A DNA stretch of 64,000 nt, from NCBI GenBank assembly GCA_016932315.1, contig JAFGDD010000018.1, positions 115,969 to 179,968 of the forward strand, written 5' to 3'. The DNA is from Candidatus Woesearchaeota archaeon (GTDB taxonomy: Archaea > Nanobdellota > Nanobdellia > Woesearchaeales > SM23-78). A program made the position numbers and the translations under genes. Within the stretch, counting starts at the first letter, position 1, and each line of letters starts with the position of its first letter. The notes beneath the pieces were generated by a model. It saw only the letters and a list, made by a program, of their open reading frames with translations. It had not been told where the DNA came from and did not search any database. Shown piece after piece: positions 1-64,000 of this stretch.

Positions 1-3000
1 GTTTGCTGTTGTGATGTTTGGCGCCGGTGGGTATAAGTCTATTGTTATGTTCCATGTTTCAGAGTAGCCGATAGTGTGATAGCTGGTGTTATCATAGCAT
101 GTGATGTTCCAATAGTATCTTCCGTCGAGCCCTTCAACTGTTATGTTGTTCTCTGCATGGTTGGTTATATCTGCTCCGCTCTTTGAGTTGTTGGCAACAC
201 CATTGAGGTAGATGGTGCAGTTTTCTATGCCTGTGTCATCGCTCACATTGAAGTAGAACGTTTGGGTTGGGTTGTTGGACAGGTTGTCATCTGCTGGCTT
301 GGTAAGGTTGATTACAGGCGCAATGTATACATTGAATGAGCGTGTTTCTGATGTGTTGGTATGGTTGGCATTATCCCAGCAGGTAACATTCCAGTAATGA
401 GCTCCTTCTGTGAGCCCGATCATGCTGGTGTTGGTTTCAGTGTTGTTCTCAGCCAGGAAGTTGCTCCTGTTGATAATTCCGTCGATGGTAAGGTTGCATG
501 TTAAGTATTGGTCGATGTTGTCTGTTACTGTGAAGTTAAGCTTTATGGTCGTGCTTGTTGAATTGTATCCTTCACCAGGATAAGTCAGGTTTATAATAGG
601 AGGTGTCCTGTCGATATACACTATCCCTGTTGAAGAGTTGCCTTGGTTTGCAGCCAGGTCAATGCACACGATTTTCCAATCATATTCTCCTTCAGGAATA
701 TTGGTTACGGTGAAGTTATTGCTGACGTTTACTGTTATCTCTGCAGTGCTCTTTGTTGCATTGAACTCTTCATTCAGGTATAATGAGCAGTTGGCTATCC
801 CTACGTTTTCTGTGACATTGAAATAGAATGTGATATCTGTAATGTTAAATGTTGAATTTGTCTCTGGGCTTAATAATGTAACATTCGGCGGAGTTGTGTC
901 ATTGACTATTACTGTCTGCATTGTCGGGCCGTAGTACTCATTGTAGTCAGTTACAGCGTAGCATCGGATTAGGTTTGTTGATGGGCTGCTGCCGTTCATT
1001 AAAAAGGTTACATTGGTGGTTCCTGCTGTCATATTTCCAAGCGATTGAGGATTGGATTGCCCTGCAGCAAGAATAATGTTGCCGGTTGTGTTTATGTTGG
1101 TCCAGCTAATCGCTGATGGTGCTGATGAATTGTATTGGGCGTAAACATATGTGTTGATGCATGTCCCGTAGGTGCAGTTCACAAAGCATGTCATGTTTCC
1201 TGTTTCCCCAAGCCCAAGTTCTGTCGTGCCTGTCGGATATATCAGGTCAGTTTCGATATCTCCGATAACATAGAATTTTTCGAATATTACCCATGAGTCT
1301 GACCTGTCATCCCATGAGTGAGTGTACCATTGATCCTCGTCCTCATTGTATACGTCTACTACCAGCTTCAGCCTGTCAGTCGGGCTTAGGAACCAATTTT
1401 GCGTTGTTGTGTTGGTTCCTGTCAATGTCAGGGGAGCGCCTGCTGATGTGATTATGTTGGTATTGCCCGGAGCTCTGCCGTTGCTGTCATCTCCAACGCT
1501 TGTTATTAGATAATCCCCTGATTCATTTGTCAGATAGATCTTCCAGGTGACTGCTCCTACTATTCCCGCGAGGTCATATGATGATGCCATGAACCTGCCG
1601 CTGAAGTTCACGTCTGTGCCTGCTGGTATGAGCACTCCATTGCCTGCCAGGAATGGTGTTGTTGCATTGGCGACATTGTACATTGTGCCTGACGGGATGG
1701 TTACGTTAACGCTGTTGGTTGTTCCGTCCCTTGCATTTGCAAGGTCTATGTTTGCTGTTTCTTCTGCCCAGTTCGAGGTTGAGGTTTCATACCAGATGTT
1801 AGTCCAGTTCGGCTTGACGCTGGCGACTGTGAAATTCCTGGTCTCAGACACATTGGAGCGCCCAATCTGGTCGGTGCAGTTGACGAACCAGTTGTAGGTG
1901 CCATCATTGAATTGTTGTGCGAAGTATTGTGCCGGCGTGTTGGTTGGTAAATTATTCCTCGTCTTGTTGTAAGTGCCGTTGATGTATAGCGAGCAGTTAG
2001 CGTACTGGCTGGAGTCAGTAATGTTGAAGTTGAATTCTACAACCGATGAGTTCAGTGTTGCCCCATTATCAGGGGCTTCGAGGTTTATCACAGGATTCAG
2101 CAGGTCTATTCTTATTGTCCTGTTAGTCGTCTGATTTGATAATCCTGTGCTGTCATTGAGCCAGACGTAATAGGTGTAGATTCCGTCGGATAATCCTGTA
2201 ATTGTGAAGTTGGTGTAGGTTCCAGGGTAATCAAGTGTCTGGTTTGCAGTGCCTTGCCAGTATAATACTATCTTGCCGGGGTGGGCGTCATAGTGCGTGA
2301 CGTTGATGGTGAATGAGGTGTCTGATTGTACGTGATTGTCGTTAGGCGTGGGTGTTGTGTAGTTTATTGTGGGTGGTGTAGCATCTATTGTTATATTTAC
2401 TGTTGCATTGGCAGAATTGTTTGCAATATCTGTTCCTTTAATGGTTAGGGTGTAGTTTCCGTCGCTAAGAGTTGATATGTTCAATAATTTTGGCGTCGCA
2501 TTTGCTGTTGTTCCATTCTGCCCGTTGGCGGCGTTGTTTACATAGACAGTATAATTAAGCGGATCTGCCAGGCTGTCTGTAATGGTGAAATTAATCAGCG
2601 GCGTAGAGTCGTTTAGCAGTGTGTTGTTACCTGGGATGGTTATATTGATGATTGGTGCGGTGGTATCAATCGTTATGTTTAACACATCATCTGTTCCCAT
2701 GTTGTTACCGTTATCATAGCACATAACAGTCCAGTTGTAGCTTCCCTGCGTCATGTTGGTGAGGTTGAAGGTGTTGTTGGCGTTGTCAGTAACCTGTGAT
2801 CCTGTTTTTGAATGGTTGTACACTCCGTTGATGTATAGCGAGCAGTTCTGTATTCCTGAACCGCTTTCCGAGATGTAGAATGTAAAATTCACATCGTCAT
2901 AATTCAGCCATCCTTCAGGCCTGACAAGCGTTACAGTTGGCGCTATTGTATCGGGTGTGATGTTGAACCAATAGTAATCAGACGCATTCACGAAATCTGT

Positions 3001-6000
3001 CTGGTACGCCCATGAGATCGCCGAATAGTTCCCGATGCTGAGGCCTGATGTGCTGTAATTATAATAATAGAATCCTCCGGTTGTTGTTCCACTGCTCCTA
3101 TTGAGGAATTGCTCTCCGCGCCCATTGGCTAATGTTACAGGATTATTAATCTCGTCCATGAAGCTTATAATTCTATCAGAGCCTGTCTGGCTTGTGAAAA
3201 CCATCCAGACCTGCATGCTGTAATTGTCGCCTGCAGTGATGTCTGGGTTGCCATTGTTGCTGAAGCCCACCATGTCTCCTTCGCCGTTGGCATCGTTGTC
3301 GTCGTCAAACGTGACTATACCTTTGGTGGCGCCGGCGCCATTGACAGTAAACTCGTCAATGAAGAGCATGATTGATCCAAGGCCGCTGTAGGACTCTGTG
3401 TACCATTCCCCGGAATAGAATGTGTTGTAGGTGTTCTCCTGCATTCCCTGATAGTCATGTGTCTGGTTCTTGTTTGGTGATTGCATGAAATTTATAGTGT
3501 CGCTCCATGAGCTCTCATTGCTGAACAAGTATGAGAACCATGTGTTTTCATACGCGTAGATATTGTTCTCGCTGCTGCCGAAATATGCGCTTAAATTGGC
3601 TCTGACGAATATTTCTGAGTCGCCGAACCAGATGGTGTAATTTGTGTTGGTGCTTGATGGCGACACCGAGTTGATGCTGCCGGGTATGTTTATGCGTGTT
3701 ATCGGGCCGGATATAACCGTGGAAGTGCTGTCAGTGGTGAATGAATCATTAGCAGCCACTGAGGCTAGCACTATGGCGGAATACTGGTTGGTTAGGATGG
3801 CATTGCTTACTGTGATATTCCATATTGCGCCGGCGCCTTGCTTTTGAATATGTTGTTGGTTGGTCAGGTCGCGCCCGTCGCTGAACTGGAGCGCGAATGA
3901 CTCATCGCCTGAAGAGATGATGACGTAATCTGCCGAAGTGCTTGAGCCATCATAGCTCACGCTCTCGCCGCTGCCGACGAATGTGTAGTTATGCCCTGTA
4001 TAGCTCGCTGCACTCTTGGAGTAGTCTGTCACGTCGAAATAAACGTAAAAGTTCCTTACAGTTCCTAATGATGTCACCCCGTCCAATATCCAGCTTACTT
4101 TACCGACTGCGTTGGTCGTGGCATTGAACCCGTCTGATTGCACGAATATGCTTGGCTTCTCTATGCTATCATTGTCCGCCTCCCATTCGACGACGCGTAT
4201 TGAGTTGGTGTCAAGGGTTTTTCCTGTGATGTTCAGCTGGTTCACGAGAATATCGGTGAAGTTTATGTCATCTTCGATCAGGTAATAGTTCCTTTCATAT
4301 CCTGTGGTGTTGATGTCCACTGGTATCCTGTAATGCCAGCTGGTGCTCCACCAAGGTGCTTTGCCGTTTCCTTTCACAATATCAATGTACATGCTCGTAT
4401 CCATCAGGCTGCCTGTTGAGTCTGTTGAATTGGCTGTTGCCTGCACTGTTTCTCCCTGAACATAATTGAGCTTATCAGTCACTACCTGTGTGACCAATGG
4501 CTTGGGCAATACCACAGTTAAGTTTCTGCTGCCTGTTGTGCCTGTGTTTGGGTTGGGTGAATCATCTGTGCAGTTGATGCTCCAATATAGCTGGGTGTCG
4601 TTTAAGTTGTAGAGGTAGAAGTATTGCGGCGTGTCTTCAGTTATGGTGTCATTAGTCTGGTTTATATTTCCGTTTATTATGAGCGAGCAGTTGGTTATGT
4701 TTGATGCGTAGTCGCTGACATCGTATATGAACGTGATATTACCATCGCCATCCTTCTCATTGTCAAGAGGGGAGATTGGGGTTACTATCGGAGGAGTCAC
4801 ATCCATTCCTATTGTGAGGTTGCGTACTTCTGATTGGCCGATGTTGTAGCTGATCGAGTCATCTGTGCAGTTCACATACCATGAGTAGTTACCATTGGGT
4901 ATGCCTGGCAAAGTAATGTTGTAATGCGTTCCTTCTTCCACTGTGTCCCATGTATAGTTAATGCTGTTGTTGAAGATGAACGAGCAGTTGGTTATGTTTG
5001 ATGCGTAGTCGCTGGTATTGAATTCAAATGTCACTTCGCCGTCGCTGTCCTGGGTTGCATTCGGCGGATTGAAAAGCGTGACTGTCGGTCCGGCAGTATC
5101 AGGGGCAACGATTAATATCCATGTCTCTGCTGATTTTCCGACATTAGAGCCGAGCTGGGCTGTGTCTGAGCAGTTCACATACCAGGTATAGTTTCCTGTC
5201 GGCAGGCTTTCAAACGTGAAATTATTGGTTTCACCGTTCGTTATGTTGCTGCCGTTGATTGTTGTGTTGATGCTGTTGTTGAATATGAGCGAGCAGTTGG
5301 CTATGCTGGTTACGTTCTCGCTGACATTGTAATAGAACACTACTGCACCGTCGACATCCTGGTACAGGTTGGGCGGTGAAATCAGGTGAACTATCGGGTC
5401 AGTCGTATCTGATGCTATGGTGAAATTCCATGTTGCTGAGTTGTTCTGGTTGGGTGTGCTTGCATTGTCCCAGCAGCTGATATTCCAATAGTATAACCCA
5501 TCACTTAGTCCGTAGACGCTGAAGTATTGGTTGGCGTTTTCAGTTATGGTAGTATTAGTAGTATTGTTAACCAGTATGAGGCTTGAATCATAGACGTAAA
5601 TCGTGCAGTTTGATATTCCTGAAAGCCAGTCGCTCACGTTGTAGGTAAAAGTGACATTGCCGTTGTCCGCCTGGCCTCCATTGGTTGGGGATTTCAGGTT
5701 TATGACTGGTCCTGCAGTGTCAGGCCCTATGGTGAAGTTTCTTGTTTCAGAACTTCCGATGTTGCTGTTGGATGAGTCATCTGTGCAGTTTATTCCCCAG
5801 CTGTAATTTCCATCTCCAAGACCTTCCACTGTGAAATTCAGGACAGTGCTTTCTGGCGGAGATGATGTGGTGTTGAATATTGTTCCGTTTATTATGAGCG
5901 AGCAGTTTCTCAGGGCATTATGGGTGTCATTGGCAGTGTAGTTAAATAATATAGATGAGCCCGTGAGGAATATTGTGTTGTTGCTCGGGCTGTAAAGTGC

Positions 6001-9000
6001 TATGCTTGGGGCGAATACGTCTCCTCCGATTGTCAAGTTTCTTGTTGCTGATGCATTCGTGTAGCCTAGTGTATCTGTGCAGTTTATGCTCCAGTTGTAC
6101 TGGCCGTCGGATAATCCTATTACCTGGAAGTACTGCAATACTCCCTCGCTTACACTGCTGTTGGTGCTGTTTATGTTGCCGTTTATTATGAGCGAGCAGT
6201 TGGCTATGCTGTGCCCGACGTCAGTTACGTTGTATGTGAAATTAATATCCCTAACTATGCTGTAGTTGTCGTCTGGCGGGCTCATAAGGTAAAGAGCAGG
6301 AGCAGAGGTATCTATGATTACAGTGAAGAAGGTATGGTTGAAATTATTATAATAGCTTGTTTTGTTTGCCATTGAGACTGCTGAGTGAATTCCGGCGCTG
6401 TAGCTTGAAGTGTTGAAGCTGAAGCTCACCAAGCCATTGGTTATGCTGTCCTGCTCCTGCCTTGCAATCCATTCTTGCGTTGAGCCAATTGTTGAAAGAG
6501 TGCTGTATACTTTCTCCCTGTAGCTGATGTTAATCGTTGCATAATCAATTGCAAAAACCGCCTCCTCATTATTTGCCAATGTGAAATGAGTTTCATACCT
6601 CACCCATATTTTGTTGTCGCTGCTTACATAAGAGCTCATGGTTAAGCTGTTGGCGAATGTAGAGCTGTATTCTGTGTCTGTGGCGTCATCCTGGTTGAAG
6701 TTGCCTATTGCGTCCCATGATGATGAGTTGAAATTGTAGAGCTCTGCATTGACAGGGTTGTTGGCTGTTCCTTCTGGGTCGCCATTGCATGTTATCGGGT
6801 CTGTTACGTCGTTGGTGTGGCAGTAGTTGATGCTGAAATTGAATGAGAGCAGGTTGGCTTCTTCTATGTCATCTGATATGTTATAGGTTAGATTGATGTA
6901 AGCCTCAAGTGTGGCGCTTCCGCCTCCCCATCCTCCGCCAGCGCTCCATCCCATTGCATAGTAGCCTGTGTCATCATTGGCTGTGGTGTTCAGGTAGCTG
7001 CCATAGTCTTCATCATAATCTCCTGAATCCATCAGGCTGCCGCCATCTGCAACCTTTAGCGATGTCAGGTTTAGCCTGGTCTCATTATTTGCAGGGTCGC
7101 TGGCTGCAGGATTATCGTAGTATGCATAGTGTTGCGTGTTGTTGACTCCAGCTGTAATATTCGCCCTGAACCTTACAACGCAGTAGTTTGCGTCGTCTCC
7201 GCTTTCGATTGTCCTGTTTATTGATACTAGATTGTTGCTTGAGTCATTCTTCACAATTCTTATCTCATTTGCACAGCTTGATATGTCACCGTCAAGGCCT
7301 GTGACGTTCACTTCTACCAGCACATTTGTAAGGTTTGTTGTGCTGCTCAGGATTATGGGTTTTCTCATGAGCCAGGATGTATCCCACCAAGGCATTGTTG
7401 CGTTTCCGGTTATGATGTCTGTTATCACGTCGGCAACAAGGTTATTGCCCAGGGTGTCTTTTACTGTTGTATTGATCTGGGCTTGCTCTCCTGCCTGGTA
7501 TTCTCCTTTGTCTTTGGTCACTAAAACGGCCATTGTGGAGACTATTGTTATGTTGAGCTGCCTGATCTCAGACTGGTTTTTGTTGTGGTTCGCAGAGTTG
7601 TCTGTGCAATTAACGCTCCAGTTGATTCGCGTTCCGTCTGAGAGGTCGTAGAGGTAGAAGTACAGTGTTGTGTCTTCAATAATGCTGCTATTGGTCTGAT
7701 TAATGTTGCCGTTTATTATGAGGGAGCAGTTTGAAATACCAGCAGATGTGTCGCTTACATTGTAGCTGAAGGTCACATCACCATCTGTATCAATAGAATC
7801 ATCTGCCGGTTCAATAAGCCTGATGATCGGATAATCAGTATCATTCAGGACGTGCAGCAGGCGGGATTCTGATGCTCCGGTATTTCCCCTGATATCAGTG
7901 CAGTTTATGCTCCAGTTATAATCGCCTGTCGGGAAGCTGAAGTTGAACCGGTTGGTTGCTGACTCGCCGATTTCGATTTCGTAGTCAGTGTCATTTATGC
8001 TTTCGTTTATTATAAGGGAGCAATTGGCAATGTCTGATTGCGTGTCACTTACTGTGTAGCTGAAGTTCACGTCAGGATATGTGCTGCTGTAGTCAGGCTC
8101 TGGCTCGATGAGCCCGATTTCAGGAGGGGTTGTATCAGTTCCGACTAGGAAGGAGTACACTGAAGTGTTGCCCATATTGTAGTTGGTTGAGTTGTCATAG
8201 CATTTCACATACCATACGTGCGGGTCATAGCTCAAGCCGGTAACATTGATTGTGATGGTGGATCCTTCTGTTACATTATATGTTGTGTTTATTACAGTTA
8301 TATAATCCAGTATGAGGGAGCAGTTGGCCACTCCTGAGCTTATATCAGTTACATTATATTGGAATGTTATGTTGCCGTCTGGCTCTGTTGAGTCATCTGG
8401 CGGGTTGATAAGCGTAATGTTTGGCCCGCGCTGGTCAGTGGTGGTGAAATAATAGGTGGGCGACGAGAACCAGTAGCTCCTTGAGTCATTGCAATAGACT
8501 GTTATGTTGTGGCTTCCAAGGCTGAGAACTCCGCTGATATTATGGTAATACGTGCTGTTGATGGCTTGCATTGTGGTATTGCTTCCGCCGTCAACAGAGT
8601 ACTGGCACATACCTCCGGGCGCATAATTGTAGTAGCTTAATGTTGCGTTGATGTTGAAGCCTTCTGCATCCTGTATTGAATTGTTTGTTGGGGCTGTGAC
8701 ATTGATTTTCAGGTAGTCCAGGGCAAATGTTTTGTAGCCGATGATCGGGTCGCCGTCGCTGTTGTTAAGAATGCTTCCTGTTGCATTGGTCAGCATAGCC
8801 TTTACTCTGTAGCTTCCAGGGTCATAGTATGCTGTGTTAAACAATGAAGATGAGATGTTCCATATGCTGCCCATATCTAGTATGCTGTTGGCGCTGATGT
8901 TTCTTGCGCTTCCTCCATTGGTATCATTGATCACTGTGCTGAATTGAGTGTAGGAGCCTGTGTTGTTATTCTCTACGGTCATCACAAGATAGCCTGAAAG

Positions 9001-12000
9001 ATTATAATCATTATGGTTGATTACTAGTGAGCCTGAAAAGTATTTGATGTAGACTGATGTGAAATTAATCTCATCAGCCATGCTGTTTTCATCGTCGAAA
9101 TTGATGCCCCTTACTTGTATTACCCTATTTGCAGTGTTATTCTTCCAGGCGGTGATTATGCTGCTGCTTGTGACTGTGAGCGTGCAGTTCGTTGCAGTGG
9201 TGCTTGCATTTGCCATGCTGCCATTGAGGCTGCAGCTGCCGATTGTGGTGTAGGATGAGCCGTCGTAGGCAGTTGCCTGCAGGTCTGGAAGATTATTGCC
9301 TGCTTGCAGCGAGCCTGAAGCATTGTAATAGCTTACTGTGATGATGATGTCAAATGCTGTCAGGTTGCTCAGGTTGCTTCCGCCGATGCTTGTGTAGTTA
9401 ATGTACTCACTGCTTCCCTCGCTGTCGAGCTTTGTATAGTTGACTGTTATGTTGGCGTAGTCTATTGCGAATGAGCCTCCTTCTCCGACTCCCATTGCAA
9501 CATCTACTTCATATCTTGAATATATGATGTGATCATTTATGTAGCTCGATGGGCTTGTGCTGACTGTGAATGACTGGTTTTGCTCAGTAGCAGATGTGTC
9601 GTCTTGTGTGAATGTGCTTCTGGTGCTCCAGGTGCTGCTGGTAAAGCTGTAGAGATCGAAGTTGGCAGGGTTGTTGGCGGTTCCTTCAGTTGCGCCGGCG
9701 CATGTTATCGGAGCAGTTATGTCGTCTGTGTGGCAGAAGTTAATCAGGAAGCTTAATGCGTTGACTTTGTCGCTGCTCACCCCGAGGCTTGAGATGTTGT
9801 ATGTCAGGTTTATGTATCCTTGCAGGTCATCCTCAGGTCCTCCCCATCCTCCTGTGTTTCCTCGTGTAAGTGAAATATAATCTGTGTTATCATCCCTCCA
9901 TGTGTCATTGTATGCCCCATCGCTGCTGCTGTATCCTTCTCCTGTTGATATGAAGCTGTGCCCTGTTGCATTCAGAGTTGTTGACCTTAATCCTTGGGCT
10001 TTCACCTGCTGGGTGCTGCTTTCCTGGTCAGATGACCAGTTAACAAAGCCAGGTATCAGGTTGACGTTCTCATTGTTAACATATGAATCTTTTTCAGTCA
10101 AGACCAGCACGTCTGAGTTGGCATAAACATAGAAGTACGGGTCAAGAGTTGATTCTGTCCCTTCTGTATCATTTGCCACAATGGAGAACTTGTATGTTCC
10201 TGGTGTCCAAGGTGTATAATTATATTGATATGTTGATGCTGAAATATTTGTCATGGTGGCTGTGACGTTCTGGCTGTCTGGTTTTGTTATTATCACCCTT
10301 GCTGAGCTTACGCCGTTAGAGTCATTTATGTCTGCGCTGATTGTTACCTGTTGTCCTATGCCTGTCCTGTTGGGGGATGCGGCTGCGTTGGATATGGTAG
10401 GCCCGACTTTTATGGTGAGGCTTCTTGAAGTGCTGCCTGCTGAATTGCCTGCTTGATCAGTGCATGTTACGTTCCAGTTATAGTGCCCTTCTGTTAATGT
10501 TGCGTTTGCTGTGATGTTGGTTTGAGTGTTGTTTATTACGCTGCTGTTTATGCCGTACATAGTGCTGTTTATGAAAAGCGTGCAGCTGGCGGTTGAACTT
10601 ATGCTGTCTGTGTAGTTGAAGTAGAAGTTTGGCGGGTTGTTGCTTGTGCTGTTCCCGTTATCAGGACTGATGGCATTGACAACAGGAGCTGTAGTGTCCA
10701 GGATTATGTGAACCGTGGTGCTCTTTCCTATTTTTCCAAGAGTGCCTGTGCAGTTCACATAAACGCTGTGATTGGCTTCGCTTAGCGAATTATTTGTAAT
10801 GATTTCAGTCCATGTATTGTTGATGGTGCTTGAGTTGGTGCCGTACGCTACGTCGTCTATGTAGAGTGTGCAGCTTGCTGTTGAGCTGTCATCGCTTGTG
10901 AAATTGAATCCTATACTGAGCTGTGTGCTGCTGGCGTATGTTTCATCAAGGGAAGTGTTGATGTTTACTGTTGGTGCTACAGAGTACTTTGCGCTGACAT
11001 AAACTCCTGTGTAATTGATCTGATCATACTTGGTTGAATTTTTGTAGTCGATGTAAATCCCGTTGATGCTCATGTTCCTGTTTGACTGCGTTTCCCAGGC
11101 TGTAAGGATTGTTGAATCTGTTGTGCTGATCGAGAAGTTCCCTGTGCCGGTGATATTCATTTTTCCAATGAAGATCCATGATGAGCCGTTGTACAGTGAT
11201 ACCCCTAGCGATGCATTATTGTTGCCATTTGTTGTTGAGGCAGAGGTATTATATGCGCTGATATAAACTGTCACCGTTATGTTGACTAACGGGCTTGTTA
11301 CGCTGTCAAGTGTTATGTTGGAGTAGTTGGTTGCTGTTTTGTTCACTTCTGTTTCAATGGCTGTTCCAAGGAGGCGTACGTCGTCGACAATGCATCTTTC
11401 GCCGCTGCCAGCATTGTGGTCGCATACAAATCTCATCTGGAAATTTGTATTGTTGTTGGCGCTGCTTGTCAAGCTTAAGCTTTGTTGAGATCCGCAGGCA
11501 ATATCAGAGCTTCGTGTATAAACATTGGTCCAAGTGCTTCCATCATACCAATCTGCATTGAGTTCTTCTCCTCCATCGAGGTTGTTGACATGGGGTGTAA
11601 ACCTGAATGTGATGCCTGCGTAGCCTGTCGTGTTTATTCCTGCTGTTTTTGAAATAAGATATGATGTGCCTGAAGATGCGTCCCGGAAGCTGGTGCCGTT
11701 GCAGGCGTTTGTGCTCGAGGCTGACCAGTCTCCGTCGTTGGTGTTGTCCCAGTAAGTCGCGCTTATGGAATCTGCTGAGTCATAGAAGAACACAACATCA
11801 TTGCTGCCCCCGTAAGTGATGGTCCCGCTTTCCAGGTCAGAGCTTATAGATATTGGGTCTACTGCCAGATACCACTGCCTTGCTTCGTAGAATATGTTGC
11901 TGCTGTTATTGCTATTATTATTTTTTTCTTCATAGCTTACAAATGATGGCCCCAGTTCGTAGAGTTCTGGTGTTATGAATGGCGGGATTGCAGAGTAGCT

Positions 12001-13860
12001 CACAACAGAATTGCTTTCCAGATTTGTCCATGTCAGATATGTCTTGTTGTTTGAGGATGTGATTATTGCTCCACTGGCGCTGATTATCCCGAATGATTCT
12101 GGCAGCATCTCTGTGAAGTTGAATGATGTTGAATTCGTTGCATTTGTCGTATTGATGTATGAAATTATTGTTATGCTTGACTCAAATGTTCCGTTCCACG
12201 GATCTGTGGTTACCGGGGTGTTCCTGATGATATCAAATTCATAGTATGATCTGATTGTGAAATAAGAATACATTGTGCTGTTGACATTGTCGCCTGTTGC
12301 AGTGATGAGCAGGCTATAGTTGCCTTCTGCAGTTGTGCTTTCTGCTGGATAGACTGCTTCATATATTCCTGTTTCAGTTTCAATTACGCTTCCATCATCA
12401 GTCGTCATTAGTGTGGTTTGGTTTTCAGGGCTTGTTATTTGCAAGTTGATGTTGACATTGCTCACTAAATGTCCTTCTGTGTCAAGCACTACAATGATTA
12501 TTGCTGGGGTTTCGCCCGGGTGATAAATTGGTTTCTTAGTGTTGATGCTTGCAATGCCTGTTTCTGCATACCCTGGGTCTTCTGGACTTATTTCAATTTC
12601 ATAATCCTGCCCTGGCATCAGGTCCATTATCTTCTGCCAGGTTCCAAGGCATGTTTGTGTCAAGAATTCCCATTCCTTGCATTTCCATAACTCTGTTCCT
12701 TTTGCAGTTCCTGTGAGTGTTCCTGTTGTGAAGCTGAGGCTTGAGGCGTCGATAGCAAATGCTTTGAGAGTGTTCTTTCTGCCTATTTTAATCTGGCTGG
12801 ATGCCAATTCATCTATGCCAAGGTCGAAATTATTCTGGTAATCAAGAGCCAGGTTTCTTAGCACCAGCTTGTTGAATGCGCCGTCTTCAGGAATTATTTC
12901 TGCAGTCTGGGCAGTGATGCTGTTGAGTGCAAGGCCCATGCCTGCGCTCGTATTTATTTCCTGGTTTTGCGCATCATATATCCTCATGATTGCCCGTTTG
13001 TATATTCCTTTGCTATTGATGAGCTTCAGGATTTTTTTTGAGGTGTCCTCGAAAGTGTTCTTTGCGTTGACATCAGTTTCGATGCATGTCGGGGATGGTT
13101 CTGACGGGGTTAATGGCAATGATGATATGTCTTCTGTGTTGTCAACAACTTCAAAGCCGGCTCTTTCTATTTCTGCATTATTCAAGTCTTTCAGTACAAG
13201 ATAATGTTTGCCGATTCCCCTGGGCATGAAGCTTATGCTTGCATAATTCCCCATGTATCTTTGGCTGAAATCGCCGTATTCATAGTAAAGCTTGTAATTT
13301 TCCTGGTTAGAGACAAGGATATTGACTTTGGCGCTGACTGTTTCTCCAACTGCATATTTGCTCTTGTCTGTGATTATCAGATTTGGTTCTGTTACAATTC
13401 CTGTTTCTGTTCCTGGTGTTTCTGCTCCTTCTTCTACGCTAGTGTTTGTTTCATTCCCGATTTCATCGTCATTGTTTTGGGTGTTCTCTGGAGCTCCCAC
13501 AACAAAGCTAAGGCTGTCGCCGACTATGTTTTCTGGGATGAATGTCAGCTCTGCTGTGTGCATTCCTTTTTCTTTCGGATAAAAGTCTATGCTGCTGGTA
13601 AGCTCTCCGCTGTACTTGTAAAGGTTGCTCTCTGACTTGATGCTTAATGAATAATCCTGCAGGTTGTCAGGAGTAATTATTAGGGTTACTTTCTCGCCTG
13701 TATTGTAATATGGTTTTTCCACTGATATGTACAGGAGTTTCTGCTGCTGGTCTTCGCCGAGGGTTAGGGTGGCGCTTGCCAGAGTTAGAATTAGGATTAT
13801 TATAAGTAATGCCGGCAGAAGCCTTGTTCTCATTATTTTTTCTCTGGTTGTCTGGTTCAT
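1..13860 (-). CDS. Giant secreted/cell-surface glycoprotein-like protein (N-terminal 4,620 codons; the 3' end runs off the left edge of the window)
   Basis: The gene is missing from the supplied track because no stop lies in the window. In my manual translation the minus frame starting at ATG 13860-13858 stays open to position 1. That ATG overlaps the TGA of the upstream gene as ATGA. The plus strand has only short shadow ORFs across these 13.8 kb. The N-terminus MNQTTREKIMRTRLLPALLIIILILTLASA looks like a signal peptide or anchor. Dozens of ~100-aa units follow, with consensus DTxxPxIxLxxP..VxFxYNVSD..IANCSLIINGNINxTN..LSDGxYxWSINCTD..SExRNxTI. N-x-S/T sequons are extremely dense. Confidence 0.85.
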   Translation of the reverse strand, partial: MNQTTREKIMRTRLLPALLIIILILTLASATLTLGEDQQQKLLYISVEKPYYNTGEKVTLIITPDNLQDYSLSIKSESNLYKYSGELTSSIDFYPKEKGMHTAELTFIPENIVGDSLSFVVGAPENTQNNDDEIGNETNTSVEEGAETPGTETGIVTEPNLIITDKSKYAVGETVSAKVNILVSNQENYKLYYEYGDFSQRYMGNYASISFMPRGIGKHYLVLKDLNNAEIERAGFEVVDNTEDISSLPLTPSEPSPTCIETDVNAKNTFEDTSKKILKLINSKGIYKRAIMRIYDAQNQEINTSAGMGLALNSITAQTAEIIPEDGAFNKLVLRNLALDYQNNFDLGIDELASSQIKIGRKNTLKAFAIDASSLSFTTGTLTGTAKGTELWKCKEWEFLTQTCLGTWQKIMDLMPGQDYEIEISPEDPGYAETGIASINTKKPIYHPGETPAIIIVVLDTEGHLVSNVNINLQITSPENQTTLMTTDDGSVIETETGIYEAVYPAESTTAEGNYSLLITATGDNVNSTMYSYFTIRSYYEFDIIRNTPVTTDPWNGTFESSITIISYINTTNATNSTSFNFTEMLPESFGIISASGAIITSSNNKTYLTWTNLESNSVVSYSAIPPFITPELYELGPSFVSYEEKNNNSNNSSNIFYEARQWYLAVDPISISSDLESGTITYGGSNDVVFFYDSADSISATYWDNTNDGDWSASSTNACNGTSFRDASSGTSYLISKTAGINTTGYAGITFRFTPHVNNLDGGEELNADWYDGSTWTNVYTRSSDIACGSQQSLSLTSSANNNTNFQMRFVCDHNAGSGERCIVDDVRLLGTAIETEVNKTATNYSNITLDSVTSPLVNITVTVYISAYNTSASTTNGNNNASLGVSLYNGSSWIFIGKMNITGTGNFSISTTDSTILTAWETQSNRNMSINGIYIDYKNSTKYDQINYTGVYVSAKYSVAPTVNINTSLDETYASSTQLSIGFNFTSDDSSTASCTLYIDDVAYGTNSSTINNTWTEIITNNSLSEANHSVYVNCTGTLGKIGKSTTVHIILDTTAPVVNAISPDNGNSTSNNPPNFYFNYTDSISSTASCTLFINSTMYGINSSVINNTQTNITANATLTEGHYNWNVTCTDQAGNSAGSTSRSLTIKVGPTISNAAASPNRTGIGQQVTISADINDSNGVSSARVIITKPDSQNVTATMTNISASTYQYNYTPWTPGTYKFSIVANDTEGTESTLDPYFYVYANSDVLVLTEKDSYVNNENVNLIPGFVNWSSDQESSTQQVKAQGLRSTTLNATGHSFISTGEGYSSSDGAYNDTWRDDNTDYISLTRGNTGGWGGPEDDLQGYINLTYNISSLGVSSDKVNALSFLINFCHTDDITAPITCAGATEGTANNPANFDLYSFTSSTWSTRSTFTQDDTSATEQNQSFTVSTSPSSYINDHIIYSRYEVDVAMGVGEGGSFAIDYANITVNYTKLDSEGSSEYINYTSIGGSNLSNLTAFDIIITVSYYNASGSLQAGNNLPDLQATAYDGSSYTTIGSCSLNGSMANASTTATNCTLTVTSSSIITAWKNNTANRVIQVRGINFDDENSMADEINFTSVYIKYFSGSLVINHNDYNLSGYLVMTVENNNTGSYTQFSTVINDTNGGSARNISANSILDMGSIWNISSSLFNTAYYDPGSYRVKAMLTNATGSILNNSDGDPIIGYKTFALDYLKINVTAPTNNSIQDAEGFNINATLSYYNYAPGGMCQYSVDGGSNTTMQAINSTYYHNISGVLSLGSHNITVYCNDSRSYWFSSPTYYFTTTDQRGPNITLINPPDDSTEPDGNITFQYNVTDISSGVANCSLILDYITVINTTYNVTEGSTITINVTGLSYDPHVWYVKCYDNSTNYNMGNTSVYSFLVGTDTTPPEIGLIEPEPDYSSTYPDVNFSYTVSDTQSDIANCSLIINESINDTDYEIEIGESATNRFNFSFPTGDYNWSINCTDIRGNTGASESRLLHVLNDTDYPIIRLIEPADDSIDTDGDVTFSYNVSDTSAGISNCSLIINGNINQTNSSIIEDTTLYFYLYDLSDGTRINWSVNCTDNSANHNKNQSEIRQLNITIVSTMAVLVTKDKGEYQAGEQAQINTTVKDTLGNNLVADVITDIITGNATMPWWDTSWLMRKPIILSSTTNLTNVLVEVNVTGLDGDISSCANEIRIVKNDSSNNLVSINRTIESGDDANYCVVRFRANITAGVNNTQHYAYYDNPAASDPANNETRLNLTSLKVADGGSLMDSGDYDEDYGSYLNTTANDDTGYYAMGWSAGGGWGGGSATLEAYINLTYNISDDIEEANLLSFNFSINYCHTNDVTDPITCNGDPEGTANNPVNAELYNFNSSSWDAIGNFNQDDATDTEYSSTFANSLTMSSYVSSDNKIWVRYETHFTLANNEEAVFAIDYATINISYREKVYSTLSTIGSTQEWIARQEQDSITNGLVSFSFNTSSYSAGIHSAVSMANKTSYYNNFNHTFFTVIIDTSAPALYLMSPPDDNYSIVRDINFTYNVTDVGHSIANCSLIINGNINSTNSSVSEGVLQYFQVIGLSDGQYNWSINCTDTLGYTNASATRNLTIGGDVFAPSIALYSPSNNTIFLTGSSILFNYTANDTHNALRNCSLIINGTIFNTTSSPPESTVLNFTVEGLGDGNYSWGINCTDDSSNSNIGSSETRNFTIGPDTAGPVINLKSPTNGGQADNGNVTFTYNVSDWLSGISNCTIYVYDSSLILVNNTTNTTITENANQYFSVYGLSDGLYYWNISCWDNASTPNQNNSATWNFTIASDTTDPIVHLISPPNLYQDVDGAVVFYYNVSENVTSIANCSLIFNNSINTTINGSNITNGETNNFTFESLPTGNYTWYVNCSDTAQLGSNVGKSAETWILIVAPDTAGPTVTLFNPPNATQDSDGEVTFEFNTSDYASNITNCSFIFNNSINYTWDTVEEGTHYNITLPGIPNGNYSWYVNCTDDSISYNIGQSEVRNLTIGMDVTPPIVTPISPLDNEKDGDGNITFIYDVSDYASNITNCSLIINGNINQTNDTITEDTPQYFYLYNLNDTQLYWSINCTDDSPNPNTGTTGSRNLTVVLPKPLVTQVVTDKLNYVQGETVQATANSTDSTGSLMDTSMYIDIVKGNGKAPWWSTSWHYRIPVDINTTGYERNYYLIEDDINFTDILVNQLNITGKTLDTNSIRVVEWEADNDSIEKPSIFVQSDGFNATTNAVGKVSWILDGVTSLGTVRNFYVYFDVTDYSKSAASYTGHNYTFVGSGESVSYDGSSTSADYVIISSGDESFALQFSDGRDLTNQQHIQKQGAGAIWNITVSNAILTNQYSAIVLASVAANDSFTTDSTSTVISGPITRINIPGSINSVSPSSTNTNYTIWFGDSEIFVRANLSAYFGSSENNIYAYENTWFSYLFSNESSWSDTINFMQSPNKNQTHDYQGMQENTYNTFYSGEWYTESYSGLGSIMLFIDEFTVNGAGATKGIVTFDDDNDANGEGDMVGFSNNGNPDITAGDNYSMQVWMVFTSQTGSDRIISFMDEINNPVTLANGRGEQFLNRSSGTTTGGFYYYNYSTSGLSIGNYSAISWAYQTDFVNASDYYWFNITPDTIAPTVTLVRPEGWLNYDDVNFTFYISESGSGIQNCSLYINGVYNHSKTGSQVTDNANNTFNLTNMTQGSYNWTVMCYDNGNNMGTDDVLNITIDTTAPIINITIPGNNTLLNDSTPLINFTITDSLADPLNYTVYVNNAANGQNGTTANATPKLLNISTLSDGNYTLTIKGTDIANNSANATVNITIDATPPTINYTTPTPNDNHVQSDTSFTINVTHYDAHPGKIVLYWQGTANQTLDYPGTYTNFTITGLSDGIYTYYVWLNDSTGLSNQTTNRTIRIDLLNPVINLEAPDNGATLNSSVVEFNFNITDSSQYANCSLYINGTYNKTRNNLPTNTPAQYFAQQFNDGTYNWFVNCTDQIGRSNVSETRNFTVASVKPNWTNIWYETSTSNWAEETANIDLANARDGTTNSVNVTIPSGTMYNVANATTPFLAGNGVLIPAGTDVNFSGRFMASSYDLAGIVGAVTWKIYLTNESGDYLITSVGDDSNGRAPGNTNIITSAGAPLTLTGTNTTTQNWFLSPTDRLKLVVDVYNEDEDQWYTHSWDDRSDSWVIFEKFYVIGDIETDLIYPTGTTELGLGETGNMTCFVNCTYGTCINTYVYAQYNSSAPSAISWTNINTTGNIILAAGQSNPQSLGNMTAGTTNVTFLMNGSSPSTNLIRCYAVTDYNEYYGPTMQTVIVNDTTPPNVTLLSPETNSTFNITDITFYFNVTENVGIANCSLYLNEEFNATKSTAEITVNVSNNFTVTNIPEGEYDWKIVCIDLAANQGNSSTGIVYIDRTPPIINLTYPGEGYNSTSTTIKLNFTVTDNIDQYLTCNLTIDGIINRSNFLAENNTETNTSMIGLTEGAHYWNVTCWDNANHTNTSETRSFNVYIAPVINLTKPADDNLSNNPTQTFYFNVSDDTGIENCTIYLNGVANNSKSGADITNHAENNITVEGLDGRYYWNITCYDNTSYHTIGYSETWNITIDLYPPAPNITTAN
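4500..6300 (-). repeat. Six consecutive ~300-nt coding repeats (Ig-like domain units) inside the giant gene
   Basis: The plus-strand motif gagcgagcagtt (reverse complement encodes N-C-S-L) recurs at about 4681, 4981, 5287, 5604, 5896 and 6190, a period of 293-313 nt. A 34-nt identical block cgagcagttggttatgtttgatgcgtagtcgctg occurs at 4684-4717 and 4981-5014. The same unit type recurs near 215, 785, 1988, 2838, 7720, 8015 and 8314. Confidence 0.8.
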
Positions 13861-14450
13861 GGTATTAATTTTGAATATCTTAGTTTGAGTTCGTCTTCTA
13901 TTTCTCGCAAGTATTCATAGTATTTCTCGTAGCCGTAGAGTATGATGTGCTTTTCCTGCAGTTCCTTGCTCTCAAGAAGCTCTTTGAGGAAGATTTCTTT
14001 TGTCATTATTTTGACGTCGTAGTCCTGCATTGCCTGCTTCACAACTGCTTTTTCGAATTGCTCTTGGTCATCTTTACCGTCAAGGACGAATATTATGTTG
14101 TTCCTGTTTTTCAGCACCATCCTGATGGATGCTGTTTTTCGGATCTTGTTGATGTATTCGAGAACGCTTTGCAAACCTTTGTCTTTGGCTAATTCAGATT
14201 CTTTTTTTCTTATTTCGTTGAGTATCAATAAGTAGACTGCTTCCTCGCTTTCGAGATTCAGCGAGCAAAGATATGACCTGCCTATGACTGTTTTCTTGAA
14301 GATTTTCTGCTCGATTAGAAAGCTGACTTTCTTGTTGATGTAGGGATACTTTTTTCCAAGCTTGCTGGCTATCTGGTTTATGCTGTAGAGAGAACTAATG
14401 TCTTTAGAATACAAGCTGATTATTTCTTGCTCTAGCTCGTTGCCTATCAC
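13857..14450 (-). CDS. Winged-HTH-like putative transcription regulator, translationally coupled to the giant gene
   Basis: 197-aa ORF. The N-terminal segment SINQIASKLGKKYPYINKKVSFLIEQKIFKKTVIGRSYLCSLN has an HTH-like pattern. It is a clear paralogue of ORF 22372-22932 (TINQIAKLIKKSYAFTNKYTHELIKEGVLAKKNIGSAILCSLN). Its stop overlaps the giant gene's start (ATGA). Confidence 0.6.
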   Translation of the reverse strand: MIGNELEQEIISLYSKDISSLYSINQIASKLGKKYPYINKKVSFLIEQKIFKKTVIGRSYLCSLNLESEEAVYLLILNEIRKKESELAKDKGLQSVLEYINKIRKTASIRMVLKNRNNIIFVLDGKDDQEQFEKAVVKQAMQDYDVKIMTKEIFLKELLESKELQEKHIILYGYEKYYEYLREIEDELKLRYSKLIP

Positions 14451-14767
14451 TCTAACCCTCTATTGAACCCTTGTTTTCGTCGCTAAAAAATACCAAAACC
14501 ACGTATTATATCCATTAAAATATAATTATTAATATTTTTTAGTATAATATGTTTATAAATGTTTCTATTTGAGCAGTTATTATATCTAAAAAGGTATAAT
14601 AAAAGCGCATGAATGAAAAGAACGATCGGGGACCAACCGCCCTCCAAGAGCTCATAGATTTGCAAAGAATCACTTATCAGCAATTCAAAAAGCAAAACAA
14701 ACTAAAACCTAACACTCCCCCTATAACCTGCCTCAGCAACAGAATATATAAGGCTTTCTATTTTTGG

Positions 14768-14880
14768 AAAAAGTCACCTTGGACACCCCGCAGGGGGCGA
14801 CCCCCGTCCAAGCCACCTTGCACCTTAAAATTTTTAATAAAAAATTTTTGCGGTGCTGTGGCAGGTGGCGGTGGCTTTTT
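14768..14880 (+). repeat. Structured palindromic repeat, copy 1
   Basis: aaaaag-TCACC-TTGGAC-ACCCCGCAGGGGGCGACCCCC-GTCCAA-GCCACCTTGCACC-(AT loop)-GCGGTGCTGTGGCAGGTGGC-GGTGGC-ttttt. It is nearly the reverse complement of the copy at 39381-39494. Confidence 0.85.
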
Positions 14881-14975
14881 AACGGGTTTTGTGGCTCTTT
14901 TACAAGAAGATACTTTTTTATATGAGTTAAGCTTACCTTTGGCTTCAGATACTGGTTTTTGACACCATTATTTTT

Positions 14976-16565
14976 ATGTGGGGGTTGTTTATGGGAAGTT
15001 TAGCGCATGCGAGGAAGGTTGCTGGCGATGTTATTGAGAGGATTGAGAATTCAAAAGCGCCTTTTATTTATTTTATTATTACTTTCCTTCTGATGGCTAA
15101 TTTGAGGACTTTTCTTGAGGTTTTTTCTGACAAGATTAATGTTTCTTTTGATTACATCCTGCATTATAACCTGTTCTATATCGCTGTGGCTTTGTCTTTC
15201 ATGCTATTATTCCATTTTCTTATGAGAATTGACATTATTAAGATAGCCAGAATCATGCTCCCTTCATTTGCAGTATTATTCATTGCCCCGATTTTTGACT
15301 TGGCTGTGACTGCTGGCAAAGGCTTTGACATGACATACCTGCTTCCCGGGGTTCATGGCAACCTGCTGTTGAGGTTCTTTACTTTTTTTGGTGATTTTCC
15401 CGGAATGGGCATTACTCCTGGCATTAGGATTGGCGTGGCTTTCGGGATTATCGGGAGCTTCTTGTATGTTTACATCAAGCAAGCCAAAGTGCTTAAGGCT
15501 ATTGTTGCTGCATTATTGACTTATTCATTATTGTTCATCTATGGCATTACGCCTTTTATTGCAAAATTCATCCTTATGGTCTTTGGCGTAGAATACTCCT
15601 GGTCAGATATACTGCTTTCAAGCTTGTTCCTTACTGTCATATTAGTTCAAGGATTGTTCATAGCATATCTTGTGAAGAAGGATTATTTCAATATAATAAT
15701 CCGCGACCTGCGGTCATTGCGAGTGATGGCTTTTGTACTTTTGTTTTTTCTTGGCGTGGTTGTCGGCCTTCCTGAATTCTTTGTGCGCGAAGGATTGCCT
15801 TTCAAGGTGATATCAACTAATTTTTTTCATTTCCTGTTCATGCCTCTCAGCATAATATTCGGGATTCTTTTCCTGATAATCATCAACAACCTTGCAGACT
15901 ATGAGATTGACAAGATATCTAATAATGGCAGGCCTTTGTTTGATTCAAGGATTAATCATGATTCCTATGCAAGGCTTGGCTGGTATTTCCTTATATTATC
16001 GTTCGTTTTTGCTTTGTTGGTCAGCTTCTCTGCATTCTTTATACTGGCTTTATTCATCGGGGTTTATTTCATTTATTCTGTGCCTCCTTTGAGGCTTAAG
16101 AGAGTGCTATTCCTTTCCAAACTGATGATAGGAGCAGGCGCCCTTCTGATGGTGATGCTTGGTTTCATAGTCATAACAGGCGGCTTAAACAGCTTTCCAG
16201 GAATTTTAATAGTCTCTTTCCTGGTAGGAGCAACGCTCGTCGGCAACATGATTGACATAAAAGACTATGAGGGTGACAAGAAAGCAGGGATTAAAACATT
16301 GCCTGTTCTTATGGGGTTGAAAAAATCCAAGGTGCTCATTGGCTTTCTCATTCTGATTACCTATGCCGGCGTTGGCTTGCTGCAGAAAGATTTTTTTGTC
16401 CGCGCCGGATTCATATTCCTGGGCATCCTTATTTTTTACCTCATTAACAAAAAGAAATATGATGAGAAGCTCGTCATGCTGGTTTTCCTGATAAGCATCA
16501 TTGTGATGATGATAAGCATTTCACCAATGCAATTAAGTTTCCTTACTTGCGGGTTCTGCAATTAG
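14976..16565 (+). CDS. Polytopic membrane protein with a C-terminal UbiA-type prenyltransferase domain
   Basis: 529 aa and very hydrophobic. The first Asp-rich motif NNLADYEIDK lies at ~15886-15915 and the second, DIKDYEGDKKAGIKTLPV, at ~16253-16300, with the spacing typical of UbiA/DGGGP-synthase-type enzymes. About 270 additional N-terminal transmembrane residues precede the domain. An alternative ATG is at 14991. Confidence 0.7.
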   Translation: MWGLFMGSLAHARKVAGDVIERIENSKAPFIYFIITFLLMANLRTFLEVFSDKINVSFDYILHYNLFYIAVALSFMLLFHFLMRIDIIKIARIMLPSFAVLFIAPIFDLAVTAGKGFDMTYLLPGVHGNLLLRFFTFFGDFPGMGITPGIRIGVAFGIIGSFLYVYIKQAKVLKAIVAALLTYSLLFIYGITPFIAKFILMVFGVEYSWSDILLSSLFLTVILVQGLFIAYLVKKDYFNIIIRDLRSLRVMAFVLLFFLGVVVGLPEFFVREGLPFKVISTNFFHFLFMPLSIIFGILFLIIINNLADYEIDKISNNGRPLFDSRINHDSYARLGWYFLILSFVFALLVSFSAFFILALFIGVYFIYSVPPLRLKRVLFLSKLMIGAGALLMVMLGFIVITGGLNSFPGILIVSFLVGATLVGNMIDIKDYEGDKKAGIKTLPVLMGLKKSKVLIGFLILITYAGVGLLQKDFFVRAGFIFLGILIFYLINKKKYDEKLVMLVFLISIIVMMISISPMQLSFLTCGFCN

Positions 16566-16627
16566 GAATAATAATTAATAAGAATAATCAGTGATAGGGT
16601 ACTGTATTTGTATCTGTAATGTTCTCT

Positions 16628-17830
16628 TCAGCTTTTCTCTGGCGGCGGGTTCTCTGCGCTTTCTGGCGGGATGCTGCCTGCCTGGTTGCTTTCGCCTTCG
16701 TCGCTCAAGCCTTTGGTGATTATCTTCCTGCTATTGAAAACATCCATTAATTTTGCTTTTATTCCTTTGTCTTCGTTTTTCTTTTTATTACCTGAATCTT
16801 CTGCTTTGGTTTCAGGCGTGGTTTCTGCTGGTCCTTCCGCTGCTGCCTCTGGGGATTCGTTTTCTTTAGCCTGCGGCTTGGCAGGCGCAGATTCTACCTT
16901 GTTAAGGTACTGGCTTTCTTCTGCAGGCAGTTTTTCATCCTGTATGCTGCTTGTATCAATGGTTATTCCCTGGCGTCTCTTTAGCTGTTCTTTTACTTTC
17001 TGCACAGTATCCTTTAGCTCAATCTTCATGTGCTTGGAGCGCTCATCCAGCAGCTTCATTATGTTTCCTGTGTGCTTCTCGAATTCTGTGAACTTGTCCA
17101 TAAGGTTGAGGAATTCTTTCTTGTCAGCCTTGCTGCTTAGCTGCACTTTCATATTGTCAAAGTCGTTCTGGATGGCATGGAAGTTCTTATCGATTTCATC
17201 AACCGTGCGCAGAAACTTATCAAACTCTGCGAACTTCTTCTCTAGGTCCAGGAAGATGCTCTCTGCCTTGTCAGCGTGCCTTTCAATAGTGGCTTCTACT
17301 TTTTTGATTTCAAGAATCTCCCCCTTAACCTCCTCATTAAGCTTGGCAACCTGCTCTATCCCCTTGTAAAAATTCATCTGTTGCCTCATCTTCTTGAGCT
17401 CTTCCATGAGGTCCTTCATCAAAGCTTCGTTGCTTTCAATATTGGCTTTGAGGGCTTCACCCTTGCCCTCTTGTTTTCTTATCTCAATCATCAGCTTCTC
17501 TGGCTGGACACTCTCAACCAAGTCAATGGCTTTGGTGGCGCTCACCTCTATCTTTGAGATGGTCTTGTTAGTGTCCATGATCATGCCCCTAAGTTCTCCC
17601 ATCTGCTCGCTTATTCTTGTGAACCTTTCAGAATTAGCTTTTCTCAGCTCATTGAATGACTCAATCTGGGCTTGTATCTTGGTAATTTCCAAATCCATCT
17701 TAGGATTGCCAGAATTAAAAGTTTCATCCTTTTTTTCCTGGCCAGCTGCCGCTGCATCAGCCTCTGCCTGAGCCAGCCCTTCTGCAATTATTTGGTCGCG
17801 ATCCGGTTTTTTTCCTCCAAATAATCCCAT
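16628..17830 (-). CDS. Long coiled-coil protein with a disordered acidic/Pro-rich C-terminus (possible PspA/ESCRT-III-like N-terminus, weak)
   Basis: 400 aa. It starts MGLFGGKK, followed by ~230 aa rich in heptad-like K/E/L/I sequence and then a low-complexity tail. It is the last gene of the minus-strand cluster. Confidence 0.5.
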   Translation of the reverse strand: MGLFGGKKPDRDQIIAEGLAQAEADAAAAGQEKKDETFNSGNPKMDLEITKIQAQIESFNELRKANSERFTRISEQMGELRGMIMDTNKTISKIEVSATKAIDLVESVQPEKLMIEIRKQEGKGEALKANIESNEALMKDLMEELKKMRQQMNFYKGIEQVAKLNEEVKGEILEIKKVEATIERHADKAESIFLDLEKKFAEFDKFLRTVDEIDKNFHAIQNDFDNMKVQLSSKADKKEFLNLMDKFTEFEKHTGNIMKLLDERSKHMKIELKDTVQKVKEQLKRRQGITIDTSSIQDEKLPAEESQYLNKVESAPAKPQAKENESPEAAAEGPAETTPETKAEDSGNKKKNEDKGIKAKLMDVFNSRKIITKGLSDEGESNQAGSIPPESAENPPPEKS

Positions 17831-17911
17831 TCCTCACCTCTTATTTTCTCCTCTTGCCTCTTTTATTATAACCTTGCTGTATAATCCTGCTGCTTAGTTC
17901 CTTAATATATT

Positions 17912-18385
17912 TTATGTTTCTTCATCAATTGGCTTTCCTGTTTCCTTTGCAATGGCTTTCTGAAGGCTCTCCTGGATTTCTTTTTTGACATTGACCTGTT
18001 CTTCTATGAGCGCTTCCTCAAGCTCTTCTTCTGCTTCTTTTATGATTCTTTCAACGCGATCAAAATCTGCTTTATCCTGGCTGGCTTCTGCCATTTTAAT
18101 CTTGGCAGGGACATTCCTTAGCATCATGTCTGCGATGAAAGGATCTTTTCCTCTTCTCCTTGCTTCGCTTATTTTTACTTTTATCTCTGCAAGCTTTTCC
18201 CTTAGCCGAGAGACTTTTTCATGGTGTTCCGCTTCTTCTTTCTCTTCCGCACGAAATTTTTTCTTGGCTTCAAGCCTTCTAAGCCTATCATCATATGCTT
18301 CGTCCAGTGTTTTGTTCTGCTCTGTCACTTCCCGGGCATTCCTTTTAAGCTCTTCGCTGAATTTTTCTTCTTCCTCCTCATTCAT
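17912..18385 (-). CDS. Highly charged K/E/R-rich small protein
   Basis: The track ORF starts at 18442, inside the upstream gene. The ATG at 18385 (MNEEEEEKFSEEL) overlaps the upstream stop by 8 nt, which is the typical coupling pattern here. No recognisable domain. Confidence 0.5.
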   Translation of the reverse strand: MNEEEEEKFSEELKRNAREVTEQNKTLDEAYDDRLRRLEAKKKFRAEEKEEAEHHEKVSRLREKLAEIKVKISEARRRGKDPFIADMMLRNVPAKIKMAEASQDKADFDRVERIIKEAEEELEEALIEEQVNVKKEIQESLQKAIAKETGKPIDEET

Positions 18386-19949
18386 GTGGCTTCTCCGCGG
18401 GTTTTTCCTTCTTTGCTTCTGGCTCCTTGCCTTGCGGTGCATTCTTCTGCATGTTATTATGCGGTCTGTCTGACGCTTTTAATGCTTTTTGTAATTTCTG
18501 CATTCCATCCCAAAATATTTTGCCCTTTATCACTTTGTTCTTGATATTTTTAATGTTTTTTATCATTTCATCATTTTTCTCTACTTTTATGTGTAGCAGC
18601 GGTATTTCATCCTGTATCTCGTATATTCTTTTCTCAAAATCATCCTGCTGGGTCTTGTAAGTCTCCTTGTCTATTGTTTTTTCCTTGTAATAGTCCGACT
18701 GATTTTTTTTCATCATATCAATGGTTATCTTGTGCTCATTGTCCAGCTTTACAATCCTGCTTTTCAGCCTTTCATGTTTTATGAATAGAAGGACTATGAT
18801 TAGCACACTGCCGCCTATTATTATGACGAGGAGTATTGCCAGCCAGTTATTTTTTATTGCTTCCAGTATGTTGAACTTCATCTTTGCCTTGTTGACTATT
18901 GACTGGAACAAGTGCTCCTGCTCTGTCTTTTGTTTCAATTCTTTTGCTTTTTTGAGCAGCTCTTCTGATCTTTCATAGTTCTCGAAATTGAATTCGTTCT
19001 TGCTTAGGTTAAGGTAATATGTTGCCTGGCTGAAGTCGATTCCTGCAAGCTCTGGCGCGAGCAGTGATGCTTCTGTTGAGCTTATCCCTTGGGCTAGCGG
19101 GCGTATGAGCTGCATCATGGTCGTTGTTGTGTTGTAAACTGCCAGTAGTTCTTCTGTATCAAGCACCTCGAAGTACGATTCTATCTCAGCGAGGTTTTCG
19201 TTCAGCCTTTTTGTGGAGTAGCCTTCCTGCTCTAGCAGCGCGATTTCCTGCTTCAGGCTTTGTATAGCGTTGGTTGACGCATTGATGCTCTCAAGGTTTC
19301 TTGTGAGTGTGAAAATAGTTGCTATGTCATTTGTTCTCTTGGCTGATTTTATTTGCTCATAAGTATTGTTTATCTGCTGGTTATAGATTCCTTGGGCTAT
19401 TATGTTCTGCTTTAATATCTCAACAGTCTCAAGAATGATTGCAGTTTCATTCTCAAGGTTCTTGATGATGAGTTCGTGGCTTTTTTCCAGGTTTTCATGG
19501 GCGCTTTCGAAATTGCTGCTGGTGAACTGGCTCAACCCGATGTTGGAATAGTATAATGGCTCGCTGATGTTGATATCCCTATGATTGGCTTCTTCCAGCA
19601 CTATTTTCGTATCATCTATTAAATTGCTGGTTATGGTCGCAAGTTCCAGTAGGCTGACGGTTTCTGCGTACTGCTTGCTTACGCCTGCGTAATCCCCTGA
19701 CTCGTATTTTGATTTCATGTCTGCAATAGCATCAGCGAACCTGATTGTAGGTATGCTATGGTTTTCCACCGAAGCAATTGTCTTTTCAATTTTGAAGATA
19801 AGGTTCCATGCGTCTGGTCCGGTGACTGCTTTGGTTGTCTGGTTTTCTGCCGATGCAAATGCTGGCATTAATATAACTAGGATTAAAACAATAAGTGCCA
19901 GCAATATGTTTGGTGTTTTTGTCACCTGATTTTTTTTCTGCTTTATCAT
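18378..19949 (-). CDS. Bitopic membrane protein: signal/anchor, ~350-aa helical ectodomain, TM segment, cytoplasmic coiled-coil tail
   Basis: 523 aa. N-terminal hydrophobic segment ILLALIVLILVILMPAFASA. A second TM segment is WLAILLVIIIGGSVLIIVLLFI. The tail is K/E-rich. Confidence 0.6.
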   Translation of the reverse strand: MIKQKKNQVTKTPNILLALIVLILVILMPAFASAENQTTKAVTGPDAWNLIFKIEKTIASVENHSIPTIRFADAIADMKSKYESGDYAGVSKQYAETVSLLELATITSNLIDDTKIVLEEANHRDINISEPLYYSNIGLSQFTSSNFESAHENLEKSHELIIKNLENETAIILETVEILKQNIIAQGIYNQQINNTYEQIKSAKRTNDIATIFTLTRNLESINASTNAIQSLKQEIALLEQEGYSTKRLNENLAEIESYFEVLDTEELLAVYNTTTTMMQLIRPLAQGISSTEASLLAPELAGIDFSQATYYLNLSKNEFNFENYERSEELLKKAKELKQKTEQEHLFQSIVNKAKMKFNILEAIKNNWLAILLVIIIGGSVLIIVLLFIKHERLKSRIVKLDNEHKITIDMMKKNQSDYYKEKTIDKETYKTQQDDFEKRIYEIQDEIPLLHIKVEKNDEMIKNIKNIKNKVIKGKIFWDGMQKLQKALKASDRPHNNMQKNAPQGKEPEAKKEKPAEKPHE

Positions 19950-19968
19950 TTTAAAAATCTTAACTTAT

Positions 19969-22035
19969 TCACATGAATATTTTTTCCAGCGGGTAAACCC
20001 TTATTCCTTTGCCTTTGACGAATTCGAAAGGAACTATTTTCTTGAGGTGGTCTACTGCTCTCATCTTAAGTATCTCAAGCGCGCTCTGCTTCAGGTTTCC
20101 TTTCTGCAGGTTGTAAAACACTATTACTCCGTCTGCAAGGAATTCCTCGACTAGCCCATGGCCTATGTTTTCTATACCCTGCACTTCTGTTATTAGGAAT
20201 GATGTTGCTCCTGTTCTCTCAAGTATGTCTATAAGCTGGGTTACGTATATCCTGTAGGCTGTGCTTGAGTCTGAGAATGCTGCTGATATTGCAGAGAGCG
20301 AGTCGATGACTACCCTGTCTGGCTTGAAGTTTGGCGGCAGTATGTTGAGTATTGAGTTTATGTCTATCATCAATTCTCCTCTTGCGTGCGCTAGCAATGC
20401 CTCTATCATCCTTGATATCTTGAACGGGTCCTGCCTTTGTATCATTAAGGTTCCTTCTTGCAGGTATTTTCTCGGGTCGAGCCCGTATGCTTCCATGTGC
20501 TCTATCAGGTTTTCTTCTGATTCCTCAAATGTCATGAACAGGCATTTTTCGCCGTGCTCTGCAGCCCAGCCAAGCATTTGTATTGCAAAGGTTGTTTTTC
20601 CGCTTCCCGGCCCTCCTGATAAGAGTATTGTTGAGCCTGTTGGTATGCCGTCGCTTATCATATCGTCAAACCCGTACACTCCTGTCTTGATTTTTTTCCT
20701 TTCCTTCTTCTCTGTTTTTACTTCTTCCTCGACTGCTATGAATTCGCTGCTGTAATCTATGAGGTTGAGCTTTTCCAGGGTTTCTTTCACTGACATTATG
20801 GCTAAATCTACTTCTTGCTCTGATTTGCCTTTCTGCGGCTGCTCTGGCTTGAATTGTTCAGTTTTTATGGTTGAGGTTTCTACGCTCGCTGTTGTGCTTG
20901 CTGTGCTTGGTGGTGCTGAAGGTTCTATTTGTATTTTCGAAATCTCTGCTCCTTGCTTTTCTTTTTCAGCTTGCTTCTCCTTGGTTTCTGTTGCCTGCGT
21001 TGTCAGCTGAATGACTGTTTCTGCTGTTGCTACTGGTGATGTTGGCAGAGGCGGGACAATTTTTCTGCCTAGCCTCTCTTCATTCAGCTCATTAATCCTT
21101 GCTTTGATTAGCATTATAGTCTCTTCCTTGTTCTTTACATGAGTTAGAGCTTCTGCTAGATCTGCATCATTGACAATATGGTATATCCATGCTGCGAAAT
21201 CATTCTTGTGCTCATTCACGTGGTGCGAAAACACATCTTGGCTGATTCGTTGAAGTTCTTTTTCAAGCTCAGTCAGGCTTCTTATTATGTGCCCGTTCTG
21301 CAGCACAAATGAATGCTTTTTGTCAACAGCCCTCAGTAAATCTGGTTGGTAAGAGGGAACCTCAGCCAAGGGTTCTTCTTCTTGCTCTTCCTTGGCTTTT
21401 CCTTCGCGCCCCTTCCTGTGCTTTGATTCAGCTTGTTTTCTTGTTTTTTCTTCTTTTTCTTTTCTTATTTTCTTTTCTATGTCTTGTTTTATTTTCTCTT
21501 CTAATTCTCTCTTTATTCTTTCTTCTGTTTCTTTTCTTGCTTTTTCTTCCTGCTCTGCCCTTATTTTCTCTTCCATATCATGCTTTGCTTTTTCCTCTAG
21601 TTCGCGCCTTGCTTTTTCTTCATATTCGCGCCGTATTCTTTCTTCTGTTTCTTTTCTTGCTTTTTCTTCCTGCTCTGCCCTGATTTTATCTTCTAACTCT
21701 TTTCTTGCTTTTTCTTCAAATTCAGCTGTCAGACTTGGACGAGGCGCAGATGATGTGGGTATTGGCGATGGTTTTTGGGGTGGCGTCGGTGCAGGCTGAG
21801 GCGTTTCTGGTTCGGTTAGCTCTTTGACTTTTGAACTTATGAAGCCTATCAGTTTTTGCCTTTCAATCAATGGTTTTATCTCGTTTGCTAGATCACCATC
21901 CTTGATGTTCTTCAAAATCCAGTCCGAATAATCGTTCTTGCCTGCGTTCGCCCTTGTGCTGAATACCGCATCATCTATTGAGGAAAGCATCTTAATGAGC
22001 ATGTTCAGGTATTTGGCTTTAGTTAAATTGTCCAT
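19969..22035 (-). CDS. KaiC/RadA-like (RecA-superfamily) ATPase with two N-terminal KNDFA-x-W modules and a K/E/R-rich repeat region
   Basis: The C-terminal ~240 aa contain GFDDMISDGIPTGSTILLSGGPGSGKTTFAIQ (Walker A, ~20590-20618) and RVVIDSLSAI (Walker B-like). The track start at 22092 reads into repeat copy 2. The ATG at 22035 (MDNLTKAKYL) is the more likely start. Confidence 0.8.
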   Translation of the reverse strand: MDNLTKAKYLNMLIKMLSSIDDAVFSTRANAGKNDYSDWILKNIKDGDLANEIKPLIERQKLIGFISSKVKELTEPETPQPAPTPPQKPSPIPTSSAPRPSLTAEFEEKARKELEDKIRAEQEEKARKETEERIRREYEEKARRELEEKAKHDMEEKIRAEQEEKARKETEERIKRELEEKIKQDIEKKIRKEKEEKTRKQAESKHRKGREGKAKEEQEEEPLAEVPSYQPDLLRAVDKKHSFVLQNGHIIRSLTELEKELQRISQDVFSHHVNEHKNDFAAWIYHIVNDADLAEALTHVKNKEETIMLIKARINELNEERLGRKIVPPLPTSPVATAETVIQLTTQATETKEKQAEKEKQGAEISKIQIEPSAPPSTASTTASVETSTIKTEQFKPEQPQKGKSEQEVDLAIMSVKETLEKLNLIDYSSEFIAVEEEVKTEKKERKKIKTGVYGFDDMISDGIPTGSTILLSGGPGSGKTTFAIQMLGWAAEHGEKCLFMTFEESEENLIEHMEAYGLDPRKYLQEGTLMIQRQDPFKISRMIEALLAHARGELMIDINSILNILPPNFKPDRVVIDSLSAISAAFSDSSTAYRIYVTQLIDILERTGATSFLITEVQGIENIGHGLVEEFLADGVIVFYNLQKGNLKQSALEILKMRAVDHLKKIVPFEFVKGKGIRVYPLEKIFM

Positions 22036-22048
22036 TTTGTTTGTGAGT

Positions 22049-22162
22049 AAAAAAATTGCCTCAGCCCTCAGCAAGCGCAACGTCATGAGCAAATGCGAAT
22101 GACTTGCACTGCGGCTGACGCGACAGGGGTTGCTCCCTACGGGATGTCGCGGGCAATTTTTT
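22049..22162 (-). repeat. Structured palindromic repeat, copy 2
   Basis: On the minus strand: aaaaaa-TTGCC-CGCGAC-ATCCCGTAGGGAGCAACCCC-TGTCGCG-TCAGCC...GGCTGA-GGCAA-tttttt. It lies 14 nt upstream of the KaiC-like start. Confidence 0.8.
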
Positions 22163-22371
22163 CGTTAGTTCGTTTCGTTTTTTCTCCTTTGTTTTTTTCT
22201 TTGCGGATTGAAAGCAGGCGATATTTTATTCTGAGGTTTATCTCTATCATTAATCTCCTTGCGTGGATTCTATAAACCTCTTTTTTCTTCCCACTCTCTC
22301 ACCTCTTTCTCCTTTTTGGGATTTGTTTTTTTTTGTGTTTGAATCTTTCCTTGCTTGTTATTTCGTGATTA

Positions 22372-22932
22372 TCATATCATCCTGCTTATTTCCCTCCAGT
22401 ATGCTTCATGGTTTTTGAGCACGATTGTTTGTTTTAGTATTGATTTCCTGATTGCTGCTGCGAATTCTGCCTTGGTTTGTGATTGAACTTTGAAATCCTC
22501 AAGTGCCTGCTTTATTTGCTTGAATTTGTCTTGGTTGGCCTGATTATCCTCGCAAATGATTGTTATCTTGTTGTTTTCTGTGTCAATGTATGCGGTGTGT
22601 ATTCCTTGGCTGTCAGGGCTTGCTGAGAATTCTGTGAGAATTTCTTTCTTATTTTCGCTTAGCTTGTCAAGGAACCTTGTTTTTTGCTGTATAGAATCAA
22701 GTATTAACAGTCCTATGGCTTGCTCGCTCTTCATGTTTAATGAGCAGAGAATTGCGCTGCCGATATTTTTCTTAGCCAATACGCCTTCTTTTATCAGCTC
22801 GTGAGTGTATTTGTTGGTGAAGGCGTAGGATTTCTTTATGAGCTTGGCTATCTGGTTTATGGTTAGCTCTCTATTTAGTTCCTGCGAGAAAAGATTTATT
22901 ATGCTGACTTGCTCGGATATTATTGCCTTCAT
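22372..22932 (-). CDS. Winged-HTH-like putative regulator (paralogue of 13857-14450)
   Basis: 186 aa. It is homologous over its full length to the 197-aa ORF at 13857-14450 and sits at the head of the KaiC-like cluster. Confidence 0.6.
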   Translation of the reverse strand: MKAIISEQVSIINLFSQELNRELTINQIAKLIKKSYAFTNKYTHELIKEGVLAKKNIGSAILCSLNMKSEQAIGLLILDSIQQKTRFLDKLSENKKEILTEFSASPDSQGIHTAYIDTENNKITIICEDNQANQDKFKQIKQALEDFKVQSQTKAEFAAAIRKSILKQTIVLKNHEAYWREISRMI

Positions 22933-23122
22933 GGTATTATCGTATTTGTGATAATTCTACTTAAAAAAGGATAATATTATCTTAAATTATAGTTTTGTTA
23001 TCTTATTTACGATAACGTTCTTTTTATAGTTTTCGGTTTTTGAGATTCCAGCCGGCTTTTAGAGAAGTTTCATGCTGGGATGCTTTACACTCTAGAAAGA
23101 TATTAGGTTAATTTTTTACTTT

Positions 23123-23665
23123 CTACTCAACCCTTATCACCATGTCGAGAATCAGGCTTAGGTCTCTGATGAGCTGGGCTTCTTTCTCTCCTTCTGCAAG
23201 GCAGGTGAAGACTATTTTGGCTCCATAAGCATTGATCTTGTTAACAATCGAATGCACGAACTGGATTATTATGTTCATATCCTCGTAAACCATCAGTGTT
23301 GATAAGCTGTCAAAGAAGAAGCAATCAGGGTCAAAGTTCTGCATGGTCTTGGTGATTGCTATGCTGAGCTTGGTAAGGTCATTAGGTTCTGGTATGAAAA
23401 TCGAATTAGGGTCTTCAGGAGGATTAGGGATGGCAGTCTTGGTTATGCCGTCAATAAAGAAAAATTTGTTCATGTTAATTCCTTTCCCCTGCAACGACCT
23501 CTTCAACGGAGTGATGAGCTTGTTAAGGCTGATATAAGCAATCCTTGAGAACTTGTGGTCTAATGTGCTGGCGAGGTCAAGGGACACTTCCGGATATTTT
23601 TGTGTTGGTACAGCAATCAAAAAAGTCTTCTTGCTGCCCAAGGCATCATTTAGCGAAGCATTCAT
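23123..23665 (-). CDS. KaiC/RecA-fold protein lacking a P-loop (degenerate ATPase)
   Basis: 180 aa. The overall pattern KKTFLIAVP...FFFIDGIT...CFFFDSLSTLMVY...AKIVFTC resembles single-domain KaiC/FlaH-like proteins, but no GxxGxGK[ST] motif is present. Its start shares one base with the upstream stop (TAATG). Confidence 0.5.
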   Translation of the reverse strand: MNASLNDALGSKKTFLIAVPTQKYPEVSLDLASTLDHKFSRIAYISLNKLITPLKRSLQGKGINMNKFFFIDGITKTAIPNPPEDPNSIFIPEPNDLTKLSIAITKTMQNFDPDCFFFDSLSTLMVYEDMNIIIQFVHSIVNKINAYGAKIVFTCLAEGEKEAQLIRDLSLILDMVIRVE

Positions 23666-24291
23666 TAATTCATCCCCATTTTTTGCTTAAGCTTCTGAAG
23701 CAACGGATTCAATGATGAGAGCGTGAACAAAAGCACGAAATCGCCGTTAACCTTCTTGCTCTCAGTATTGAAGCCTACTGTTATCAGCAAGACTTTCTCC
23801 TTGTCTCCTATCTGTGAAATCATGAAATCCGCTATTGAGTCTCCGAGGACAGAAATGACGTTTGGCTGCTGGAAAATGATTCTTTGCTCAAAAAACTTGG
23901 CAAGGCTGGTAAGGTAAGCAGAGCAGAGAACTGCTCCGAGCTTCTTCATTATGATAAGGTCTTCTCCTGACAAGCTGTCTTTTTTCTCAGTGCTTCCTCC
24001 TTTTCTCACGTTTTCAATAAGGTTCAAGGCATCAGTTATAGGGAATAATAAAAGAATGTTGCCGTCCAGTCCTTCTTTTGCCTTGGTGTAAATGCCCACA
24101 AGAGACTGGTTTTGGCCTGAGATTTTCTTAGATACTTCCTCTGCATTAATGATGTTAGTCTCAGGCAAAGTTAGCAACACTTTCTGGTTCAGCAAAGCAG
24201 ACAAGGCAATCGAAGCATTACCAGTGCCAATGTTTGCGGTCTCCTTCAATGCGTCGATCTCAAAAGAAGACAATTCATTTATCTCTGCCAT
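23665..24291 (-). CDS. CheC/CheX-family (CheY-P phosphatase-like) domain protein
   Basis: 208 aa. The N-terminal sequence D-ALK-E-TA-N, followed by exactly 22 residues and then P (IDALKETANIGTGNASIALSALLNQKVLLTLP), matches the CheC-family consensus D/S-x3-E-x2-N-x22-P. The second half lacks the E/N pair. Confidence 0.65.
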   Translation of the reverse strand: MAEINELSSFEIDALKETANIGTGNASIALSALLNQKVLLTLPETNIINAEEVSKKISGQNQSLVGIYTKAKEGLDGNILLLFPITDALNLIENVRKGGSTEKKDSLSGEDLIIMKKLGAVLCSAYLTSLAKFFEQRIIFQQPNVISVLGDSIADFMISQIGDKEKVLLITVGFNTESKKVNGDFVLLFTLSSLNPLLQKLKQKMGMN

Positions 24292-24434
24292 TTTTTAACT
24301 CACACTCTAATAATATTGCTTTAATCACTGCTCCTTTTTATATCTTTTTATATTTTAATGAAAATAAATAAGAATGAACAGAATAATGTCGAATAAATAA
24401 CATTTAAATATGTCTGCAAAATACAAATGTCTCT

Positions 24435-26840
24435 ATGGGTGAGCAGTTTTACAGGTTCTTTGTGAAGGGAGTGGTGCAGGGCGTTGGCTTTAGGCCTTAT
24501 ATTTACAGGAAGGCTAAGGATTATGGCTTATTCGGCTCTGTTCGCAACATGGGCAACGGCGTGGAAATCATAACTAATGACAAGGAGTTCATGGATAAAC
24601 TATCTGACCTTCCTCCGCTTGCAAGGATTTCTGAATTTTCTGCAGAGAAATTAGGAGGCAAGCAAAAATATTCTGAATTTACCATTCTTGCAAGCACTTA
24701 TTCTGAGGGTGAGACAGAGCTTCCTGCTGACCTGTTCATGTGCAATGACTGCATTGCGGAGCTCAGGGACAAGAAGAACAGGAGGCATAATTATTATTTC
24801 ATCACCTGCACCAACTGCGGACCGCGGTTCTCTATGATTGATGATTATCCTTATGACAGGCCTTTTACTGCGATGAAGGAGTTCAGTATGTGTCCTGCCT
24901 GTAAAAAGGAATATGCAAATCCTGATGACAGGAGGTATCATGCCCAGACTATTGCCTGCAAGGACTGCGGCCCAAAATTGATGCTTAGGGAAAGAAGAAA
25001 TGGAACTAATGGGAATGATGGAAAGAATGGAAATAAAATTGCTGATATAGGATTTCTGCATGATATCGGTGGCAAGTCTGATGCAGAAACAATAAAAAAA
25101 GCCGTCGGGCTTATCAAAAAAGGAGAAATAGTGGCTATTAAGGGAGTCGGCGGCTTTCACATCTGTTCTGTCTGCTCACAAGAAGCAGTTGGCAAGGTTA
25201 GAGCTCTTCTTCACAGGCCTCACAAGCCTTTTGCAGTAATGGCAAGAGATATTGAAATGATTGAGAAATATGTTAATATCTCTGCTGAGGAAAAAAAGCT
25301 GCTCCTTTCGCCTGCAAGACCTATTGTTGTGTTGAGGAAAAAAGAAAAAAAAGCCAGTGAAAGATTTGGTTCAGTGTCTGAACTGAACTCTGTCGGCGTC
25401 ATGCTTCCTTACACTGCGCTGCACTACTTATTGTTTGACTTTATTAACGAGCCTTTGCTGATGACGTCTTATAATGTTCCTGGAGAACCTGTCTTGTTGA
25501 GCGAGCATGGTGAAGTAGATGCAAAATATTATTTGACGCATGAAAGAGAGATAATCAATCGCTGCGATGACTCTGTAATCAAGGTAATTAATGGCAAGGC
25601 TTTCTTCCTCAGGCGCTCGCGAGGATTTACTCCGTTATCAATCCTGATGTTAAGCCCCTTTAATAATTGCGAAAAGCCACCTTGGGCATCCCGAATGGAG
25701 CAACCCCTGCCCAAGCAACCGCTTTGCAAATCACTCGCTAATGCTCGTGATGTTGCAAATGTTGCAGGTTGCGGCGGCTTTTCTAATGTGCATGAAACTA
25801 TACTTGCTCTTGGCGCTGAGATGTCTAATGCGGTTTGCACAGCCAAGAACAATAAATGCTTTTTGTCGCAGTATATAGGAACTACTTCAAAGCTCAAGAC
25901 TTTTTACTTCATGAAACAAGCAACAGATAATCTTATCAGGCTGACGCGAGCTAAGCCTGCAATTATTGCCTGCGACTTGCACCCAGGATATAATTCTACA
26001 GCCTTTGCAAAGGAGCTTGCAGATAAGCATAATGCAAAGCTTGTTCAGTTCCAGCACCACAAGGCTCATGTAGCCAGCGTTGCAGCAGAGCACGGGCTTA
26101 AGAATTATGTAGGCATTGCAATGGACGGATTAGGCTATGGCGAGGACGGCAATATCTGGGGAGGGGAAGTATTTGACGTAAGAAACGGAAACGAATTTGT
26201 TCGCATAGGAAGCTTGGAAGAACAGCCCCAGCTCGGAGGGGACTCCGCAACTATCTACCCCAAGAAGATGCTTTTCGGCATCCTCTCAAAGTTCCTGCCT
26301 GAGAAAGAGCTAATTGCAATGAAATTATTTGATGATAAGGAAGCAAAGCTTTACCTAAAGCAGCTCAGGGAAGGATTCAATGTTCTGCTCACGACAAGCG
26401 CGGGCAGGGTTCTTGACGCGGCAGCTGCCCTTTTAGGATTGTGCGACCATAGGACTTATGACGGAAGGCCTGCAATGATCCTTGAGAGCTTTGCAGACGG
26501 CGCAGAGCCGTTTGATATTAAGCTAATCCTTGAAAAAAAGGATGGCAGGCTGATATTGATGACAACGCCAATGTTCAAATTCTTAATTGATAATCTTGGC
26601 AAAGACAAGACTAGACTGGCTGCCACGGCTCAGACTTATGTTGCAAATGGAATGCTTGAGATTGCCAAGTCCGTGATGAAAAAAAGGAAAAAGCCAATTG
26701 TTTTCTCTGGCGGTGTTGCCTATAACTCAATGATATCAGGCATCATGATTAAAGAGGGAGTTCTTGTTAACAAAAACATACCTTCTGGCGACGGAGGAAT
26801 ATGCTTTGGCCAGGCTTACCTTGCGAGACTTTCAGGATAG
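24435..26840 (+). CDS. hypF: Hydrogenase maturation carbamoyltransferase HypF, carrying an in-frame repeat insertion
   Basis: 801 aa. It has an acylphosphatase-like N-terminus (VKGVVQGVGFRPYIY), two CxxC-x18-CxxC zinc-finger pairs (CNDCIAEL..CTNCGPRF and CPACKKEY..CKDCGPKL), a YrdC-like segment (IVAIKGVGGFHI) and a Kae1-like C-terminus. Confidence 0.9.
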   Translation: MGEQFYRFFVKGVVQGVGFRPYIYRKAKDYGLFGSVRNMGNGVEIITNDKEFMDKLSDLPPLARISEFSAEKLGGKQKYSEFTILASTYSEGETELPADLFMCNDCIAELRDKKNRRHNYYFITCTNCGPRFSMIDDYPYDRPFTAMKEFSMCPACKKEYANPDDRRYHAQTIACKDCGPKLMLRERRNGTNGNDGKNGNKIADIGFLHDIGGKSDAETIKKAVGLIKKGEIVAIKGVGGFHICSVCSQEAVGKVRALLHRPHKPFAVMARDIEMIEKYVNISAEEKKLLLSPARPIVVLRKKEKKASERFGSVSELNSVGVMLPYTALHYLLFDFINEPLLMTSYNVPGEPVLLSEHGEVDAKYYLTHEREIINRCDDSVIKVINGKAFFLRRSRGFTPLSILMLSPFNNCEKPPWASRMEQPLPKQPLCKSLANARDVANVAGCGGFSNVHETILALGAEMSNAVCTAKNNKCFLSQYIGTTSKLKTFYFMKQATDNLIRLTRAKPAIIACDLHPGYNSTAFAKELADKHNAKLVQFQHHKAHVASVAAEHGLKNYVGIAMDGLGYGEDGNIWGGEVFDVRNGNEFVRIGSLEEQPQLGGDSATIYPKKMLFGILSKFLPEKELIAMKLFDDKEAKLYLKQLREGFNVLLTTSAGRVLDAAAALLGLCDHRTYDGRPAMILESFADGAEPFDIKLILEKKDGRLILMTTPMFKFLIDNLGKDKTRLAATAQTYVANGMLEIAKSVMKKRKKPIVFSGGVAYNSMISGIMIKEGVLVNKNIPSGDGGICFGQAYLARLSG
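25672..25792 (+). repeat. Structured palindromic repeat, copy 3 (inside the hypF coding sequence, in frame)
   Basis: gaaaag-CCACC-TTGGGCA-TCCCGAATGGAGCAACCCC-TGCCCAA-GCAACC...GGTTGC-GGCGGC-ttttc. It translates as ..CEKPPWASRMEQPLPKQPLCKSLANARDVANVAGCGGFS.. Confidence 0.8.
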
Positions 26841-26858
26841 ATGACGCCCGGCTTATTT

Positions 26859-27260
26859 TCAGCCGGTAAGCACTAATTTTCCGTGCAATACTCCCTGCGA
26901 TGATAAGATCTCGTCAGCAAGCCCGGTTATGTTTTTGACTTTTCCCTCGAGAACGAGCACTTCCATGCACTTGCTCTCATTCATGTGAACGTGCAGTGTG
27001 CTGCGGATTAATCCGGGATGATGATGCTGGATATGGGTTAAGTTGTGCTGCACATTGTGTTCGTGATGGTCATAAACCAGAGTCAATGTTCCCATCATCG
27101 CGCTTTCAGGATTTTCTCTTTTCTCATCAACCAATGATTTCCTTATAAGGTCGCGTATTGCATCAGACCTGTTCTTGTAGCCTTTCTTTGTGCTCGCAGC
27201 ATCAAATTCTTTTAACTGTTTTTTGTCAAAAGCAATACCCTTTCTTATAATGTTCTCCAT
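26859..27260 (-). CDS. nikR: Nickel-responsive regulator NikR (RHH plus a His-rich metal-binding domain)
   Basis: 133 aa. It has an N-terminal ribbon-helix-helix (IAFDKKQLKEFDAASTKKGYKNRSDAIRDLIR) and His-rich segments HHEHNVQHNLTHIQHHH. It lies among the hyp genes. Confidence 0.85.
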   Translation of the reverse strand: MENIIRKGIAFDKKQLKEFDAASTKKGYKNRSDAIRDLIRKSLVDEKRENPESAMMGTLTLVYDHHEHNVQHNLTHIQHHHPGLIRSTLHVHMNESKCMEVLVLEGKVKNITGLADEILSSQGVLHGKLVLTG

Positions 27261-27333
27261 GCGTCCACCTCTTTTTTCGATTTTCTTTCAACCTTTCTTT
27301 CAATATTGTGACACAAGCAGAGTATAAAAGTGT

Positions 27334-27353
27334 TACGATTTATAAAAATCGTA
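27334..27353. promoter_or_regulatory. Perfect 8-4-8 inverted repeat in the nikR divergent intergenic region (candidate operator)
   Basis: TACGATTT-ATAA-AAATCGTA lies between nikR (minus strand) and the plus-strand membrane-protein genes. AT-rich TATA-like boxes sit next to it (agtataaaag, gtttatatac). Confidence 0.45.
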
Positions 27354-27430
27354 GCAAAGTTTATATACTGTTGGTGCGCTTAGCATCATGACAGCAAATT
27401 TGTGAAGATTAAAAAAGAGGGTGAGGCAAA

Positions 27431-27769
27431 ATGGCATGTTTTTTAGCACCAGCATCTGTTGCCATAATAACGACAGTTTTTAGAAAGAAATTCTCTAAGG
27501 CATGGCATATTAATTGGTTGAATACCATGATATGGGGCGGAACAATAGGATTGGCGGTTGAACACATAGCTCATCAGGAAATAGTGCCGTGGTTTCCATT
27601 CTTATCAGCGATGAGCAACCATGCTGACACCATGGTCATGCTTAAAGAGATAGCATCAGTGGGCATACCAATGACTTTGGCTTTGGTTTTTGTGTGGGCA
27701 GTAATGGTGGTTGTCTACGAAAAAGCCATAACATCTAGCAGATCACCTATAAAAAACGCATTGCAGTAA
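27431..27769 (+). CDS. Small membrane protein (His-containing loop EHIAHQE)
   Basis: 112 aa with ~3 hydrophobic segments. A good SD-like sequence, gagggtgagg, lies upstream. Confidence 0.55.
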   Translation: MACFLAPASVAIITTVFRKKFSKAWHINWLNTMIWGGTIGLAVEHIAHQEIVPWFPFLSAMSNHADTMVMLKEIASVGIPMTLALVFVWAVMVVVYEKAITSSRSPIKNALQ

Positions 27770-27785
27770 AATAAGGAAAAGAGGT

Positions 27786-28112
27786 GTGAAAATGTGGATG
27801 ATTATAACACTAATTGCGGCTATTGCCACTTCAACTATTTATTTCTTATTTAAAGATTATAGGAGGAAGCTCAAATTAGGCTTGCTGGCCTTGATGATGC
27901 TTGGAACTTTTTTAATGGTTCTTGTGGACCATGTTATTGCATTAATCGAAGGCGAGCCATTAATAGAACTGACGACTGATGGTCTGATAAGTAATGGAGC
28001 CCTGCTTGGAATCTCTATGGTACTGCCTATCTTCCTGATTTGGGCAATTGCTGTTCTGATTTATTGTAGAAAAGAAAAAAGTCACATTCAGAAAATAAGC
28101 AATACTAGCTAA
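27786..28112 (+). CDS. Small membrane protein
   Basis: 108 aa with 3 hydrophobic segments. The likely ATG is at 27792 (MWMIITL). Confidence 0.55.
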   Translation: MKMWMIITLIAAIATSTIYFLFKDYRRKLKLGLLALMMLGTFLMVLVDHVIALIEGEPLIELTTDGLISNGALLGISMVLPIFLIWAIAVLIYCRKEKSHIQKISNTS

Positions 28113-28158
28113 AGCAGTCTAATAGCAACTCCTGAATTTTTTTGGTTGGTGATAACTT

Positions 28159-28440
28159 ATGAACTATGAAAGTCTGATAAAACCGCCGATGAGCCAGACC
28201 CTGAAATCAGGCAGGGTAGTTCTTCAGCCAGGCGAAGAAATTGGAGAGCACACGACCAGCAGCAAGGAAGAGCTTATTATCGTTCTGAACGGAGAATTGC
28301 TCCTTAGGAAAGGACGTGAAGAAATTGTTTTGAAGAAAGGAAACTCCCATTACATTCCTCCGGAAGTAATTCATAACGTCATTAATAAATCTGGCGCGGA
28401 GTCAGAATACATCTATGTAGTATGCCTCTTAAAGGATTAA
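28159..28440 (+). CDS. Cupin-domain small protein
   Basis: 93 aa. GEEIGEHTTSSKEELIIVLNGEL...GNSHYIPPEVIHNVIN fits the two-motif cupin pattern. Confidence 0.6.
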   Translation: MNYESLIKPPMSQTLKSGRVVLQPGEEIGEHTTSSKEELIIVLNGELLLRKGREEIVLKKGNSHYIPPEVIHNVINKSGAESEYIYVVCLLKD

Positions 28441-28491
28441 AATAATGGACTAATAGAAAAATATTGGTCGACATTAATGGCCAACTTGCTA

Positions 28492-28836
28492 TTATCCTTT
28501 TATCTCCTTTATTATTACCTTGTCGCCTTGCAGAATCTTTACATTGGTAGATTGGCACTTAGGGCAGATTATGAGCGGAGACGGCTCAATTTTGCTTTTC
28601 TTCTTGCAGTCATTGCACAGAATCTTTCCCGGTATCTCAATAATCTCAAGCTTAGCATTCTTTAACAAGCCAATCTCTTTCTTGTGAGCCTCGAAATACA
28701 TCATTATAGGCTCTTTCTTGTAAGTCGTCAGCATTCCCAGTTCCACAACAATCTTCTTTGGGTTGGTTATGTTCTCGTCTTCACAGGCGTGCAATATCTG
28801 ATGCACAACCTCGTCAGTTATTCCATGCTCATGCAT
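28492..28836 (-). CDS. hypA: Hydrogenase nickel-insertion protein HypA
   Basis: 114 aa. It has the MHE N-terminus and a CxxC-x12-CxxC zinc site (CNDCKKK...CPKCQS). Confidence 0.85.
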   Translation of the reverse strand: MHEHGITDEVVHQILHACEDENITNPKKIVVELGMLTTYKKEPIMMYFEAHKKEIGLLKNAKLEIIEIPGKILCNDCKKKSKIEPSPLIICPKCQSTNVKILQGDKVIIKEIKG

Positions 28837-28863
28837 TATTTGTCACCTCGATTTCTTATTCGG

Positions 28864-29005
28864 AAAAAGTTGCCGCAGCCCGCAGCTGCACCGCCGACAT
28901 TTATGTCAAGGTGCTGGCTGCTGTGGGTGGGGTCGCGCCCTCGGGCTGTTGCTAGAGCACTAGCAACTCCAAAAGTTTACTTTTGGCTCCCACTGGCAAC
29001 TTTTT
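28864..29005 (-). repeat. Structured palindromic repeat, copy 4 (with extra nested hairpins)
   Basis: It fills almost the whole hypE-hypA spacer. Ends: aaaaagTTGCC ... GGCAActtttt. H2 outer stem: GCAGCC..GGCTGC. Core: AGCCCGAGGGCGCGACCCC. Confidence 0.75.
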
Positions 29006-30009
29006 CAGCATATCCTCGGCACTATCCTGCCTGTTGGCATCGCCAGGATTCTCTTGCCCAGCATTGTCTGGAGGACTACGTGATTATCCTTTGCATCATC
29101 AACTATCTCTCCAATAATAGAAGCGTCTGGGTTGAATTCTTTCAATAGCTTAACGACTTTTGAAGCACTGTTTTTGTCAGCAACGCATATCATCCTGCCC
29201 TCGCAGGCGAGTTCATAGAGATTAATGCCCAACATCTCAACAACTTTTCTTACTTCCTGCTTTGCAGGGATTTCTTCTTCTGAAACCAGCATCCCTACTT
29301 TGTTCTTTGAGCATATTTCGTTAAGTATTGATGCAATCCCTCCTCTGGTCGGGTCCTTAGCTATCTTTATCAGGCGCTTGACAGCATCCATCTCTTTGAT
29401 TAAAGGCTTGGAATCAGTTATTATCTTTGTTTCATATTCAAATCTTTTTGATAGCAGCGCAACGGCATGCTCGCCAATCCCGCCGGAAATTATTACCTTG
29501 TCGCCAGGAATTATTTTTTTCGTCAACAAATCCTTCTCATCAACGATTCCTAATCCTGACGTGTTGATTATTATCTTGTCCAGCTTTCCATTTTCCATGA
29601 CCTTGGTGTCGCCGGTAACCACAGAAACATCATATTCTTCTGACAGCTTCTTTATAGAAGTGATTATTTTGTCAAGGTCTTCTTTTGAAAACCCTTCTTC
29701 AATCACAAATCCGAGGGAAATGCCCAATGGTTTGGCACCCATGACTACTAAATCGTTTATTGTGCCTGAGAATGCAAGATGCCCTATGTCTCCGCCGGGG
29801 AAGAATATGGGGTTAACAATGAAAGAGTCGGTTGTGAAAACCAGCTTGCCGGGTTTGCCCTTGCCCTTAACCGCGTCCAAATCCAGGACTGCAGAGTCAT
29901 TGTCGCATTCCTTCCAGTTTCCTCTCTTGCAGAACCCAAAGCTCTTTATCAATTCCTGCATTTCCTTCCCGCCAGAGCCTTCTGCCAGTGTTATGAAATC
30001 CTTTTGCAT
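29005..30009 (-). CDS. hypE: Hydrogenase maturation protein HypE
   Basis: The C-terminus is ...PRIC and the body is AIR-synthase-like. The track start at 30150 reads through repeat copy 5. The ATG at 30009 (MQKDFITLAEGSGGKEM) gives the expected ~334 aa. Confidence 0.9.
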   Translation of the reverse strand: MQKDFITLAEGSGGKEMQELIKSFGFCKRGNWKECDNDSAVLDLDAVKGKGKPGKLVFTTDSFIVNPIFFPGGDIGHLAFSGTINDLVVMGAKPLGISLGFVIEEGFSKEDLDKIITSIKKLSEEYDVSVVTGDTKVMENGKLDKIIINTSGLGIVDEKDLLTKKIIPGDKVIISGGIGEHAVALLSKRFEYETKIITDSKPLIKEMDAVKRLIKIAKDPTRGGIASILNEICSKNKVGMLVSEEEIPAKQEVRKVVEMLGINLYELACEGRMICVADKNSASKVVKLLKEFNPDASIIGEIVDDAKDNHVVLQTMLGKRILAMPTGRIVPRIC

Positions 30010-30039
30010 TTTAATCACGAATTTTTTTTGAGCACCTTC

Positions 30040-30163
30040 GAAATGCTTGATTGTTTTAATCGAGGATGCTGCCTCCAATAAAACTTGTTTTATTGGATCA
30101 GCAAGCTTTGCTTGCTTGCTCCCCGGATGGGGCGTCCCCCGGCAACGCATTTGCTTATTTTTT
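30040..30163. repeat. Structured palindromic repeat, copy 5 (rearranged or degenerate)
   Basis: Closing arms are aaatgc..gcattt. The core hairpin TTGC-TCCCCGGATGGGGCGTCCCCCG-GCAA lies at 30116-30145, next to a T-tract. An extra hairpin, ccaataaaacttgttttattgg, is present. The core orientation relative to the flanks differs from the other copies. Confidence 0.45.
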
Positions 30164-30214
30164 CTAAGGCATTTCGACCTTAGGGTGCTCTTTTTTTTAT
30201 ATTACAATTATTTT

Positions 30215-31255
30215 TTATCTCCCGTACTTGTAGCTTATTGAGCAGCTTCCTTCCTCTGAAACCATGCATGCGCCTTTTGGATTTTCTGGAGTGCAGGCTT
30301 TCCTGTAGAGCGGGCATTCTGTCGGCTCAATCAGTCCTTTGAGCACTTCTCCGCACCTGCAGGCTGTTTTCTTTGGCTCAGGAACCTTGCTTAATATATT
30401 CTTGTATTTAATCTTGGCGTTTAAATCATCTTTTCTTACTTCAAGCCCAGAGTTGGGTATTACTCCGAGCCCTCTCCACTCGCTGTCGCTAATCTTGAAG
30501 TGATTGTTAAGCAATTTCTGCGCAATAATATTGCCTTCATAATGCACAGCTTCAGGGTAAGCATTAACAACGCTTTTCTTGTCGTCCTTGATGAGCTCGA
30601 GCAATGCCCTTATCCCGCGAAGGATTCTTTCTGCGCTAAAGCCGGTTATGGCTTGGGCTACTTTGATGTCAGCATAAGCTTTTTCTCCTATAATCGTGGA
30701 TACGTGACCTGGATTGATGAAGCCGTCAATCTTTATTTCTCCTCCTAGCATTGCTTTAATAGCAGGCACTACTAGTTTGTGGACTGAATAAACGCAGATG
30801 TTGTTCTCCAGCAGGAAAGTAGTCATTGGTGCTGTTGTTTCAAAGCCTATGCCGAAAAAAACAATGTGAGGATAATCTTTTCTCAGTTTTAATACTTCTT
30901 CTGCAGAATAAACCTCGAAGACCTTGCAGCCCTTGGCTCTTGCATCCTCTAATGAGTAATTGCTTCCAGGCACCCTCATCATGTCGCCGTACGTAGCTAC
31001 AGGCACTCCTTGCATCGCCAATTCTATCATGCAGTCAATGTCTTTTTGCGAGCTCACGCACACAGGGCAGCCAGGACCTGATATCAGCCTGATGTTCTTC
31101 GGCAGTATCTCCCTGATGCCATACTTCATTATTATGTTAGTATGCCCGCCGCATATTTCCATCAGTGTGGCTTCTCGCTTGATGCTTCGAGCTATTTTGT
31201 TAATATCATTCAGGTGTTGCTTTGTCAGCTCTTCATCATTCATTTTCTTAATCAT
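30215..31255 (-). CDS. hypD: Hydrogenase maturation protein HypD
   Basis: 346 aa with CGGHT, GPGCPVCV and a C-terminal Cys cluster (CRCGEVLKG..CPLYRKACTPENPKGACMVSEEGSC). Confidence 0.9.
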   Translation of the reverse strand: MIKKMNDEELTKQHLNDINKIARSIKREATLMEICGGHTNIIMKYGIREILPKNIRLISGPGCPVCVSSQKDIDCMIELAMQGVPVATYGDMMRVPGSNYSLEDARAKGCKVFEVYSAEEVLKLRKDYPHIVFFGIGFETTAPMTTFLLENNICVYSVHKLVVPAIKAMLGGEIKIDGFINPGHVSTIIGEKAYADIKVAQAITGFSAERILRGIRALLELIKDDKKSVVNAYPEAVHYEGNIIAQKLLNNHFKISDSEWRGLGVIPNSGLEVRKDDLNAKIKYKNILSKVPEPKKTACRCGEVLKGLIEPTECPLYRKACTPENPKGACMVSEEGSCSISYKYGR

Positions 31256-31310
31256 CCATCCTATAATTTATTTATTCATCATTTATTTATCCATACATCA
31301 TTTTTCTTCA

Positions 31311-31541
31311 TCATTCACTTGATTGTATTCTCTTAATCTCATTCCTGATTATTTCCAGGTTTTCTTCTGCAGCCTTCTTGTCAAGCTTCTCGATTGCAAA
31401 GCCAGTATGAATCAGAACAAAGTCCCCCTTCTTAGGATTATCAACTAATGAAACATTCACTTTTTTGAGGACCCCGCCATAATCCACTTCTGCAGAGTCG
31501 CCTTCAATGCTTATTATTCTGGCAGGTATTGCATAGCACAT
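31311..31541 (-). CDS. hypC: Hydrogenase maturation chaperone HypC
   Basis: 76 aa, starting MCYAIPARII (the essential Cys2). Confidence 0.85.
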   Translation of the reverse strand: MCYAIPARIISIEGDSAEVDYGGVLKKVNVSLVDNPKKGDFVLIHTGFAIEKLDKKAAEENLEIIRNEIKRIQSSE

Positions 31542-31644
31542 CTTTTCTTCCTGTTATCCTTCCCTTCTGTTAGGCTACTTTTATTATTCTCTCATTATTC
31601 TTTTGTAATTCTTTTTTTGTTATTCTTTTGTAATTCTATTTTTA

Positions 31645-34600
31645 TTATTGCTTTTTTTCTTTTGCTAAAAACAATATTTTTTCCAGAACTTTTCTCTTGA
31701 TTTCAGGAAGCATCTTCTCAAGCCCAGCCACGCTCATGTTAAGCTTTCTCATGTCATTGATGATGATCTCAGAGTCTACTATACAGGATAGCACTTCTGA
31801 TTCTTCCACCTCTGATATTATTAAAAACATCTCTGACTGTTGTGAATAGTTATTTGCTGTCGAGTTCTGGCTGTACTTTGTTTTGCCAGAGAAAAGAAGT
31901 GTTAAAGAGTGCGTGCTGTATCCCATGTATAGCGGGGCATTGAATGTTACCTCAAATGCAGATGACTCGTTTGGCTCGAGGCTTAGTATCATTTCAGGTT
32001 GTACGCTATAGCGACTTACAGGAAACCCGATGATGCTTAAGCTCAGATTAGCGATTATTATACTGTTGTTGTTGGTAATGTTTATGATAATCGTTTTATT
32101 GCTTCCGCGGAGAATCTCAGTCCTGTTGGTGAAAATAAATGATAATGAATACTCTTTAGGCAGCAGCATTCCGCCTCCGCTACCTCCTCTTCCTCCTCCG
32201 CCACCTCCTCCGCCAGAGCTTGGTTGGGTCTCTTCCTCTTCTTCTTCCTCCTCTCCAGTGTCAAGTTCGCTTACAGTCACTGTTTTTGTGATAGTCTTTT
32301 GCATGGCTTCACCATCTGATTTGAAGTAGTTCACGGTTATTGTAACATTAAGCTCTCCTGTCGTCGCATTAAGAGGAACAGATGCGCTCAGCCCGTAGCT
32401 TTCTGTCTGGAAGCTTGTCTGGTAGGGAGTAATATTTCCGACGTATTTGCTTAAGTTGCTGCTTGTTGTCCAATCCTCTGGCATGGACCAGTTAATGGTG
32501 GCATTAACGGCGGTTTCATTCCCGATGTTCTTAATAGTAGTGTTCAGCAATACTGACCTGTCACCCTGAGTCACTGAAGGATCATAAGTTACCTCATAGA
32601 ATGTGATGAATGGCCCCCCTTCACCTACTGCTATTGAGCCATTAATGGTGGCGTTGTTTGTTTCGCATTCACCTGTCAGGCATTCGATGAATAATGAGAA
32701 TGCATAAGGTGTCGGGTTTTGTTCCGGGGCGCTTGTAGATATGTTAATGATGGCGTTTTCCTTGCTGTTGATTGTCAGGCTGGTCTGGTTTATCCCTACT
32801 GTGGGGATTCCTGAAACTTTGGAGATGCTGAATTGCAGGGCATAGTCACCTGTGTTGTTGATGGTTATGTTGCCGATATTCACTGTGCTTCCTTCTGTTG
32901 TGAACACCTCATCAAATTGAGTGGGAGAGGACTCCCAAGTTCGGTCATAATAAACAGAAGTGTTGGTTTCAGCAGATGCATTCGAGTTATTGTATACGTC
33001 AATGCTATATATGCGGTATGTCCATACGCCCTCAGATGTTGGCGTGAAGCTTCCATTGTACATTGATGATGCGTTGGCCATGCTTGCGTTGAGCCACTCA
33101 GATAAGCTGGTGAGCCTGTACTGCAGGATGCTGCTGGTTATTGCTGAGTAATCTGTTATGTTGGTGCTTACATTAATTGTCACATTAGGGTCAAGATCTC
33201 CTGAAATATTAGGGGTCTGCATGGTATTGTTGATTAATGGAGGAGTCGTATCCTGCACTGTGAAGTTAAAATAGGATGTGAAGTTAAAGTTTCCTGCGCT
33301 GTCATTGAACAAAAACCTGTAAACATAAGTTCCGACGCCTGATACGCTCCATCGGTACTGATATGTTCCGCTGCCCAAGCTGTCAGTTGATTGGTTGGTG
33401 TAATTGGCTTCGATGGTCACTGTGCCGATGGAGCTGGTTGCATCATTCAAATATATGCTTACAAACTGGTAGCTTGTGCTGAGCTCAAAAGGGTCAGAGG
33501 TTTCTGTTGGAGTGCTCCAGTTCGGCGGAGTGGTGTCTACTGCAAAACTTGAGACGGTACATTCTGTTACCCCTATGGAATCTATTTCGCATAAGTCAAT
33601 TGAATTAGTCCCTTCAGATGCATTTATTGTGATATTATATTTGTACCTGTCATGAACAACGAATAGCATGTCCATGCTTGTATTGGAGAGCAATTCTCCT
33701 GAAGAATAATTGTTGAGATTAGCTTCCCATTGATAATAGTTGGTGCTGTCTCCAGATGCATTTAGGAACAGCCAGTATTTGGTCCCATTTGTGAATGTGA
33801 CTGTGGTGTTGAATGTTATGTTAACCCAGTAAAATTCATCCTGGCTTACCATTGATGAGTTGAGGGTGGTATTAAGAAGTATGGTATCTGATGGTGCTCC
33901 AGAACTGTCAGTTCTTACCTGAACGTATGTCAAGTATGAGTTCGCGCTGCTTTTTTTCAGCTTGAGCTTGATAAGGTTTACAGTGAGATTTTCAGCAGGC
34001 GTGAATGACTGTGAAATATTGGTAAGGTTGTTGGTGGTGTACATTTCAGTGCTTTCGCTCTTGTTATTCTGCGCTGAGACTCCATAGAAGAGATGAGTTG
34101 CTTCGCCTGAGTTCAGTGAGAAGTAAACATCCTGGTATGGCGTGTTGTTATCATTCACACGAAAAGCAAGAGCTATGTCAGAATGATTGTATGTTTGTGA
34201 CAGCACAGGAGAAGTTATGTTTATCCCGTAATTATTGACAATGAAGAAGTGAGTGTAATTATACCCTGTGTTGTTGATGGTGTCATTTGATGTTATGCTG
34301 ACATTGTACCTTGTGGTATTGGTGAGGCCGCTGATATTGCCCACGTACAAGTCTCCGCTTGAATGATTGAGCTGGATGGATGTTGCCCCGCCTGCCCAGG
34401 TGACGTTGACTATGATCTTATCAATCCCTGTTGCATCACTGGCTGTTACATTGATAGGTATCACTACGCCTGCGCTATATTCAAAGCTCTGGCCTGCGCT
34501 TGGAGAGATTGCTGTGACGCTTGGTGCTGAAAGGTCTGGCCTTGCCATGACGTAGAAAACTATATCATCAGTATCAGAATCAGAGCTGTCTTGGCCGCAG

Positions 34601-35115
34601 GTCATGCTGCTGGTCCCAGGATAGGCAATGATAAACCTTAATGCGTGCCCTCCTTCGTTGTCATCCAGCGTATAGTTGTAATAGACATCATAATAATTGT
34701 ATACCGGGCATGTGCCTGAGTAAATATTCTCCCAGACAGTATCATTCCCATTAGAATAATTGGAGTATGCAATCGCGTAAATGTCGCCTGGATAACAATA
34801 GAATTGGCTGTATATGTTAATGGTGTCCCCTCCCTTGAAGTTGGTGCCGTTGAGATCGGTGACGATCATTTTCTCGACCCATTCGTACCAGTCATAATCG
34901 CTCTGCCCGATCCCATCTTCGCACTCATCAAGAGTATTATAGCCGGGGGGATATTCCCAGCTGCCCTGGCAGTTAGGGTCGCACGCGCAAATATAGTTAG
35001 GTGTTGCGCAGGTGCTTCCTGCATCAGCTGATAATAGCCCAGGGGCTAGCAAAAGCAGAGTGAGCAAGGCCATGCAGATAATCCAAAAATTATTTTTTCT
35101 TCTCAAGTTAATCAA
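31645..35115 (-). CDS. Large secreted surface protein (Cys-rich N-domain, Ig-like/CARDB-like beta-sandwich repeats, E/G linker)
   Basis: 1156 aa. Signal peptide FWIICMALLTLLLLAPGLLSADA. N-x-S/T sequons are dense. The linker is EEEEEEETQPSSGGGGGGGGRGGSGGG. No C-terminal TM segment. Confidence 0.75.
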   Translation of the reverse strand: MINLRRKNNFWIICMALLTLLLLAPGLLSADAGSTCATPNYICACDPNCQGSWEYPPGYNTLDECEDGIGQSDYDWYEWVEKMIVTDLNGTNFKGGDTINIYSQFYCYPGDIYAIAYSNYSNGNDTVWENIYSGTCPVYNYYDVYYNYTLDDNEGGHALRFIIAYPGTSSMTCGQDSSDSDTDDIVFYVMARPDLSAPSVTAISPSAGQSFEYSAGVVIPINVTASDATGIDKIIVNVTWAGGATSIQLNHSSGDLYVGNISGLTNTTRYNVSITSNDTINNTGYNYTHFFIVNNYGINITSPVLSQTYNHSDIALAFRVNDNNTPYQDVYFSLNSGEATHLFYGVSAQNNKSESTEMYTTNNLTNISQSFTPAENLTVNLIKLKLKKSSANSYLTYVQVRTDSSGAPSDTILLNTTLNSSMVSQDEFYWVNITFNTTVTFTNGTKYWLFLNASGDSTNYYQWEANLNNYSSGELLSNTSMDMLFVVHDRYKYNITINASEGTNSIDLCEIDSIGVTECTVSSFAVDTTPPNWSTPTETSDPFELSTSYQFVSIYLNDATSSIGTVTIEANYTNQSTDSLGSGTYQYRWSVSGVGTYVYRFLFNDSAGNFNFTSYFNFTVQDTTPPLINNTMQTPNISGDLDPNVTINVSTNITDYSAITSSILQYRLTSLSEWLNASMANASSMYNGSFTPTSEGVWTYRIYSIDVYNNSNASAETNTSVYYDRTWESSPTQFDEVFTTEGSTVNIGNITINNTGDYALQFSISKVSGIPTVGINQTSLTINSKENAIINISTSAPEQNPTPYAFSLFIECLTGECETNNATINGSIAVGEGGPFITFYEVTYDPSVTQGDRSVLLNTTIKNIGNETAVNATINWSMPEDWTTSSNLSKYVGNITPYQTSFQTESYGLSASVPLNATTGELNVTITVNYFKSDGEAMQKTITKTVTVSELDTGEEEEEEEETQPSSGGGGGGGGRGGSGGGMLLPKEYSLSFIFTNRTEILRGSNKTIIINITNNNSIIIANLSLSIIGFPVSRYSVQPEMILSLEPNESSAFEVTFNAPLYMGYSTHSLTLLFSGKTKYSQNSTANNYSQQSEMFLIISEVEESEVLSCIVDSEIIINDMRKLNMSVAGLEKMLPEIKRKVLEKILFLAKEKKQ

Positions 35116-35159
35116 TGGCTCTCCTCTTTTTTTTGGCTGGGTGTCAGATCTTTGTGCGC

Positions 35160-38100
35160 TTATGCGCTGCTGAGGGCTTCTAGCAACTTGTTCCTGTCGT
35201 GTATCCTGCTGATCTTATCAGCCAGTTCTTTGTTGTGCAGGCCATCCCTCACCCAATCTGCGAACTTGTTATAATCATCACTGACATAATGCTTGAATGA
35301 TGCATCATCCATGTTCTTGACTTTGTCCTGCAGCTCATTCAATGTCTTGATTTCCTCTCCGGTTTCCAGCTTAAAACTGTAGCTTATCTCTGCTTCTTGC
35401 ACGCCAGAATCAGCGGCTGGCACGGGCTTCGCGCCTTTGACTTTTTCTTCAAGCCCCGGCTTTGCAGATTTTTTTTCACCATTCTCAGGTTTTCTTGGCG
35501 AGACAGCTTGAGGCAGCCGATTGCTTTTTCTTAATTCTATGCATTTTATTACATCTTCCCTTTTCGACATAGCCCCAAGTTGTTCTGCAAGCAGAGCATC
35601 CCCAATGATGTTTCTTGTCCAGTCTGCAAAGTCATTCTTTTGCCCGTTAACATGTTTTGCGAAATCACCATCACTCATGTTTACAAGCTCATCATGTAAG
35701 CTGTCAAGGTTCATCACAAGAATCCCATTAACGAGCACGAGCATATCTTCAGGCTCTGCATTCTTCTCAAAGAATTTGGCGGGTGGTGTATCGCTGCTCT
35801 GCGCCTCTTTTTGCTGTCCTGCTTGCTTAGCTTTTTCTGTTTGCTCTTTTGGCTGAGGTTCGACTTCTGCTTTCTTCTTTATTTCGCTAGGCTCCCCTGA
35901 TAGTTCTGAGAATGCTTTGATTTCTTTCAGCTTTTTTATTTTATCCGGCTCAAGCTTCGGGAGGGGCTTTTGATTCTTTCGTAAGTCAATCAGGGACAAA
36001 ATGTCTTTTTTCTCAACTGCTAATGACATATGGTCTGCTAGCTCTGCGTCCCCGACAGCTTCCCTCACCCAGTTAGCGAAATCATTCTTATTTTCTGTGA
36101 CGTGCTTTGCATAATCATCATCCTTCATGGCAGATATTTCGTCGTAAAGGCTTGCCATATTTATCACCAGCATGCCGTTTACCAATTTGAGTATCTTGTC
36201 AGGCTCGACGTCCTTCTTGAAGAAGTTGATGGCTCCTTTATCCTTCTTCTCTTCCCCTTCTCCGCTTGCGGAAGCCTCCTTCTTCATCATTGCTTCGTAG
36301 TCTGATCTTGCTTTTTTGGCTCTTGTGATTGCCTCTTGTAATTCTGTTTCTGAAACAAGTTTTTTCTCGAGCTTCTCTGGTTTTTTGCCGAGCTTGTCCC
36401 AATGCTTTTGTATTCTTGGCGTCAAGCCATCAAGGTATATCTGCACCATGTTGAAGTTGCCTGTCTTTACCTTGTCAGTGGCCAGCTTAAGCTCCAGTTT
36501 TAGGTCGAATACGTCAATGCCTTCTTTTTCAAGCTGCTCGAGCTCGAATTGAAGCTGGTCAATTTTGTCATTATATTCATTGTACTTCTCGATTTCCTCG
36601 TCGGTAAGCCTCTGTACGCTGTGAAGCAAAGGCCTGAAAGCGACGAAATAGGGCTTACCAATATTATAGTGTGGGTTTTCCACCATGCCGCTTCCTACTG
36701 TTGCCTTGACCAGTGACCTGAGCACGTCTTCCCCGTATTTGACCTTGATTCTCTCGAGGTCGCCTTCATCCCTGGTTCTCATCTGGATTTCTGTGTTAAT
36801 GTTAGCCTTGATGGTTCCTACGAAGTCGCTAAGTACCTGTGAAATTAGCAGTATGCCGAGGCCCCACTTTCTGAACTCTCTGCATCCTCTCTCTATCTGA
36901 AGGAATCCTTCTCCGCTTCCTCCGAATTTCGGGAGCAGCCTGTGAACCTCATCATAAACGAACAATACCTTGAGGGTCCTACTTTCCTGGAAGTTGGCCC
37001 TGAAAATTTCACGGATGCTGTTGGCGACGAACATATCCATTTCCCTTGGCTCAAGCTTGTGGCAGGCAAATACCTGTATCTCACCCGGCTTTATGTATTT
37101 CCTAATTTCAATTATTTCCCTTGGGTTGGTTATCTGCCTGATGTTGCCGCTGAAAGCCTTGGCATCTGTCGGCTTCATTCCGAATAATGGATAAAGCGCA
37201 AGCATGGTTTTGTCTGTGCATTTCCTGAGCATTCCGGTCCATTGCGCTGTCGGGTCAAACACAACAACTGCGATTCCTTTCATCAGCATCTCTTCGACTA
37301 TTACCTGCGCTGAGACTGATTTTCCGCTGCCTGTGCTGCCTGCGTCGATGCAGTGCGTCATGAAGGCTTCAAGGCTGAAATATGTTTTGTGGTCTGTCTC
37401 TGCAATCCTTCCGACAGGTATGCTTCTCGGGCCTGGCTTTGGCAGCTCATTAAGGTCGACTTTCAGGTGGAACTTCTTCTTTGACTCAATATTTCTCTTT
37501 ATCTGCCAGTATGCCACGAGACCCAGCGCCACCAGAAGCAGGAACAACAACAGATGCCACATTTTGATTGGCCCTATAATGGTTACCAAGTACCAAGGCG
37601 TGCTTATCCTGAAAATCGTGCTGGTTCCTGCGCTCAACCCGAGATAGTTGGCAGTTACCCTTAGTATGTAGTCGCCGGGCTTGGCCTTGGCTGTAATCAA
37701 GGCATTCTTCAGCAGGGAGAATGATGTTCTTAGGAATACATTGGTTTCATAAGACCATATTGTTTCTTTCCCTTCGATGTCCTGGATGGTGTATAATAAT
37801 TGTACAGGGTACTGGAGGTCTGTAAGCAGGTTTCTCAGGTCGGTCTTGAACTTGAGGCTGCTGCCAGGATAAACCACGTTCTTGTTGAGCTCTAAGTCAA
37901 TCAACAAGGCTTGTACTGGCAGCATTTCTTTTGGCAGGATTTCTATGATTATGGGGATGCTTACATTTATGTCCCCTGACATGACAAGGCTGCCATTGTA
38001 AATGCCCGGGTCTCCGACGCCAAATATGGTGAGGGTGACTGAATCATCAGAGCGAGATAACAGGATCATTGATTCCTTATCCATTTTTATCAGTGAGCTC

Positions 38101-39362
38101 ACATTGCCTTCAATTGTGAAGTAGATGTTGGCTGCTTTTTCCTTGAAGCTGTAAAGAGTGACTTTCTCCTGGAGGAAATTCCCTAGTCTGAGTTTTCTGT
38201 TAATCTCAGAGATGGACACGATGTAGTCTGTTCCTTCTATTTTCTTAGGCCTTTGGACTACAGGCGGCATGTCATACTCTCCTGATTTTGTTTTTGTACC
38301 TTCGGCATCAACTCCTGTTGTGGTAGTTGTTCCAGGAGCGTCTTCTCCGGGGCCTATACCTGTGAGTGGCGGGTAAGGAGGCTGTTTGGCAACCATGACA
38401 ATATTATGCGCTGTGCCATTTTCACGTACCACCGTTACGTTGCTTCTATAGATTTCATAGCCTGTCTTCATGGCATAAACTGTCCAGTTGCCTTCGCGGA
38501 CTGTTACATTGTAGAAGCCTGTTGTGTTGTCGCTGTAAGTTGCTTCTCCGCCAATCTCAACAATTACGCCGCCAAGAGGGTTTCCGGAAGTATCTGTGAC
38601 ATTCCCATAAACATAGCCTTCCCATGGAGCTGTTCCCTGTCCTTCAGGGCATGTGTCTGTTGGATCTGACCATAAGTAATAATCCTGCCATTCTGTGTTA
38701 TGAATAGGTAGGAGCATTTGGTAATTGAACCTTTCTCCTGTGAAACCATCAATTGGAGATTCAAGCACTTTTGTGACAATGACCAAATTATCATTGCTGT
38801 CTTTTAGTATTCCTGTAACAAATGAAGTAGAGTTCTGGCTGTTCCAGGCATAAGTATGCATGGCAGGTGCAATCACATCTCTGCCTCCAACATCAAAGGT
38901 TTCTGTTGATGTGAATGTGTTAGTTGCAGAGAAGAATTCTCCAGTGCTTATGTTAAGATAATCATCTATTTCTGCTGCTGTAGCTGCTACAAGCGAGTCG
39001 AAGATGATTTCATCTTCAGGCACCATGCTGGCATATATCTCGTGCTCTGCGTCCTGCGCAAAGCAGGTGAATAATAAGTGCTTTTCATTATCATCTTCTG
39101 TTAATGTTACATTGCCTGTGAAATTATAATACCATTCCTGAGTCCACCCAACGCCCCAAGCAGTTCCATAAACACCAGACCAGTGGCTGACGTCGAATGC
39201 AAGCTCAAGCTCAATTTCAGTGATTGTGCCGCCATCAGTCTGGAGGTAGGATGCATAGCCTATGAATTGCGATACTATGATTAACCCTTTGATGGCTAGC
39301 ACTACAAGTATGATTATTAGAATTCCGAATGCAATTTCCTTATTCCTAGTCTTCACAACCAT
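35160..39362 (-). CDS. Membrane-anchored HerA/FtsK-superfamily P-loop ATPase with a ~570-aa ectodomain and three C-terminal KNDFA-x-W modules
   Basis: 1400 aa. TM1 is ILIIILVVLAIKGLIIV. The ectodomain includes a CarboxypepD_reg-like segment (GNVTDTSGNPLGGVIVEI..GFYNVTVREGNWTVYAMKTGYE). TM2 is WHLLLFLLLVALGLVAYW. Walker A GSTGSGKS lies at ~37316-37342 and Walker B VLFVYDEVHRL at ~36942-36972. A HerA-like LLISQVLSDF...NTEIQMRTRD segment follows. Confidence 0.75.
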   Translation of the reverse strand: MVVKTRNKEIAFGILIIILVVLAIKGLIIVSQFIGYASYLQTDGGTITEIELELAFDVSHWSGVYGTAWGVGWTQEWYYNFTGNVTLTEDDNEKHLLFTCFAQDAEHEIYASMVPEDEIIFDSLVAATAAEIDDYLNISTGEFFSATNTFTSTETFDVGGRDVIAPAMHTYAWNSQNSTSFVTGILKDSNDNLVIVTKVLESPIDGFTGERFNYQMLLPIHNTEWQDYYLWSDPTDTCPEGQGTAPWEGYVYGNVTDTSGNPLGGVIVEIGGEATYSDNTTGFYNVTVREGNWTVYAMKTGYEIYRSNVTVVRENGTAHNIVMVAKQPPYPPLTGIGPGEDAPGTTTTTGVDAEGTKTKSGEYDMPPVVQRPKKIEGTDYIVSISEINRKLRLGNFLQEKVTLYSFKEKAANIYFTIEGNVSSLIKMDKESMILLSRSDDSVTLTIFGVGDPGIYNGSLVMSGDINVSIPIIIEILPKEMLPVQALLIDLELNKNVVYPGSSLKFKTDLRNLLTDLQYPVQLLYTIQDIEGKETIWSYETNVFLRTSFSLLKNALITAKAKPGDYILRVTANYLGLSAGTSTIFRISTPWYLVTIIGPIKMWHLLLFLLLVALGLVAYWQIKRNIESKKKFHLKVDLNELPKPGPRSIPVGRIAETDHKTYFSLEAFMTHCIDAGSTGSGKSVSAQVIVEEMLMKGIAVVVFDPTAQWTGMLRKCTDKTMLALYPLFGMKPTDAKAFSGNIRQITNPREIIEIRKYIKPGEIQVFACHKLEPREMDMFVANSIREIFRANFQESRTLKVLFVYDEVHRLLPKFGGSGEGFLQIERGCREFRKWGLGILLISQVLSDFVGTIKANINTEIQMRTRDEGDLERIKVKYGEDVLRSLVKATVGSGMVENPHYNIGKPYFVAFRPLLHSVQRLTDEEIEKYNEYNDKIDQLQFELEQLEKEGIDVFDLKLELKLATDKVKTGNFNMVQIYLDGLTPRIQKHWDKLGKKPEKLEKKLVSETELQEAITRAKKARSDYEAMMKKEASASGEGEEKKDKGAINFFKKDVEPDKILKLVNGMLVINMASLYDEISAMKDDDYAKHVTENKNDFANWVREAVGDAELADHMSLAVEKKDILSLIDLRKNQKPLPKLEPDKIKKLKEIKAFSELSGEPSEIKKKAEVEPQPKEQTEKAKQAGQQKEAQSSDTPPAKFFEKNAEPEDMLVLVNGILVMNLDSLHDELVNMSDGDFAKHVNGQKNDFADWTRNIIGDALLAEQLGAMSKREDVIKCIELRKSNRLPQAVSPRKPENGEKKSAKPGLEEKVKGAKPVPAADSGVQEAEISYSFKLETGEEIKTLNELQDKVKNMDDASFKHYVSDDYNKFADWVRDGLHNKELADKISRIHDRNKLLEALSSA

Positions 39363-39380
39363 TTTGTTTTTTTAGTATGT

Positions 39381-39494
39381 AAAAAAATTGCCGCCACCTG
39401 CCACAGCACCGCAAAAATTTTTATTAAAAATTTTAAGGTGCTTGGTGGCTTGCTCGGGGGTTGCCCCGCCCGGGGTGAGCAAGGCGATTTTTTT
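39381..39494 (-). repeat. Structured palindromic repeat, copy 6
   Basis: On the minus strand: aaaaaaa-TCGCC-TTGCTCA-CCCCGGGCGGGGCAACCCCC-GAGCAA-GCCACCAAGCACC-(AT loop)-GCGGTGCTGTGGCAGGTGGC-GGCAA-ttttttt. It lies 19 nt upstream of the ATPase start. Confidence 0.85.
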
Positions 39495-39552
39495 GCTCGT
39501 TAGTTTTGTTTTTCTCCTTTCTTTTTTCACCTTTTCATCCATATCTTTTCAT

Positions 39553-42500
39553 TTATATCAAATTCTTTGTGTTATCAATCATGATTTGTATCTTGTTGCC
39601 GATTTCAACGAGTGCCGGGTGGAGCAGTTCTTTTTCTGCATCGCTGAACTGGTTGTATGTCTGCTCAATGCTCTTGTACTCTTCCAATGCAGGCATTAGT
39701 TGGGCATAGCTGATTAACTGCTGTATGTGATTTATCCTGCTTGTTAGTTCGTTTATTATGCTCTGGCTTTGAACAGATTGGTAATAATCGCTTATCTTGC
39801 TGGCTGCCTCTGCTACTTTCTCGTAAACATCATTCTTTGCCATGTTTGGAAGTTCAGCATATGCGCCTTTGGCTTCTGAATATAGTTCACATGCCTTGTT
39901 CAGGTCGCCGACTGAAAGGTTTTCATGGATTTCACTAAGCACAACATTGATGTAATGCAGGCTCTTTCTTCCCTGCAGCCTGTAATAAGCGTGCTTGGCG
40001 TGTGTGACTCCGTCATATCTCATGCCTGCGAATACCATGCTTCCTAATAATATGATGATGACTGGCAGGAATATTATTCCCTTGATCTTCGGTAGCTTCA
40101 GGTTCTTCACTGAGAAGCCGGTTATCTTGCTGTTTTCTTTTATGGTGTTTGGCTCTATAAATACAGCAGTCCTTATGTTCTTAAGCAACTCTGAATCTAT
40201 GTTTGTGTTGAAATAATAACTTATCTGGGTAATGCTTGAACTATCTCCTTTTAGGTCGAATTTTATTATTGGATCTTGTTTTATTACTTCGAACTTCTGC
40301 TGGCTCATAATTTCCTCTGCACTTCCTGCAACGTCTTTTGGTATGAGCTCGATTATGAATGCATCACTGGTAATATTGTATGCTTTTATCTCGCGGATGA
40401 TAATGCTGGAGTCGCTCTGGGTGCCGTCCCTGTACATAACCCTAGCAGTCTTCACCTTGGTAGAAATCACTATCTCTTGTTGTAGCTCATCAAGGTAGGT
40501 GAGCGCATCCTTAAGATTAACCTCTTCTTTTTGCCCTTTTATCTCCAAATATTGCTCGAGCAGTGATTGAAGCTCTTCTTTCTTTATATAATCAACAAAT
40601 GCGTCGCTTCCAAGGAGTTGGATGCTTACAGGAGTTTTCTGGTATGTTTGATCTGCTGCTGCAACATATTTTTCTCCTTCTTCTTGCTTGTCAGAGTCTG
40701 TCAGGTCGCTTCTGAATCTTAGTGAGTCAATGTCCCTAATGGTATTTTTGAAGGTTTGGATGCCTTCATCCACCATGGCTTGGATGCCAAGGGCGTCTGC
40801 TGCTTCTTTTTCTTCTTTTGGCAGGTTGCTGAAGCTTTCATATACCTGCTCAAACTCTTTTATCCAGTCATTATAAACTTTGTAATCACTGTTTGTCTCC
40901 TCAGCTGTTGTGGCTAATTGGAGGGGCGCCCCAACATTGAACTTCCAAGTGCTGCTCATAGCACTGTTGCCTTCCTTGTCTATGCATTCGACTTTCCACC
41001 AGTAGCTCTTGTTTTCTAGCTGTATCACTCCGAAGCGCTGCTCTGAGGAGCTGCTTAGTTCGTCGCTTCCAAGGTAGATGAAGAACCCGTCGTTGTTTTC
41101 ATTAATATATATGCTGCAGTTCACATTCTTGTCATATTCGACTTTGTAAACCAGTTCTTCTTCAGGCCCTATGACTGGCGAATTATTCTCTGGCAATAAT
41201 AATGTGATTATGGGCTTGGAAGCTGTTATTGGATTGAGCAGTATGGTTATTGTTTCATCACTAGTTATGTTAAGTTCACTGTTGTATACAGAATAGTTTT
41301 CTCTCAAAACCAGGATGTCCCTTCTTCCTTCTTCAAGATAATAGTTGACTTCTCCATTTGCGTCTGTAGTTTCCTGGTCTTCCTCTACTTCTACTGTGGC
41401 TCCTGCAATTGGCGAATTGGTTTTTGAATCTTTCACACGAATCGTGATGTAAGCTGTATTCTCAACATATACTGTTACGCTCTTATTCATGGTGTTGTTA
41501 TATGCATCCTCGACAAATACGGTGTTGGTATAGTTGCCACTTGCGGAGTAGGTAATATTTACTTTGCTTGCATTGGTTCTTGTGCCGTTACTTAATTGCC
41601 AAGTGTAATTCAGGTCACCAACTCCGCCAGTAGCCGTTGCTTTGAGCTGAACAGGAACATTTCTTCTTTGGTTAATATTGGTTGCAATGTCGATGTTGAT
41701 GTTGTTATTCACTTTGTAGCCTATTTCCTGAGTTTGGGTGATGCCTGAATAGTTGAAGAACGCCTCTAAAATGTATTTTCCTGCGTAATTGGTGTATGGC
41801 ACTAGTTCTATGAGCGGGAATTCAGTTATGTTTTGCGCATTTATTGGTACTTTGCACTCCACAAACCCTGTCTGGTTGGGGCATACTTCCACTCTGACGC
41901 TCGTGCCAGCTGGCGCGCTTATGCTCATCTGCCCTGATTGCCCTGTTGCGTATTCAGCGCTGTCTAGGAATACCCTAAAGTCAGGCAATGGCGGCTCTGA
42001 TAAGACCGTGAAGCTTCTGGTTTCACTCTCCTTGATATTGTTGGCGTAATCAACGCAGGCTACTTTCCAGGTGTAGTTGCCATCGCTTAATTGGTCGATT
42101 GTAACTGTGAGAGGCTGACTGTTTGTTGCTAATACGAATTGATTGACTTCACTGTTGGTTATGACTGAGCAGTTCATGATTTCTGCTAGGTTGTCCAATG
42201 CTACAAAGCTTAGCTCTACGCTGCTGGTTTCAAACACTATGTTGTTCTGCGGATTGAATAGGACAATTGTCGGCTCCACCCTGTCGTATGTTATGGTCCT
42301 TTCTTCACTGGATTCAGAACCGTTGGCAGAGTCGCATGTTATGCTCCATGTGTGCTCTCCTGGCTCAATGCCGCCCAATACAAACTCGTTGAATCCAGGA
42401 TTGGTGGCGTTGGTTATTGTGTCATTTGTCAGCGCGGTGTCGGAGTCCATTATCAGTTTGCATTCTGTCAATTCTTCTATGCTGATGTAATACTCGAATG

Positions 42501-42648
42501 TATTTTCTTCCTGGTTGGTGCAAGCATTGTTTTCAGGATTTACAAGGCTAACAGCTGCCGAGGCGCAGTGTATGCTGATGAGCAGTATGAGTGCTATAAG
42601 CATCACGAAGAACTTACTCATTTCAATCTTGTTGTTGTCCTTACTCAT
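39553..42648 (-). CDS. Type-I membrane surface protein (Ig-like, PKD-like and CarboxypepD_reg-like domains; C-terminal TM; ~165-aa helical cytoplasmic tail)
   Basis: 1031 aa. Signal peptide FFVMLIALILLISIHCASA. A PKD-like segment is NYTWQLSNGTRTNASKVNITYSASGNYTNTVFVEDAYNN. Another segment reads IRVKDSKTNSPIAGATVEVEED..DANGEV. TM segment: IIFLPVIIILLGSMVFAGM. Confidence 0.75.
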   Translation of the reverse strand: MSKDNNKIEMSKFFVMLIALILLISIHCASAAVSLVNPENNACTNQEENTFEYYISIEELTECKLIMDSDTALTNDTITNATNPGFNEFVLGGIEPGEHTWSITCDSANGSESSEERTITYDRVEPTIVLFNPQNNIVFETSSVELSFVALDNLAEIMNCSVITNSEVNQFVLATNSQPLTVTIDQLSDGNYTWKVACVDYANNIKESETRSFTVLSEPPLPDFRVFLDSAEYATGQSGQMSISAPAGTSVRVEVCPNQTGFVECKVPINAQNITEFPLIELVPYTNYAGKYILEAFFNYSGITQTQEIGYKVNNNINIDIATNINQRRNVPVQLKATATGGVGDLNYTWQLSNGTRTNASKVNITYSASGNYTNTVFVEDAYNNTMNKSVTVYVENTAYITIRVKDSKTNSPIAGATVEVEEDQETTDANGEVNYYLEEGRRDILVLRENYSVYNSELNITSDETITILLNPITASKPIITLLLPENNSPVIGPEEELVYKVEYDKNVNCSIYINENNDGFFIYLGSDELSSSSEQRFGVIQLENKSYWWKVECIDKEGNSAMSSTWKFNVGAPLQLATTAEETNSDYKVYNDWIKEFEQVYESFSNLPKEEKEAADALGIQAMVDEGIQTFKNTIRDIDSLRFRSDLTDSDKQEEGEKYVAAADQTYQKTPVSIQLLGSDAFVDYIKKEELQSLLEQYLEIKGQKEEVNLKDALTYLDELQQEIVISTKVKTARVMYRDGTQSDSSIIIREIKAYNITSDAFIIELIPKDVAGSAEEIMSQQKFEVIKQDPIIKFDLKGDSSSITQISYYFNTNIDSELLKNIRTAVFIEPNTIKENSKITGFSVKNLKLPKIKGIIFLPVIIILLGSMVFAGMRYDGVTHAKHAYYRLQGRKSLHYINVVLSEIHENLSVGDLNKACELYSEAKGAYAELPNMAKNDVYEKVAEAASKISDYYQSVQSQSIINELTSRINHIQQLISYAQLMPALEEYKSIEQTYNQFSDAEKELLHPALVEIGNKIQIMIDNTKNLI

Positions 42649-42913
42649 GTTCCAGCTCCTTTATCATTTCTCTAAGTCTCTTGATGAGCTCTTCCTTGAC
42701 CATGTTTTCTGTCTTGAAGTCTGCTTTTTTTTCTGGCTTCTCTTCTTTTGCAGGCGCGGTTTCGCTCAGTTTGAGCTTGTACTCCATCACCTTACTCTTG
42801 GTTATGCTCCTGACTTCTTCGCTTACATCTAAGAAATGGTTCTCCTTGGCCAGCTCCTTGAGTTTCTGAACCAGGGAGGATGGCATCCTCACACTTACTA
42901 TTGAAGCTACCAT
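42641..42913 (-). CDS. Ribbon-helix-helix (CopG/Arc-like) DNA-binding protein
   Basis: 90 aa. IVSVRMPSSLVQKLKELAKENHFLDVSEEVRSI fits a beta-alpha-alpha RHH fold. It overlaps both neighbouring genes by 7-8 nt. Confidence 0.65.
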   Translation of the reverse strand: MVASIVSVRMPSSLVQKLKELAKENHFLDVSEEVRSITKSKVMEYKLKLSETAPAKEEKPEKKADFKTENMVKEELIKRLREMIKELEHE

Positions 42914-43122
42914 CCCTCACCCCCGTGTCCAGATTTTTTGGCTTTTTCCTCAACGTGCATTTGGCTTTGCACGTATTCTCTGGCGAATTCTCGTACAGCT
43001 TCTGAGCGCGACTTGAAGAGTTTCTTTTTGACTAATGCATCTAGCTCTAGAATTAGCTCGTCAGGCAAGCGAACGTTCAATACCTCAGTCTTCTTTTGCA
43101 ATCTTAAACCCCTGTATGACAA
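42907..43122 (-). CDS. Ribbon-helix-helix (CopG-like) DNA-binding protein
   Basis: 71 aa. VLNVRLPDELILELDALVKKKLFKSRSEAVREFAREYV is a classic RHH pattern. The only in-frame start candidates are TTG codons, so the start is uncertain. Confidence 0.65.
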   Translation of the reverse strand: MSYRGLRLQKKTEVLNVRLPDELILELDALVKKKLFKSRSEAVREFAREYVQSQMHVEEKAKKSGHGGEGW

Positions 43123-43162
43123 ATGTATGTTAAATGTATGCTTTTTGTCAGTTTTCTGTGTG
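43113..43162. promoter_or_regulatory. Five TGTNNG hexamers phased at exactly 11 bp (candidate RHH operator array)
   Basis: TGTATG at 43113, 43124 and 43135, TGTCAG at 43146 and TGTGTG at 43157. Further TGTATG copies lie at 43212 and 43216; 43212 is 5x11 bp beyond the last hexamer. The array overlaps the 5' end of the first RHH gene. Confidence 0.45.
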
Positions 43163-43332
43163 CCTGAGTTCTCTACACGCCACCAACAGTATACGTAAGC
43201 GTATAGTATTCTGTATGTATGACAATAGCAAGTATATAAATATTACGATTTTTGGCAGAAAATGAGATTTAAAAGAAATTTTTACAAAAGTTTAAATAGA
43301 TTTGAAAGCTTCTCCCTCACGGGTGATAAATT

Positions 43333-43695
43333 ATGGCAAAGCTGGAATTCGAAACCTTTTCAAAAAATTTGGTTAGCTGTCTCTTAGATTATGTTAAAAA
43401 AAATCAAGACTTGCAAAGGCATGGAGTTCCTTCGTATTCTGTGCTTAAAAAATCTTGCACTACTTTTGATGGATTTGATGGCTTATCAAAGATACAGCAG
43501 CGAGATTATGAAACTTTCAGAGCCAACCTTGATGGATTGGTTAAAATTAGCTGTTTAAATGATGGAATTGCCCCTGCTAACCTGAAAAGAGCTGAACAAA
43601 CAACATACGATAAAATTGTGGATCACTGGTATCATTATGCTCTTAATAAGAATTTAGTGGTTGCTCTAAGAAAAAAACCTCTTTTTATTTGCTAA
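43333..43695 (+). CDS. Hypothetical protein
   Basis: 120-aa ORF with an ATG start and no recognisable motifs. Confidence 0.4.
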   Translation: MAKLEFETFSKNLVSCLLDYVKKNQDLQRHGVPSYSVLKKSCTTFDGFDGLSKIQQRDYETFRANLDGLVKISCLNDGIAPANLKRAEQTTYDKIVDHWYHYALNKNLVVALRKKPLFIC

Positions 43696-43748
43696 GACTT
43701 CTTTTTTTTATAGAAAACTTTTAAAACACCAACAAATTCAGTGAGATC

Positions 43749-44240
43749 ATGGCAAACGAAAAAGACAAATCCAAGGAAAAAGATATGGAAAAAGAGTATG
43801 AGGCATTGAAGAAGAAATATGCCCTTCCTGACTTAAAGGAATTGGACCGGGAGTTTTGCATTGGAAAGCTTGAGGACAAACCTTTCTTTCTTCGCATCAT
43901 AATCAATAAGATGACTGAAAGGCTTGAGAATGTTTTCAAGACATTAAGCGACATAGTCCAGCCTTCTGAGAGCAGCCTTTCTGCGATGTATGAGGCTGAA
44001 GTCTTCTCTGATGATGAGAAAAAAAGCATATTTGACTTGATGAAGAAGATGGCATATTATCACAGAGAACTAGTCATCCAGGATATGGAATATGATGATG
44101 CTTCAGCAGCTGATATGATTAACAAATTCTTTGCTGCGTGGAAGGAAATGAAGAAAGAGGTTCTTAAGATTATGGGAAAGCTAAGGGATTCATGGAAGAA
44201 CGAGATAAAATCAAAGTCAGAAACAGAATATTTTGGATGA
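43749..44240 (+). CDS. Hypothetical acidic/helical protein
   Basis: 163-aa ORF. Its end overlaps the extended adk ORF. No recognisable motifs. Confidence 0.45.
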   Translation: MANEKDKSKEKDMEKEYEALKKKYALPDLKELDREFCIGKLEDKPFFLRIIINKMTERLENVFKTLSDIVQPSESSLSAMYEAEVFSDDEKKSIFDLMKKMAYYHRELVIQDMEYDDASAADMINKFFAAWKEMKKEVLKIMGKLRDSWKNEIKSKSETEYFG

Positions 44241-44262
44241 TGAGGTTAATGCAGGTGATTTT

Positions 44263-44895
44263 ATGCAAATGAATTATGTGATTGCAGGACCTCCAGGCTC
44301 TGGCAAGGGAACGCAGGCAGAATTGTTGGCGGCCAAATTCAAGCTGCCGCATATATCCACTGGCGTGATTTTCAGGGAGATACAAACTCAGGACACAGAG
44401 CTCGGCAGAAGAGTGAAGAAGCTGCTTGACGAAGGCAAACTTGTTGATAACCCGACTGTTTATGAAGTCGTTCTACAAAAGCTTAACACTCCTGAGCTAA
44501 GGAAAGGCTTTGTATTTGACGGATTCCCAAGAAACATTGAGCAGGCAGGTTTCCTTGCAAAATACAAGGAGCTGAGCAAGTGCATATTCATTGATGTTAG
44601 CGACGCAGAATGCATAAAAAGGATGTCCTCAAGAAGGGTTTGCTCTGATTGCAAGGCTAATTATAATGTAATATATATCAAGCCGAAAAAGGAAGGAATA
44701 TGCGACAAGTGCGGAGGCAAGCTGGTGATCAGGGATGACTCAACACCCGAAGCCATCAAGGTCAGGATGCAGGAATACTACAAGAACACCAAGCCCATGA
44801 TTGATTATTATGAGAAGAAAGGCGTTCTTCTGCGAGTGAACGGTGAGCAGCCAATAAATGACGTTTTTAAGGAGATAATGAATGGGCTAAAGTGA
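44263..44895 (+). CDS. adk: Adenylate kinase (zinc-lid type)
   Basis: IAGPPGSGKGTQAELLA is the P-loop and GFPRN is present. The lid carries CSDC...CDKCGG. The start is ambiguous (44233, 44263 or 44269). Confidence 0.9.
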   Translation: MQMNYVIAGPPGSGKGTQAELLAAKFKLPHISTGVIFREIQTQDTELGRRVKKLLDEGKLVDNPTVYEVVLQKLNTPELRKGFVFDGFPRNIEQAGFLAKYKELSKCIFIDVSDAECIKRMSSRRVCSDCKANYNVIYIKPKKEGICDKCGGKLVIRDDSTPEAIKVRMQEYYKNTKPMIDYYEKKGVLLRVNGEQPINDVFKEIMNGLK

Positions 44896-44929
44896 TTTTT
44901 TAATTCATTATTTCTTATCGGATGCGTTC

Positions 44930-45093
44930 AAAAAGTCGCCACAGCCTACAGCAAGTGCAACGTCATGAATGTTAATGAATGACTTGCACGTCGGCTGTTT
45001 GGACTGGGGTTGCAAGCAAAAATCCTTTTGGGATTTTTGATGTGCCAAAACAAAGTTTTGCCACGCCCTACGGGCTGTCCAAGGCGGCTTTTT
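44930..45093 (-). repeat. Structured palindromic repeat, copy 7 (with a ~50-nt nested insertion in the core)
   Basis: On the minus strand: aaaaag-CCGCC-TTGGAC-AGCCCGTAGGGCGT[insert]CAACCCC-AGTCCAA-ACAGCC..GGCTGT-GGCGAC-ttttt. Its H2 is very similar to that of copy 2. Confidence 0.75.
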
Positions 45094-45157
45094 GGAAGAT
45101 TTTAAACACAACATTTTTTATCAATAGATTTATAATCTCTTTTATTTTCCCTGTATT

Positions 45158-45754
45158 ATGACATTTGTAAAATTTGAGAGGCCGAGCTTTTTCGGCAAGA
45201 GAAGAGATGAATTCTTCAGGGCTTATGATGCGAAATACGGTCAAGGCAACTGGCGAATATCCTGGGAGTGGGCTGGTGAGACAATTCTTTTTCCACAAAT
45301 GTGCTTGATTTATGAGGATGGCTATTATCATGACTCTTTTAATAGGGAAGCACTATGGAAAGAACTTGTGAGCGTTGGAAAGAATGTTTATGACCATGAC
45401 GAGAAAGATATTGAGTCTGGCCTTGATTATTCAGTTCAGAAAGGAATTGCAACTCACCTTCAGGACATAGCAATAAGGCGCGTTGTATTTAGGAGAGGAT
45501 GGAAGTTTCATGGCGACAAGCTTGTGCAGATTCGAAGCCACGCCGATTATTGGGGAGCACAGCTAAGCCCTGGCAGAGTTCCTTTTCATATGCCTGAGAA
45601 CATTATTGCTCCTCACTTAGAAGGTTGGTGGGATTATAATTCAATAGAGGATGCTTATCAAAGCGACAAGATACTTGAAGTTAAGAAAGAGGTTCTGGTA
45701 AATATCTTAGAAAAACTTGGAAGGTTTCCTAAAGAAAGAATGAAATGGAAATAG
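45158..45754 (+). CDS. Hypothetical protein
   Basis: 198-aa ORF, Trp/Tyr-rich and apparently globular. No recognisable motifs. Confidence 0.45.
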   Translation: MTFVKFERPSFFGKRRDEFFRAYDAKYGQGNWRISWEWAGETILFPQMCLIYEDGYYHDSFNREALWKELVSVGKNVYDHDEKDIESGLDYSVQKGIATHLQDIAIRRVVFRRGWKFHGDKLVQIRSHADYWGAQLSPGRVPFHMPENIIAPHLEGWWDYNSIEDAYQSDKILEVKKEVLVNILEKLGRFPKERMKWK

Positions 45755-45760
45755 AAATCT

Positions 45761-46909
45761 TCACAGCGGGCTTATCAATCTCAGCTTCTTGACGATGCCA
45801 GGTAGGATTTCAAGAACATAATTGATTTCTTCTTCTGTTGTATACCTGCTGATGCTGAGTCTTAGGCTTCCGTTGGCTTCTGCCTTGCTCATTCCAATTG
45901 CTTGTAATACGTGGCTTGGCTCTAGGTTGTGCGAGCTGCATGCTGAGCCTGTTGATGATGATACTCCTTTCAGGTCGAGGTAGCCTCCTATGGCTTCTCC
46001 TTCAATTCTTGAGAATATGAAATTGATGTTGTTGCATAGCCTTTTGTCACCTCGCGGCCCGTTGAGCTTGCATTCAGGAATATTTTTTTCAATGCCTTCG
46101 ATTAGTTTGTCTCTTAGCTTTGTCATGTACTTGGCGTGTTTGCTGTTGTCTGCCTGCCTGATTGCCTCTGCGAATCCTACAATGCCAGGGATGTTTTCTG
46201 TTCCTGAGCGAAGATTGCGTTCGTGTCCTCCGCCGTGCTGCCAGGCCTTGATATTTGTTCCTTTCCTGATGTACAGCGCGCCAACTCCTTTTGGGCCGTG
46301 TATTTTGTGGGCGTTAAGCGTTACAAGGTCAAGGTTTTGCTTCTTCACGTTAAGCTCTGTCTTGGTGTAGCTCTGGCATGCGTCAGTATGAAAATATACT
46401 TTGTTTTTTTTGCATATTTCTCCCAATGCTTTCAGGTCTTGTATGGTTCCTATTTCGTTGTTGCCTTGGATTACTGATACAAGAATTGTTTTTGGCGTGA
46501 TGGCTTTCTCAAGAGTTTCAGGATTCACAAATCCTTCCTTGTCAACTTCAAGATAAGTGATTTCAAAGCCTTGCGTTACAAGCCATTTGCAAGTGTTAAG
46601 AATGCAATCATGCTCTATCTTTGTGGTGATGATATGGTTTCCTTTGTCCTTGTTGTTGAAGGCTATTGACTTGATTGCAAAATTATTTGATTCTGTTCCT
46701 CCGGATGTAAAAATTATTTCTTCAGCTGCTGCGCCTATTGATTTTGCTATGACTTTTCGCGCCCATTCCATTGCATTCTTGGCTTCTCTTCCCTTGGTGT
46801 GAGTTGAGGATGCGTTGCCGTATTTCATGTCGAAGAAAGGCAGCATGGCTTTGATAACTTTAGGATCGATTTTTGTTGTGGCTGCGTTGTCCATATATAT
46901 TTCTTTCAT
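45761..46909 (-). CDS. Cysteine desulfurase (NifS/IscS family, PLP-dependent)
   Basis: MKEIYMDNAATT..., SGGTESNN, HTDACQ, the PLP-Lys context NAHKIHGPKGVG, RSGTEN, and the active-site SSTGSACSS. The track start at 47038 lies in the upstream ArsR gene. The ATG at 46909 overlaps the ArsR stop (ATGA). Confidence 0.9.
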   Translation of the reverse strand: MKEIYMDNAATTKIDPKVIKAMLPFFDMKYGNASSTHTKGREAKNAMEWARKVIAKSIGAAAEEIIFTSGGTESNNFAIKSIAFNNKDKGNHIITTKIEHDCILNTCKWLVTQGFEITYLEVDKEGFVNPETLEKAITPKTILVSVIQGNNEIGTIQDLKALGEICKKNKVYFHTDACQSYTKTELNVKKQNLDLVTLNAHKIHGPKGVGALYIRKGTNIKAWQHGGGHERNLRSGTENIPGIVGFAEAIRQADNSKHAKYMTKLRDKLIEGIEKNIPECKLNGPRGDKRLCNNINFIFSRIEGEAIGGYLDLKGVSSSTGSACSSHNLEPSHVLQAIGMSKAEANGSLRLSISRYTTEEEINYVLEILPGIVKKLRLISPL

Positions 46910-47202
46910 TGCTTGCACCTCATGTCGCAGTTTTTTTTGACGTGTTTCTCCACTAGCCTTAGCATCGGGAGGACTGTTTCTTTGTTCAATGAGTAAATCC
47001 TTTTTTTGCCTTGCTGTTCTACAGCGACTACGCTGCACCTCGCTAGCTTTGCGAGGTTGTGCGATACTTTGCTTTGTTCCTCCCCCATCTTCTCAGAAAG
47101 CTCGTTGACGCTCATTGGCGTGTTTTTGAGGAGCATGATTATCCTGAGCTTGGTCTTATTGGCGAAATTCCTGAAAAAATCATCGTATGAATTGCATTTC
47201 AT
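46906..47202 (-). CDS. ArsR/SmtB-family wHTH regulator
   Basis: 98 aa. FANKTKLRIIMLLKNTPMSVNELSEKMGEEQSKVSHNLAKLARCSVV is the ArsR HTH pattern. Confidence 0.75.
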   Translation of the reverse strand: MKCNSYDDFFRNFANKTKLRIIMLLKNTPMSVNELSEKMGEEQSKVSHNLAKLARCSVVAVEQQGKKRIYSLNKETVLPMLRLVEKHVKKNCDMRCKQ

Positions 47203-47294
47203 ATGAATAAGATTTCATTAGTGGTATATAAAGGTTTCGCTTGGAAAGTGAAACTTCAAAAAGCAAAGCTTTTTGTTGGTTGTTATTTTATCAT

Positions 47295-48299
47295 TCAAAC
47301 TGAGAACAACTCCTTGATTACTTCAGTAGCGTATGAGCCCTTGCCTAGCGAAAAGAATATTTTTACTTTTTTCTTGCCTTTGTTAATCTCGTCATCTTCA
47401 AGCTCGCCAATAACTAAATCCTTGACTTGAGTAAATAAATCCCTTTCTCCTCCTGCTCCGCTGAGCTCGGGTATGGCACGGATTACAAAATCATTGTATG
47501 TTATGCCTTCTGCTTTTAGTATATCATGAATTATCATTTTTATTTCATTATTATCAGTTTCTGTGCTGAAACCTATTAGTGGTATTTTAAACGCAGAACT
47601 GCTGTTTTTTTTAAGCGCCTCAAGTGCCGGCGGGGCTTTTTCTAGTAATATTCTGGCTGTCTCATTCCATAGCTTGCTTTGGTAGGCATGAATGTACATA
47701 TTCAGTGTCTTCCACGGGATTAATTTGAGCGCGCCTACAAAATCATTCTTGTTGCTTTCAAGATGGGCTATCATCTTTTTCTCACTTTCGCCAATGCTTT
47801 CAAGAATCCTGTCAACTGCCTTCTTGAAATCATTCGTGATTATGGCCTTGCCTATTTCTGCATTGTTCCTTGAAAACCTTTGCTCTCCAAAATAATTGAC
47901 AATCCTGCTAATTTTTTTTGGCTTTTCTGTTATATTTCTTATTATGATTTCAAAAGAATTGCCTTCCAAGTCGCCTAGTGATATTGGATTGTTTGTGCAG
48001 CCCAAGAATTCAAGCTCTATGTCTTTGAGCTTTAAATCCTCAACCTTTTCCTTTCTGACGTTTCTTATGCTTATACTTTGCTCGGTAATCGCCTTGCTGT
48101 CCTTGCTGCCTGCGTAGCCGATTCTTTTTCTCTCAATTCCAAGAGAGTCTGCTATTTGCTGCACAGCCTTCTCTGTAGTGTAATCCCGCTTTTTAAGCCT
48201 GAAAACAGCATATTCTCCTTTATCTGCAAGCTTAAGACTTGATTTTTCCTTTACAACAAAGTCTTCAGGAAGCTCTTTAATTTTGTATTCTTCTTTCAT
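47295..48299 (-). CDS. truD: tRNA pseudouridine synthase TruD/Pus7-like
   Basis: 334 aa with PEDFVVKE near the N-terminus, GYAGSKDSKAITEQ and NYFGEQRF motifs. Confidence 0.85.
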   Translation of the reverse strand: MKEEYKIKELPEDFVVKEKSSLKLADKGEYAVFRLKKRDYTTEKAVQQIADSLGIERKRIGYAGSKDSKAITEQSISIRNVRKEKVEDLKLKDIELEFLGCTNNPISLGDLEGNSFEIIIRNITEKPKKISRIVNYFGEQRFSRNNAEIGKAIITNDFKKAVDRILESIGESEKKMIAHLESNKNDFVGALKLIPWKTLNMYIHAYQSKLWNETARILLEKAPPALEALKKNSSSAFKIPLIGFSTETDNNEIKMIIHDILKAEGITYNDFVIRAIPELSGAGGERDLFTQVKDLVIGELEDDEINKGKKKVKIFFSLGKGSYATEVIKELFSV

Positions 48300-48388
48300 T
48301 TAGAAATGGGTTTCTTATTCTTAATTAAAATTTTGTGGTAAAAACCATTATATTAATAAATCGCGCCTAACTTTTGTTAGTTGCGAGT

Positions 48389-48569
48389 GGGTCAGTAGCC
48401 TAGTTTGGATACAACAAAAATCAAAGATTTTTGAGTTTTTGGCAAAGCCAAAAAGGGCAACAGCCTCCTAAGGCTTAAAATACGAGCTGAGAAGAGAGCT
48501 GTAGGTCGGGAGTTCGAAAGAGATTTTTGCCTTTGAAAGCAAAGACCCGCGAAAGTCTCCCCTGGCCCG
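48389..48569 (+). tRNA. tRNA-Arg(CCU) interrupted by three putative introns (D-loop, 37/38, T-loop 59/60)
   Basis: Manual fold. Acceptor GGGUCAG / CUGGCCC, with discriminator G at 48569. D-stem GCCU / GGGC; D-loop AGUUUGGAUA. Anticodon stem ACAGC / GCUGU; loop CUCCUAA, with anticodon CCU at 48467-48469. Variable loop AGGUC. T-stem GGGAG / CUCCC; T-loop UUCGAA|U. Intervening blocks lie at 48412-48454, ~48472-48497 and 48519-48555. No encoded CCA. Confidence 0.75.
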
Positions 48570-48633
48570 CTTTTCATATTATGAAATTAACTTTATTAAC
48601 CAGATTATTTCATTATCGCAGGGTTTGAGCAAC

Positions 48634-49800
48634 ATGAAGATTAGCAAGAGATGGCTTAGCATTGGAGGCTCAATCGCACTGGCAGTTGCGCTTCTCTTAT
48701 TTGTCATTCTAAAATATCCGTTCAAGGAAGTATTATCGACCTTTAGCAATATAACCCCCAGGTTATTAATAGCCTACTTGGCAGTTTCATTCACTATCAT
48801 GTTTCTTTTTGCTGTCCGCTGGAATTACGTAATGAAATCATTAGGCTTAAAGCTCACTCTCTGGGAATCTTTTAGTTTTCGACTGATAGATTACGGCTTG
48901 ACGTACATTACCCCTTCTGGAAAGGCAGGAGGAGAGCCTATCAGGGCTGCTCTTCTTACCAGGAAGGGCATTAGCTTTAAGGAAGGATTGGCTAATGTGA
49001 CGACAGATAAGACGATTGAGCTAAGCGTTTCAATAGGATTCTTTGTCATGGGCCTTTTGCTCTTGGCGCTGGGGCACCCGCTTCCTATATTGCTGAGAAT
49101 ATTCCTGGTTGTTCTCTGCACCCTGCTGATTTTCCTGGTCTGGAAATTCTATTCCCGGATTTTGCGCGGCAAGTCAGTATTCAATGCTCTTTTCAGGGTT
49201 TTTCGGCTTCATAAGATTAAATCCCTTGCTAAATATGAGCAGTCAATTATTGATTTTGAAAAACCAATAATCAAATTTTATAACGAGAAGAGAAAGGCTT
49301 TTTTTATTGCGCTGGGGCTGAGTTTCCTTAGCCTCATGATGTCCTTGGTGGAATTCAAGCTGGTATTGCTAATGCTTGGCATAGATGCTCCTTTAGGAGT
49401 GGTTTTCATGGTGCTTTCTGTTGTTGGCATAGCTTTTATGGTGCCGGTTCCAATGGGCCTTGGGAGCCTTGAGGCTTTCCAGGCAGCACTTTTCTCAGTG
49501 CTTAAGATAGGCTCAGCATCAGGCATAGGATTAGCTATGATAACCAGGGCCAGGGACATGATATGGGTGATGATTGCTATAATATTATCATTGTACATAG
49601 GCTCATTCAAAACAGTGTTCAAGGAGGCATACAACAGTATTTATACCAATCCTATCAACAAGGTGACTATTTTCAGGGATGGCAAGCCAGTCACTGTGAA
49701 GATGAAGCTTTTCAGGAAGCTGAATGAAAAGAATTTTGTCACAGCGGATGAGCTGAAAAAACAGAACATACTTTTTAACAGGAGGAAAGGGCCTCTTTAG
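48634..49800 (+). CDS. Polytopic membrane protein, flippase-like / LPG-synthase-TM-like family
   Basis: About 388 aa with 8 or more TM segments. The conserved-looking loop TPSGKAGGEPIRAALLTRKG is typical of this family as I recall it. The track start at 48625 is TTG; the ATG is at 48634. Confidence 0.5.
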   Translation: MKISKRWLSIGGSIALAVALLLFVILKYPFKEVLSTFSNITPRLLIAYLAVSFTIMFLFAVRWNYVMKSLGLKLTLWESFSFRLIDYGLTYITPSGKAGGEPIRAALLTRKGISFKEGLANVTTDKTIELSVSIGFFVMGLLLLALGHPLPILLRIFLVVLCTLLIFLVWKFYSRILRGKSVFNALFRVFRLHKIKSLAKYEQSIIDFEKPIIKFYNEKRKAFFIALGLSFLSLMMSLVEFKLVLLMLGIDAPLGVVFMVLSVVGIAFMVPVPMGLGSLEAFQAALFSVLKIGSASGIGLAMITRARDMIWVMIAIILSLYIGSFKTVFKEAYNSIYTNPINKVTIFRDGKPVTVKMKLFRKLNEKNFVTADELKKQNILFNRRKGPL

Positions 49801-49828
49801 CTTTGTTAAGCTTTAGTAAGAGACAAAA

Positions 49829-50950
49829 ATGACGTGCGTTTTTGCATCAGAATCAGCAAGGATCTTTTTTCGCAGGGTAAGAGTTCTTTTTTGCGGGTTA
49901 AGAAAATACCCGGGAGATGATGTTGAGGTTTGCAATCAAATAATCAGGGAGTGTTATAATAATAAGGATAAGCAAAATTATTTCATGGTGAGCAAAGGGC
50001 ATTTTTGCGAATTCTATGCCAGGGATTTTGGATGGTGCGCAGAGGCGTTGATAAGCCTAGGCTATCGCGACGAGGTTATTGCCACTCTTGATTACGCCCT
50101 CGGGGTTTTTGAGAAGCACGGCAGGTTGGAGCAATCAATCAGCCCGTCAGGGAAGCCTTTTACTTTTCCAGGCAATAAATATTCGCCTGACTCACTTGCT
50201 TTCATTGTAAGGAGCCTGAAGCTTGCAAGAGCGAAAGGGCTGGTAAAAAAATACAAGAGTTTTCTTAATCACGAGGTGAAAAGGTATTATGATATTGTTA
50301 TTGACAAAAAAACAGGGTTTGTTAGGAAAGACCAGGGCTTCAGTTCAATGAAGGATTATTCAATAAGGAAGAGCTCCTGCTATGATAACGTGATGGCTGC
50401 AATGCTAGCAGGGGATTTGGCAGGTTTAGGGCTGGATAACCCTTTCAAAAAGCATGATTACGGCAAGTTGCTGGTTAGGAATTTTTGGACTGGAGAATAT
50501 TTCCTGGACGACCTTTCCGGGAATAGGTTTGTGTGCGGCGATGCCAATGTGCTGCCTTTCTGGTCAGGCGTAATAACTGGCAAGGCTTTGCTGAGAAAAG
50601 CCGTTAATAGCATGCGCAAAGAAGGATTGGATAAGCCTTTTCCGTTGAAATACACAAAGAAGAGGTTTAAGGGGCAAAAGATGATTGGCCTTGAATCCAT
50701 TGCAGGAAATTATGAGCGTGATGCTGTTTGGCCTCACATAGGCTTGATGTACATAAGGGTAGTTGCTGGTGTTGACAAGAAGCTTGCTAAATATTATCTT
50801 GGCCAATACTCCAAAATGATAGAGCTGCACAGGAACTTCCTTGAGGTTTACGACAAGAACGGCAAGCCATTCAAGACACTGTTTTATTATGCTGATGAAA
50901 GCATGCTCTGGGCTGCGAATTATGTTTATTTGAGAAAAATGCTCGGATGA
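49829..50950 (+). CDS. Hypothetical protein, possibly an (alpha/alpha)6-barrel glycoside-hydrolase-like enzyme
   Basis: 373 aa. The only hints are CEFYARDFGWCAEALISLGY and DAVWPHIGLMY, which resemble six-hairpin glycosidases. The assignment is weak. Confidence 0.35.
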   Translation: MTCVFASESARIFFRRVRVLFCGLRKYPGDDVEVCNQIIRECYNNKDKQNYFMVSKGHFCEFYARDFGWCAEALISLGYRDEVIATLDYALGVFEKHGRLEQSISPSGKPFTFPGNKYSPDSLAFIVRSLKLARAKGLVKKYKSFLNHEVKRYYDIVIDKKTGFVRKDQGFSSMKDYSIRKSSCYDNVMAAMLAGDLAGLGLDNPFKKHDYGKLLVRNFWTGEYFLDDLSGNRFVCGDANVLPFWSGVITGKALLRKAVNSMRKEGLDKPFPLKYTKKRFKGQKMIGLESIAGNYERDAVWPHIGLMYIRVVAGVDKKLAKYYLGQYSKMIELHRNFLEVYDKNGKPFKTLFYYADESMLWAANYVYLRKMLG

Positions 50951-50977
50951 TCCGGGATTGGCGGATTTAGTTAATAT

Positions 50978-51844
50978 CTAGTCATCTTTCTCGGTTTTTA
51001 GAATTTTAGACCAGCCATTCATTCTCTTATTCTTGAGCGCCTGGAAGCTGTACTTCATAATGGCTGGCCATCGGGTCTCGTTGCCTAGGATTAAGTCCTT
51101 GTTTTTTCTTATGCACTCAAGGAAGTCCTTGGGGCTGCGGGCCCTGCATGCAGTCACTGCATTTCCTACTTCCCTGAGATTATGGGCGTCGCTTCCGCCT
51201 GTGAATGCCTTGCGGCTTTTGATTGCCCATTTCAGGGCTTTCTTGTTCATTATTTTTCTCTGGGCTGCGTTGAAGACTTCGACTGCCTCTATTCTTTTGA
51301 ATAATTCTGCTCTTTTTCTCTTTGAGAAGAACCTGTGTCCTCCCTTGGATACATAGTTGAATGGGTGAGGAACGCTTTTTAGGCAGCTGTATTTGTCAGC
51401 TTTATCAATTATTTCTTGCATGCTAAGATTTGACCTGATTGTGCGCAGAACCTGTCCTATTCTGGTTCTCGGAACTTTGTGAATGGTAACTTTGCCTTTT
51501 ATGTATTTTTCATAATATTCTTTCAAATCGTTTGCAGAGTAGAAATATATTAGTATCTCTTTTTTTTCCATGCTGGTAACTTCTATGCCCGGTATGACTG
51601 GAACTTTTTTCTTCTTATAAGCTTCTAGCGCGCCTTCTGCGCGGTTATGGTCTGTTATGGCTACACCGATTTTTAATTGCGCAGCCCTTTTCAGGATGGC
51701 ATCGATGTTGGTTATGCAGTCATGAGAGTACTTGGTATGCACATGCATGTCAAATGATGAATAATCATCCTCAAACTCCTTAAGTGCCTGATCATGGAAT
51801 ATCACCTTTCTCTGAAAGTTCTTATACTCTGCCATTAGAAACAA
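50978..51844 (-). CDS. PHP-family metal-dependent phosphoesterase
   Basis: FDMHVHTKYSHDC, AITDHN and GGSDAHNLREVG form the PHP His/Asp motif set. Confidence 0.75.
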   Translation of the reverse strand: MFLMAEYKNFQRKVIFHDQALKEFEDDYSSFDMHVHTKYSHDCITNIDAILKRAAQLKIGVAITDHNRAEGALEAYKKKKVPVIPGIEVTSMEKKEILIYFYSANDLKEYYEKYIKGKVTIHKVPRTRIGQVLRTIRSNLSMQEIIDKADKYSCLKSVPHPFNYVSKGGHRFFSKRKRAELFKRIEAVEVFNAAQRKIMNKKALKWAIKSRKAFTGGSDAHNLREVGNAVTACRARSPKDFLECIRKNKDLILGNETRWPAIMKYSFQALKNKRMNGWSKILKTEKDD

Positions 51845-51861
51845 TCCTCGTATCTTATGCT

Positions 51862-53283
51862 TTATTTATTGTGCTTGTTAAGCAACGCCATGGCTTTTTT
51901 GCCGTCAATCTTTCCTCGGTGCTTTGCCATTAGCATACCCATCAGTGCGTTTATTGGTGCTGCAGGGTTCTCCTTTATAAGTTTTACCACTTCCTGCTCT
52001 AGGTCATCATCACTCATGCCCTTGTATTTTGAGTAATCAGGCTTATTGCCATCGCTACTCGCAATCTCTGCTAATATCTCAAATACCGCGCTCGTTGGTA
52101 TCTCGTTCTTGTTGGCTTTCTGCAACACTTCAAGGTGCTCGAACACATTGATGTCCTTCTTGAACCTTGCCTTAATCTCTTTTGTTGCATTGATTATGGT
52201 TTCTGCTATGAACTTCGGCTGGAGCTTTGCGAATTCTTTCACCAGCTTTACAAAGTCTATTTCCTGGCTTATTATTTCCTTTGCCAGCTCTGGGCTTAAC
52301 TTGAAGTCTGAAGATAATTCCTTGATTCTCTCCTCTATTGTCTTTACAGAAGAAATGCCTTCGGTGTCCGGCTTTATCGGCGGGATATCTGTTTCAGGAT
52401 ACATTCTATCCATTCCAGGCATTGGCCTTAGGAAGCTTGTTGTCAAATCATCCTCTGCTTTTCTTACTTCTGACTCAACCTGCTTGCCTTCTTTTATCAG
52501 CTTAAGCTGCCTTTCAATCTCATAATCCATGATTTTTGGAATGCTCTTTAACTCCTGGAATCCCTTAATCTCAATCCTTGCTCCACCTTTGATGCTGAGG
52601 TTGATATCCTGCCTTATTGTGCCTATTCCTCGTTTGCATGCTCCTGTGCTCCTGAGTATCATGCCTATTTTTGCAGCCACTTCCTTTGCTTCTTCTGGCG
52701 TTGTTATGTGAGGACCTGTTGCTATCTCAATCAATGGGATGCCGAGCCTTGACAAGTTGTAAATATCATATTCTTTTTTTCTCTCAACAATCTGGCAGGC
52801 TTCTTCTTCAAGGCAGATGGTGTCTATGCCGATTTTTTTTCCATTAACCTCGAGAGAGCCGTTCATGCCGATGAGCATGGTGCGCTGAAACCCTGAGGTG
52901 TTGCTACCGTCAATTACTGTTTTTCTCATAACCTGGATTTCGTCAACTATTCTGCAGTTGAGCATCTTTGCGACTTGCAATGCTGCCTTAAGAGCAGCCT
53001 GATTGAGCGGGTGAGGAGGCTCACAGTCTAATTCTACAAGGCAAGTTATATCTTCATAACCTTCGTAAATGTAATACTTTTTCTTTCCAACTTCATACAA
53101 AGCTGCTTGGTCAACAGCGCCGCTCTCACCAGCGGATGCGCGCAAATGTCTCTTTAGTCTAAAATCAGGATTATCTTTTCTTATTTCGGCAGGGCAATTA
53201 CAAAATAATTTTTTCCCGGATAATTGTTGGTGGATTTCTATCCCGCATTTTAGCCCCAGTTCCTCATAATTTAAACTCGTCAT
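51862..53283 (-). CDS. gatE: Glu-tRNA(Gln) amidotransferase subunit E-like (GatE), short form
   Basis: GLKCGIEIHQQLSGKKLFCNCP is the GatE-type N-terminus. The tail is YqeY-like (INALMGMLMAKHRGKIDGKKAM). At 473 aa it is shorter than the ~600 aa I expect for GatE. GatD is present at 58113-59447. Confidence 0.75.
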   Translation of the reverse strand: MTSLNYEELGLKCGIEIHQQLSGKKLFCNCPAEIRKDNPDFRLKRHLRASAGESGAVDQAALYEVGKKKYYIYEGYEDITCLVELDCEPPHPLNQAALKAALQVAKMLNCRIVDEIQVMRKTVIDGSNTSGFQRTMLIGMNGSLEVNGKKIGIDTICLEEEACQIVERKKEYDIYNLSRLGIPLIEIATGPHITTPEEAKEVAAKIGMILRSTGACKRGIGTIRQDINLSIKGGARIEIKGFQELKSIPKIMDYEIERQLKLIKEGKQVESEVRKAEDDLTTSFLRPMPGMDRMYPETDIPPIKPDTEGISSVKTIEERIKELSSDFKLSPELAKEIISQEIDFVKLVKEFAKLQPKFIAETIINATKEIKARFKKDINVFEHLEVLQKANKNEIPTSAVFEILAEIASSDGNKPDYSKYKGMSDDDLEQEVVKLIKENPAAPINALMGMLMAKHRGKIDGKKAMALLNKHNK

Positions 53284-53346
53284 ACTTGTTCTTAAAAGAA
53301 GGTTTTTAATTTAAATGTTACGGAAATGTTTAGGAAGAACCTGCCC

Positions 53347-53994
53347 TTATTGAACGAGGCGGCATATTTCTCTATAATTACTGTATAGCTTTTTAGGAGT
53401 TTTTCCGATGATTTTTTCAATATGATTCATGGCATCTTCAATCTTGATGAGCTCATCTTTCAAACTAAGAGTTTTTAAGCCTTCCCGGACCTTCAGTTGT
53501 TTGTCATTTTGAATTCCAATCAGCAATTCTTCAACGCAGCCATCAGAATAATGATACTCTTTGTTGTAGCATACGATTCCCGAATAATTTATTATGACTG
53601 GTTTCCAAAGAGCCATGTAGTGCTCTTGCGTCCAACCTTTTGCAAAGAAGATACCAGGAACTATGACTATCGGATGTGCTTGTGCCCTGATTTCATTTCC
53701 AAAGCAGATGCCTTCATTAATGTTGGCATCCATAATTCTTTTTTTGGCTGTAGAATCTATTGACGCAAGCTCTTCAATTGATGTTGTTCTGCTCTTTTCA
53801 AGTTCTTTATACATCAATAAGCCTGTAGTGATCGGAGAGCTTGCGTAGACTGGGTTGATTCCGAGATGTATTAACTTCTTTAAATCAATGACGCTTCCAA
53901 ATGCAGATATCGATGATTTGACTTCATCAAGTATGGCGTTCTCGACTTCTTCCTTGATTTTGACTTCAAGCGCCAAAAGCTCTCTTAATCCCAT
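53347..53994 (-). CDS. Hypothetical protein
   Basis: 215-aa ORF with no motif I can name. Confidence 0.4.
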   Translation of the reverse strand: MGLRELLALEVKIKEEVENAILDEVKSSISAFGSVIDLKKLIHLGINPVYASSPITTGLLMYKELEKSRTTSIEELASIDSTAKKRIMDANINEGICFGNEIRAQAHPIVIVPGIFFAKGWTQEHYMALWKPVIINYSGIVCYNKEYHYSDGCVEELLIGIQNDKQLKVREGLKTLSLKDELIKIEDAMNHIEKIIGKTPKKLYSNYREICRLVQ

Positions 53995-54177
53995 AGGATG
54001 TGGGGGGCGAGAATAAGACTTATAAATGTTTCGCTATTGTTGAGTAGTGCTATTCTTCCTGCACGACCTTTTCTTTCTCCTCAACCCGTCTAACCCTGTG
54101 AAGAGAGATGAAAACTTCTTTACTTTCTTCTTCCAGGATTAGGAAATTTCCTTCTGTTCGTATAATCTCTGTGTATT

Positions 54178-55158
54178 TCAGCTCTTTTTCAGAATGTTTT
54201 TGAATCCCGGAGTCCACTCATCTGTTATCATGAGGACTGAATCAACGCTCCTGATTATGTAGGGAAATTCCTTTTTTATGCTTTCAATTATATTATAATA
54301 TTCTTGATAATTGGTTACCACCAGTTCAGGCTCTAGCTGCCAGATGTTTCTGATGTAATAATGGACGTTAGGGAGGTTGGATATGAATTCAAGCAGCTTT
54401 GTCTCATCTTCTTTTGTGTAGCGGTCCAACTTAATTATTGCTTTATAGAGTTCCAGGCCGAGCTTGTTCAGGTCAATTCCTATCCTGTATTGTATGATTA
54501 CTCCTTTCTGCTCCATCCTCTTGAGCTTTCCCCTGACTATTGTGGCTGTTGATTTTACTTTTTCAGCAAGCTCGTTTATTGGTATTCTGCCGTTGTTAAC
54601 GATTTCACCCAGTACTGCATAATCTAGCTCGTCAAGCTCATTGTTCACTATTTCGCCTGCGAACATGGTTGGCGGTACTATCTGGTTGGTGAAGTACATT
54701 TTGCAGTATTGCTTGACATCAATAAGGCTGTCTCCGTATTCTTCAAGTATGATTTTCTGGAAGGTTGATATGAGGTCGTTTTTTAACTTGAAGAATTCGT
54801 GATCTGTTTTTGCAAAGAAGCCAAATATTAAATCCCATGAGCCAGAGCACTCGCCCATCCAGTAGACCAAGCCGGAGTTCTTGAGATATTCGAATAATTT
54901 CTTTTTTTCCTCAGGAATATTTCTTAGCTTAAGATAAATCTTGTAGAGCTTGTAGCCCATCTTGTGAGGGTTGAATGATGCATTGAAGCTGGTGATTACC
55001 CCTTTCTTTACCAATTGGTTGATTCTGTATTCCACGGCTTGCCTTGATTTCATAACCTTCTTTGCAAGAACAGTTGTTGGTATCCTGCAGTCTCTGTCAA
55101 GTTCTGTCAGGATTTTCCTGTCTGTCTTATCAAGCTTAATCTTAGATATTTCAACCAT
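54178..55158 (-). CDS. Tandem (duplicated) Lrp/AsnC-family transcription regulator
   Basis: 326 aa with two HTH-plus-RAM-like halves: KLDKTDRKILTELDRDCRIPTTVLAKKVMKSRQAVEYRINQLVKKGVI and LDELDYAVLGEIVNNGRIPINELAEKVKSTATIVRGKLKRMEQKGVI. Confidence 0.75.
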   Translation of the reverse strand: MVEISKIKLDKTDRKILTELDRDCRIPTTVLAKKVMKSRQAVEYRINQLVKKGVITSFNASFNPHKMGYKLYKIYLKLRNIPEEKKKLFEYLKNSGLVYWMGECSGSWDLIFGFFAKTDHEFFKLKNDLISTFQKIILEEYGDSLIDVKQYCKMYFTNQIVPPTMFAGEIVNNELDELDYAVLGEIVNNGRIPINELAEKVKSTATIVRGKLKRMEQKGVIIQYRIGIDLNKLGLELYKAIIKLDRYTKEDETKLLEFISNLPNVHYYIRNIWQLEPELVVTNYQEYYNIIESIKKEFPYIIRSVDSVLMITDEWTPGFKNILKKS

Positions 55159-55292
55159 AAAGTGAGCATAAGTGATATTTAGTATATAAATTTTATTATT
55201 TATGCTTAATTTTTAATAGAAAGTTTGATATATATGAAACCACTAATAAGAGGTAACAAAATAAAGATAGCTTGCAAAAAGAGGCGATTAAC

Positions 55293-56627
55293 ATGTCAAA
55301 ACAAAAACTAGAACAAAAAATTCCAGCAACATTTAAAGACAGAGTGTATGGTGGCTGGGTTAACGGTGTCAAAGGATGGCATATACATGATGCAACACCA
55401 GGATTATATACTCTTGACATTGAGCACGTCCCTGATGAAATAGTATTCGCTCACAACGACTTGGCTAACTCAGTAACTATTGCATCAAAATACAGAACTG
55501 ACTTATGCGTTCACAAATGCCCATTTTGCTTCAACGAAGAAAGCATGGTTTACTCACAGTTCAAAAAAGATTTAGAAGGAAAGCTCACTACTGATAGTGA
55601 GGGAGATCCTTCTTTGAACAGAATATTAACTCTTGAAGACACATTGAAAGTTATAGACCAAGCAATCGATATTGCACATAAAGAAGGGCATGACTTCAGG
55701 AGCGTAAAATTCCTTGGCCCAGGAGAACTTCTTATGAACCCGGACTTGTTTAGAATAATTGAGGCCTACGCTGAAAGAGGCATCCAGCTAAACATATTTA
55801 CAAAAGGAGCTTTGCTTGGAAGCGACGAACTGGCAATGAAATATCATGGGATGAGCGCCAAAGAGCTTGTTGACAAGCTTGCAGGCTACAAAAACGTTGG
55901 CTTGCTATTTTCATTCCAAACATTCAAGGATGACCTTGCCGATGCCTTGGTGTCAAGTAAATCAAAGGATGGCGAAATAATTGGATTGCAAGGCTACTCT
56001 GCAATCAGAGATAAGGCTTTGGAACACGTCTTTGATTCAAAGTTTTATAATGATGGAATGACTGATAGAGTATGCATAATAAACGCTCCAATAGTTCCAG
56101 AAAACATAGGTGAGTCATTTGAGATATACAAGTTCTTCGTTGAAAGAGGAACTCCAGTAGTCATGACTCCATCAATGCTGAGCGGAAAAGGATGTGGCCA
56201 GGTTAAAAAACAAAACGAACAGATTGGCGAAAAGGAGTGGCAGGATAAGCTGGTTGAGCTTTACGCTCGAATATATGCTTTAAACGTGAAGATGGGAATA
56301 CAAACTGATGAGCAGATAAGGCGGGAGGGAATAGCATCTTACGTGGGCGCTGAACCTTGTAACCAGGTCGCAACGGGATTGTACATAAGGGCAAACGGCC
56401 TTGTCCAGATGTGCCCTGGAAGGTTTGACAAAGAAACCGTCTTTGCTAACGTTCAAGAAGTACCATTAAATGAAATATGGGACCAATCATCAAACAAAGC
56501 ATTAGGCTTGGCTAACCCGCAAAAGTTAGTTAACAACAGGTGCCCTGCAAAAGACGGATTAGCATTCCCCGCCGACTTCTACGAGCGGGTAATGCAGAGA
56601 TACACAGAGTTGATTTCGGAAAGGTGA
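55293..56627 (+). CDS. Radical SAM enzyme with a SPASM/twitch-like C-terminal Cys region
   Basis: CVHKCPFC (CxxxCxxC) at 55506-55529. FLGPGELLMNPD is a GGE-like motif. The C-terminus reads CNQVATGLYIRANGLVQMCPG...PLNEIWD...RCP. The track start at 55272 is TTG; the ATG is at 55293. Confidence 0.75.
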   Translation: MSKQKLEQKIPATFKDRVYGGWVNGVKGWHIHDATPGLYTLDIEHVPDEIVFAHNDLANSVTIASKYRTDLCVHKCPFCFNEESMVYSQFKKDLEGKLTTDSEGDPSLNRILTLEDTLKVIDQAIDIAHKEGHDFRSVKFLGPGELLMNPDLFRIIEAYAERGIQLNIFTKGALLGSDELAMKYHGMSAKELVDKLAGYKNVGLLFSFQTFKDDLADALVSSKSKDGEIIGLQGYSAIRDKALEHVFDSKFYNDGMTDRVCIINAPIVPENIGESFEIYKFFVERGTPVVMTPSMLSGKGCGQVKKQNEQIGEKEWQDKLVELYARIYALNVKMGIQTDEQIRREGIASYVGAEPCNQVATGLYIRANGLVQMCPGRFDKETVFANVQEVPLNEIWDQSSNKALGLANPQKLVNNRCPAKDGLAFPADFYERVMQRYTELISER

Positions 56628-56632
56628 TAAAA

Positions 56633-57592
56633 ATGGAAAAAATGAAGCTTCATGGAATTGAAGACATAACTGATGAGAAAACCGCGCCTTTGGTTTTTAT
56701 CGGGCTGGAATCATCAAGATTATGCCCTCTGAAATGCCTGTACTGTTTTGAATACGCAGGCACTCCTGATGAAAAAGAGCTTTCCTTAGATGAGAGGATA
56801 AGCATTCTTAATCAGGCAAGAGCTCTCGGTGCAAAAACAATGGTAGTCACTGGCGCCGGCGAACCGCTAGTCGATCCACTAATGAAAGATGTAATTGAAC
56901 ATGCACATCAAATTGGCTTGGCAAGCTTTATTTACACTTGCGGGTGGAATATTGATCTGGCTTTGGCCAGATTTTTGTATGAACACGATGTAAGTTTGGC
57001 GGTTAAATTGGAATCCCTGAACCCGGAAACGCACGATTTTATTACCGGGAGGGTTGGATCTCATAAAAGAGCTTTGCGTTCAATAGCTAACTTGTTGGAG
57101 GCTGGTTATTCGACAAATGTTAAGCAGCCTGACGGTAGTGTTTTAACCAGGCTTGAGATAGCAACCCTTGTTCTCAAGCAGAATTATATTGAGATTCCCG
57201 CCATTGCAAGATGGGTTGCTGGTAAGGGGATTAAATACGGTGTTGATGAGCTTGGCCTTTTTGGAAAAGCAAGAGATAATGCTTTGCTTATCGATCCAAC
57301 AAGCGAACAGTACCGAGAGGTTATGGGGAAGGTGACCCAGGAGAGCCTAAGCAAAAAAGGAGAAGCTTGCAAGCTATGGAGATACGGAATCATCATCAAT
57401 AACATAGGCGAAGCAAAATTCTGTGCTGAGATAGCCGCGGAAACAGCACCCATAGGAAGCATAAGGGAACTAAGTTTGAAGGAGCTATTAAAAATAAAAA
57501 ATTCAAAATATGCTGCAAGAGCCACGGCATGCGGAAGCTGCATCCTAAAGATAGAGGCACGTGAGCAAGTATATGGAAAAAAGATAGAATGA
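56633..57592 (+). CDS. Radical SAM enzyme (second, paralog-like) with a C-terminal Cys region
   Basis: CPLKCLYC at 56723-56746, plus VVTGAGEPLVDP. The C-terminus reads CKLWRYGIIINNIGEAKFCAE...CGSC. GGTGA lies 8 nt upstream of the ATG at 56633. The track start at 56540 overlaps the previous gene. Confidence 0.75.
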   Translation: MEKMKLHGIEDITDEKTAPLVFIGLESSRLCPLKCLYCFEYAGTPDEKELSLDERISILNQARALGAKTMVVTGAGEPLVDPLMKDVIEHAHQIGLASFIYTCGWNIDLALARFLYEHDVSLAVKLESLNPETHDFITGRVGSHKRALRSIANLLEAGYSTNVKQPDGSVLTRLEIATLVLKQNYIEIPAIARWVAGKGIKYGVDELGLFGKARDNALLIDPTSEQYREVMGKVTQESLSKKGEACKLWRYGIIINNIGEAKFCAEIAAETAPIGSIRELSLKELLKIKNSKYAARATACGSCILKIEAREQVYGKKIE

Positions 57593-57631
57593 AATAAGAA
57601 CATCGCAGTACGCTGAGAAAGGTGAAGTTAG

Positions 57632-58060
57632 ATGGAAGAAAAAGATGAAAAGAAAACTTTGGAAATATTGATAGGAGATGATTTATTCGATAACCCGAGT
57701 AGTTTGTATCTTTTTGAGCGCGTGTATGGCCTGAAGCTAAAAGAGGGACTAAGAGAATATGATGTTAGATTAACCTTGGAAACAATGCCTGCCAGAATGA
57801 TTGCTGAAGCTGCAAAATATGATGTTGTAGTTACTGACCTGGACTACACAGGTGATGGCTCTGGTAAGCAAGGCTATGAAGTAATTGATTCTGTCTGCAA
57901 ATTAAATCCAAGACCATTACTGATATTATGCACGTCTTGCGATGATCAAAAGGAGATTTCAGAAAGAACTCAAGGAAAAATAGATTATCATGCCGGAACC
58001 GGAGTAGACCATAAATTTAATCAGTTAATCGATTTTTTGATAGCGCATTATAAAAAATAA
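57632..58060 (+). CDS. Stand-alone receiver (REC/CheY)-like domain protein, divergent
   Basis: 142 aa. EILIGDD (beta1 acidic pair), YDVVVTDLDY (candidate phospho-Asp) and PLLILCTS (beta4 Thr/Ser) fall in the REC order. The insert between beta1 and beta3 is longer than usual. Confidence 0.45.
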   Translation: MEEKDEKKTLEILIGDDLFDNPSSLYLFERVYGLKLKEGLREYDVRLTLETMPARMIAEAAKYDVVVTDLDYTGDGSGKQGYEVIDSVCKLNPRPLLILCTSCDDQKEISERTQGKIDYHAGTGVDHKFNQLIDFLIAHYKK

Positions 58061-58112
58061 GAATATTTAACATTATCAACTCAGTGATTATTTAAACTAT
58101 TTTTTTATTTTC

Positions 58113-59447
58113 TTAATTCAAGAAACTTTCTTTCTCGCTTCTCTCTGATATTTCGCCGCGCAGGTTTTTCTCAAAGAGCTCTTTTATCTTTTCCTTTCCT
58201 TCCTTTTCATAGTTTGAAAGCAGCCATGCGAGCTTGATGAAGGCTGTCTCTGGCGTCATGTCTGTGTAATTGCCTATTACTCCTGCTTCGAGCAATTGCT
58301 TTCCCGGGGTGTAGACGTTCATGTTTATCCTGCCGTAAATGGTCTGCGGAGCTACTGCAACAGGCATCTTCTTTGCAAGTTCTGCTATGGCTTTTATTAT
58401 GTGCTCGTTCTCTTCGGTAAATTCATCTACTTTCATGCTTGGAACATGTCCTATTCCCAGAAGTTCTATTATTAAGCCGTCAAAGTCTTTGTACGCAAGT
58501 ATTTCAGAAGCAAACATGTGTATGTGAGGCTTGACTAGCCCTATCTTAAGTTTTTCATTGAATAATTTGAGGGTTAGTTTTTTCTTTTCTTTTTCCTTTT
58601 TATCCTTTTCATGCTTGTCGCTGGCTATGAAGTCTATTTTTTTCTTCTCAACATTAACTCGTGCAATAGGGAGCGCATTTATTGGCCTGAAAGCATCTCT
58701 TCTGCTGGTGTGCATCTTCCTTGTCTTGCACGCTGGGAGTATCAAGCAGTTTTCGTCTGCAGTTTTTTCATGCATGCAAATAGCTACTCCTGAGAATTCT
58801 GAGTTTGCTATGAACTCTGCTGCTGCTAATAGGTTTTGTGATGCATCAGTGCTTCCTCGGTCGCTGCTTCTCTGGCTGCCTACCAGTATTACAGGTATGC
58901 CTATGCTTTCTAGCGCGAATGAAAGTGCTGCTGCTGTGTAGTGCAATGTGTCTGTTCCGTGCGTCAATATAACGCCGTCAACTCCTTTCTTTGCTTCTTC
59001 CTCAACTGCTTTTGCCATGATATTGTAATGTGCGAGCCTTATCATTTCTGACTGCATGTTCCTTATCAGTCTGCTGGTTATGTTGGCTGTCTGCTTTAGC
59101 TCAGGGAATAATTTGATGATTTCTTCCTCTGTGAATTGGGCTATAACTGCGCCTGTAGAATAATCCACTTTGCTGGCTATGGTCCCGCCGGTGTGCAGTA
59201 TTGCAATTGTAGGAAGCTTTGAGTTAGGCTTTTCTTTTGCTTCCTTGTCTTTCAGCTCTTTTTCTTCCTTTCCTTCTTCTTTTGTCATACCAAGGCTTTT
59301 CTGCTCCTTAATATTCCTCTTTGCAATGCCGATATTGTAGCCGTTGCTCAGCTTTATGATTAAGAAATCCTTTTCTTCCTTGATGAACACTCCCTTAAAC
59401 TGCTGGGATGCTGTTACTATATCTACTTTTTCTCCTTGTTTGAACAT
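58113..59447 (-). CDS. gatD: Glu-tRNA(Gln) amidotransferase subunit D (asparaginase-like)
   Basis: 444 aa. IAILHTGGTIASKVDYSTGAV and LTHGTDTLHYTAAALSF are asparaginase-type motifs. A GatD-type N-terminal domain is present. Confidence 0.85.
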   Translation of the reverse strand: MFKQGEKVDIVTASQQFKGVFIKEEKDFLIIKLSNGYNIGIAKRNIKEQKSLGMTKEEGKEEKELKDKEAKEKPNSKLPTIAILHTGGTIASKVDYSTGAVIAQFTEEEIIKLFPELKQTANITSRLIRNMQSEMIRLAHYNIMAKAVEEEAKKGVDGVILTHGTDTLHYTAAALSFALESIGIPVILVGSQRSSDRGSTDASQNLLAAAEFIANSEFSGVAICMHEKTADENCLILPACKTRKMHTSRRDAFRPINALPIARVNVEKKKIDFIASDKHEKDKKEKEKKKLTLKLFNEKLKIGLVKPHIHMFASEILAYKDFDGLIIELLGIGHVPSMKVDEFTEENEHIIKAIAELAKKMPVAVAPQTIYGRINMNVYTPGKQLLEAGVIGNYTDMTPETAFIKLAWLLSNYEKEGKEKIKELFEKNLRGEISERSEKESFLN

Positions 59448-59467
59448 TTTAAAAATAAATTATATTT

Positions 59468-59668
59468 TTACTTCTTTTTTTTCTTTAATGCTTTTTTCTC
59501 AAGAGCTACGGCTTCTTTCTTAATCTTTGCAGCTTGATCCTTTAAGAACTTGACAGCTTTCTTGTCATAACCTTTCTCATGCATTTTCTTTGCTGCATAA
59601 ATCGCCCCTGCTATGGCTGCCGCTGCTGCTGCTACTCCCACTATTACCTTGGTCTTCTTGCTTGCCAT
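59468..59668 (-). CDS. Small Lys-rich protein with one Ala/Gly-rich hydrophobic helix
   Basis: 66 aa: MASKKTKVIVGVAAAAAAIAGAIYAAKK...KKKKK. Confidence 0.4.
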   Translation of the reverse strand: MASKKTKVIVGVAAAAAAIAGAIYAAKKMHEKGYDKKAVKFLKDQAAKIKKEAVALEKKALKKKKK

Positions 59669-59923
59669 GTTGTTTCACCTCTGAACTATCAGTTTATAAT
59701 TCTTTCCTGGAGTTAGTATTATATAAATTTTGTTGTTGGGATAGAAAAATAGTTAATAGAAAAATTAATAAAGGAGCGGGCTGAACCAAATCATAAAAAA
59801 TATTTTCAGTTCGAGGAGAATGAGGTGACTGTTGATGGAAGAGGACTGGAGCGGCGTTGAGTACAACGATGATTTTGACGGCGATGATTCTGATGACGGC
59901 GATGATTCTGGAAATGATGATAA

Positions 59924-60325
59924 TTATAATTGAGAATTAAATAACAGATCAACAATCCAGATTATTTTTTTCTGAGTTAAATCCTCTGGAACATTATTGA
60001 AATTGTATATTCTCTTGAGAACTGCCTCAAGCTTTTCAGGAAGAACATATTCATAAGGCGTTGTCTCTGATATTAGTTTTGACAAAGGTTTTGAAATGTC
60101 CTTGGATGATTGGACTCGCGCGATTCTTTTCCTTGATTTATCCTCGCAATGCCAATTTGGACTCCAAAGGTATTTTTCTATCAAGTCGCATATGTTGCTG
60201 TTCTTTTTTATTTCCCATCTGACAACTGCAAAAGCCTTTGCGCCTGTTTTAGGATTTGCTTTGTATTTGGTTGCACTAAAATACGGGTATAGAACGTAGT
60301 CTGCGCTATCAAACTCATTAGTCAT
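59924..60325 (-). CDS. Hypothetical protein
   Basis: 133-aa ORF with no recognisable motifs. Confidence 0.4.
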   Translation of the reverse strand: MTNEFDSADYVLYPYFSATKYKANPKTGAKAFAVVRWEIKKNSNICDLIEKYLWSPNWHCEDKSRKRIARVQSSKDISKPLSKLISETTPYEYVLPEKLEAVLKRIYNFNNVPEDLTQKKIIWIVDLLFNSQL

Positions 60326-60429
60326 GATATCACCTAAGACGAGGAAATGAGGCTATTTATTTAAATCTTTTCCTTGGTGACTACTGAAGAATTAGAAAGA
60401 ATGAAGAGACGGCGAATTGATTGCCAGAT

Positions 60430-62988
60430 TTAACCGTAGTATGAGGGACGCTGATCTTTCATTTCCTTGCCTCTTGCTGCCCTGAACATGTTCTGCAATT
60501 CCTCATAGGCTTCTGCGACGTCTTTTGTGGCTGAAGGCTTGACTTTCTCCATGGCTTTCTCAAAGTGCTTGAGCTTTATTGTTTTTGCTTTCATGTCTTC
60601 TCGCAACGCAAAAATGGCTGCTTCCCTGCAAACTGCTTCAATGTCTGCGCCGACGTATCCATCTGTTTTCTCAATGAGCTGGCTGACGTCAATCTCCTTG
60701 TCAAGAGGCATGCCTTTGGTGTGAACCTTGAAAATCTCTTTTCTGGTCTTAACATCAGGCACAGGCGCGAGTATAATCCTGTCAAATCTTCCTGGTCTGA
60801 GGAGTGCTGTGTCCATGATGTCTGGTCTGTTAGTCGCTCCTATAATGACGATGTCGTTTAGTTCTTGCAAGCCATCCATCTCTGTTAACAACTGGTTGAC
60901 TACTCTTTCTGTTACGTGGCTGTCGTCTCCTCCTCCACCCATGCCTCTTCTTGGCGCTATGGAGTCTATTTCATCGAAGAATATTATTGTCGGGCTGGCT
61001 TGCCTTGCTTTCTTGAAGACTTCACGAACTGCTTTTTCGCTCTCACCAACCCATTTGCTAAGCATCTCAGGTCCTTTAACTAGGATGAAGTTCGCTGCTG
61101 ATTCATTAGCCACTGCTTTTGCCAGCATTGTCTTTCCTGTTCCTGGCGCTCCGTAAAGAAGAACTCCCTTTGGCGGCTTGACTCCCATTCTCTTGAAATC
61201 ATTCTTGAACTTGAGAGGCCACTCAACAGCTTCAATAAGCTCCTGCTTGACATTATCAAGTCCGCCGATATCTGTCCACTTGACATTAGGAATCTCAATG
61301 AGGACTTCACGCAATGCGCTTGGCCTCACAACTTTTAGAGCGTCTTTGAAATCTTCCTGCCCCAGAATCAGCTTATCAAGAATCTCTTGTGGTATTGGCT
61401 CTTTTTCCTTGAGTTGAGTGTCACCCAATACTCTTCTGAGAACAGTCATGGCTGCTTCCCTCGCAAGTGATGCTAAATCTGCTCCAACAAATCCGTGTGT
61501 GATGCTTGCTATCTTTGTGAGCATATCTTCCTTTAGAATGTTACCTATTTGCGTTTTTTCATTAGATGTAAGGATGGAATTATCTGTTCCAGTCATGCTT
61601 TTATGAAAATCTGCTTGCTTAATTTTAATAATCTTATCAAGAATTTTTTTCAGATTGTCCAACTCTGCTTTTTTCCCCTTAACAAGTGATTGTATTTCGT
61701 CATCGTTGCCATTTGATTTTGAAGATAATTGCATTAATTCCTGATTAAAGTTGTTAATTTTATGTTCTAAACCTAATCTTGCTTGTTCCAATTCATAATT
61801 AGGTTCAATAGGCATGTTTCTGGTGTGTATCTTTAGGATTGTTAACCTGCCAATCTCATTAGGCACTCCAATCTCTATCTCCCTGTCAAACCTTCCTGGT
61901 CTCCTGAGTGCAGGGTCTAAAACATTTGGTATGTTGGTCGCTGCTATTACTATGACTTTGCCTCTTGAATTCAGGCCGTCCATGATTGCGAGTAATTGGG
62001 CTACTACTCGTCTCTCAACTTCGCCCCTGCTCTCTTCTCTCTTTGGAGCAATTGCGTCTATCTCGTCTATGAATATGATGCTTGGAGCATTCTTTTCTGC
62101 TTCTTCGAATTTCTTTCTAAGATTTTCTTCTGATTGGCCGTAATACTTGCTCATTATCTCTGGTCCGTTTATGAGTATGAAGTTTGCATTAGTCTCATTA
62201 GCCACTGCTTTTGCTAAAAGAGTTTTTCCTGTTCCTGGGGGTCCGTGCAATAATACTCCTTTTGGCGCGTCAATTCCTAATCTCTCAAATATTTCAGGGT
62301 GCTTTAATGGGAGCTCTATCATCTCCCTGACTTTCTTTAATTCTTCATCAAGCCCTCCAATATCCTCATATGTGACATCCAAGGGCTTTTCTTCGCTAAC
62401 CTCAACAGCTTTTGGATTGAAGACAACGTCTGTGTTTTCTGTGATGAGCACTGCTTGTTTTGGCTCGCAATTAACAACCACAAACTTTAAGTCACCAAGG
62501 CCTAAGCCCATGGTAGTTTCATTCATCATGCTGAACATCTCGTCAAAGAAAGGGTGGCCGCTCATGGTGCTTCTTCTCCTCTGGGTCCCACCCAGAGAAA
62601 CAATATCTCCCTTGACAACTGGCCTTCCAAGAAGTCCTTGCTTGAAAACATCTGGGTTGGCTCTTACCATTAAGCCTTCCCTTGCAGGAGCAATGGTGAC
62701 GCTCTTGGCTTCCTTAACCTCTGCTTTTCTTATGATTACGAACTCTCCAATGCTTGTCTTGGCATTCCTCCTGATGAGAGGGTCTGTGCGGACTATGTTC
62801 AATCCCATGTCGCCTGGCAATGCCCTGTCAGCAATGCCCACAGTCTTCCTCTCACCCTGGATTTCTATGATGCTTCCTGGGCGCACATCTATCTGCTTCA
62901 AGAAGTCAGTACCAACCCTGACAATACCCTTATTAACATCTTCCTGGATGGCTTCAGCCACCTTTAACCTTATTTCAGCCTTTGGCAT
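60430..62988 (-). CDS. cdc48: CDC48/VAT-type double-ring AAA+ ATPase with a ~95-aa insertion in D1
   Basis: Two AAA modules are present: [15 protein letters not shown] / IIFIDEIDA and [15 protein letters not shown] / IIFFDEIDS. The N-domain reads [13 protein letters not shown]... The track start at 63066 reads into repeat copy 8; the ATG at 62988 is the likely start. Confidence 0.9.
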
Positions 62989-63043
62989 TTTTAGAAGGTT
63001 AAAACTAAATGGTTTATATAGTTTTGGGTTGAAAGAAAAAGTC

Positions 63044-63145
63044 AAAAAGTCGCCGCCACCAGCCACTGCACCGCCGACTGAAAGTCAAGGTGCTTGGTGG
63101 CTCTGACGGGGGCTGCCCCATCCGGGGTGTCAGAGGCGACTTTTT
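63044..63145 (-). repeat. Structured palindromic repeat, copy 8
   Basis: On the minus strand: aaaaag-TCGCC-TCTGAC-ACCCCGGATGGGGCAGCCCCC-GTCAGA-GCCACCAAGCACC-ttgactttcagt-CGGCGGTGCAGTGGCTGGTGGC-GGCGAC-ttttt. Confidence 0.85.
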
Positions 63146-63157
63146 ATTTTTTAATAA

Positions 63158-64000
63158 TTAGTTCTGTCCTCTACTCTCCATATTCCTGTGGCCGTAATGA
63201 GCGCGTTGCCTGAAGCGAAATTGATTCCTGTTCCTGAATTCTCTTCTGCCCTGGTTTTCTCTCTCATCTCTCCCGCTCCTGTCATCCCTGCCATCTCTTC
63301 CTCTGAAACCGCCGTGCTGCTGCCTGTTGCCTTGATATCCTCTGCCTTGCCCTCTGAATCCTCTTCCTCTTTCTCCTCTTCCTTGCTGCTTCCATGCGAT
63401 TTGCACTCTTTCGAACTGCGGGAGTTCTTCCATTTCAATATTGAGCGAGCTGTCGCTTTGCACATTCCTGAAATTATCATGGTCCCTGCTCGCGAGGATG
63501 TTGACTGCTTTTCCTTCATGGCCTGCTCTTGCAGTTCTTCCAACGCGGTGTATGTAATCCTTGCTGTTCTTTGGTATGTCATAATTATAGACATGAGAAA
63601 CTCCTTTAATATCAAGTCCTCGTGCTGCTACGTCTGTGCAGACAAGAACAGTTACTTTTTCATTATTGAACTTATCCATTGCCTTGCTCCTTTTTGCTTG
63701 GGAAAAACCGCCATGAATAGCTGTTGCGTCAATACCTAGCTTTCTGAGATTTTTGGTTACAAAGTCAGTGTTGATTCGCGTGTTGCAGAATACCATTATT
63801 AATCCTGCCCTTTCATTCTTCAGCAAATGAACTAACAGCGAGAACTTCATGCTGTCAGGAACATCATAATAAATTTGCTTGAGCTTTGAAGGGTCAACGT
63901 ATGATTCTGCCCTTAAGCTTACTGGCGAATTCATGTACCTCTTTGCAATCTGTATTATCTCTTCGTACATGGTTGCTGAAAACAACAAAGTCTGCCTTTG
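63158..64000 (-). CDS. DEAD-box RNA helicase, C-terminal part with an RG/RGG-rich tail (the 5' end lies beyond the right edge)
   Basis: The frame is open to position 64000 (..QRQTLLFSATM = motif III SAT). ARGLDI and HRVGRTARAG (motif VI) are present. The tail reads RGERGRGFRGQGRGYQGNRQQHGGFRGRDGRDDRSGRDE. Confidence 0.85.
   Translation of the reverse strand, partial: QRQTLLFSATMYEEIIQIAKRYMNSPVSLRAESYVDPSKLKQIYYDVPDSMKFSLLVHLLKNERAGLIMVFCNTRINTDFVTKNLRKLGIDATAIHGGFSQAKRSKAMDKFNNEKVTVLVCTDVAARGLDIKGVSHVYNYDIPKNSKDYIHRVGRTARAGHEGKAVNILASRDHDNFRNVQSDSSLNIEMEELPQFERVQIAWKQQGRGERGRGFRGQGRGYQGNRQQHGGFRGRDGRDDRSGRDERENQGRREFRNRNQFRFRQRAHYGHRNMESRGQN

Follow-up and report, generated by a model that had tools for sequence, protein, structure and literature searches.

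One clade of the Woesearchaeota (DPANN archaea) carries a family of structured palindromic repeats that had not been described before. At least 74 copies of 98 to 200 nt were found on independent contigs, and they are probably copies of a non-autonomous mobile DNA element, a clade-specific miniature inverted-repeat element (MITE) resembling the palindromic repeats of Rickettsia (RPEs). The repeats would thus form a new structured MITE/RPE-like family, possibly a partially domesticated one.

The family occupies about 1.7 % of the window, i.e., the whole 64-kb stretch of DNA analysed. With a covariance model trained on 16 copies, seven complete elements were detected in the window, all at E ≤ 1e-17, and nothing further, and a core-plus-3' end pattern matched five window loci against zero expected from 100 shuffles. 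A preliminary description of the window had listed eight copies of one family, six of them in sense orientation. All eight loci are present and the orientation count holds, seven loci belong to one family, and the eighth, taken for a 'rearranged' copy at about 30040-30163, is a distinct scaffold at 30022-30198 that resembles the family in the core only and of which a further genome contains a homologue. The copy placed at 44930-45093 was located correctly, but the element extends further, over 44920-45112, and a 10-bp direct repeat borders it on either side. The loci are as follows (P1 to P3 are the helices of the fold):

14768-14880, + strand: c1, 113 nt, a subfamily A member whose P3 tip is AT-rich (covariance model, 112.9 bits, E 3e-28); in a divergent spacer, oriented toward a UbiA-family gene at 14976.
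22049-22162, - strand: c2, 114 nt, subfamily B (covariance model, 117.2 bits); sense, ending 16 nt upstream of the start codon of a KaiC-like ATPase gene.
25672-25785, + strand: c3, a subfamily B member spanning 111 nt, A4 and T4 included; sense and in-frame in hypF.
28864-29005, - strand: c4, 142 nt, P2 carrying two additional hairpins; its first base is also the last of the hypE stop codon (..PRIC-TGA), and 27 nt separate its end from hypA, which has a GGTG Shine-Dalgarno sequence.
30022-30198, + strand: second scaffold ('family 2'), lying between hypD and hypE in antisense orientation relative to the operon.
39381-39494, - strand: c6, 114 nt, subfamily A; sense, ending 19 nt upstream of the start of a 1400-aa HerA-like gene; direct repeats of 10 nt, AAAAACAAAA, are found on both sides, each 9 nt beyond the element end.
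44920-45112, - strand: c7, full extended element composed of a 5' extension GTTGTGTTTAAAATCTTCC, the Y-core at 44930-45093, in which two additional hairpins split the core motif, and a 3' extension GAACGCATCC; antisense, in the spacer between adk and the next + strand gene.
45113-45122, - strand: left target-site duplication of c7, GATAAAAAAT.
44910-44919, - strand: right target-site duplication of c7, GATAAGAAAT, 9/10 identical to the left one.
63044-63145, - strand: c8, 102 nt, subfamily A, the shortest window copy; sense, 12 nt 3' of a helicase-C gene and 55 nt 5' of a CDC48-type ATPase gene.

The element is GC-rich, 100-200 bp long (typically about 110 bp) and consists nearly completely of helix, forming a perfect three-way junction (Y shape). 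In P1 an A4-7 run and a 6-nt arm pair with the matching arm and a T4-7 run, P2 is a stem around a 22-nt core, A-Y-CCCG-NNN-GG-R-GC-RR-CCCC-Y, and P3 is a long hairpin whose 3' arm is tandemly duplicated, offering two pairing registers. One subfamily adds an outer stem, P0, and the sequence AAAATCTTYC. The junction has no unpaired conserved nucleotides. The order of A-run, closing arm, first hairpin around the core, second hairpin, closing arm and T-run had been recognised correctly in the preliminary description, as had the extra nested hairpins of two copies, which are c4 (28864-29005) and c7 (44930-45093). Folding z-scores range from -3.8 to -5.6, a GC-rich fold in an AT-richer genome. The invariant core is common to three different scaffolds. 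The second scaffold of the window is closed by the arms T8 + GAGCACC ... GGGTGCTC + T8 with several hairpins inside (z -5.7) and shares with the family only the 22-nt core at 30120-30141, where the covariance model gave a core-only match (30116-30145). Its homologue in another genome (L019) is 81-85 % identical.

The compensatory stem changes noticed in the preliminary description are genuine. Among the 16 training copies, 21 of the 33 pairs showed double changes and 94 % of the cells were paired; none of 500 shuffles was as good, and a control with slid partners reached only 36-51 %. Across the 74 copies, which originate from at least six Woesearchaeota genomes or long contigs, double compensatory changes occurred in 23/33 pairs with 92.5 % of the cells paired. 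P1 was paired to 98 %, with outermost bases that are complementary but not conserved in sequence. Watson-Crick pairs (2171) dominated over A.C (35) and G.U (22), the latter two each at about 1 % of the cells. Because G.U is no commoner than A.C and the pairing is strand-symmetric, the covariation is not evidence for a constraint at the RNA level; it looks DNA-like rather than RNA-specific.

The distribution of the family is patchy. When 185,579 species genomes were scanned with patterns, twice and independently, matches came only from JAFGRK01, with 19 copies in the analysed set, and DATEYH01; JAFGPE01, the closest relative by synteny, was unmatched in these scans. The family is not limited to the contig of the window, at least 74 copies being spread across independent assemblies. 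Nearest-neighbour identities among copies are 75-93 %, and near-identical copies are absent, thus there is no sign of a recent burst, which counts against a mobile element. The copies contain no open reading frame beyond read-through of the GC-rich repeat. Rfam families (riboswitch, ribozyme, sRNA, leader) gave zero matches at gathering thresholds across the 64 kb and, for two copies searched at E ≤ 10, noise only (E > 1), in agreement with the preliminary description, in which the core was not recognised from any described archaeal family.

Several properties of MITEs are combined in the family: a size under the limit of about 300-500 bp, terminal inverted repeats (P1), target-site duplication, and dispersed copies that are present in some genomes and missing from orthologous sites in others. 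Duplicated target sites, 9-11 bp long, were visible in six of the 74 copies (L061, L028, L033, L029, L077 and c7), and none was discernible in the other 68. Their offsets are consistent, 17-21 nt upstream and 9-12 nt downstream, and flank repeats of at least 9 nt occur in 10.8 % of true flank pairs versus 3.5 % of mismatched pairs. Empty sites were observed in L001, where the genes abut at the orthologous c2 spacer, and in L029, which has a spacer of 47 nt at the site where L050 has about 190 nt with a copy. The low share of copies with a visible duplication counts against a mobile element, as do the outermost termini, which lack the sequence conservation of classical MITE terminal inverted repeats. 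The same applies to the mobilising enzyme: as stated in the preliminary description, the window holds no transposase, and Pfam scans of about 45 of its ORFs revealed no recombinase either. A repeated ORF family was not found in about 550 kb of related loci, and no scanned ORF of the window or the related loci matched Y1_Tnp (RAYT-type).

Two of the 74 copies are intragenic. The copy c3 sits within the HypF reading frame, not in a spacer, and encodes the peptide EKPPWASRMEQPLPKQPLCKSLANARDVANVAGCGGFS in the linker from the YrdC-like to the Kae1-like domain; this HypF has 801 aa, while all 119 best homologues have 719-752 aa. The second copy lies in the beta7-beta8 turn of Bud32 between HGDLTTSN and DFG, an insertion absent from homologues. 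Both insertions have 111 nt, are sense and use the same element frame. Judged from the sequences, the element appears to have entered a hydrogenase maturation factor (HypF) and a KEOPS kinase (Bud32) without destroying them. The three sense frames are about equally open, being stop-free in 34, 29 and 37 of the 74 copies, so that in-frame survival requires no coding selection.

The orientation and the positions of the copies point to strand-specific retention. Between co-directional genes, sense copies outnumber antisense copies 38:9 (p=2.5e-5), and convergent spacers are depleted (2/58 versus 99/537 in the background, p=0.003). Seventeen of the 38 sense copies end 9-34 nt upstream of the next start codon, often directly before a GGAGG/GGTG Shine-Dalgarno sequence, so that a new promoter would not fit in between. 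The grpE-dnaK junction is occupied in four genomes, the position upstream of gltX in three, and the rpP0-rpP1 junction, the ndk position and a metallophosphoesterase position in two each; the rpoA'-rpoA'' junction is also occupied. The DnaK proteins of genomes with shared junction positions are just 80-87 % identical. The sense bias and the shared junctions exceed what pure selfish-DNA behaviour predicts. Together, the sense bias and the persistence of copies ahead of dnaK, gltX and genes for ribosomal proteins and RNA polymerase may indicate a function. The earlier proposal that the oligo-T ends act as terminators is weakened by the depletion in convergent spacers and by the many copies ending 9-34 nt before a start codon. 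An RNA-level role had been considered as plausible as a MITE; the hallmarks of the latter were observed directly, the strand-symmetric covariation provides no evidence for RNA, and a possible RNA or strand-specific role draws separate support from the 38:9 bias and the positions upstream of dnaK, gltX, rpP1 and ndk. Overall, the first interpretation is partly supported.

A host-functional cis-acting RNA module, possibly derived from a MITE and domesticated, would account for these positions; we regard it as a rather unlikely alternative to a mobile element. In this reading the sense copies would be transcribed as part of 5' leaders and intercistronic spacers and fold autonomously, clamped by the A-run/U-run helix. 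Their effect on the mRNA could be that of a stabiliser at the 5' end, a processing site, a partial U-tract attenuator or a candidate site for a core-recognising protein. Besides the sense bias, the recurring junctions and the placement ahead of start codons, the mixed orientation of copies with intact duplications suggests a filtering after insertion, and within the core conserved on three scaffolds the positions 2, 12 and 21 show a three-way covariation (MI 0.99 bit, 0/5000 permutations). However, wobble pairs are not favoured over A.C, which is atypical for selection on RNA, antisense and in-ORF copies exist, the distance to the Shine-Dalgarno sequence is anything between 0 and 16 nt, and the c2 site is empty in the closest relative of the window genome. 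Copies at the same junction in different genomes are not mutual closest relatives, thus turnover or gene conversion could mimic conservation. In a more far-reaching version, which we consider improbable, the core might form a self-contained pyrimidine-motif triple helix, with a Y2-CCC/GGG-R12 hairpin and the downstream CCCC-Y21 strand in the groove; the states observed are C-G plus C, U-A plus U and G-C plus A. The sense copies in 5' leaders and between cistrons would jointly represent a cis-regulatory RNA system that acts across the whole genome in DPANN archaea, spread by a mobile element and now maintained by the host. Ahead of dnaK, gltX, rpP1, ndk and rpoA'', for example, they could serve as an attenuator or stabiliser that depends on a protein or on pH.

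Folded single-strand DNA recombination sites of the integron attC or Xer type, marking cassette boundaries for a tyrosine recombinase, would explain a conserved structure with variable sequence, the strand-symmetric pairing and the two registers of the duplicated P3 3' arm. They are very improbable, since syntenic housekeeping genes flank them (hyp operon, grpE-dnaK, rpP0-rpP1) rather than cassettes, both orientations occur, and target duplications of 9-11 bp are not products of tyrosine recombinases; the attC boxes R''/L''...L'/R' (RYYYAAC...GTTRRRY) are absent from the consensus and no integrase gene (intI) was found in the window. Independent multi-copy small RNA genes or self-cleaving ribozymes are likewise very improbable. 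The compact, GC-rich and strongly covarying fold with its low z-scores would suit them, but no Rfam family was detected even at E ≤ 10, a junction devoid of unpaired conserved nucleotides and the missing wobble signature are adverse, and copies in ORFs or abutting stop and start codons have no space for an own promoter.

The nearest analogues are elements of the REP, Correia and RPE types, as had been suggested. RPEs (Ogata et al. 2000 and 2002, summarised in PMC10969869) are, like the present repeats, palindromes of about 100-150 bp that populate a small genome and are located between genes as well as in-frame in unrelated conserved proteins. In both cases the same element frame is always used and adds a conserved peptide where the protein surface tolerates it, which in the present family is the linker of HypF and the beta7-beta8 turn of Bud32. 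The present family differs in being archaeal, in having only 2/74 intragenic copies, in its equally open frames without sign of coding selection and in its three-way junction with an invariant core; a relationship in sequence is not expected, and membership in the RPEs is not claimed. Correia/NEMIS of Neisseria, enterobacterial ERIC and pneumococcal BOX/RUP/SPRITE are structured MITEs acting on transcripts. They are likewise small, non-coding and terminally inverted-repeated with target duplications, and are co-transcribed with their neighbours into stable RNA hairpins able to affect termination, processing and stability, as by analogy may be the copies described here. In contrast to their conserved terminal sequences and, for some, links to known IS families, the terminal stems of this family vary with only the complementarity kept, and the conserved part is a single internal 22-nt motif. 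REP/BIME share with the family the GC-rich extragenic palindrome, placed between genes or cistrons, and the stem kept by compensatory changes; their recognition by structure rather than sequence and their proposed host roles in mRNA stability are possible further parallels. A REP is a single hairpin of 20-40 bp with a GTAG or CGTC head and without target duplication, whereas our element is a three-helix junction of 100-200 nt with 9-11 bp duplications and no conserved GTAG/CGTC at either end, which sets it apart from the REPs. No RAYT-like gene was seen among the ORFs scanned. Archaeal MITEs, also non-autonomous repeats, have been described from Sulfolobus (SM1-4), Halobacterium, Haloquadratum and Desulfurococcus (PMC10969869), but these arose by deletion from IS elements that can be identified, and their terminal inverted repeats are conserved. 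In the literature searched, no archaeal MITE is reported from DPANN archaea and none with the present fold or core.

As a mobile element, the repeat inserts at new sites with target duplications of 9-11 bp and survives where it is least harmful, in AT-rich spacers close to start and stop codons or, if in-frame and stop-free, in surface loops and linkers of proteins. A trans-acting enzyme encoded elsewhere would mobilise it. Because the terminal stems vary between copies but remain complementary, this enzyme would read the folded structure and the core instead of a conserved terminal sequence. If only lineages with perfect Watson-Crick helices propagate, the massive compensatory variation without wobble intermediates would be explained. 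After insertion, selection would have removed most antisense copies and spared those in sense orientation within 5' leaders and between cistrons; some of the copies kept may have gained a host role.

Genomes of DPANN archaea are tiny and streamlined, and no miniature mobile repeats are known to have been described from them. The insertions in HypF and Bud32 extend the phenomenon of 'selfish DNA inside proteins' from Rickettsia to the Archaea. An element defined by its structure, with a perfect junction, a shared invariant core and purely Watson-Crick covariation, points to a mobilisation machinery that may read structure, and the family is a natural data set for telling DNA-level from RNA-level covariation. 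If the sense bias and the retention reflect a function, this would be a rare archaeal case of an RNA regulon spread by a transposon.

All eight repeat loci of the preliminary description were confirmed at their places in the window. A pattern of core and 3' end matched five of the eight, with 0 matches expected in shuffles. The search with a covariance model proposed in that description was run with a model from 16 copies, and seven full-length copies of family 1, a Y-shaped repeat of ~110 bp, were obtained.

Family-1 copies in the window
14768-14880, + strand: c1, covariance-model match, E<=1e-17
22050-22162, - strand: c2, covariance-model match, E<=1e-17
25671-25783, + strand: c3, covariance-model match, E<=1e-17
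28864-29005, - strand: c4, covariance-model match, E<=1e-17
39382-39493, - strand: c6, covariance-model match, E<=1e-17
44930-45093, - strand: c7, covariance-model match, E<=1e-17
63044-63145, - strand: c8, covariance-model match, E<=1e-17

The locus near 30100, taken before as a rearranged copy, matched the family-1 model by its core only (30116-30145). It is instead a separate scaffold in the hypD-hypE spacer (30022-30198; closing arms T8-GAGCACC ... GGGTGCTC-T8) that has only the 22-nt core in common with family 1. A homologue of 81-85% identity was present in another genome (L019:4190-4355), where its neighbours are not hyp genes, but a gene for a PilB-like ATPase on one side and a hypothetical gene on the other. 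The two genomes are without nucleotide similarity elsewhere. The same 22 nt were found in two more scaffolds (L039:6317-6440 and L053:11070-11200), which makes at least three scaffolds besides family 1 with this core inside a short stem. The core thus behaves as a portable module.

Each family-1 copy forms a three-way junction with zero unpaired bases at the junction. Helix P1 consists of A4-7 and a 6-nt arm, paired with the complementary arm and T4-7; P2 is a copy-specific stem of 6-7 bp around A-Y-CCCG-NNN-GG-R-GC-RR-CCCC-Y; P3 is a long hairpin, the interior of which sets the subfamilies. The compensatory stem changes reported earlier were substantiated: in 16 copies 94% of the cells were paired and 21 of 33 pairs had changed on both sides, a result reached by 0/500 shuffles, and slid partners paired at 36-51%. 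The aligned family set of 74 copies covaried in the same manner (92.5% of cells paired, double changes in 23/33 pairs, 0/500 shuffles). Its pairs comprised 2171 Watson-Crick, 22 G.U and 35 A.C, so that wobble was rare and unfavoured. A transition in a Watson-Crick pair leads to G.U or A.C with equal likelihood, and RNA tolerates G.U only. The nearly equal counts argue for a pairing constraint symmetric on both strands, which points to the DNA itself or to copying or repair, and less to the sense RNA alone.

Within the core, positions 2/12/21 (in c8 window 63126, 63116 and 63107, - strand) covaried three ways, with the states C-G/C (39), G-C/A (18), C-G/U (7), U-A/U (5) and C-G/G (2). Their mutual information was 0.99 bit, as high in 0/5000 permutations, and every state was found alongside many different P2 and P3 stems. 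Canonical Y.R-Y base triples include C-G/C and U-A/U. A base triple or a small triple helix would fit the covariation, and CCCC-Y21 parallel to GGG-R12 would be geometrically allowed in it. P3 has a tandem duplication in its 3' arm, e.g., GTGGC-N-GGTGGC, with at least 4/5 positions identical in 53 of the 74 copies (model columns 91-95 versus 98-102; e.g., window 14861-14874 and 63055-63068). The upstream duplicate was complementary to the 5' arm at 69-88% Watson-Crick, and at 0-34% when shifted. Since the 5' arm covaries with either duplicate, two mutually exclusive pairing registers are available.

The family is real, lineage-restricted and, as far as checked, undescribed; copies in other genomes and metagenome contigs ruled out an assembly chimera confined to one contig. 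Two different patterns were run over 185,579 species, one genome per species, and matched only in the Woesearchaeota MAG JAFGRK01 and the Nanoarchaeia MAG DATEYH01, besides a handful of bacterial matches that were rejected by the covariance model. JAFGRK01 had 19 copies within the sequence blocks examined. In metagenomes 59 loci were detected, 48 of them with model-confirmed copies; among these were four long contigs (654, 570, 283 and 262 kb), all from a single sample, with 5-10 strict matches apiece. Viral contigs yielded 0 pattern matches, hence a viral vector is unsupported. The whole window was free of Rfam matches at gathering thresholds, and a permissive search on two copies gave nothing either. 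The tRNA/tmRNA scan of the window was empty, and nothing relevant was found in the literature on repeats or MITEs of DPANN or Woesearchaeota.

The genes of the window are archaeal and chromosomal (hypA/D/E/F, nikR, truD, gatD, gatE, adk, KaiC-like and CDC48-type ATPases, Ig-domain giants). HypF and ~6 kb of synteny linked the window to the Woesearchaeota MAG JAFGPE01, its nearest relative by synteny, which was unmatched in the pattern scans and lacked a copy in a 10.8-kb syntenic locus. The hydrogenase-maturation cluster of this DPANN genome (26859-31255; nikR, hypA, hypE, hypD, with hypF nearby) has repeats in two intercistronic spacers of the operon and one within hypF. On the - strand, 1-13860 is a single reading frame that stays open for more than 4600 codons and runs past the window start; its diverged ~300-nt repeat units and matches to Big_7, Big_13, filamin and MG2 domains indicate a giant surface protein. 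The - strand gene at 19969-22035, for a KaiC-like ATPase of 688 aa, contains ~15 tandem 24-nt units (21392-21751), which specify an E/K-rich repeat of eight residues in the N-terminal half of the protein. Its syntenic orthologue in L001, a locus of another genome, has only 412 aa and no such region. The + strand of the window is strongly skewed (T 34.5% versus A 23.0%), which fits most long genes being on the - strand.

On insertion, 9-11 bp of the target are duplicated. In one subfamily the repeat is extended on its 5' side (outer stem and AAAATCTTYC) and on its 3' side (GAAC and outer stem), and the whole unit is flanked by direct repeats of this length at consistent offsets.

Target-site duplications
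L061: TTATAGCTAAG
L028: GAAATAAACC
L033: CGTTAAGCAAA
L029: AGGCATAAG
L077: GAAATTATTT
c7 of the window: GATAAAAAAT/GATAAGAAAT

Empty sites were observed as well: in L001 the genes flanking c2 in the window abut, and an orthologous spacer measures 47 nt in L029 versus ~190 nt with a copy in L050. In the region 39362-39530, AAAGGAG-AAAAACAAAA stands upstream of c6, and a second AAAAACAAAA, 10 nt long, directly precedes the ATG on the downstream side. The insertion may have split an original Shine-Dalgarno motif from its start codon. The 5' flank of c2, AAAGGAGAAAAAACGAAAC, resembles that of c6.

Two copies reside within conserved proteins. The c3 repeat adds ~45 residues to HypF between the YrdC-like and Kae1-like domains; residues 5-407 and 457-798 align to the Thermococcus HypF structure, and the protein has 801 aa versus 719-752 aa in all 119 best homologues. 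In L010, a locus of another genome, 47 residues are added to Bud32 in the beta7-beta8 turn, between HGDLTTSNMIL and IIFIDFGL, and residues 12-116 and 164-236 align to M. jannaschii Bud32. Both inserts have 111 nt, lie in sense and share one element frame, encoding EKPPWASRMEQPLPK.. (HypF) and EKSPLPPRVGRPP.. (Bud32). Each of the three sense frames is stop-free in 29-37 of the 74 copies, so survival in frame requires no coding selection. A bulge-helix-bulge intron or a spliced intervening sequence was rejected: the closing stem is a continuous, perfect and bulge-free helix inside the element, and both copies are exact multiples of three, free of stops and in one frame, which is what translated surface-loop insertions would show. 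A profile search with the element-encoded peptide, too short a query for a database of 5.8 billion proteins to gauge the frequency of intragenic copies, returned only one spurious 71-aa ORF over L033. Another insertion in HypF, independent of the repeat, is also specific to the lineage: an N/G-rich stretch of ~20-25 residues (RRNGTNGNDGKNGNKIADIGFLH; window ~24980-25075, residues ~184-214) follows the zinc-finger region, and none of the aligned homologues has it.

Orientation in co-directional spacers was biased, with 38 copies in sense and 9 in antisense (binomial p=2.5e-5). Seventeen of the 38 sense copies ended 9-34 nt ahead of the following start codon, in many cases right upstream of GGAGG or GGTG, and 14 started at most 12 nt after the preceding stop codon; c4 even shares the A of TGA with the hypE stop. 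The six duplication-bearing copies were mixed in orientation (3 antisense), from which we infer that the sense bias arises after insertion. Several gene junctions were occupied repeatedly.

Gene junctions with a repeat
between grpE and dnaK: four genomes, DnaK 80-87% identical
upstream of gltX: three genomes
between rpP0 and rpP1: two genomes
ndk junction: two genomes
metallophosphoesterase junction: two genomes
between rpoA' and rpoA''
rpS15 junction

Copies at the same junction were not mutual nearest relatives, and the maximal identity between any two copies was 93%. They may reflect vertical retention with saturated compensatory change, or replacement or gene conversion among copies. Four JAFGRK01 loci (L004, L007, L008, L011) have the identical core loop CGAGGGG, the latter two also an identical P2, whereas same-junction copies in other genomes differ, which hints at homogenisation or gene conversion within JAFGRK01.

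Taken as a whole, the family is probably a MITE/RPE-type mobile element, and a non-autonomous one. Mobilisation would occur in trans by an enzyme absent from the window, which would read structure and core and not the terminal sequence, since the end stems are variable yet complementary, the core is invariant across scaffolds and the covariation is wobble-free. Copies stay where they are harmless. When 855 ORFs of related loci were compared for paralogues that could be a transposase, only orthologues came up. The target duplications disfavour an element of the IS200/IS605 or PATE type. The main rival, compatible with mobility and rather unlikely in our judgement, is that sense copies in leaders and intercistronic spacers serve the host as RNA modules that fold autonomously. 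The sense bias, the positional conservation, the invariant core and its three-way covariation agree with such a use; however, the wobble signature is missing, the distance to the Shine-Dalgarno motif is variable, and antisense and intragenic copies exist. A simple terminator is disfavoured by the depletion of copies in convergent spacers (2/58 versus 99/537 in the background, p=0.003; divergent spacers were not depleted) and by the scant promoter room before the next gene. The T-run as TATA box of leaderless downstream genes was rejected for inconsistent spacing and for Shine-Dalgarno motifs between T-run and ATG. A recombination site, a small-RNA gene or ribozyme and an intron are disfavoured as well.

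Size, inverted termini and dispersed polymorphic copies are those of MITEs, with target duplication in a subset only. In-frame insertion, the use of one element frame and the tolerated loops resemble RPE; the element also behaves like structured bacterial MITEs, e.g., Correia, ERIC or BOX. It differs from REP, the definition of which calls for one short hairpin headed by GTAG or CGTC. This class of mobile repeats is already familiar; as far as the literature was checked, the family is the first such one in DPANN archaea, and new are the perfect three-way junction, the internal core common to several scaffolds and the conservation of structure only. It extends selfish DNA in proteins to the Archaea. 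The point of interest is a mobilisation that would read structure, together with a possible domesticated leader element before dnaK, gltX, rpP1 and rpoA''.

Follow-up and report, generated by a model that had tools for sequence, protein, structure and literature searches.

The window analysed here is a 64-kb stretch of DNA from a Woesearchaeota archaeon, and its plus strand carries an open reading frame for an 801-amino-acid hydrogenase-maturation protein, HypF, with no internal stop codon (positions 24435-26840). The product consists of an acylphosphatase domain, two HypF zinc fingers, a YrdC-like domain and the N and C subdomains of a Kae1-like domain. All five HypF Pfam families are matched (E values of 1e-17 to 8e-56), and the HypF entries of the PDB match the protein at 1e-153. 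The approximately 200 columns that are invariant across 72 HypFs are kept, among them the zinc-finger cysteines, Q540-H541-H545, D564-G565, S758-GGV-N764 and G785-D-G787, so that the domains and motifs by which a HypF carbamoyltransferase is recognised are all present. The genes hypC, hypD, hypE, hypA and nikR lie near hypF and are intact, in a gene order that is not shared with loci L145-L148. As the initial annotation had stated, the frame stays open through a copy of a palindromic repeat, and the peptide that it quoted occurs exactly in the 801-residue translation.

The linker between the YrdC-like and Kae1-like domains

The linker from the RG[YF]xP motif to the xxGAE motif is 13 residues long in 119 of the 119 nearest homologues (111 by motif match, the remaining 8 read by eye), versus 57 residues in the window HypF. 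The excess had been said to coincide with the repeat, and it does so more sharply than was claimed: of the 44 extra residues about 40 come from the repeat, and the remaining 3-4 can be put down to ordinary variation of the linker. The extra segment is also missing from the solved HypF structures 4g9i, 3vth and 3tsp. A linker of similar length in orthologues from repeat-free genomes had been named as the observation that would count against an insertion; HypF in related genomes whose loci are free of the repeat (51.6 kb searched) has the 13-residue linker. Identity to the nearest HypF is 61% by BLASTP and 67% in a MAFFT alignment. A 20-residue low-complexity stretch at residues 187-206 forms a second expansion in the window HypF.

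Compared with the homologues, the insertion occupies positions 25671-25790 of the plus strand (120 nt, 40 codons, residues 413-452, EKPPWASRMEQPLPKQPLCKSLANARDVANVAGCGGFSNV), although the alternative register 25668-25787 fits a 120-nt insertion equally well. Its G+C content is 52.5%, while the remainder of the gene has 43.9%, and the segment 25642-25836 has no DNA homology to the hypF genes of relatives, with an excess of 132 nt. Deleting 25671-25790 joins SPFNNC to HETILALGAE, which fits the homologue consensus PIxCx[D/E]TIAVGAE; the rejoined peptide expected if the 40 residues were absent from the protein is LSPFNNCHETILALGAEM. Two copies of the tetranucleotide TAAT, read from the sequence at 25664-25667 and 25784-25787 of the plus strand, stand exactly 120 nt apart and may represent a target-site duplication, but they are short and could be a chance occurrence. 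At 33 other copies of the repeat, whose borders are blurred by A/T-rich ends, no duplication can be made out consistently.

Since assemblers can be misled by repeats, a repeat copy could have been wrongly joined into hypF. Such an artefact is extremely improbable, given that the same 801-residue gene is found on a separately assembled Logan contig (run SRR13394437), that the junctions are in frame and that hypF is colinear with its homologues on both sides of the insert. An intein was also considered and rejected. Inteins have at least about 130 residues, an N-terminal Cys, Ser or Thr and a C-terminal His-Asn followed by Cys, Ser or Thr, whereas the insert has only 40 residues, starts with Glu-Lys and ends with Asn-Val, the next residue being His.

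A Y-shaped repeat and its family

The insert corresponds to a full-length, Y-shaped repeat of type A at 25670-25784 on the minus strand, antisense to hypF, which was detected by the covariance models R1 (123.9 bits) and R2 (114.7 bits, E value of 5.5e-27). It is the top match in the window of R2, a model built solely from 23 copies in other metagenomes. The initial annotation had placed the repeat at 25672-25792, which is right on the 5' side and approximately 2-8 nt too long on the 3' side. A repeat search independently pairs 25687-25785 with 22048-22146 (99 nt, 71% complementary), and the 21-nt core motif occurs six times in the window versus 0.01 expected.

The hypF copy forms 38 Watson-Crick pairs and one G-U pair among the 39 modelled pairs, and its RNA fold has an energy of -55.6 kcal/mol (z -6.4). 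One strand of the closing stem P1 lies at 25671-25681 (GAAAAGCCACC) and pairs with 25773-25783 (GGCGGCTTTTC) in a continuous 11-bp helix with one mismatch and no 3-nt bulges, whose T and A runs are limited to 4 nt. Hairpin P3 follows at 25682-25714 and bears the conserved core, which reads GGGGTTGCTCCATTCGGGATG on the minus strand at 25687-25707, and the long hairpin P2, supported by fold and covariation, occupies 25715-25772 (coordinates on the plus strand). The intact stems suggest that the insertion in hypF is recent. No other sampled copy exceeds 70% identity to the one in hypF, so the subfamily from which that copy came appears not to be among the samples.

The family as a whole, represented by seven copies in the window and a further 26 in metagenome loci, is defined by a three-way junction made up of an 11-bp closing stem with terminal A/T runs and the two hairpins P2 and P3. 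A typical copy measures about 105-120 nt, and all copies, variants included, fall between 104 and 166 nt. The P3 core GGGGYYGC-YCC-NNN-CGGGRTG is invariant, with covariation of Y88 and R98 in all copies, and pairing in the closing stem AAAAAGYCRCC/GGYGRCTTTTT amounts to 98.9% over 32 copies, with covariation at 9 of its 11 pairs. Overall, 92.5% of the cells are paired, versus about 40% in slid controls, and 33 of the 39 modelled pairs have changed on both sides. Within one genome the copies are 31-83% identical, and compensatory changes keep the structure. Counts of G-U versus A-C (26 versus 14) differ too little to assign a strand of action.

The copies are multiple, strongly folded and G+C-rich relative to the genome, and usually occupy short intergenic spacers that follow a stop codon and precede a promoter or ribosome-binding site, the stem being followed by T runs; the hypF copy is the only intragenic one among 35 copies examined. 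Both models find the intergenic copies at 14767-14881 (minus strand), at 22049-22163 (plus strand), just upstream of and antisense to the start of a KaiC-like gene, at 39381-39494 (plus strand) and at 63043-63146 (plus strand), between the stop codon of a helicase gene and the promoter of CDC48. They also find a variant copy at 28863-29006 (plus strand), between hypE and hypA, which has extra small hairpins in P3. A second variant at 44929-45094 (plus strand), found by R2, lies downstream of the adenylate kinase gene and has a nested insertion in P3. No consistent open reading frame runs across the copies of the family; the hypF copy is open in three of the six frames, and the mean over 35 copies is 1.9 of 6. 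A spurious 117-residue frame (14609-14962) is nevertheless called across the first copy, and the family is more generally a source of annotation artefacts, as public protein sets hold reading frames called across intergenic copies.

When the 21-nt core pattern was searched against 185,579 genomes, most of the matches listed were chance matches in high-G+C bacteria. Among the matches listed, 20 low-G+C loci were kept, of which 19 are archaeal; two (L101 and L014) carry type A copies. The hosts are DPANN and other archaeal MAGs, some of them labelled Methanosarcinales. The invariant hairpin module is shared with a second family, which is found in many DPANN MAGs, some again carrying the label Methanosarcinales. 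The viral contigs searched hold no copies of the repeat. Rfam gave no match in the window at gathering thresholds and nothing relevant in E-value mode on three element regions, and tRNA and tmRNA genes are absent from the window. We found the family described neither in Rfam nor in the literature searched.

Fate of the insert

We consider it probable that a single insertion, which preserved the reading frame, is translated as a tolerated, disordered loop between two domains. A small, non-coding, structured mobile repeat would have entered the short linker between the YrdC-like and Kae1-like domains, and the element would be read through as 40 extra residues (413-452), which would form a disordered loop on the surface, flanked by two domains that fold independently of each other. 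The gene stays open because 120 nt is a multiple of three and the landing frame is free of stop codons, and selection may have kept only a copy that preserves the reading frame and has short T runs. We infer that the loop is both translated and tolerated and that HypF remains functional with it. A strongly folded RNA within a reading frame (about -50 kcal/mol) could impede translation, which is a point against this explanation.

An AlphaFold (AF2) model of the window HypF reaches a pTM of 0.83, and its pLDDT falls below 50 only at residues 132-145, 191-206, 397-399 and 409-452, the last of which coincides with the repeat-derived loop. The model superimposes on the solved HypFs with TM scores of 0.83/0.88 (3vth_A) and 0.82/0.86 (4g9i_B). 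Modelling, a check that the initial annotation had proposed, thus shows the insert as a low-confidence loop and the HypF fold as kept; most likely, the fold is retained in the protein and the 40 extra residues form a disordered loop.

The initial annotation had offered three options, namely a translated loop, removal at the RNA level and decay of the gene. The first is the best supported, by the intact domains, the retained fold, the low-confidence loop at 409-452 and the intact hyp genes. The last would make hypF a young pseudogene, inactivated or crippled by the insertion, with the frame left open by the luck of a stop-free insert whose length is a multiple of three. An open frame alone is no proof of function, since approximately one in six random insertions of the hypF copy would leave the gene open; the undamaged stems point to a recent event that left little time for visible decay, and the low-complexity expansion at 187-206 shows some laxity in linkers. 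However, the 2.4 kb of hypF show no lesion apart from the insert and no sign of decay, the domains score strongly with the roughly 200 invariant columns kept, and the insertion site is an inter-domain linker whose length varies among solved HypFs. Together with the fold retained in the AF2 model and the intact remainder of the hyp cluster, these observations make decay unlikely.

Removal at the RNA level, by the bulge-helix-bulge splicing endonuclease or another activity, would yield a protein without the 40 residues. A few archaeal mRNAs, such as that of cbf5 in Crenarchaeota, are indeed spliced at bulge-helix-bulge motifs, in which two 3-nt bulges separated by a 4-bp helix mark the exon-intron borders. 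As in those introns, a short intervening sequence lies here in an archaeal reading frame, its ends are brought together by a compact fold, and its excision would preserve the frame. Unlike them, the insert is itself open in frame, which makes removal unnecessary, and its closing stem lacks 3-nt bulges. A scan for helix, 3-nt bulge, 4-bp helix, 3-nt bulge and helix gave a count near chance (27 versus 15 in shuffles) and no match positioned at the insert borders. A length of 115 nt also falls below that of group I and group II introns, and Rfam gave no match. Excision from the transcript is therefore very unlikely.

Ribosomes could also bypass the element between matching AAT codons, much as in gene 60 of phage T4; translational bypassing is known there and in the mitochondrial 'byp' elements of Magnusiomyces, and is not known to occur in archaea. 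Identical AAT codons do stand 120 nt apart within the TAAT copies and flank a strong hairpin. No stop codon follows the putative take-off codon, however, and bypassing would be unnecessary because the insert is open in frame; we regard it as vanishingly improbable. A more general proposal, that the Y-shaped element is a new archaeal intervening sequence whose juxtaposed ends are excised from mRNA or bypassed by ribosomes, is likewise very improbable; if it were true, the element could colonise coding sequence at no cost, and the hypF copy would be the first visible case.

The initial annotation had likened the behaviour of the repeat to that of Rickettsia palindromic elements (RPEs), and further in-frame cases were sought by peptide searches. 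A word-index search with an alignment of six element translations returned nothing. An exhaustive profile search of 1.84 billion representatives gave six matches, of which four are short reading frames called over intergenic copies; the other two are repeat proteins with no relation to the family. The peptide searches thus revealed no further in-frame insertion, which is a weak negative, given the shortness of the query and a clustering at 50% identity that conceals members with an insert. The comparison holds for the in-frame insertion, but a recurrent habit is not borne out, with 1 of 35 copies intragenic and no further case in the peptide searches, and the hypF case looks like an isolated accident.

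Mobility and comparison with known systems

Two of the intergenic sites are empty in syntenic relatives with 74-83% nucleotide identity: the helicase-CDC48 junction (copy at 63043) in L151, and the adenylate kinase junction (copy at 44929). These relatives, which were located via GatD and whose 10-kb flanks end short of hypF, hold no copy of the repeat in 64 kb. Because the repeat is absent from them at two orthologous intergenic sites, the family is or was mobile. Like miniature inverted-repeat elements (MITEs), it is small, non-coding and multi-copy, with terminal inverted repeats and both filled and empty sites. Conservation of the structure and of a short single-stranded core, in spite of a variable sequence, suggests an enzyme that recognises structure and uses folded single strands as its substrate, in the manner of REP/RAYT, IS200/IS605 ends or attC sites.

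The 31 reading frames of the window contain no transposase domain, and neither the window nor the loci that hold the repeat encode a homologue of IS200-type TnpA. Several candidates were tried and rejected. An IS200-type TnpA gene beside hypF in the relative L145 is frameshifted, and the hairpins that flank it are unrelated to the repeat. The gene of about 380 codons at 29005-30150, flanked by element-like hairpins and entertained as TnpB/IS605, is hypE. Integron attC sites do not fit either, as the ends lack the R-box AAC/GTT and the neighbours are housekeeping genes and not cassettes.

The family is thus a candidate mobile element recognised by its structure, or a candidate intergenic RNA with a function, in a branch of the archaea that has received little study. 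Proteins can gain new loops when a palindromic mobile repeat is captured in frame. Such captures are familiar from bacteria, with good documentation for Rickettsia and a few other groups, and have seldom been described in archaea; we found no report of it from DPANN archaea in the literature searched.

Among known systems, REP/RAYT comprises palindromes of 20-40 nt, headed by a conserved GTAG or CGTC, together with a REP-flanked gene for RAYT, a Y1 transposase, whereas the present repeats are three-way junctions of 104-166 nt and the window encodes no Y1 transposase. The Sulfolobus SM elements and the Haloquadratum or PATE-type MITEs are deletion derivatives of known insertion sequences, with similar copies and clear target duplications. 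The present family resembles them in being small and non-autonomous, with terminal inverted repeats and presence or absence between relatives, but its copies are only 31-83% identical and yet keep their structure, no parent insertion sequence was found and the duplication is uncertain. With REP/BIME, ERIC, Correia, BOX and RUP it shares multiple, strongly folded copies that are G+C-rich relative to the genome and lie in short intergenic spacers. It differs from these bacterial repeats in its three-way junction with an invariant single-stranded core, in its archaeal MAG hosts and in that no RAYT or parent insertion sequence was found in the window or in the loci holding the repeat. In-frame intragenic copies of ERIC and BOX have occasionally been reported (PMC10969869).

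The RPEs are often intragenic, with 44 insertions in genes of R. conorii (PMC10969869), against 1 of 35 copies here, and RPE copies encode a conserved peptide, whereas the present repeat shows no recurrent in-frame use in the peptide searches. The host is not a member of the Rickettsiales but an archaeon, by its GatD/GatE of the Nanoarchaeota/Woesearchaeota type, and the likeness is one of behaviour only. In that behaviour, the hypF copy matches the RPEs: both are non-coding palindromes of about 100-150 nt that lie in frame in a conserved housekeeping protein, at a position compatible with its fold, and are read, or in hypF would be read, as extra residues (PMC10969869).

A repeat copy within an otherwise intact hypF gene

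The hypF ORF (24435..26840, + strand, 801 codons) stays open through the repeat and encodes exactly the peptide quoted in the initial annotation, which had placed a palindromic repeat in frame at 25672-25792. The copy is real, and these coordinates are right within a few bases, as three lines of evidence agree. An inverted-repeat search pairs 25687-25785 with 22048-22146; the 21-nt core GGGGYYGCYCCNNNCGGGRTG, for which 0.01 occurrences are expected, is present six times in the window; and the covariance model of the repeat, built only from 23 copies of other metagenomes, retrieves seven copies in the window, the best match being the hypF copy at 25670-25784 (-), which is full length and scores 114.7 bits (E 5.5e-27). 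In this copy every one of the 39 modelled pairs is preserved (38 Watson-Crick and one G-U, the best of any copy), which suggests that the insertion was recent; its identity to any other sampled copy, however, is at most 70%. The copy ends in A and T runs of just four nucleotides, while 28 of 32 copies carry at least five Ts at the 3' end; short T runs would, we infer, avoid oligo-T termination inside the gene.

The unusually long linker ahead of the Kae1-like start was also borne out. Among the 119 nearest HypF homologues, drawn from a collection of 5.8 billion proteins, the spacing from RG[YF]xP to xxGAE is 13 residues without exception (111 by motif match, the other eight by eye), compared with 57 in the window HypF. 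In the alignment to T. kodakarensis HypF (4g9i), query residues 407 and 457 fall on chain residues 396 and 401, and in that to 3vth query residues 405 and 452 fall on 394 and 398. If 25671-25790 (120 nt, 40 codons, aa 413-452) is deleted, ...TPLSILMLSPFNNC is joined directly to HETILALGAE, and the resulting C-H-E-T-I agrees with the homologue consensus P-I-x-C-x-[D/E]-T-I-A-V-G-A-E. The tetranucleotide TAAT stands both at 25664-25667 and at 25784-25787, a distance of exactly 120 nt, which makes 25668-25787 an equivalent register and leaves room for a possible short target duplication. At the DNA level, hypF of relatives aligns with 25062-25642 and 25836-26753 and with nothing between. The G+C content is 52.5% in the insert and 43.9% in the remainder of hypF. 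An assembly artefact is unlikely, since a separately assembled Logan contig has the identical gene.

All five HypF families of Pfam are present in order: Acylphosphatase (residues 6-84), zf-HYPF (two stretches, best 152-184), Sua5/YciO/YrdC (226-395), HypF_C (453-552) and HypF_C_2 (560-793), with residues 396-452 forming a gap without a Pfam domain. In a comparison of 72 HypFs, about 200 invariant columns are kept, among them all eight cysteines of the zinc fingers and the metal and nucleotide motifs of the Kae1-like part. The nearby hypC (31311-31541), hypD, hypE, hypA and nikR are intact, and hypF, judged from its sequence, shows no sign of decay. The AlphaFold2 model (72-sequence alignment, pTM 0.83) matches full-length 3vth_A (TM 0.83/0.88) and 4g9i_B (0.82/0.86); confidence drops below 50 only at 132-145, 191-206, 397-399 and 409-452. 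The fold is thus predicted to be retained on both sides of the insert. Inactivation of hypF by the insertion is improbable; nothing in the sequence points that way.

A second extra segment, unrelated to the repeat, lies in the zinc-finger-to-YrdC linker (aa 187-206, 24993-25052, NGTNGNDGKNGNKIADIGFL). It is built of AATGGA-like short tandem repeats, is Asn/Gly-rich (191-206), has pLDDT below 50 and is missing from all aligned homologues. Elsewhere in the window, the KaiC-family ATPase gene (19969-22035) contains a 24-nt tandem repeat of at least 10 units at 21392-21751 (-), T/C-rich on the + strand and coding for an 8-residue repeat towards the N terminus. One very large ORF with many repeats of ~300 nt (~100 aa) occupies 1-12900 (-) and runs past the left edge, and further large PKD/Ig-like surface proteins are encoded at 31645-35073 and 39553-42648.

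Architecture of the repeat family

The element, of type A, is 104-122 nt long and reaches 166 nt where it has taken up nested insertions. Its closing stem of 11 bp (AAAAAGYCRCC/GGYGRCTTTTT) encloses a long hairpin, P2, and a hairpin with an invariant core, P3. In P3 the short inner helix YCC/GGR shows perfect covariation, and the 5' GGGGYYGC either stays unpaired or pairs in an alternative way. In a 32-copy alignment, which was fitted to the model and so favours the structure, the standard pairs account for 92.5% of cells against 38-48% with slid partners, and 33 of 39 pairs have both-sided changes (225 cells); none of 500 shuffles reached any observed measure. An unfitted MAFFT alignment of six copies still gives compensatory changes in 24 of 40 pairs. 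Mutual identity of the copies in the window is only 31-83%; conservation extends to the structure and a short core but not to the sequence.

The P2 5' strand of all type A copies (e.g. 25751-25762, +) starts with a near-tandem hexamer (GCAACC-T-GCAAC, GCCACC-T-GCCAC, TCAGCC-C-TCAGC or GTAACC-GTCACC). The 3' strand carries one hexamer complement, so two pairing registers are possible, a feature that is conserved. The copies at 28863-29006 and 44929-45094 have extra small A/T-rich hairpins nested in P3 (e.g. AAAAATCCTTTTGGGATTTTT, CAAAACAAAGTTTTG); the elements themselves thus appear to be targets of smaller insertions.

Empty sites, orientation and distribution

The nearest GatD homologues are 76-80% identical, and their contigs are syntenic with the window at 43.7-64 kb (genes 74-83% identical in nucleotides). 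No family copy was found in 64 kb of three such relatives. The junctions holding the copies at 63043-63146 (in the interval from the helicase stop codon to the TATA box of CDC48) and 44929-45094 (after adenylate kinase) are short and empty there; with hypF this makes three filled-versus-empty contrasts. The terminal 8 nt of the former copy (GACTTTTTGACTTTTT, gene-sense orientation) are directly duplicated at 63147-63154, and it is preceded at 63035-63042 by a near-duplicate of the A-run end (AAAAAAT AAAAAGTC); these duplicates may be the footprint of the insertion mechanism. None of the 31 window ORFs has a transposase domain, and no element-bearing locus has an IS200-type TnpA homologue. Directly downstream of its hypF, one relative has a Y1 transposase gene of the IS200 type that is frameshifted (L145:12426-12898); the hairpins flanking this gene proved unrelated to the family. 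By a crude ORF call, a gene start on the opposite strand adjoins the 5' end in 24 of 31 copies, so most copies are antisense to their neighbours, as is the hypF copy. G-U outnumbers A-C by only 26 to 14 in the copies, a weak sign as to which strand acts.

Besides the seven copies in the window, 26 occur in JGI metagenome loci (several on 262-654 kb contigs of one sample) and one each in MAGs labelled Euryarchaeota archaeon SM23-78 and Methanosarcinales. The P3 core is shared by a second architecture, type B, in which it is placed first: A-run, ...ATGGCGC, P3, TAGG-hairpin-CCGT, GCCGCCAT..., T-run (e.g. locus L020:5470-5590, -; also L118, L074, L050, L107, L044, L097, L026, L018 and L089). Type B is hosted by many Woesearchaeota/Nanoarchaeota MAGs and some labelled Methanosarcinales, often as adjacent inverted pairs like BIME clusters. 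Neither type matches Rfam, and no description of the family was found in the literature searched.

Between hypD and hypE (30085-30150, -) there is a hairpin resembling P3 (GGGGACGCCCCATCCGGGGAG), with two small hairpins after it. The longest hypE ORF call (start 30150) crosses it; since the AIRS domain of this long call is reached only at residue 85, hypE probably starts near 30007 instead. Of the eight element-like structures of the window, three lie in the 7-kb hyp cluster (24435-31541): the copy in hypF, the one separating hypE from hypA, and the hypD-hypE hairpin. This concentration may be chance. The repeat also gives rise to annotation artefacts: a 117-aa ORF (14609-14962, +) is called over an intergenic copy, its sequence is found again in public protein collections (P0121), and these collections contain comparable short ORFs of other genomes (P0123-P0125).

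Probable read-through of the insert and likeness to known elements

Read-through would be the simplest outcome, since the insert is open in frame and lies between two domains. Three of six frames are stop-free in the hypF copy (mean 1.9 over 35 copies); as one length in three is also a multiple of three, the ORF would survive roughly one insertion in six, so a single tolerated survivor is unremarkable. Excision of the element from the transcript is very improbable: the closing stem has no bulges, a bulge-helix-bulge scan gave 27 loose matches against 15 in shuffles with none at the borders, and a self-splicing intron would have to be much larger than the element. An intein was likewise rejected. 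Translational bypass, which would be unnecessary with no stop codon after the putative take-off codon, has a negligible chance of being correct. Altogether, the observation is confirmed, and the preferred interpretation of the initial annotation, a translated and tolerated loop, is supported by the open frame, the inter-domain site, the intact gene and the retained fold.

Host gene and event are ordinary in mechanism; more interest attaches to the repeat family. Only the hypF copy, of 35 examined, lies inside a long ORF, and searches with the element translation, of limited sensitivity, found no real proteins carrying it. The likeness to RPE is therefore that of a single event, not a family habit; in-frame intragenic copies of MITE, ERIC, BOX and RPE have already been described in bacteria (PMC10969869).

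Follow-up and report, generated by a model that had tools for sequence, protein, structure and literature searches.

Do five co-directional minus-strand genes in a Candidatus Woesearchaeota archaeon encode a novel envelope apparatus, as a first-pass annotation had proposed? The window, that is the whole 64,000-nucleotide stretch of DNA that was analysed, does contain all five open reading frames, at positions 31,645 to 43,122. These are real genes rather than chance ORFs, with relatives of the ATPase in at least 555 species genomes. The apparatus is not novel, as its ATPase protein falls in the described SPEARE family (PMC6642349; PMC10266531). Here, we show using Pfam, NCBIfam, PDB and Foldseek searches complemented with comparisons of related loci that the locus represents the DPANN SPEARE system in its Woesearchaeota-type version.

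The ATPase protein and its SPEARE relatives

The central 1400-aa protein matches the Pfam families DUF87, HerA_C and DUF5752. Its order is a first transmembrane helix (TM1), a glycosylatable 568-aa ectodomain, a second helix (TM2), a HerA/FtsK-superfamily ATPase, a helical region and three DUF5752-like modules:

35160..39362, minus strand: SPEARE-type membrane-anchored ATPase, 1400 aa (SPEARE ortholog and alignment, Pfam, Foldseek)
37569..39272, minus strand: ectodomain, aa 31-598 (Pfam, alignment, hydropathy)
36618..37445, minus strand: cytoplasmic P-loop ATPase domain, aa ~640-915 (PDB sequence search, alignments, Foldseek)
36333..36617, minus strand: conserved helical, coiled-coil-like region, aa ~916-1010 (AF2 helices, alignment to the SPEARE C-terminus)
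35163..36230, minus strand: three DUF5752-like modules, aa ~1045-1400 (Pfam DUF5752, E 2e-15; alignments)

Hydropathy places TM1 at aa 12-30 and TM2 at aa 599-617, and 13 of the 14 sequons lie inside the predicted ectodomain. In S1031, the surface protein encoded upstream, 21 of 22 do so, and for both proteins hydropathy and sequon bias agree on the predicted topology. The ectodomain comprises a conserved N-terminal domain with two invariant cysteines, which has no match in Pfam or PDB, a CarboxypepD_reg domain, a Pro/Gly/Thr-rich linker and a membrane-proximal region. The last of these (aa ~340-570) is retained in giant fused relatives and in our reading consists of two Ig-like domains; this copy has no Pfam match to an Ig-like domain. 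In the ATPase domain, which is 58-88% identical among aligned homologs, Walker A (GSTGSGKS, at residue 675) and Walker B (VYDEVH, within VLFVYDEVHRL, at 799) are invariant, and the ISQ motif (LLISQ, at 838) aligns with the HerA SQR motif; NTEIQMRT is at 856. The two helices, the ectodomain of ~570 aa and the HerA/FtsK-type P-loop were thus correctly recognised in the first-pass annotation. The AF2 model has helices after the ATPase domain (model positions 297-367), and this region corresponds to the SPEARE C-terminal coiled coil, the alignment reaching residue 977. Three KNDFA-x-W modules had also been reported: those at aa 1092 and 1242 carry the motif (KNDFANW, KNDFADW), whereas the third reads YNKFADW, yet aligns as a DUF5752-like module. 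The middle one is an additional copy that is missing in relatives, and the modules weakly match PDB 4cso (OrfY).

BLASTP against the cytoplasmic end of the Ca. Nanohaloarchaeum antarcticus SPEARE gives 46% identity (E 2e-112), in an alignment spanning TM2, the ATPase and the coiled coil. An ortholog with 71% identity, AYK26_03765 (P0010), is included in Table S3 of the SPEARE paper, and a Woesearchaeota-type ortholog was already part of its phylogeny (Hamm et al, 2019; PMC6642349). In a later re-annotation, SPEAREs became "giant membrane-anchored extracellular proteins", which carry a coiled coil along with an ATPase of the VirB4/TraG-like type (La Cono/Reva et al, 2023; PMC10266531). Based on this published domain order (ectodomain, TM, ATPase, coiled coil), the BLASTP alignment and the ortholog, the 1400-aa protein is almost certainly a short-ectodomain member of the DPANN SPEARE family. 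The family has been described without functional characterisation.

The TM, cytoplasmic ATPase and coiled-coil module is homologous to that of the Nanohaloarchaeota SPEAREs, with the ectodomain outside and the ATPase inside, and a hypervariable adhesin-type ectodomain is common to SPEARE proteins and the present ATPase family. Unlike in Nanohaloarchaeota, the ectodomain has only 568 aa, with an N-terminal TM as an additional anchor, genes of their own encode the adhesin parts, and three DUF5752 modules are present in the tail; searches of this copy detected neither a laminin-G nor a protease domain. Short SPEARE forms of 655-717 aa have been reported (Hamm et al, 2019; PMC6642349).

The upstream cassette and the displaced downstream genes

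Among the findings that would speak against it, the first-pass annotation had named an ATPase that clusters confidently with a known characterised system, combined with flanking genes that are not conserved neighbours. The ATPase does group confidently with a described family; its upstream neighbours are kept and its downstream neighbour is not. The genes concerned are:

42907..43122, minus strand: RHH1, 71-aa ribbon-helix-helix protein, first cassette gene (Pfam RHH_1, E 1.7e-7)
42641..42913, minus strand: RHH2, 90 aa, N-terminal RHH and C-terminal helical acidic tail (RHH_1, weak, E 8.8e-4)
39553..42648, minus strand: S1031, type-I surface protein, 1031 aa (Pfam PKD_4, Big_13, CarboxypepD_reg; hydropathy, sequons)
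39363..39552, minus strand: spacer between S1031 and the ATPase gene, 190 nt (z = -2.3; palindrome and hairpin scan)
31645..35115, minus strand: G1156, secreted sequon-rich protein, 1156 aa, Cys-rich N-terminus (signal-like segment, sequon count)
19969..22092, minus strand: KaiC707, 707 aa (one DUF5752 module, KNDFAAW; C-terminal KaiC/ArlH-like ATPase)
17912..18442, minus strand: CC1, 176-aa helical protein (comparison with relatives)
16628..17830, minus strand: CC2, 400-aa coiled-coil protein (synteny with relatives)
13857..14450, minus strand: w197, 197 aa, just upstream of the giant gene (comparison with relatives)
1..13860, minus strand: giant secreted sequon-rich surface protein (synteny, sequons)

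Genomes labelled Woesearchaeota conserve RHH1, RHH2, S1031 and the ATPase as a cassette (41 of 46 loci, counting only those with sufficient upstream DNA). Among these loci, RHH1 lies upstream of the ATPase in 41 and RHH2 in 39, and an S1031 homolog is found directly 5′ of the ATPase gene in 41, at an identity of only 22-55%. Both small proteins are ribbon-helix-helix proteins as first described: the weak RHH2 match is complemented by its orthologs, 12 of 19 of which match RHH_1 (best 3.9e-8), and RHH1 has further weak NCBIfam matches to NikR-N and CdrS-like proteins, all below cut-off. The earlier description of S1031 likewise holds, with a signal-like segment (aa 15-33), an Ig/PKD/CarboxypepD_reg ectodomain, one TM (aa 858-876) and a cytoplasmic tail of 155 aa. 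The proposed operon is sound for its co-directional genes and for the overlaps of the first three (7 nt for RHH1/RHH2, 8 nt for RHH2/S1031), but between genes 3 and 4 lie 190 nt with a terminator-like hairpin and T-run (39389-39408), the sole minus-strand one in 31000-43400, so that co-transcription of S1031 and the ATPase in one unbroken operon is not assured. The spacer also holds a unique GC-rich palindrome (39449-39483) and an AT-rich stretch; its features were not found in 83 related loci, and their significance is uncertain.

G1156 is indeed secreted and sequon-rich: its N-terminus has a signal-like segment, and its 70 sequons amount to 6.1 per 100 aa. As a fifth member of the unit it fails: homologs occur in only 5 of 83 related loci, directly after the ATPase in none. 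They follow CC2 in L048 and L067 and a gene resembling KaiC707 in L047, L066 and L070, and the closest relative, L105, lacks G1156 at the corresponding position. G1156 is a lineage-specific neighbour, not a conserved ATPase partner. Of the three large proteins whose co-occurrence was to be checked, S1031 and the ATPase are therefore conserved neighbours and G1156 is not, while CC1, CC2, w197 and the giant protein, which are conserved partners, lie outside the coordinates of the five-gene unit.

Downstream of the ATPase, relatives encode two coiled-coil proteins, then a ~197-aa protein and a secreted giant protein; in the window, ~16.7 kb of other genes separate it from the CC1/CC2 group. CC1 is the gene directly 3′ of the ATPase in relatives and overlaps the ATPase stop in L105. 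CC2 carries MGLFG at its N-terminus, a core conserved at aa 45-280 and a basic motif at the C-terminal end; it has no relative in Pfam or PDB. Of all partners of SPEARE-type ATPases it is the most constant. The distance from the ATPase to a downstream CC2 gene is no more than 6 kb in 41 of 45 loci, with a median of 783 nt, and in giant-fusion loci, too, CC2 comes right after the ATPase. Its position directly 3′ of these ATPases extends to Nanohaloarchaeota, Micrarchaeota and Altiarchaeales, apparently a new observation across DPANN phyla. A VirB4/TraG ATPase gene has been reported downstream in two nanohaloarchaea (PMC10266531); in the Nanohaloarchaeota loci that we fetched, the gene downstream of the SPEARE-type ATPase is a CC2 homolog. 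We found no description in the searchable literature of RHH-RHH-S1031 upstream and CC1-CC2 downstream of a SPEARE-type ATPase.

The w197 protein, which has a paralog at 22372-22932 and no match in Pfam or NCBIfam, is from its sequence a suspected winged-helix regulator. The giant protein, at least 4620 aa within the window with its C-terminus past the left edge, is the conserved cluster end in relatives; secreted giant proteins at this position have signal peptides and no C-terminal anchor. KaiC707 shares the DUF5752 module with the SPEARE-type ATPase tail, which makes it a candidate regulator.

Other motors and competing explanations

How does this ATPase relate to characterised motors? Foldseek ranks HerA first for the domain model (best 4d2i, E 6.6e-6), in the fold search that had been suggested, followed by STIV2 B204, VirB4 (E 1e-3) and EccC (E 1.5e-3). 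TM-scores of no more than 0.38 mark the likeness to HerA, VirB4 and EccC as distant, so that homology does not reveal the substrate. The PDB sequence search also matches HerA, and by sequence and fold HerA provides the nearest solved structures (8xau, 4d2i, 9x1l). HerA and the present ATPase have the region from Walker B to the SQ motif in common. Unlike HerA, the present protein is membrane-anchored, lacks the N-terminal HAS-barrel and begins its ATPase ~40 residues after TM2, and unlike in HerA systems (HerA-NurA; anti-phage Sir2/DUF4297) there is no NurA, Sir2 or DUF4297 partner.

CedD/VirD4-type coupling ATPases resemble it in superfamily and in having an N-terminal membrane anchor before a cytoplasmic ATPase. 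VirD4 and TrwB have the same TM1-loop-TM2-ATPase order, whereas the "loop" here is a 568-aa glycoprotein domain. The best NCBIfam match, CedD, reaches 33.8 bits against a cut-off of 600 and covers the Walker A region only; unlike in the Ced DNA-import system of Sulfolobales (PMC11823120), no CedA, CedA1, CedA2 or CedB genes lie nearby. EssC/EccC of type VII secretion and FtsK/SpoIIIE are, like the present protein, membrane-anchored ATPases of the HerA/FtsK superfamily, with weak Foldseek matches (4n1a, 6t8g), and in type VII secretion, too, the ATPase is encoded next to small helical proteins. In contrast to the three ATPase domains of EssC/EccC, the present protein has one; it also lacks an FHA domain and an FtsK gamma domain, and Pfam gives no FtsK_SpoIIIE match. 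The earlier statement that the locus is no archaellum, type IV pilus, Ced/Ted or HerA-NurA system stands, with NCBIfam scores far below cut-offs and no NurA, CedA or pilin-type genes in the conserved neighbourhood.

For nanohaloarchaeal family members, a type IV-secretion-like "straw" has been proposed, in which the surface protein binds the host and a VirB4/TraG-like ATPase secretes effector proteins into it (La Cono/Reva et al, 2023; PMC10266531). In that case, CC1 and CC2 might serve as substrates or chaperones, comparable to WXG100 proteins for the FtsK-like EssC/EccC of type VII secretion. The VirB4 and EccC fold matches, TrwB_AAD_bind matches in some homologs and the small helical genes directly 3′ of the ATPase, whose stop the next gene overlaps in L001, L002 and L105, are consistent with this. 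However, HerA outranks VirB4 by sequence and fold, the window ATPase has no Pfam match to the VirB4 N-terminal domain, and NCBIfam TraC and VirB4 scores are far under cut-off. Two of 11 CC2 homologs do match WXG100 (E 4.4e-5), amid many generic coiled-coil matches and thus unspecifically, and the conserved neighbourhood holds no VirB6/CedA-like channel or VirB2/CedA1-like pilin gene; we consider such secretion unlikely. The missing channel would instead suit an ATPase and CC2 that form a submembrane scaffold with nothing crossing the membrane, and that assemble, anchor or remodel the cell's own giant-glycoprotein surface layer or act in FtsK-like division or segregation. The very wide presence, with at least 555 species genomes and a constant chromosomal place close to adk and truD, points the same way, as do the long coiled coil of CC2, with conserved terminal motifs that may be membrane-binding segments, and the giant proteins, whose signal peptides and lack of a C-terminal anchor imply the need for an anchor and not for a dedicated exporter. 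Yet so variable an ectodomain (including Peptidase_S8 and Beta_helix domains) is more in keeping with interaction with external targets that change than with a housekeeping wall, the reported absence of giant proteins from Ca. Nanohalobium constans (PMC10266531) argues against an essential division role, and searches detected no FtsK alpha, beta or gamma domains, which leaves a pure scaffold improbable.

An intracellular type III restriction-enzyme-like module degrading host-derived DNA, the original reading and annotation of SPEARE (Hamm et al, 2019; PMC6642349), draws on weak Pfam ResIII and DEAD matches in some family members. These are confined to the P-loop, no nuclease domain was detected, and the domain aligns with HerA-type motifs and has a fold like hexameric translocases; the restriction reading of the ATPase domain is thereby largely refuted, in line with the 2023 re-analysis (PMC10266531), and the module is very improbable. 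The RHH proteins beside a coupling-protein-like ATPase are reminiscent of TraM/TraD, and weak matches to NCBIfam TprA (E 0.0035) and PADLOC HerA/mad8 might suggest a conjugative element, with RHH relaxosome accessory and coupling ATPase, or anti-phage defence with a HerA component. But the PADLOC matches are to the generic HerA P-loop, with none in partner proteins, no integrase, relaxase, Sir2, NurA or DUF4297 partner was found, and the position among housekeeping genes is kept in many species; given its synteny with adk, truD and nifS, the locus is chromosomal and not mobile. Either role is extremely improbable.

A possible motor at the cell surface, split or fused

What might the system do? 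We regard it as about an even prospect that a contact or adhesin complex has this motor at its base. By analogy with its relatives, the ATPase would form a hexameric ring beneath the membrane; its TM helices and membrane-proximal ectodomain domains would serve as the base for an adhesin complex at the cell surface. S1031 and the secreted giant proteins may attach to this complex, and CC2 may dock at the cytoplasmic side. ATP hydrolysis would then move a polymer at the site of host contact. DNA import is favoured over protein export, although DNA as the substrate is itself only a tentative proposal. No polytopic membrane protein able to form a channel is conserved in the ATPase neighbourhood, and with one or two TM helices from each protomer, a pore wide enough for DNA is doubtful. 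Regulation of the cassette is the probable role of the RHH pair, and the DUF5752 modules probably recruit a KaiC-like regulator, as supported by the module being shared in trans with a KaiC-like ATPase. From the initial picture of a HerA/FtsK-class motor with a large ectodomain and adhesin-like flanks, the ATPase, S1031 and the RHH pair are conserved, and the G1156 flank is not.

Ectodomains of the family vary hugely in size and content, and 52 of its best 149 representative clusters measure 1900-6253 aa. In most of the listed members of this size, a predicted TM precedes the conserved ATPase motif FDPTAQW by ~100 residues, and the membrane-proximal region is retained in many. The RHH genes and S1031 are missing beside giant fused forms and are thus accessory. 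In the present lineage the system is split, with the long adhesin parts as genes of their own, S1031 and the giant secreted protein, whereas other lineages have the adhesin parts as ectodomains that are joined to the ATPase and reach about 6000 aa.

SPEARE family membership and class of the ATPase

We show by sequence comparison that the 1400-aa protein with a cytoplasmic ATPase domain (35160-39362, minus strand) is a member of the SPEARE family of DPANN giant surface proteins, so the core of what the first-pass annotation had presented as a candidate novel apparatus belongs to a family published in 2019 (Hamm et al, 2019; PMC6642349). The assignment follows from two matches. BLASTP of its residues 605-977, which span the second transmembrane segment (TM2), the ATPase and a helical region, against the C-terminus of the SPEARE protein from Ca. 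Nha. antarcticus (sequence from the supplement of Hamm et al, 2019) gives 46% identity with E 2e-112, and Table S3 of the same paper (PMC6642349) lists AYK26_03765 of 'Euryarchaeota archaeon SM23-78', which is our match P0010 and is 71% identical to the window ATPase over 91% of its length.

SPEARE proteins are up to 8553 aa long, mostly extracytoplasmic, with one TM segment and a conserved intracellular region that was taken for a type III restriction enzyme; similar sequences were noted in Woesearchaeota, Aenigmarchaeota, Micrarchaeota and Altiarchaeales, and the SPEARE protein of Ca. Nha. antarcticus was detected by proteomics (Hamm et al, 2019; PMC6642349). A SPEARE-type topology is predicted for the window protein, which has TM segments at residues 12-30 and 599-617, TM2 directly before the ATPase and 13 of its 14 sequons in residues 80-466, and sequons indeed gather in the predicted ectodomains. 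It differs from the published proteins in that its predicted cytoplasmic part is longer than its ectodomain, and in that it has only 1400 aa, in contrast to their very large size of thousands of residues. Searched with a profile, 1.84 billion representative proteins yielded 405 clusters with E < 1e-30, in whose proteins, 404-6253 aa long, the domain is the C-terminal end. At least 1900 aa is reached in 52 of the top 149 clusters, and among the listed clusters of that length the conserved FDPTAQW motif is in most cases preceded by a TM segment at a distance of about 100 residues, and the membrane-proximal ectodomain region is retained in many, the architecture seen being the one published for SPEARE proteins. 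Since relatives cover this range of lengths, and forms of 655-717 aa are also counted as SPEARE (PMC6642349), size is not strictly defining.

The ectodomain criterion that we compared is at least one laminin-G plus other adhesion domains, with a serine protease in some members. The ectodomain of the window ATPase (37569-39272, minus strand; 568 aa between the TM segments) has a CarboxypepD_reg domain as its sole Pfam match and gave no laminin-G or Peptidase_S8 match in Pfam; Laminin_G_3 and Peptidase_S8 were found in proteins of related loci. Its first ~220 residues (aa 33-250) form a conserved N-terminal ectodomain with two invariant cysteines, for which PDB and Pfam held no informative match.

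The motifs first quoted for the ATPase (GSTGSGKS, VLFVYDEVHRL and LLISQ...NTEIQMRT) are all present, accompanied by Pfam DUF87 and HerA_C matches, and the PDB sequence matches, with E 2.7e-5 to 1e-3, are HerA proteins. With an AlphaFold model of the region as query (mean pLDDT 72.8, and at least 70 at 258 of 386 residues), Foldseek ranks Sulfolobus HerA 4d2i first (E 6.6e-6, TM-score 0.38), followed by T. kodakarensis HerA, the STIV2 packaging ATPase, VirB4 and EccC. Judged from these sequence and model matches, the cytoplasmic domain belongs to the HerA/FtsK superfamily but is not confidently assigned to any characterised system within it. The window core is HerA-like, but the stretch from TM2 to Walker A is too short for the N-terminal HAS-barrel; scores for the HerA models of NCBIfam are 22-27 bits, where the cut-offs are 800-970, and no NurA was seen in the ATPase neighbourhoods. 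Scores of CedD (33.8 bits against 600), TraC (25 against 567) and VirB4_plasma (20 against 590) are also far below the NCBIfam cut-offs, and, in contrast to Ced/Ted or type IV secretion systems (T4SS), no polytopic channel or pilin-like protein occurs among the conserved neighbours. With partner genes of Ced/Ted and HerA-NurA missing, the earlier exclusion of these systems holds. In comparison with FtsK/SpoIIIE, no PF01580 match was found in the window protein, and the Foldseek match to FtsK is weak (probability 0.35, E 4.7e-3). In type VII EssC/EccC proteins, whose substrates are WXG100 proteins, two TMs precede three tandem FtsK-like ATPase domains, whereas the window protein has a single ATPase domain; EccC is a weak fold match only, and WXG100 matches on homologs of the coiled-coil protein CC2 are non-specific.

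The first-pass annotation had also counted three KNDFA-x-W modules in the cytoplasmic tail. DUF5752 matches support the modules there, but the third copy departs from the motif (YNKFADW), and the middle copy is an extra one in the window's genome.
35163-36230, minus strand: three DUF5752 modules in the ATPase tail
The module weakly matches PDB 4cso, 'OrfY protein, transcription factor' (E 0.005), and no mention was found in the literature searched on DUF5752, and on DPANN with DUF87.

A conserved cassette and its displaced downstream genes

We searched 83 fetched related loci by tblastn with the window's proteins; taxon labels of genomes, including 'Woesearchaeales', are those of NCBI record titles. 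All full-length ATPase homologs (43-79% identity) are in Woesearchaeota- or Nanoarchaeota-labelled metagenomic genomes, and at least 555 species-representative genomes labelled Woesearchaeota contain a relative of the ATPase; there the SPEARE cytoplasmic module is often part of a 1100-1400-aa protein and not of a giant one. The five minus-strand ORFs first drawn as one operon (31645-43122) are exactly where they had been annotated. The leading genes overlap as described, RHH1 (42907-43122) and RHH2 (42641-42913) by 7 nt, and RHH2 and the gene of S1031, a 1031-aa type-I surface protein (39553-42648), by 8 nt. A ribbon-helix-helix identity is clear for RHH1 (Pfam RHH_1, E 1.7e-7); RHH2 itself is weak, with RHH_1 found in 12 of 19 of its orthologs. 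S1031 has a signal-like segment, Pfam PKD_4, Big_13 and CarboxypepD_reg domains, a TM segment at residues 858-876 and a 155-aa tail, and gave no informative match in searches of PDB and Pfam beyond these.

The order RHH1-RHH2-S1031-ATPase is retained in 41 of the 46 loci with enough upstream DNA, and the S1031 architecture is kept in related loci at a mere 22-55% identity. Behind the ATPase, relatives encode CC1 (small, helical), CC2, w197 (~197 aa) and a giant secreted protein, sometimes with a hypA or UbiA-family gene between CC2 and w197. The locus is a real, strongly conserved system, and its context is shown to be chromosomal, not mobile. The RHH-RHH-S1031 cassette, together with a split layout of short anchor-ATPase and separate adhesins, is consistent in the sampled Woesearchaeota-type loci and appears to be new. 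On the upstream side, the housekeeping genes are syntenic with relatives.
43333-64000: two small genes of no assigned function, adk, NifS-like cysteine desulfurase, truD, LPG-synthase-like membrane protein, gatE, gatD, cdc48

The boundaries of the unit as first drawn do not hold on the downstream side, where the conserved partners are located elsewhere in the window and the fifth gene, encoding the 1156-aa secreted protein G1156, falls outside the conserved unit. G1156 is sequon-rich as claimed (70 sequons), but we reject it as a conserved partner: homologs occur in 5 of the 83 loci, never directly 3' of the ATPase, and none is found there in the closest relative, L105. Between the ATPase and the displaced CC1-CC2-w197-giant genes lie ~16.7 kb that contain G1156, hypCDE, hypF, a CheC-like gene, KaiC-like genes and others.
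24435-31541: hydrogenase maturation genes within the 16.7-kb segment, hypF on the plus strand, hypE, hypD and hypC on the minus strand
19969-24291, minus strand: signalling-type cluster of KaiC707, a 186-aa w197 paralog, a 180-aa KaiC-fragment/DUF7504 protein and a CheC-like phosphatase
19969-22092, minus strand: KaiC707, a 707-aa protein with one DUF5752 module (KNDFA-x-W, 21000-21300, minus strand) and a KaiC/ArlH-like ATPase
18378-19949, minus strand: 523-aa protein, two TM segments predicted, weak TPR match; the gene ends with a 65-nt overlap into the start of CC1
17912-18442: CC1, conserved cluster gene
16628-17830: CC2, conserved cluster gene
14976-16565, plus strand: UbiA-family prenyltransferase with a long N-terminal extension, opposite in strand, between CC2 and w197
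13857-14450: w197, conserved cluster gene
1-13860, minus strand: secreted surface protein, giant and rich in sequons, with at least 4620 aa and 283 sequons in the window, its C-terminus past the left edge
Because L105, whose ATPase is 79% identical, has an unbroken order of ATPase, CC1, CC2, hypA, a 208-aa protein gene and the giant, the interruption is specific to the window's lineage.

Several of these genes have counterparts elsewhere. Of the hyp genes, relatives keep only hypA in the cluster, between CC2 and w197, and a UbiA gene is at the equivalent position in L001 and L106. Genes of 490-556 aa, comparable in size to that of the 523-aa protein, are found inside the clusters of L009 and L010. 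A KaiC707-similar gene immediately precedes the G1156 homolog in L047, L066 and L070. In L026 and L046 the giant-protein orthologs are complete (2460-2468 aa); both carry a signal peptide, lack a C-terminal TM and share the C-terminal sequence ...FY(T/A)EIK, which fits attachment to a membrane anchor.

The spacer between the S1031 and ATPase genes measures 190 nt and contains a minus-strand terminator-like hairpin, the sole one that a scan of the region gave.
39389-39483, minus strand: GC-rich palindrome CTTGCTCACCCCGGGCGGGGCAACCCCCGAGCAAG and terminator-like hairpin with a T-run
The palindrome occurs nowhere else in the window, and the 83 related loci gave no copy of it; Rfam gave no family match anywhere in the window.

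CC2 as a candidate partner of the ATPase

In most loci CC2 has roughly 320-440 aa; it is long and helical, with an MGLFG-type N-terminus, a conserved core at residues 45-280 and, on Woesearchaeota-type copies, a basic C-terminal motif. Of the 45 loci whose downstream DNA is long enough, 41 have it, at a median distance of 783 nt past the ATPase stop, and its identity among Woesearchaeota-type loci is 36-71%. Directly 3' of the ATPase, a CC2 homolog also occurs in three giant-fusion loci without RHH and S1031 genes. In a second set of 18 loci, fetched with the SPEARE C-terminus as query, 13, under the labels Nanohaloarchaeota, Micrarchaeota, Altiarchaeales and Norongarragalinales, have a CC2 homolog of 21-39% identity behind the ATPase, and the ATPase-CC2 pair is therefore conserved across the sampled DPANN groups. 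Since CC2 follows the ATPase in all DPANN groups sampled, we regard it as a candidate obligatory partner of the SPEARE-type ATPase; the pair is apparently new, with no mention found in the searchable literature. In L087-L101 (Nanohaloarchaeota-, Micrarchaeota- and Altiarchaeales-labelled) the gene directly after the SPEARE-type ATPase encodes a CC2 homolog, whereas a VirB4/TraG-family ATPase is reported downstream in two cultured nanohaloarchaea (PMC10266531).

Pfam, NCBIfam and PDB profiles gave generic coiled-coil matches to CC2 and no detected relative. The MGLFG N-terminus raised the idea of a PspA/Vipp1/ESCRT-III protein, which is not supported: hhalign against a manually entered E. coli PspA sequence gives a probability of 1.8%, and Foldseek returned nothing with E < 0.2, with Vipp1 entries solely among the insignificant matches.

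Possible function at the host contact

What could such a machine do? We tentatively propose that the SPEARE-type ATPase and CC2 are the core of a machine for host contact that occurs across DPANN archaea, fused or split, moves DNA or protein and differs from T4SS, Ced and type VII systems. The ATPase would assemble as a hexameric ring beneath the membrane, and an adhesin complex that includes S1031 and the secreted giants would have its TM helices and membrane-proximal ectodomain as a base; CC2 would dock in the cytoplasm, and ATP-driven action may move a polymer at the host-contact site. DNA is the polymer that we favour, as a possibility held with considerable doubt, because most relatives act on DNA and DPANN archaea are thought to need external nucleotide sources.

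The catalytic motifs of the window ATPase are intact. A conserved channel protein is missing from the neighbourhood, which counts as a real weakness of the translocation proposal; a scaffold or anchor that translocates nothing is a rather improbable role in our estimate. Effector secretion, too, we consider to have a low probability; the 2023 re-analysis found no nuclease in SPEARE proteins, assigned them a VirB4/TraG-like ATPase with a coiled coil after it and put forward a secretion 'straw' (PMC10266531). This re-analysis, together with our Pfam, PDB and Foldseek matches, leads us to reject the restriction-enzyme reading of the cytoplasmic domain, a label owed to weak ResIII/DEAD P-loop matches that are also seen on relatives. 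A mobile element is likewise unlikely, as is anti-phage defence, for which PADLOC, compared with systems of HerA plus Sir2, DUF4297 or another effector, gives only generic HerA/mad8 P-loop matches, and none on the partner proteins.

If the host-contact machine is real, CC2 and the ATPase would be its cytoplasmic core, with a giant ectodomain in the fused form and separate adhesins in the split form, and DNA or protein would pass between symbiont and host by the action of its motor. In that case the Woesearchaeota-type locus would display all of its parts, namely the RHH pair, S1031, CC1, CC2, a regulator and giant proteins that serve as cargo or adhesins. A large part of archaeal diversity belongs to DPANN archaea, most of which are apparently host-attached. 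The corrected parts list and a DPANN-wide CC2 partner are what our analysis adds, and the Woesearchaeota-type set offers defined, much smaller proteins for the study of the complex than the nanohaloarchaeal ones of 5000-9000 aa. SPEARE proteins are among the candidate players in DPANN attachment and material exchange.
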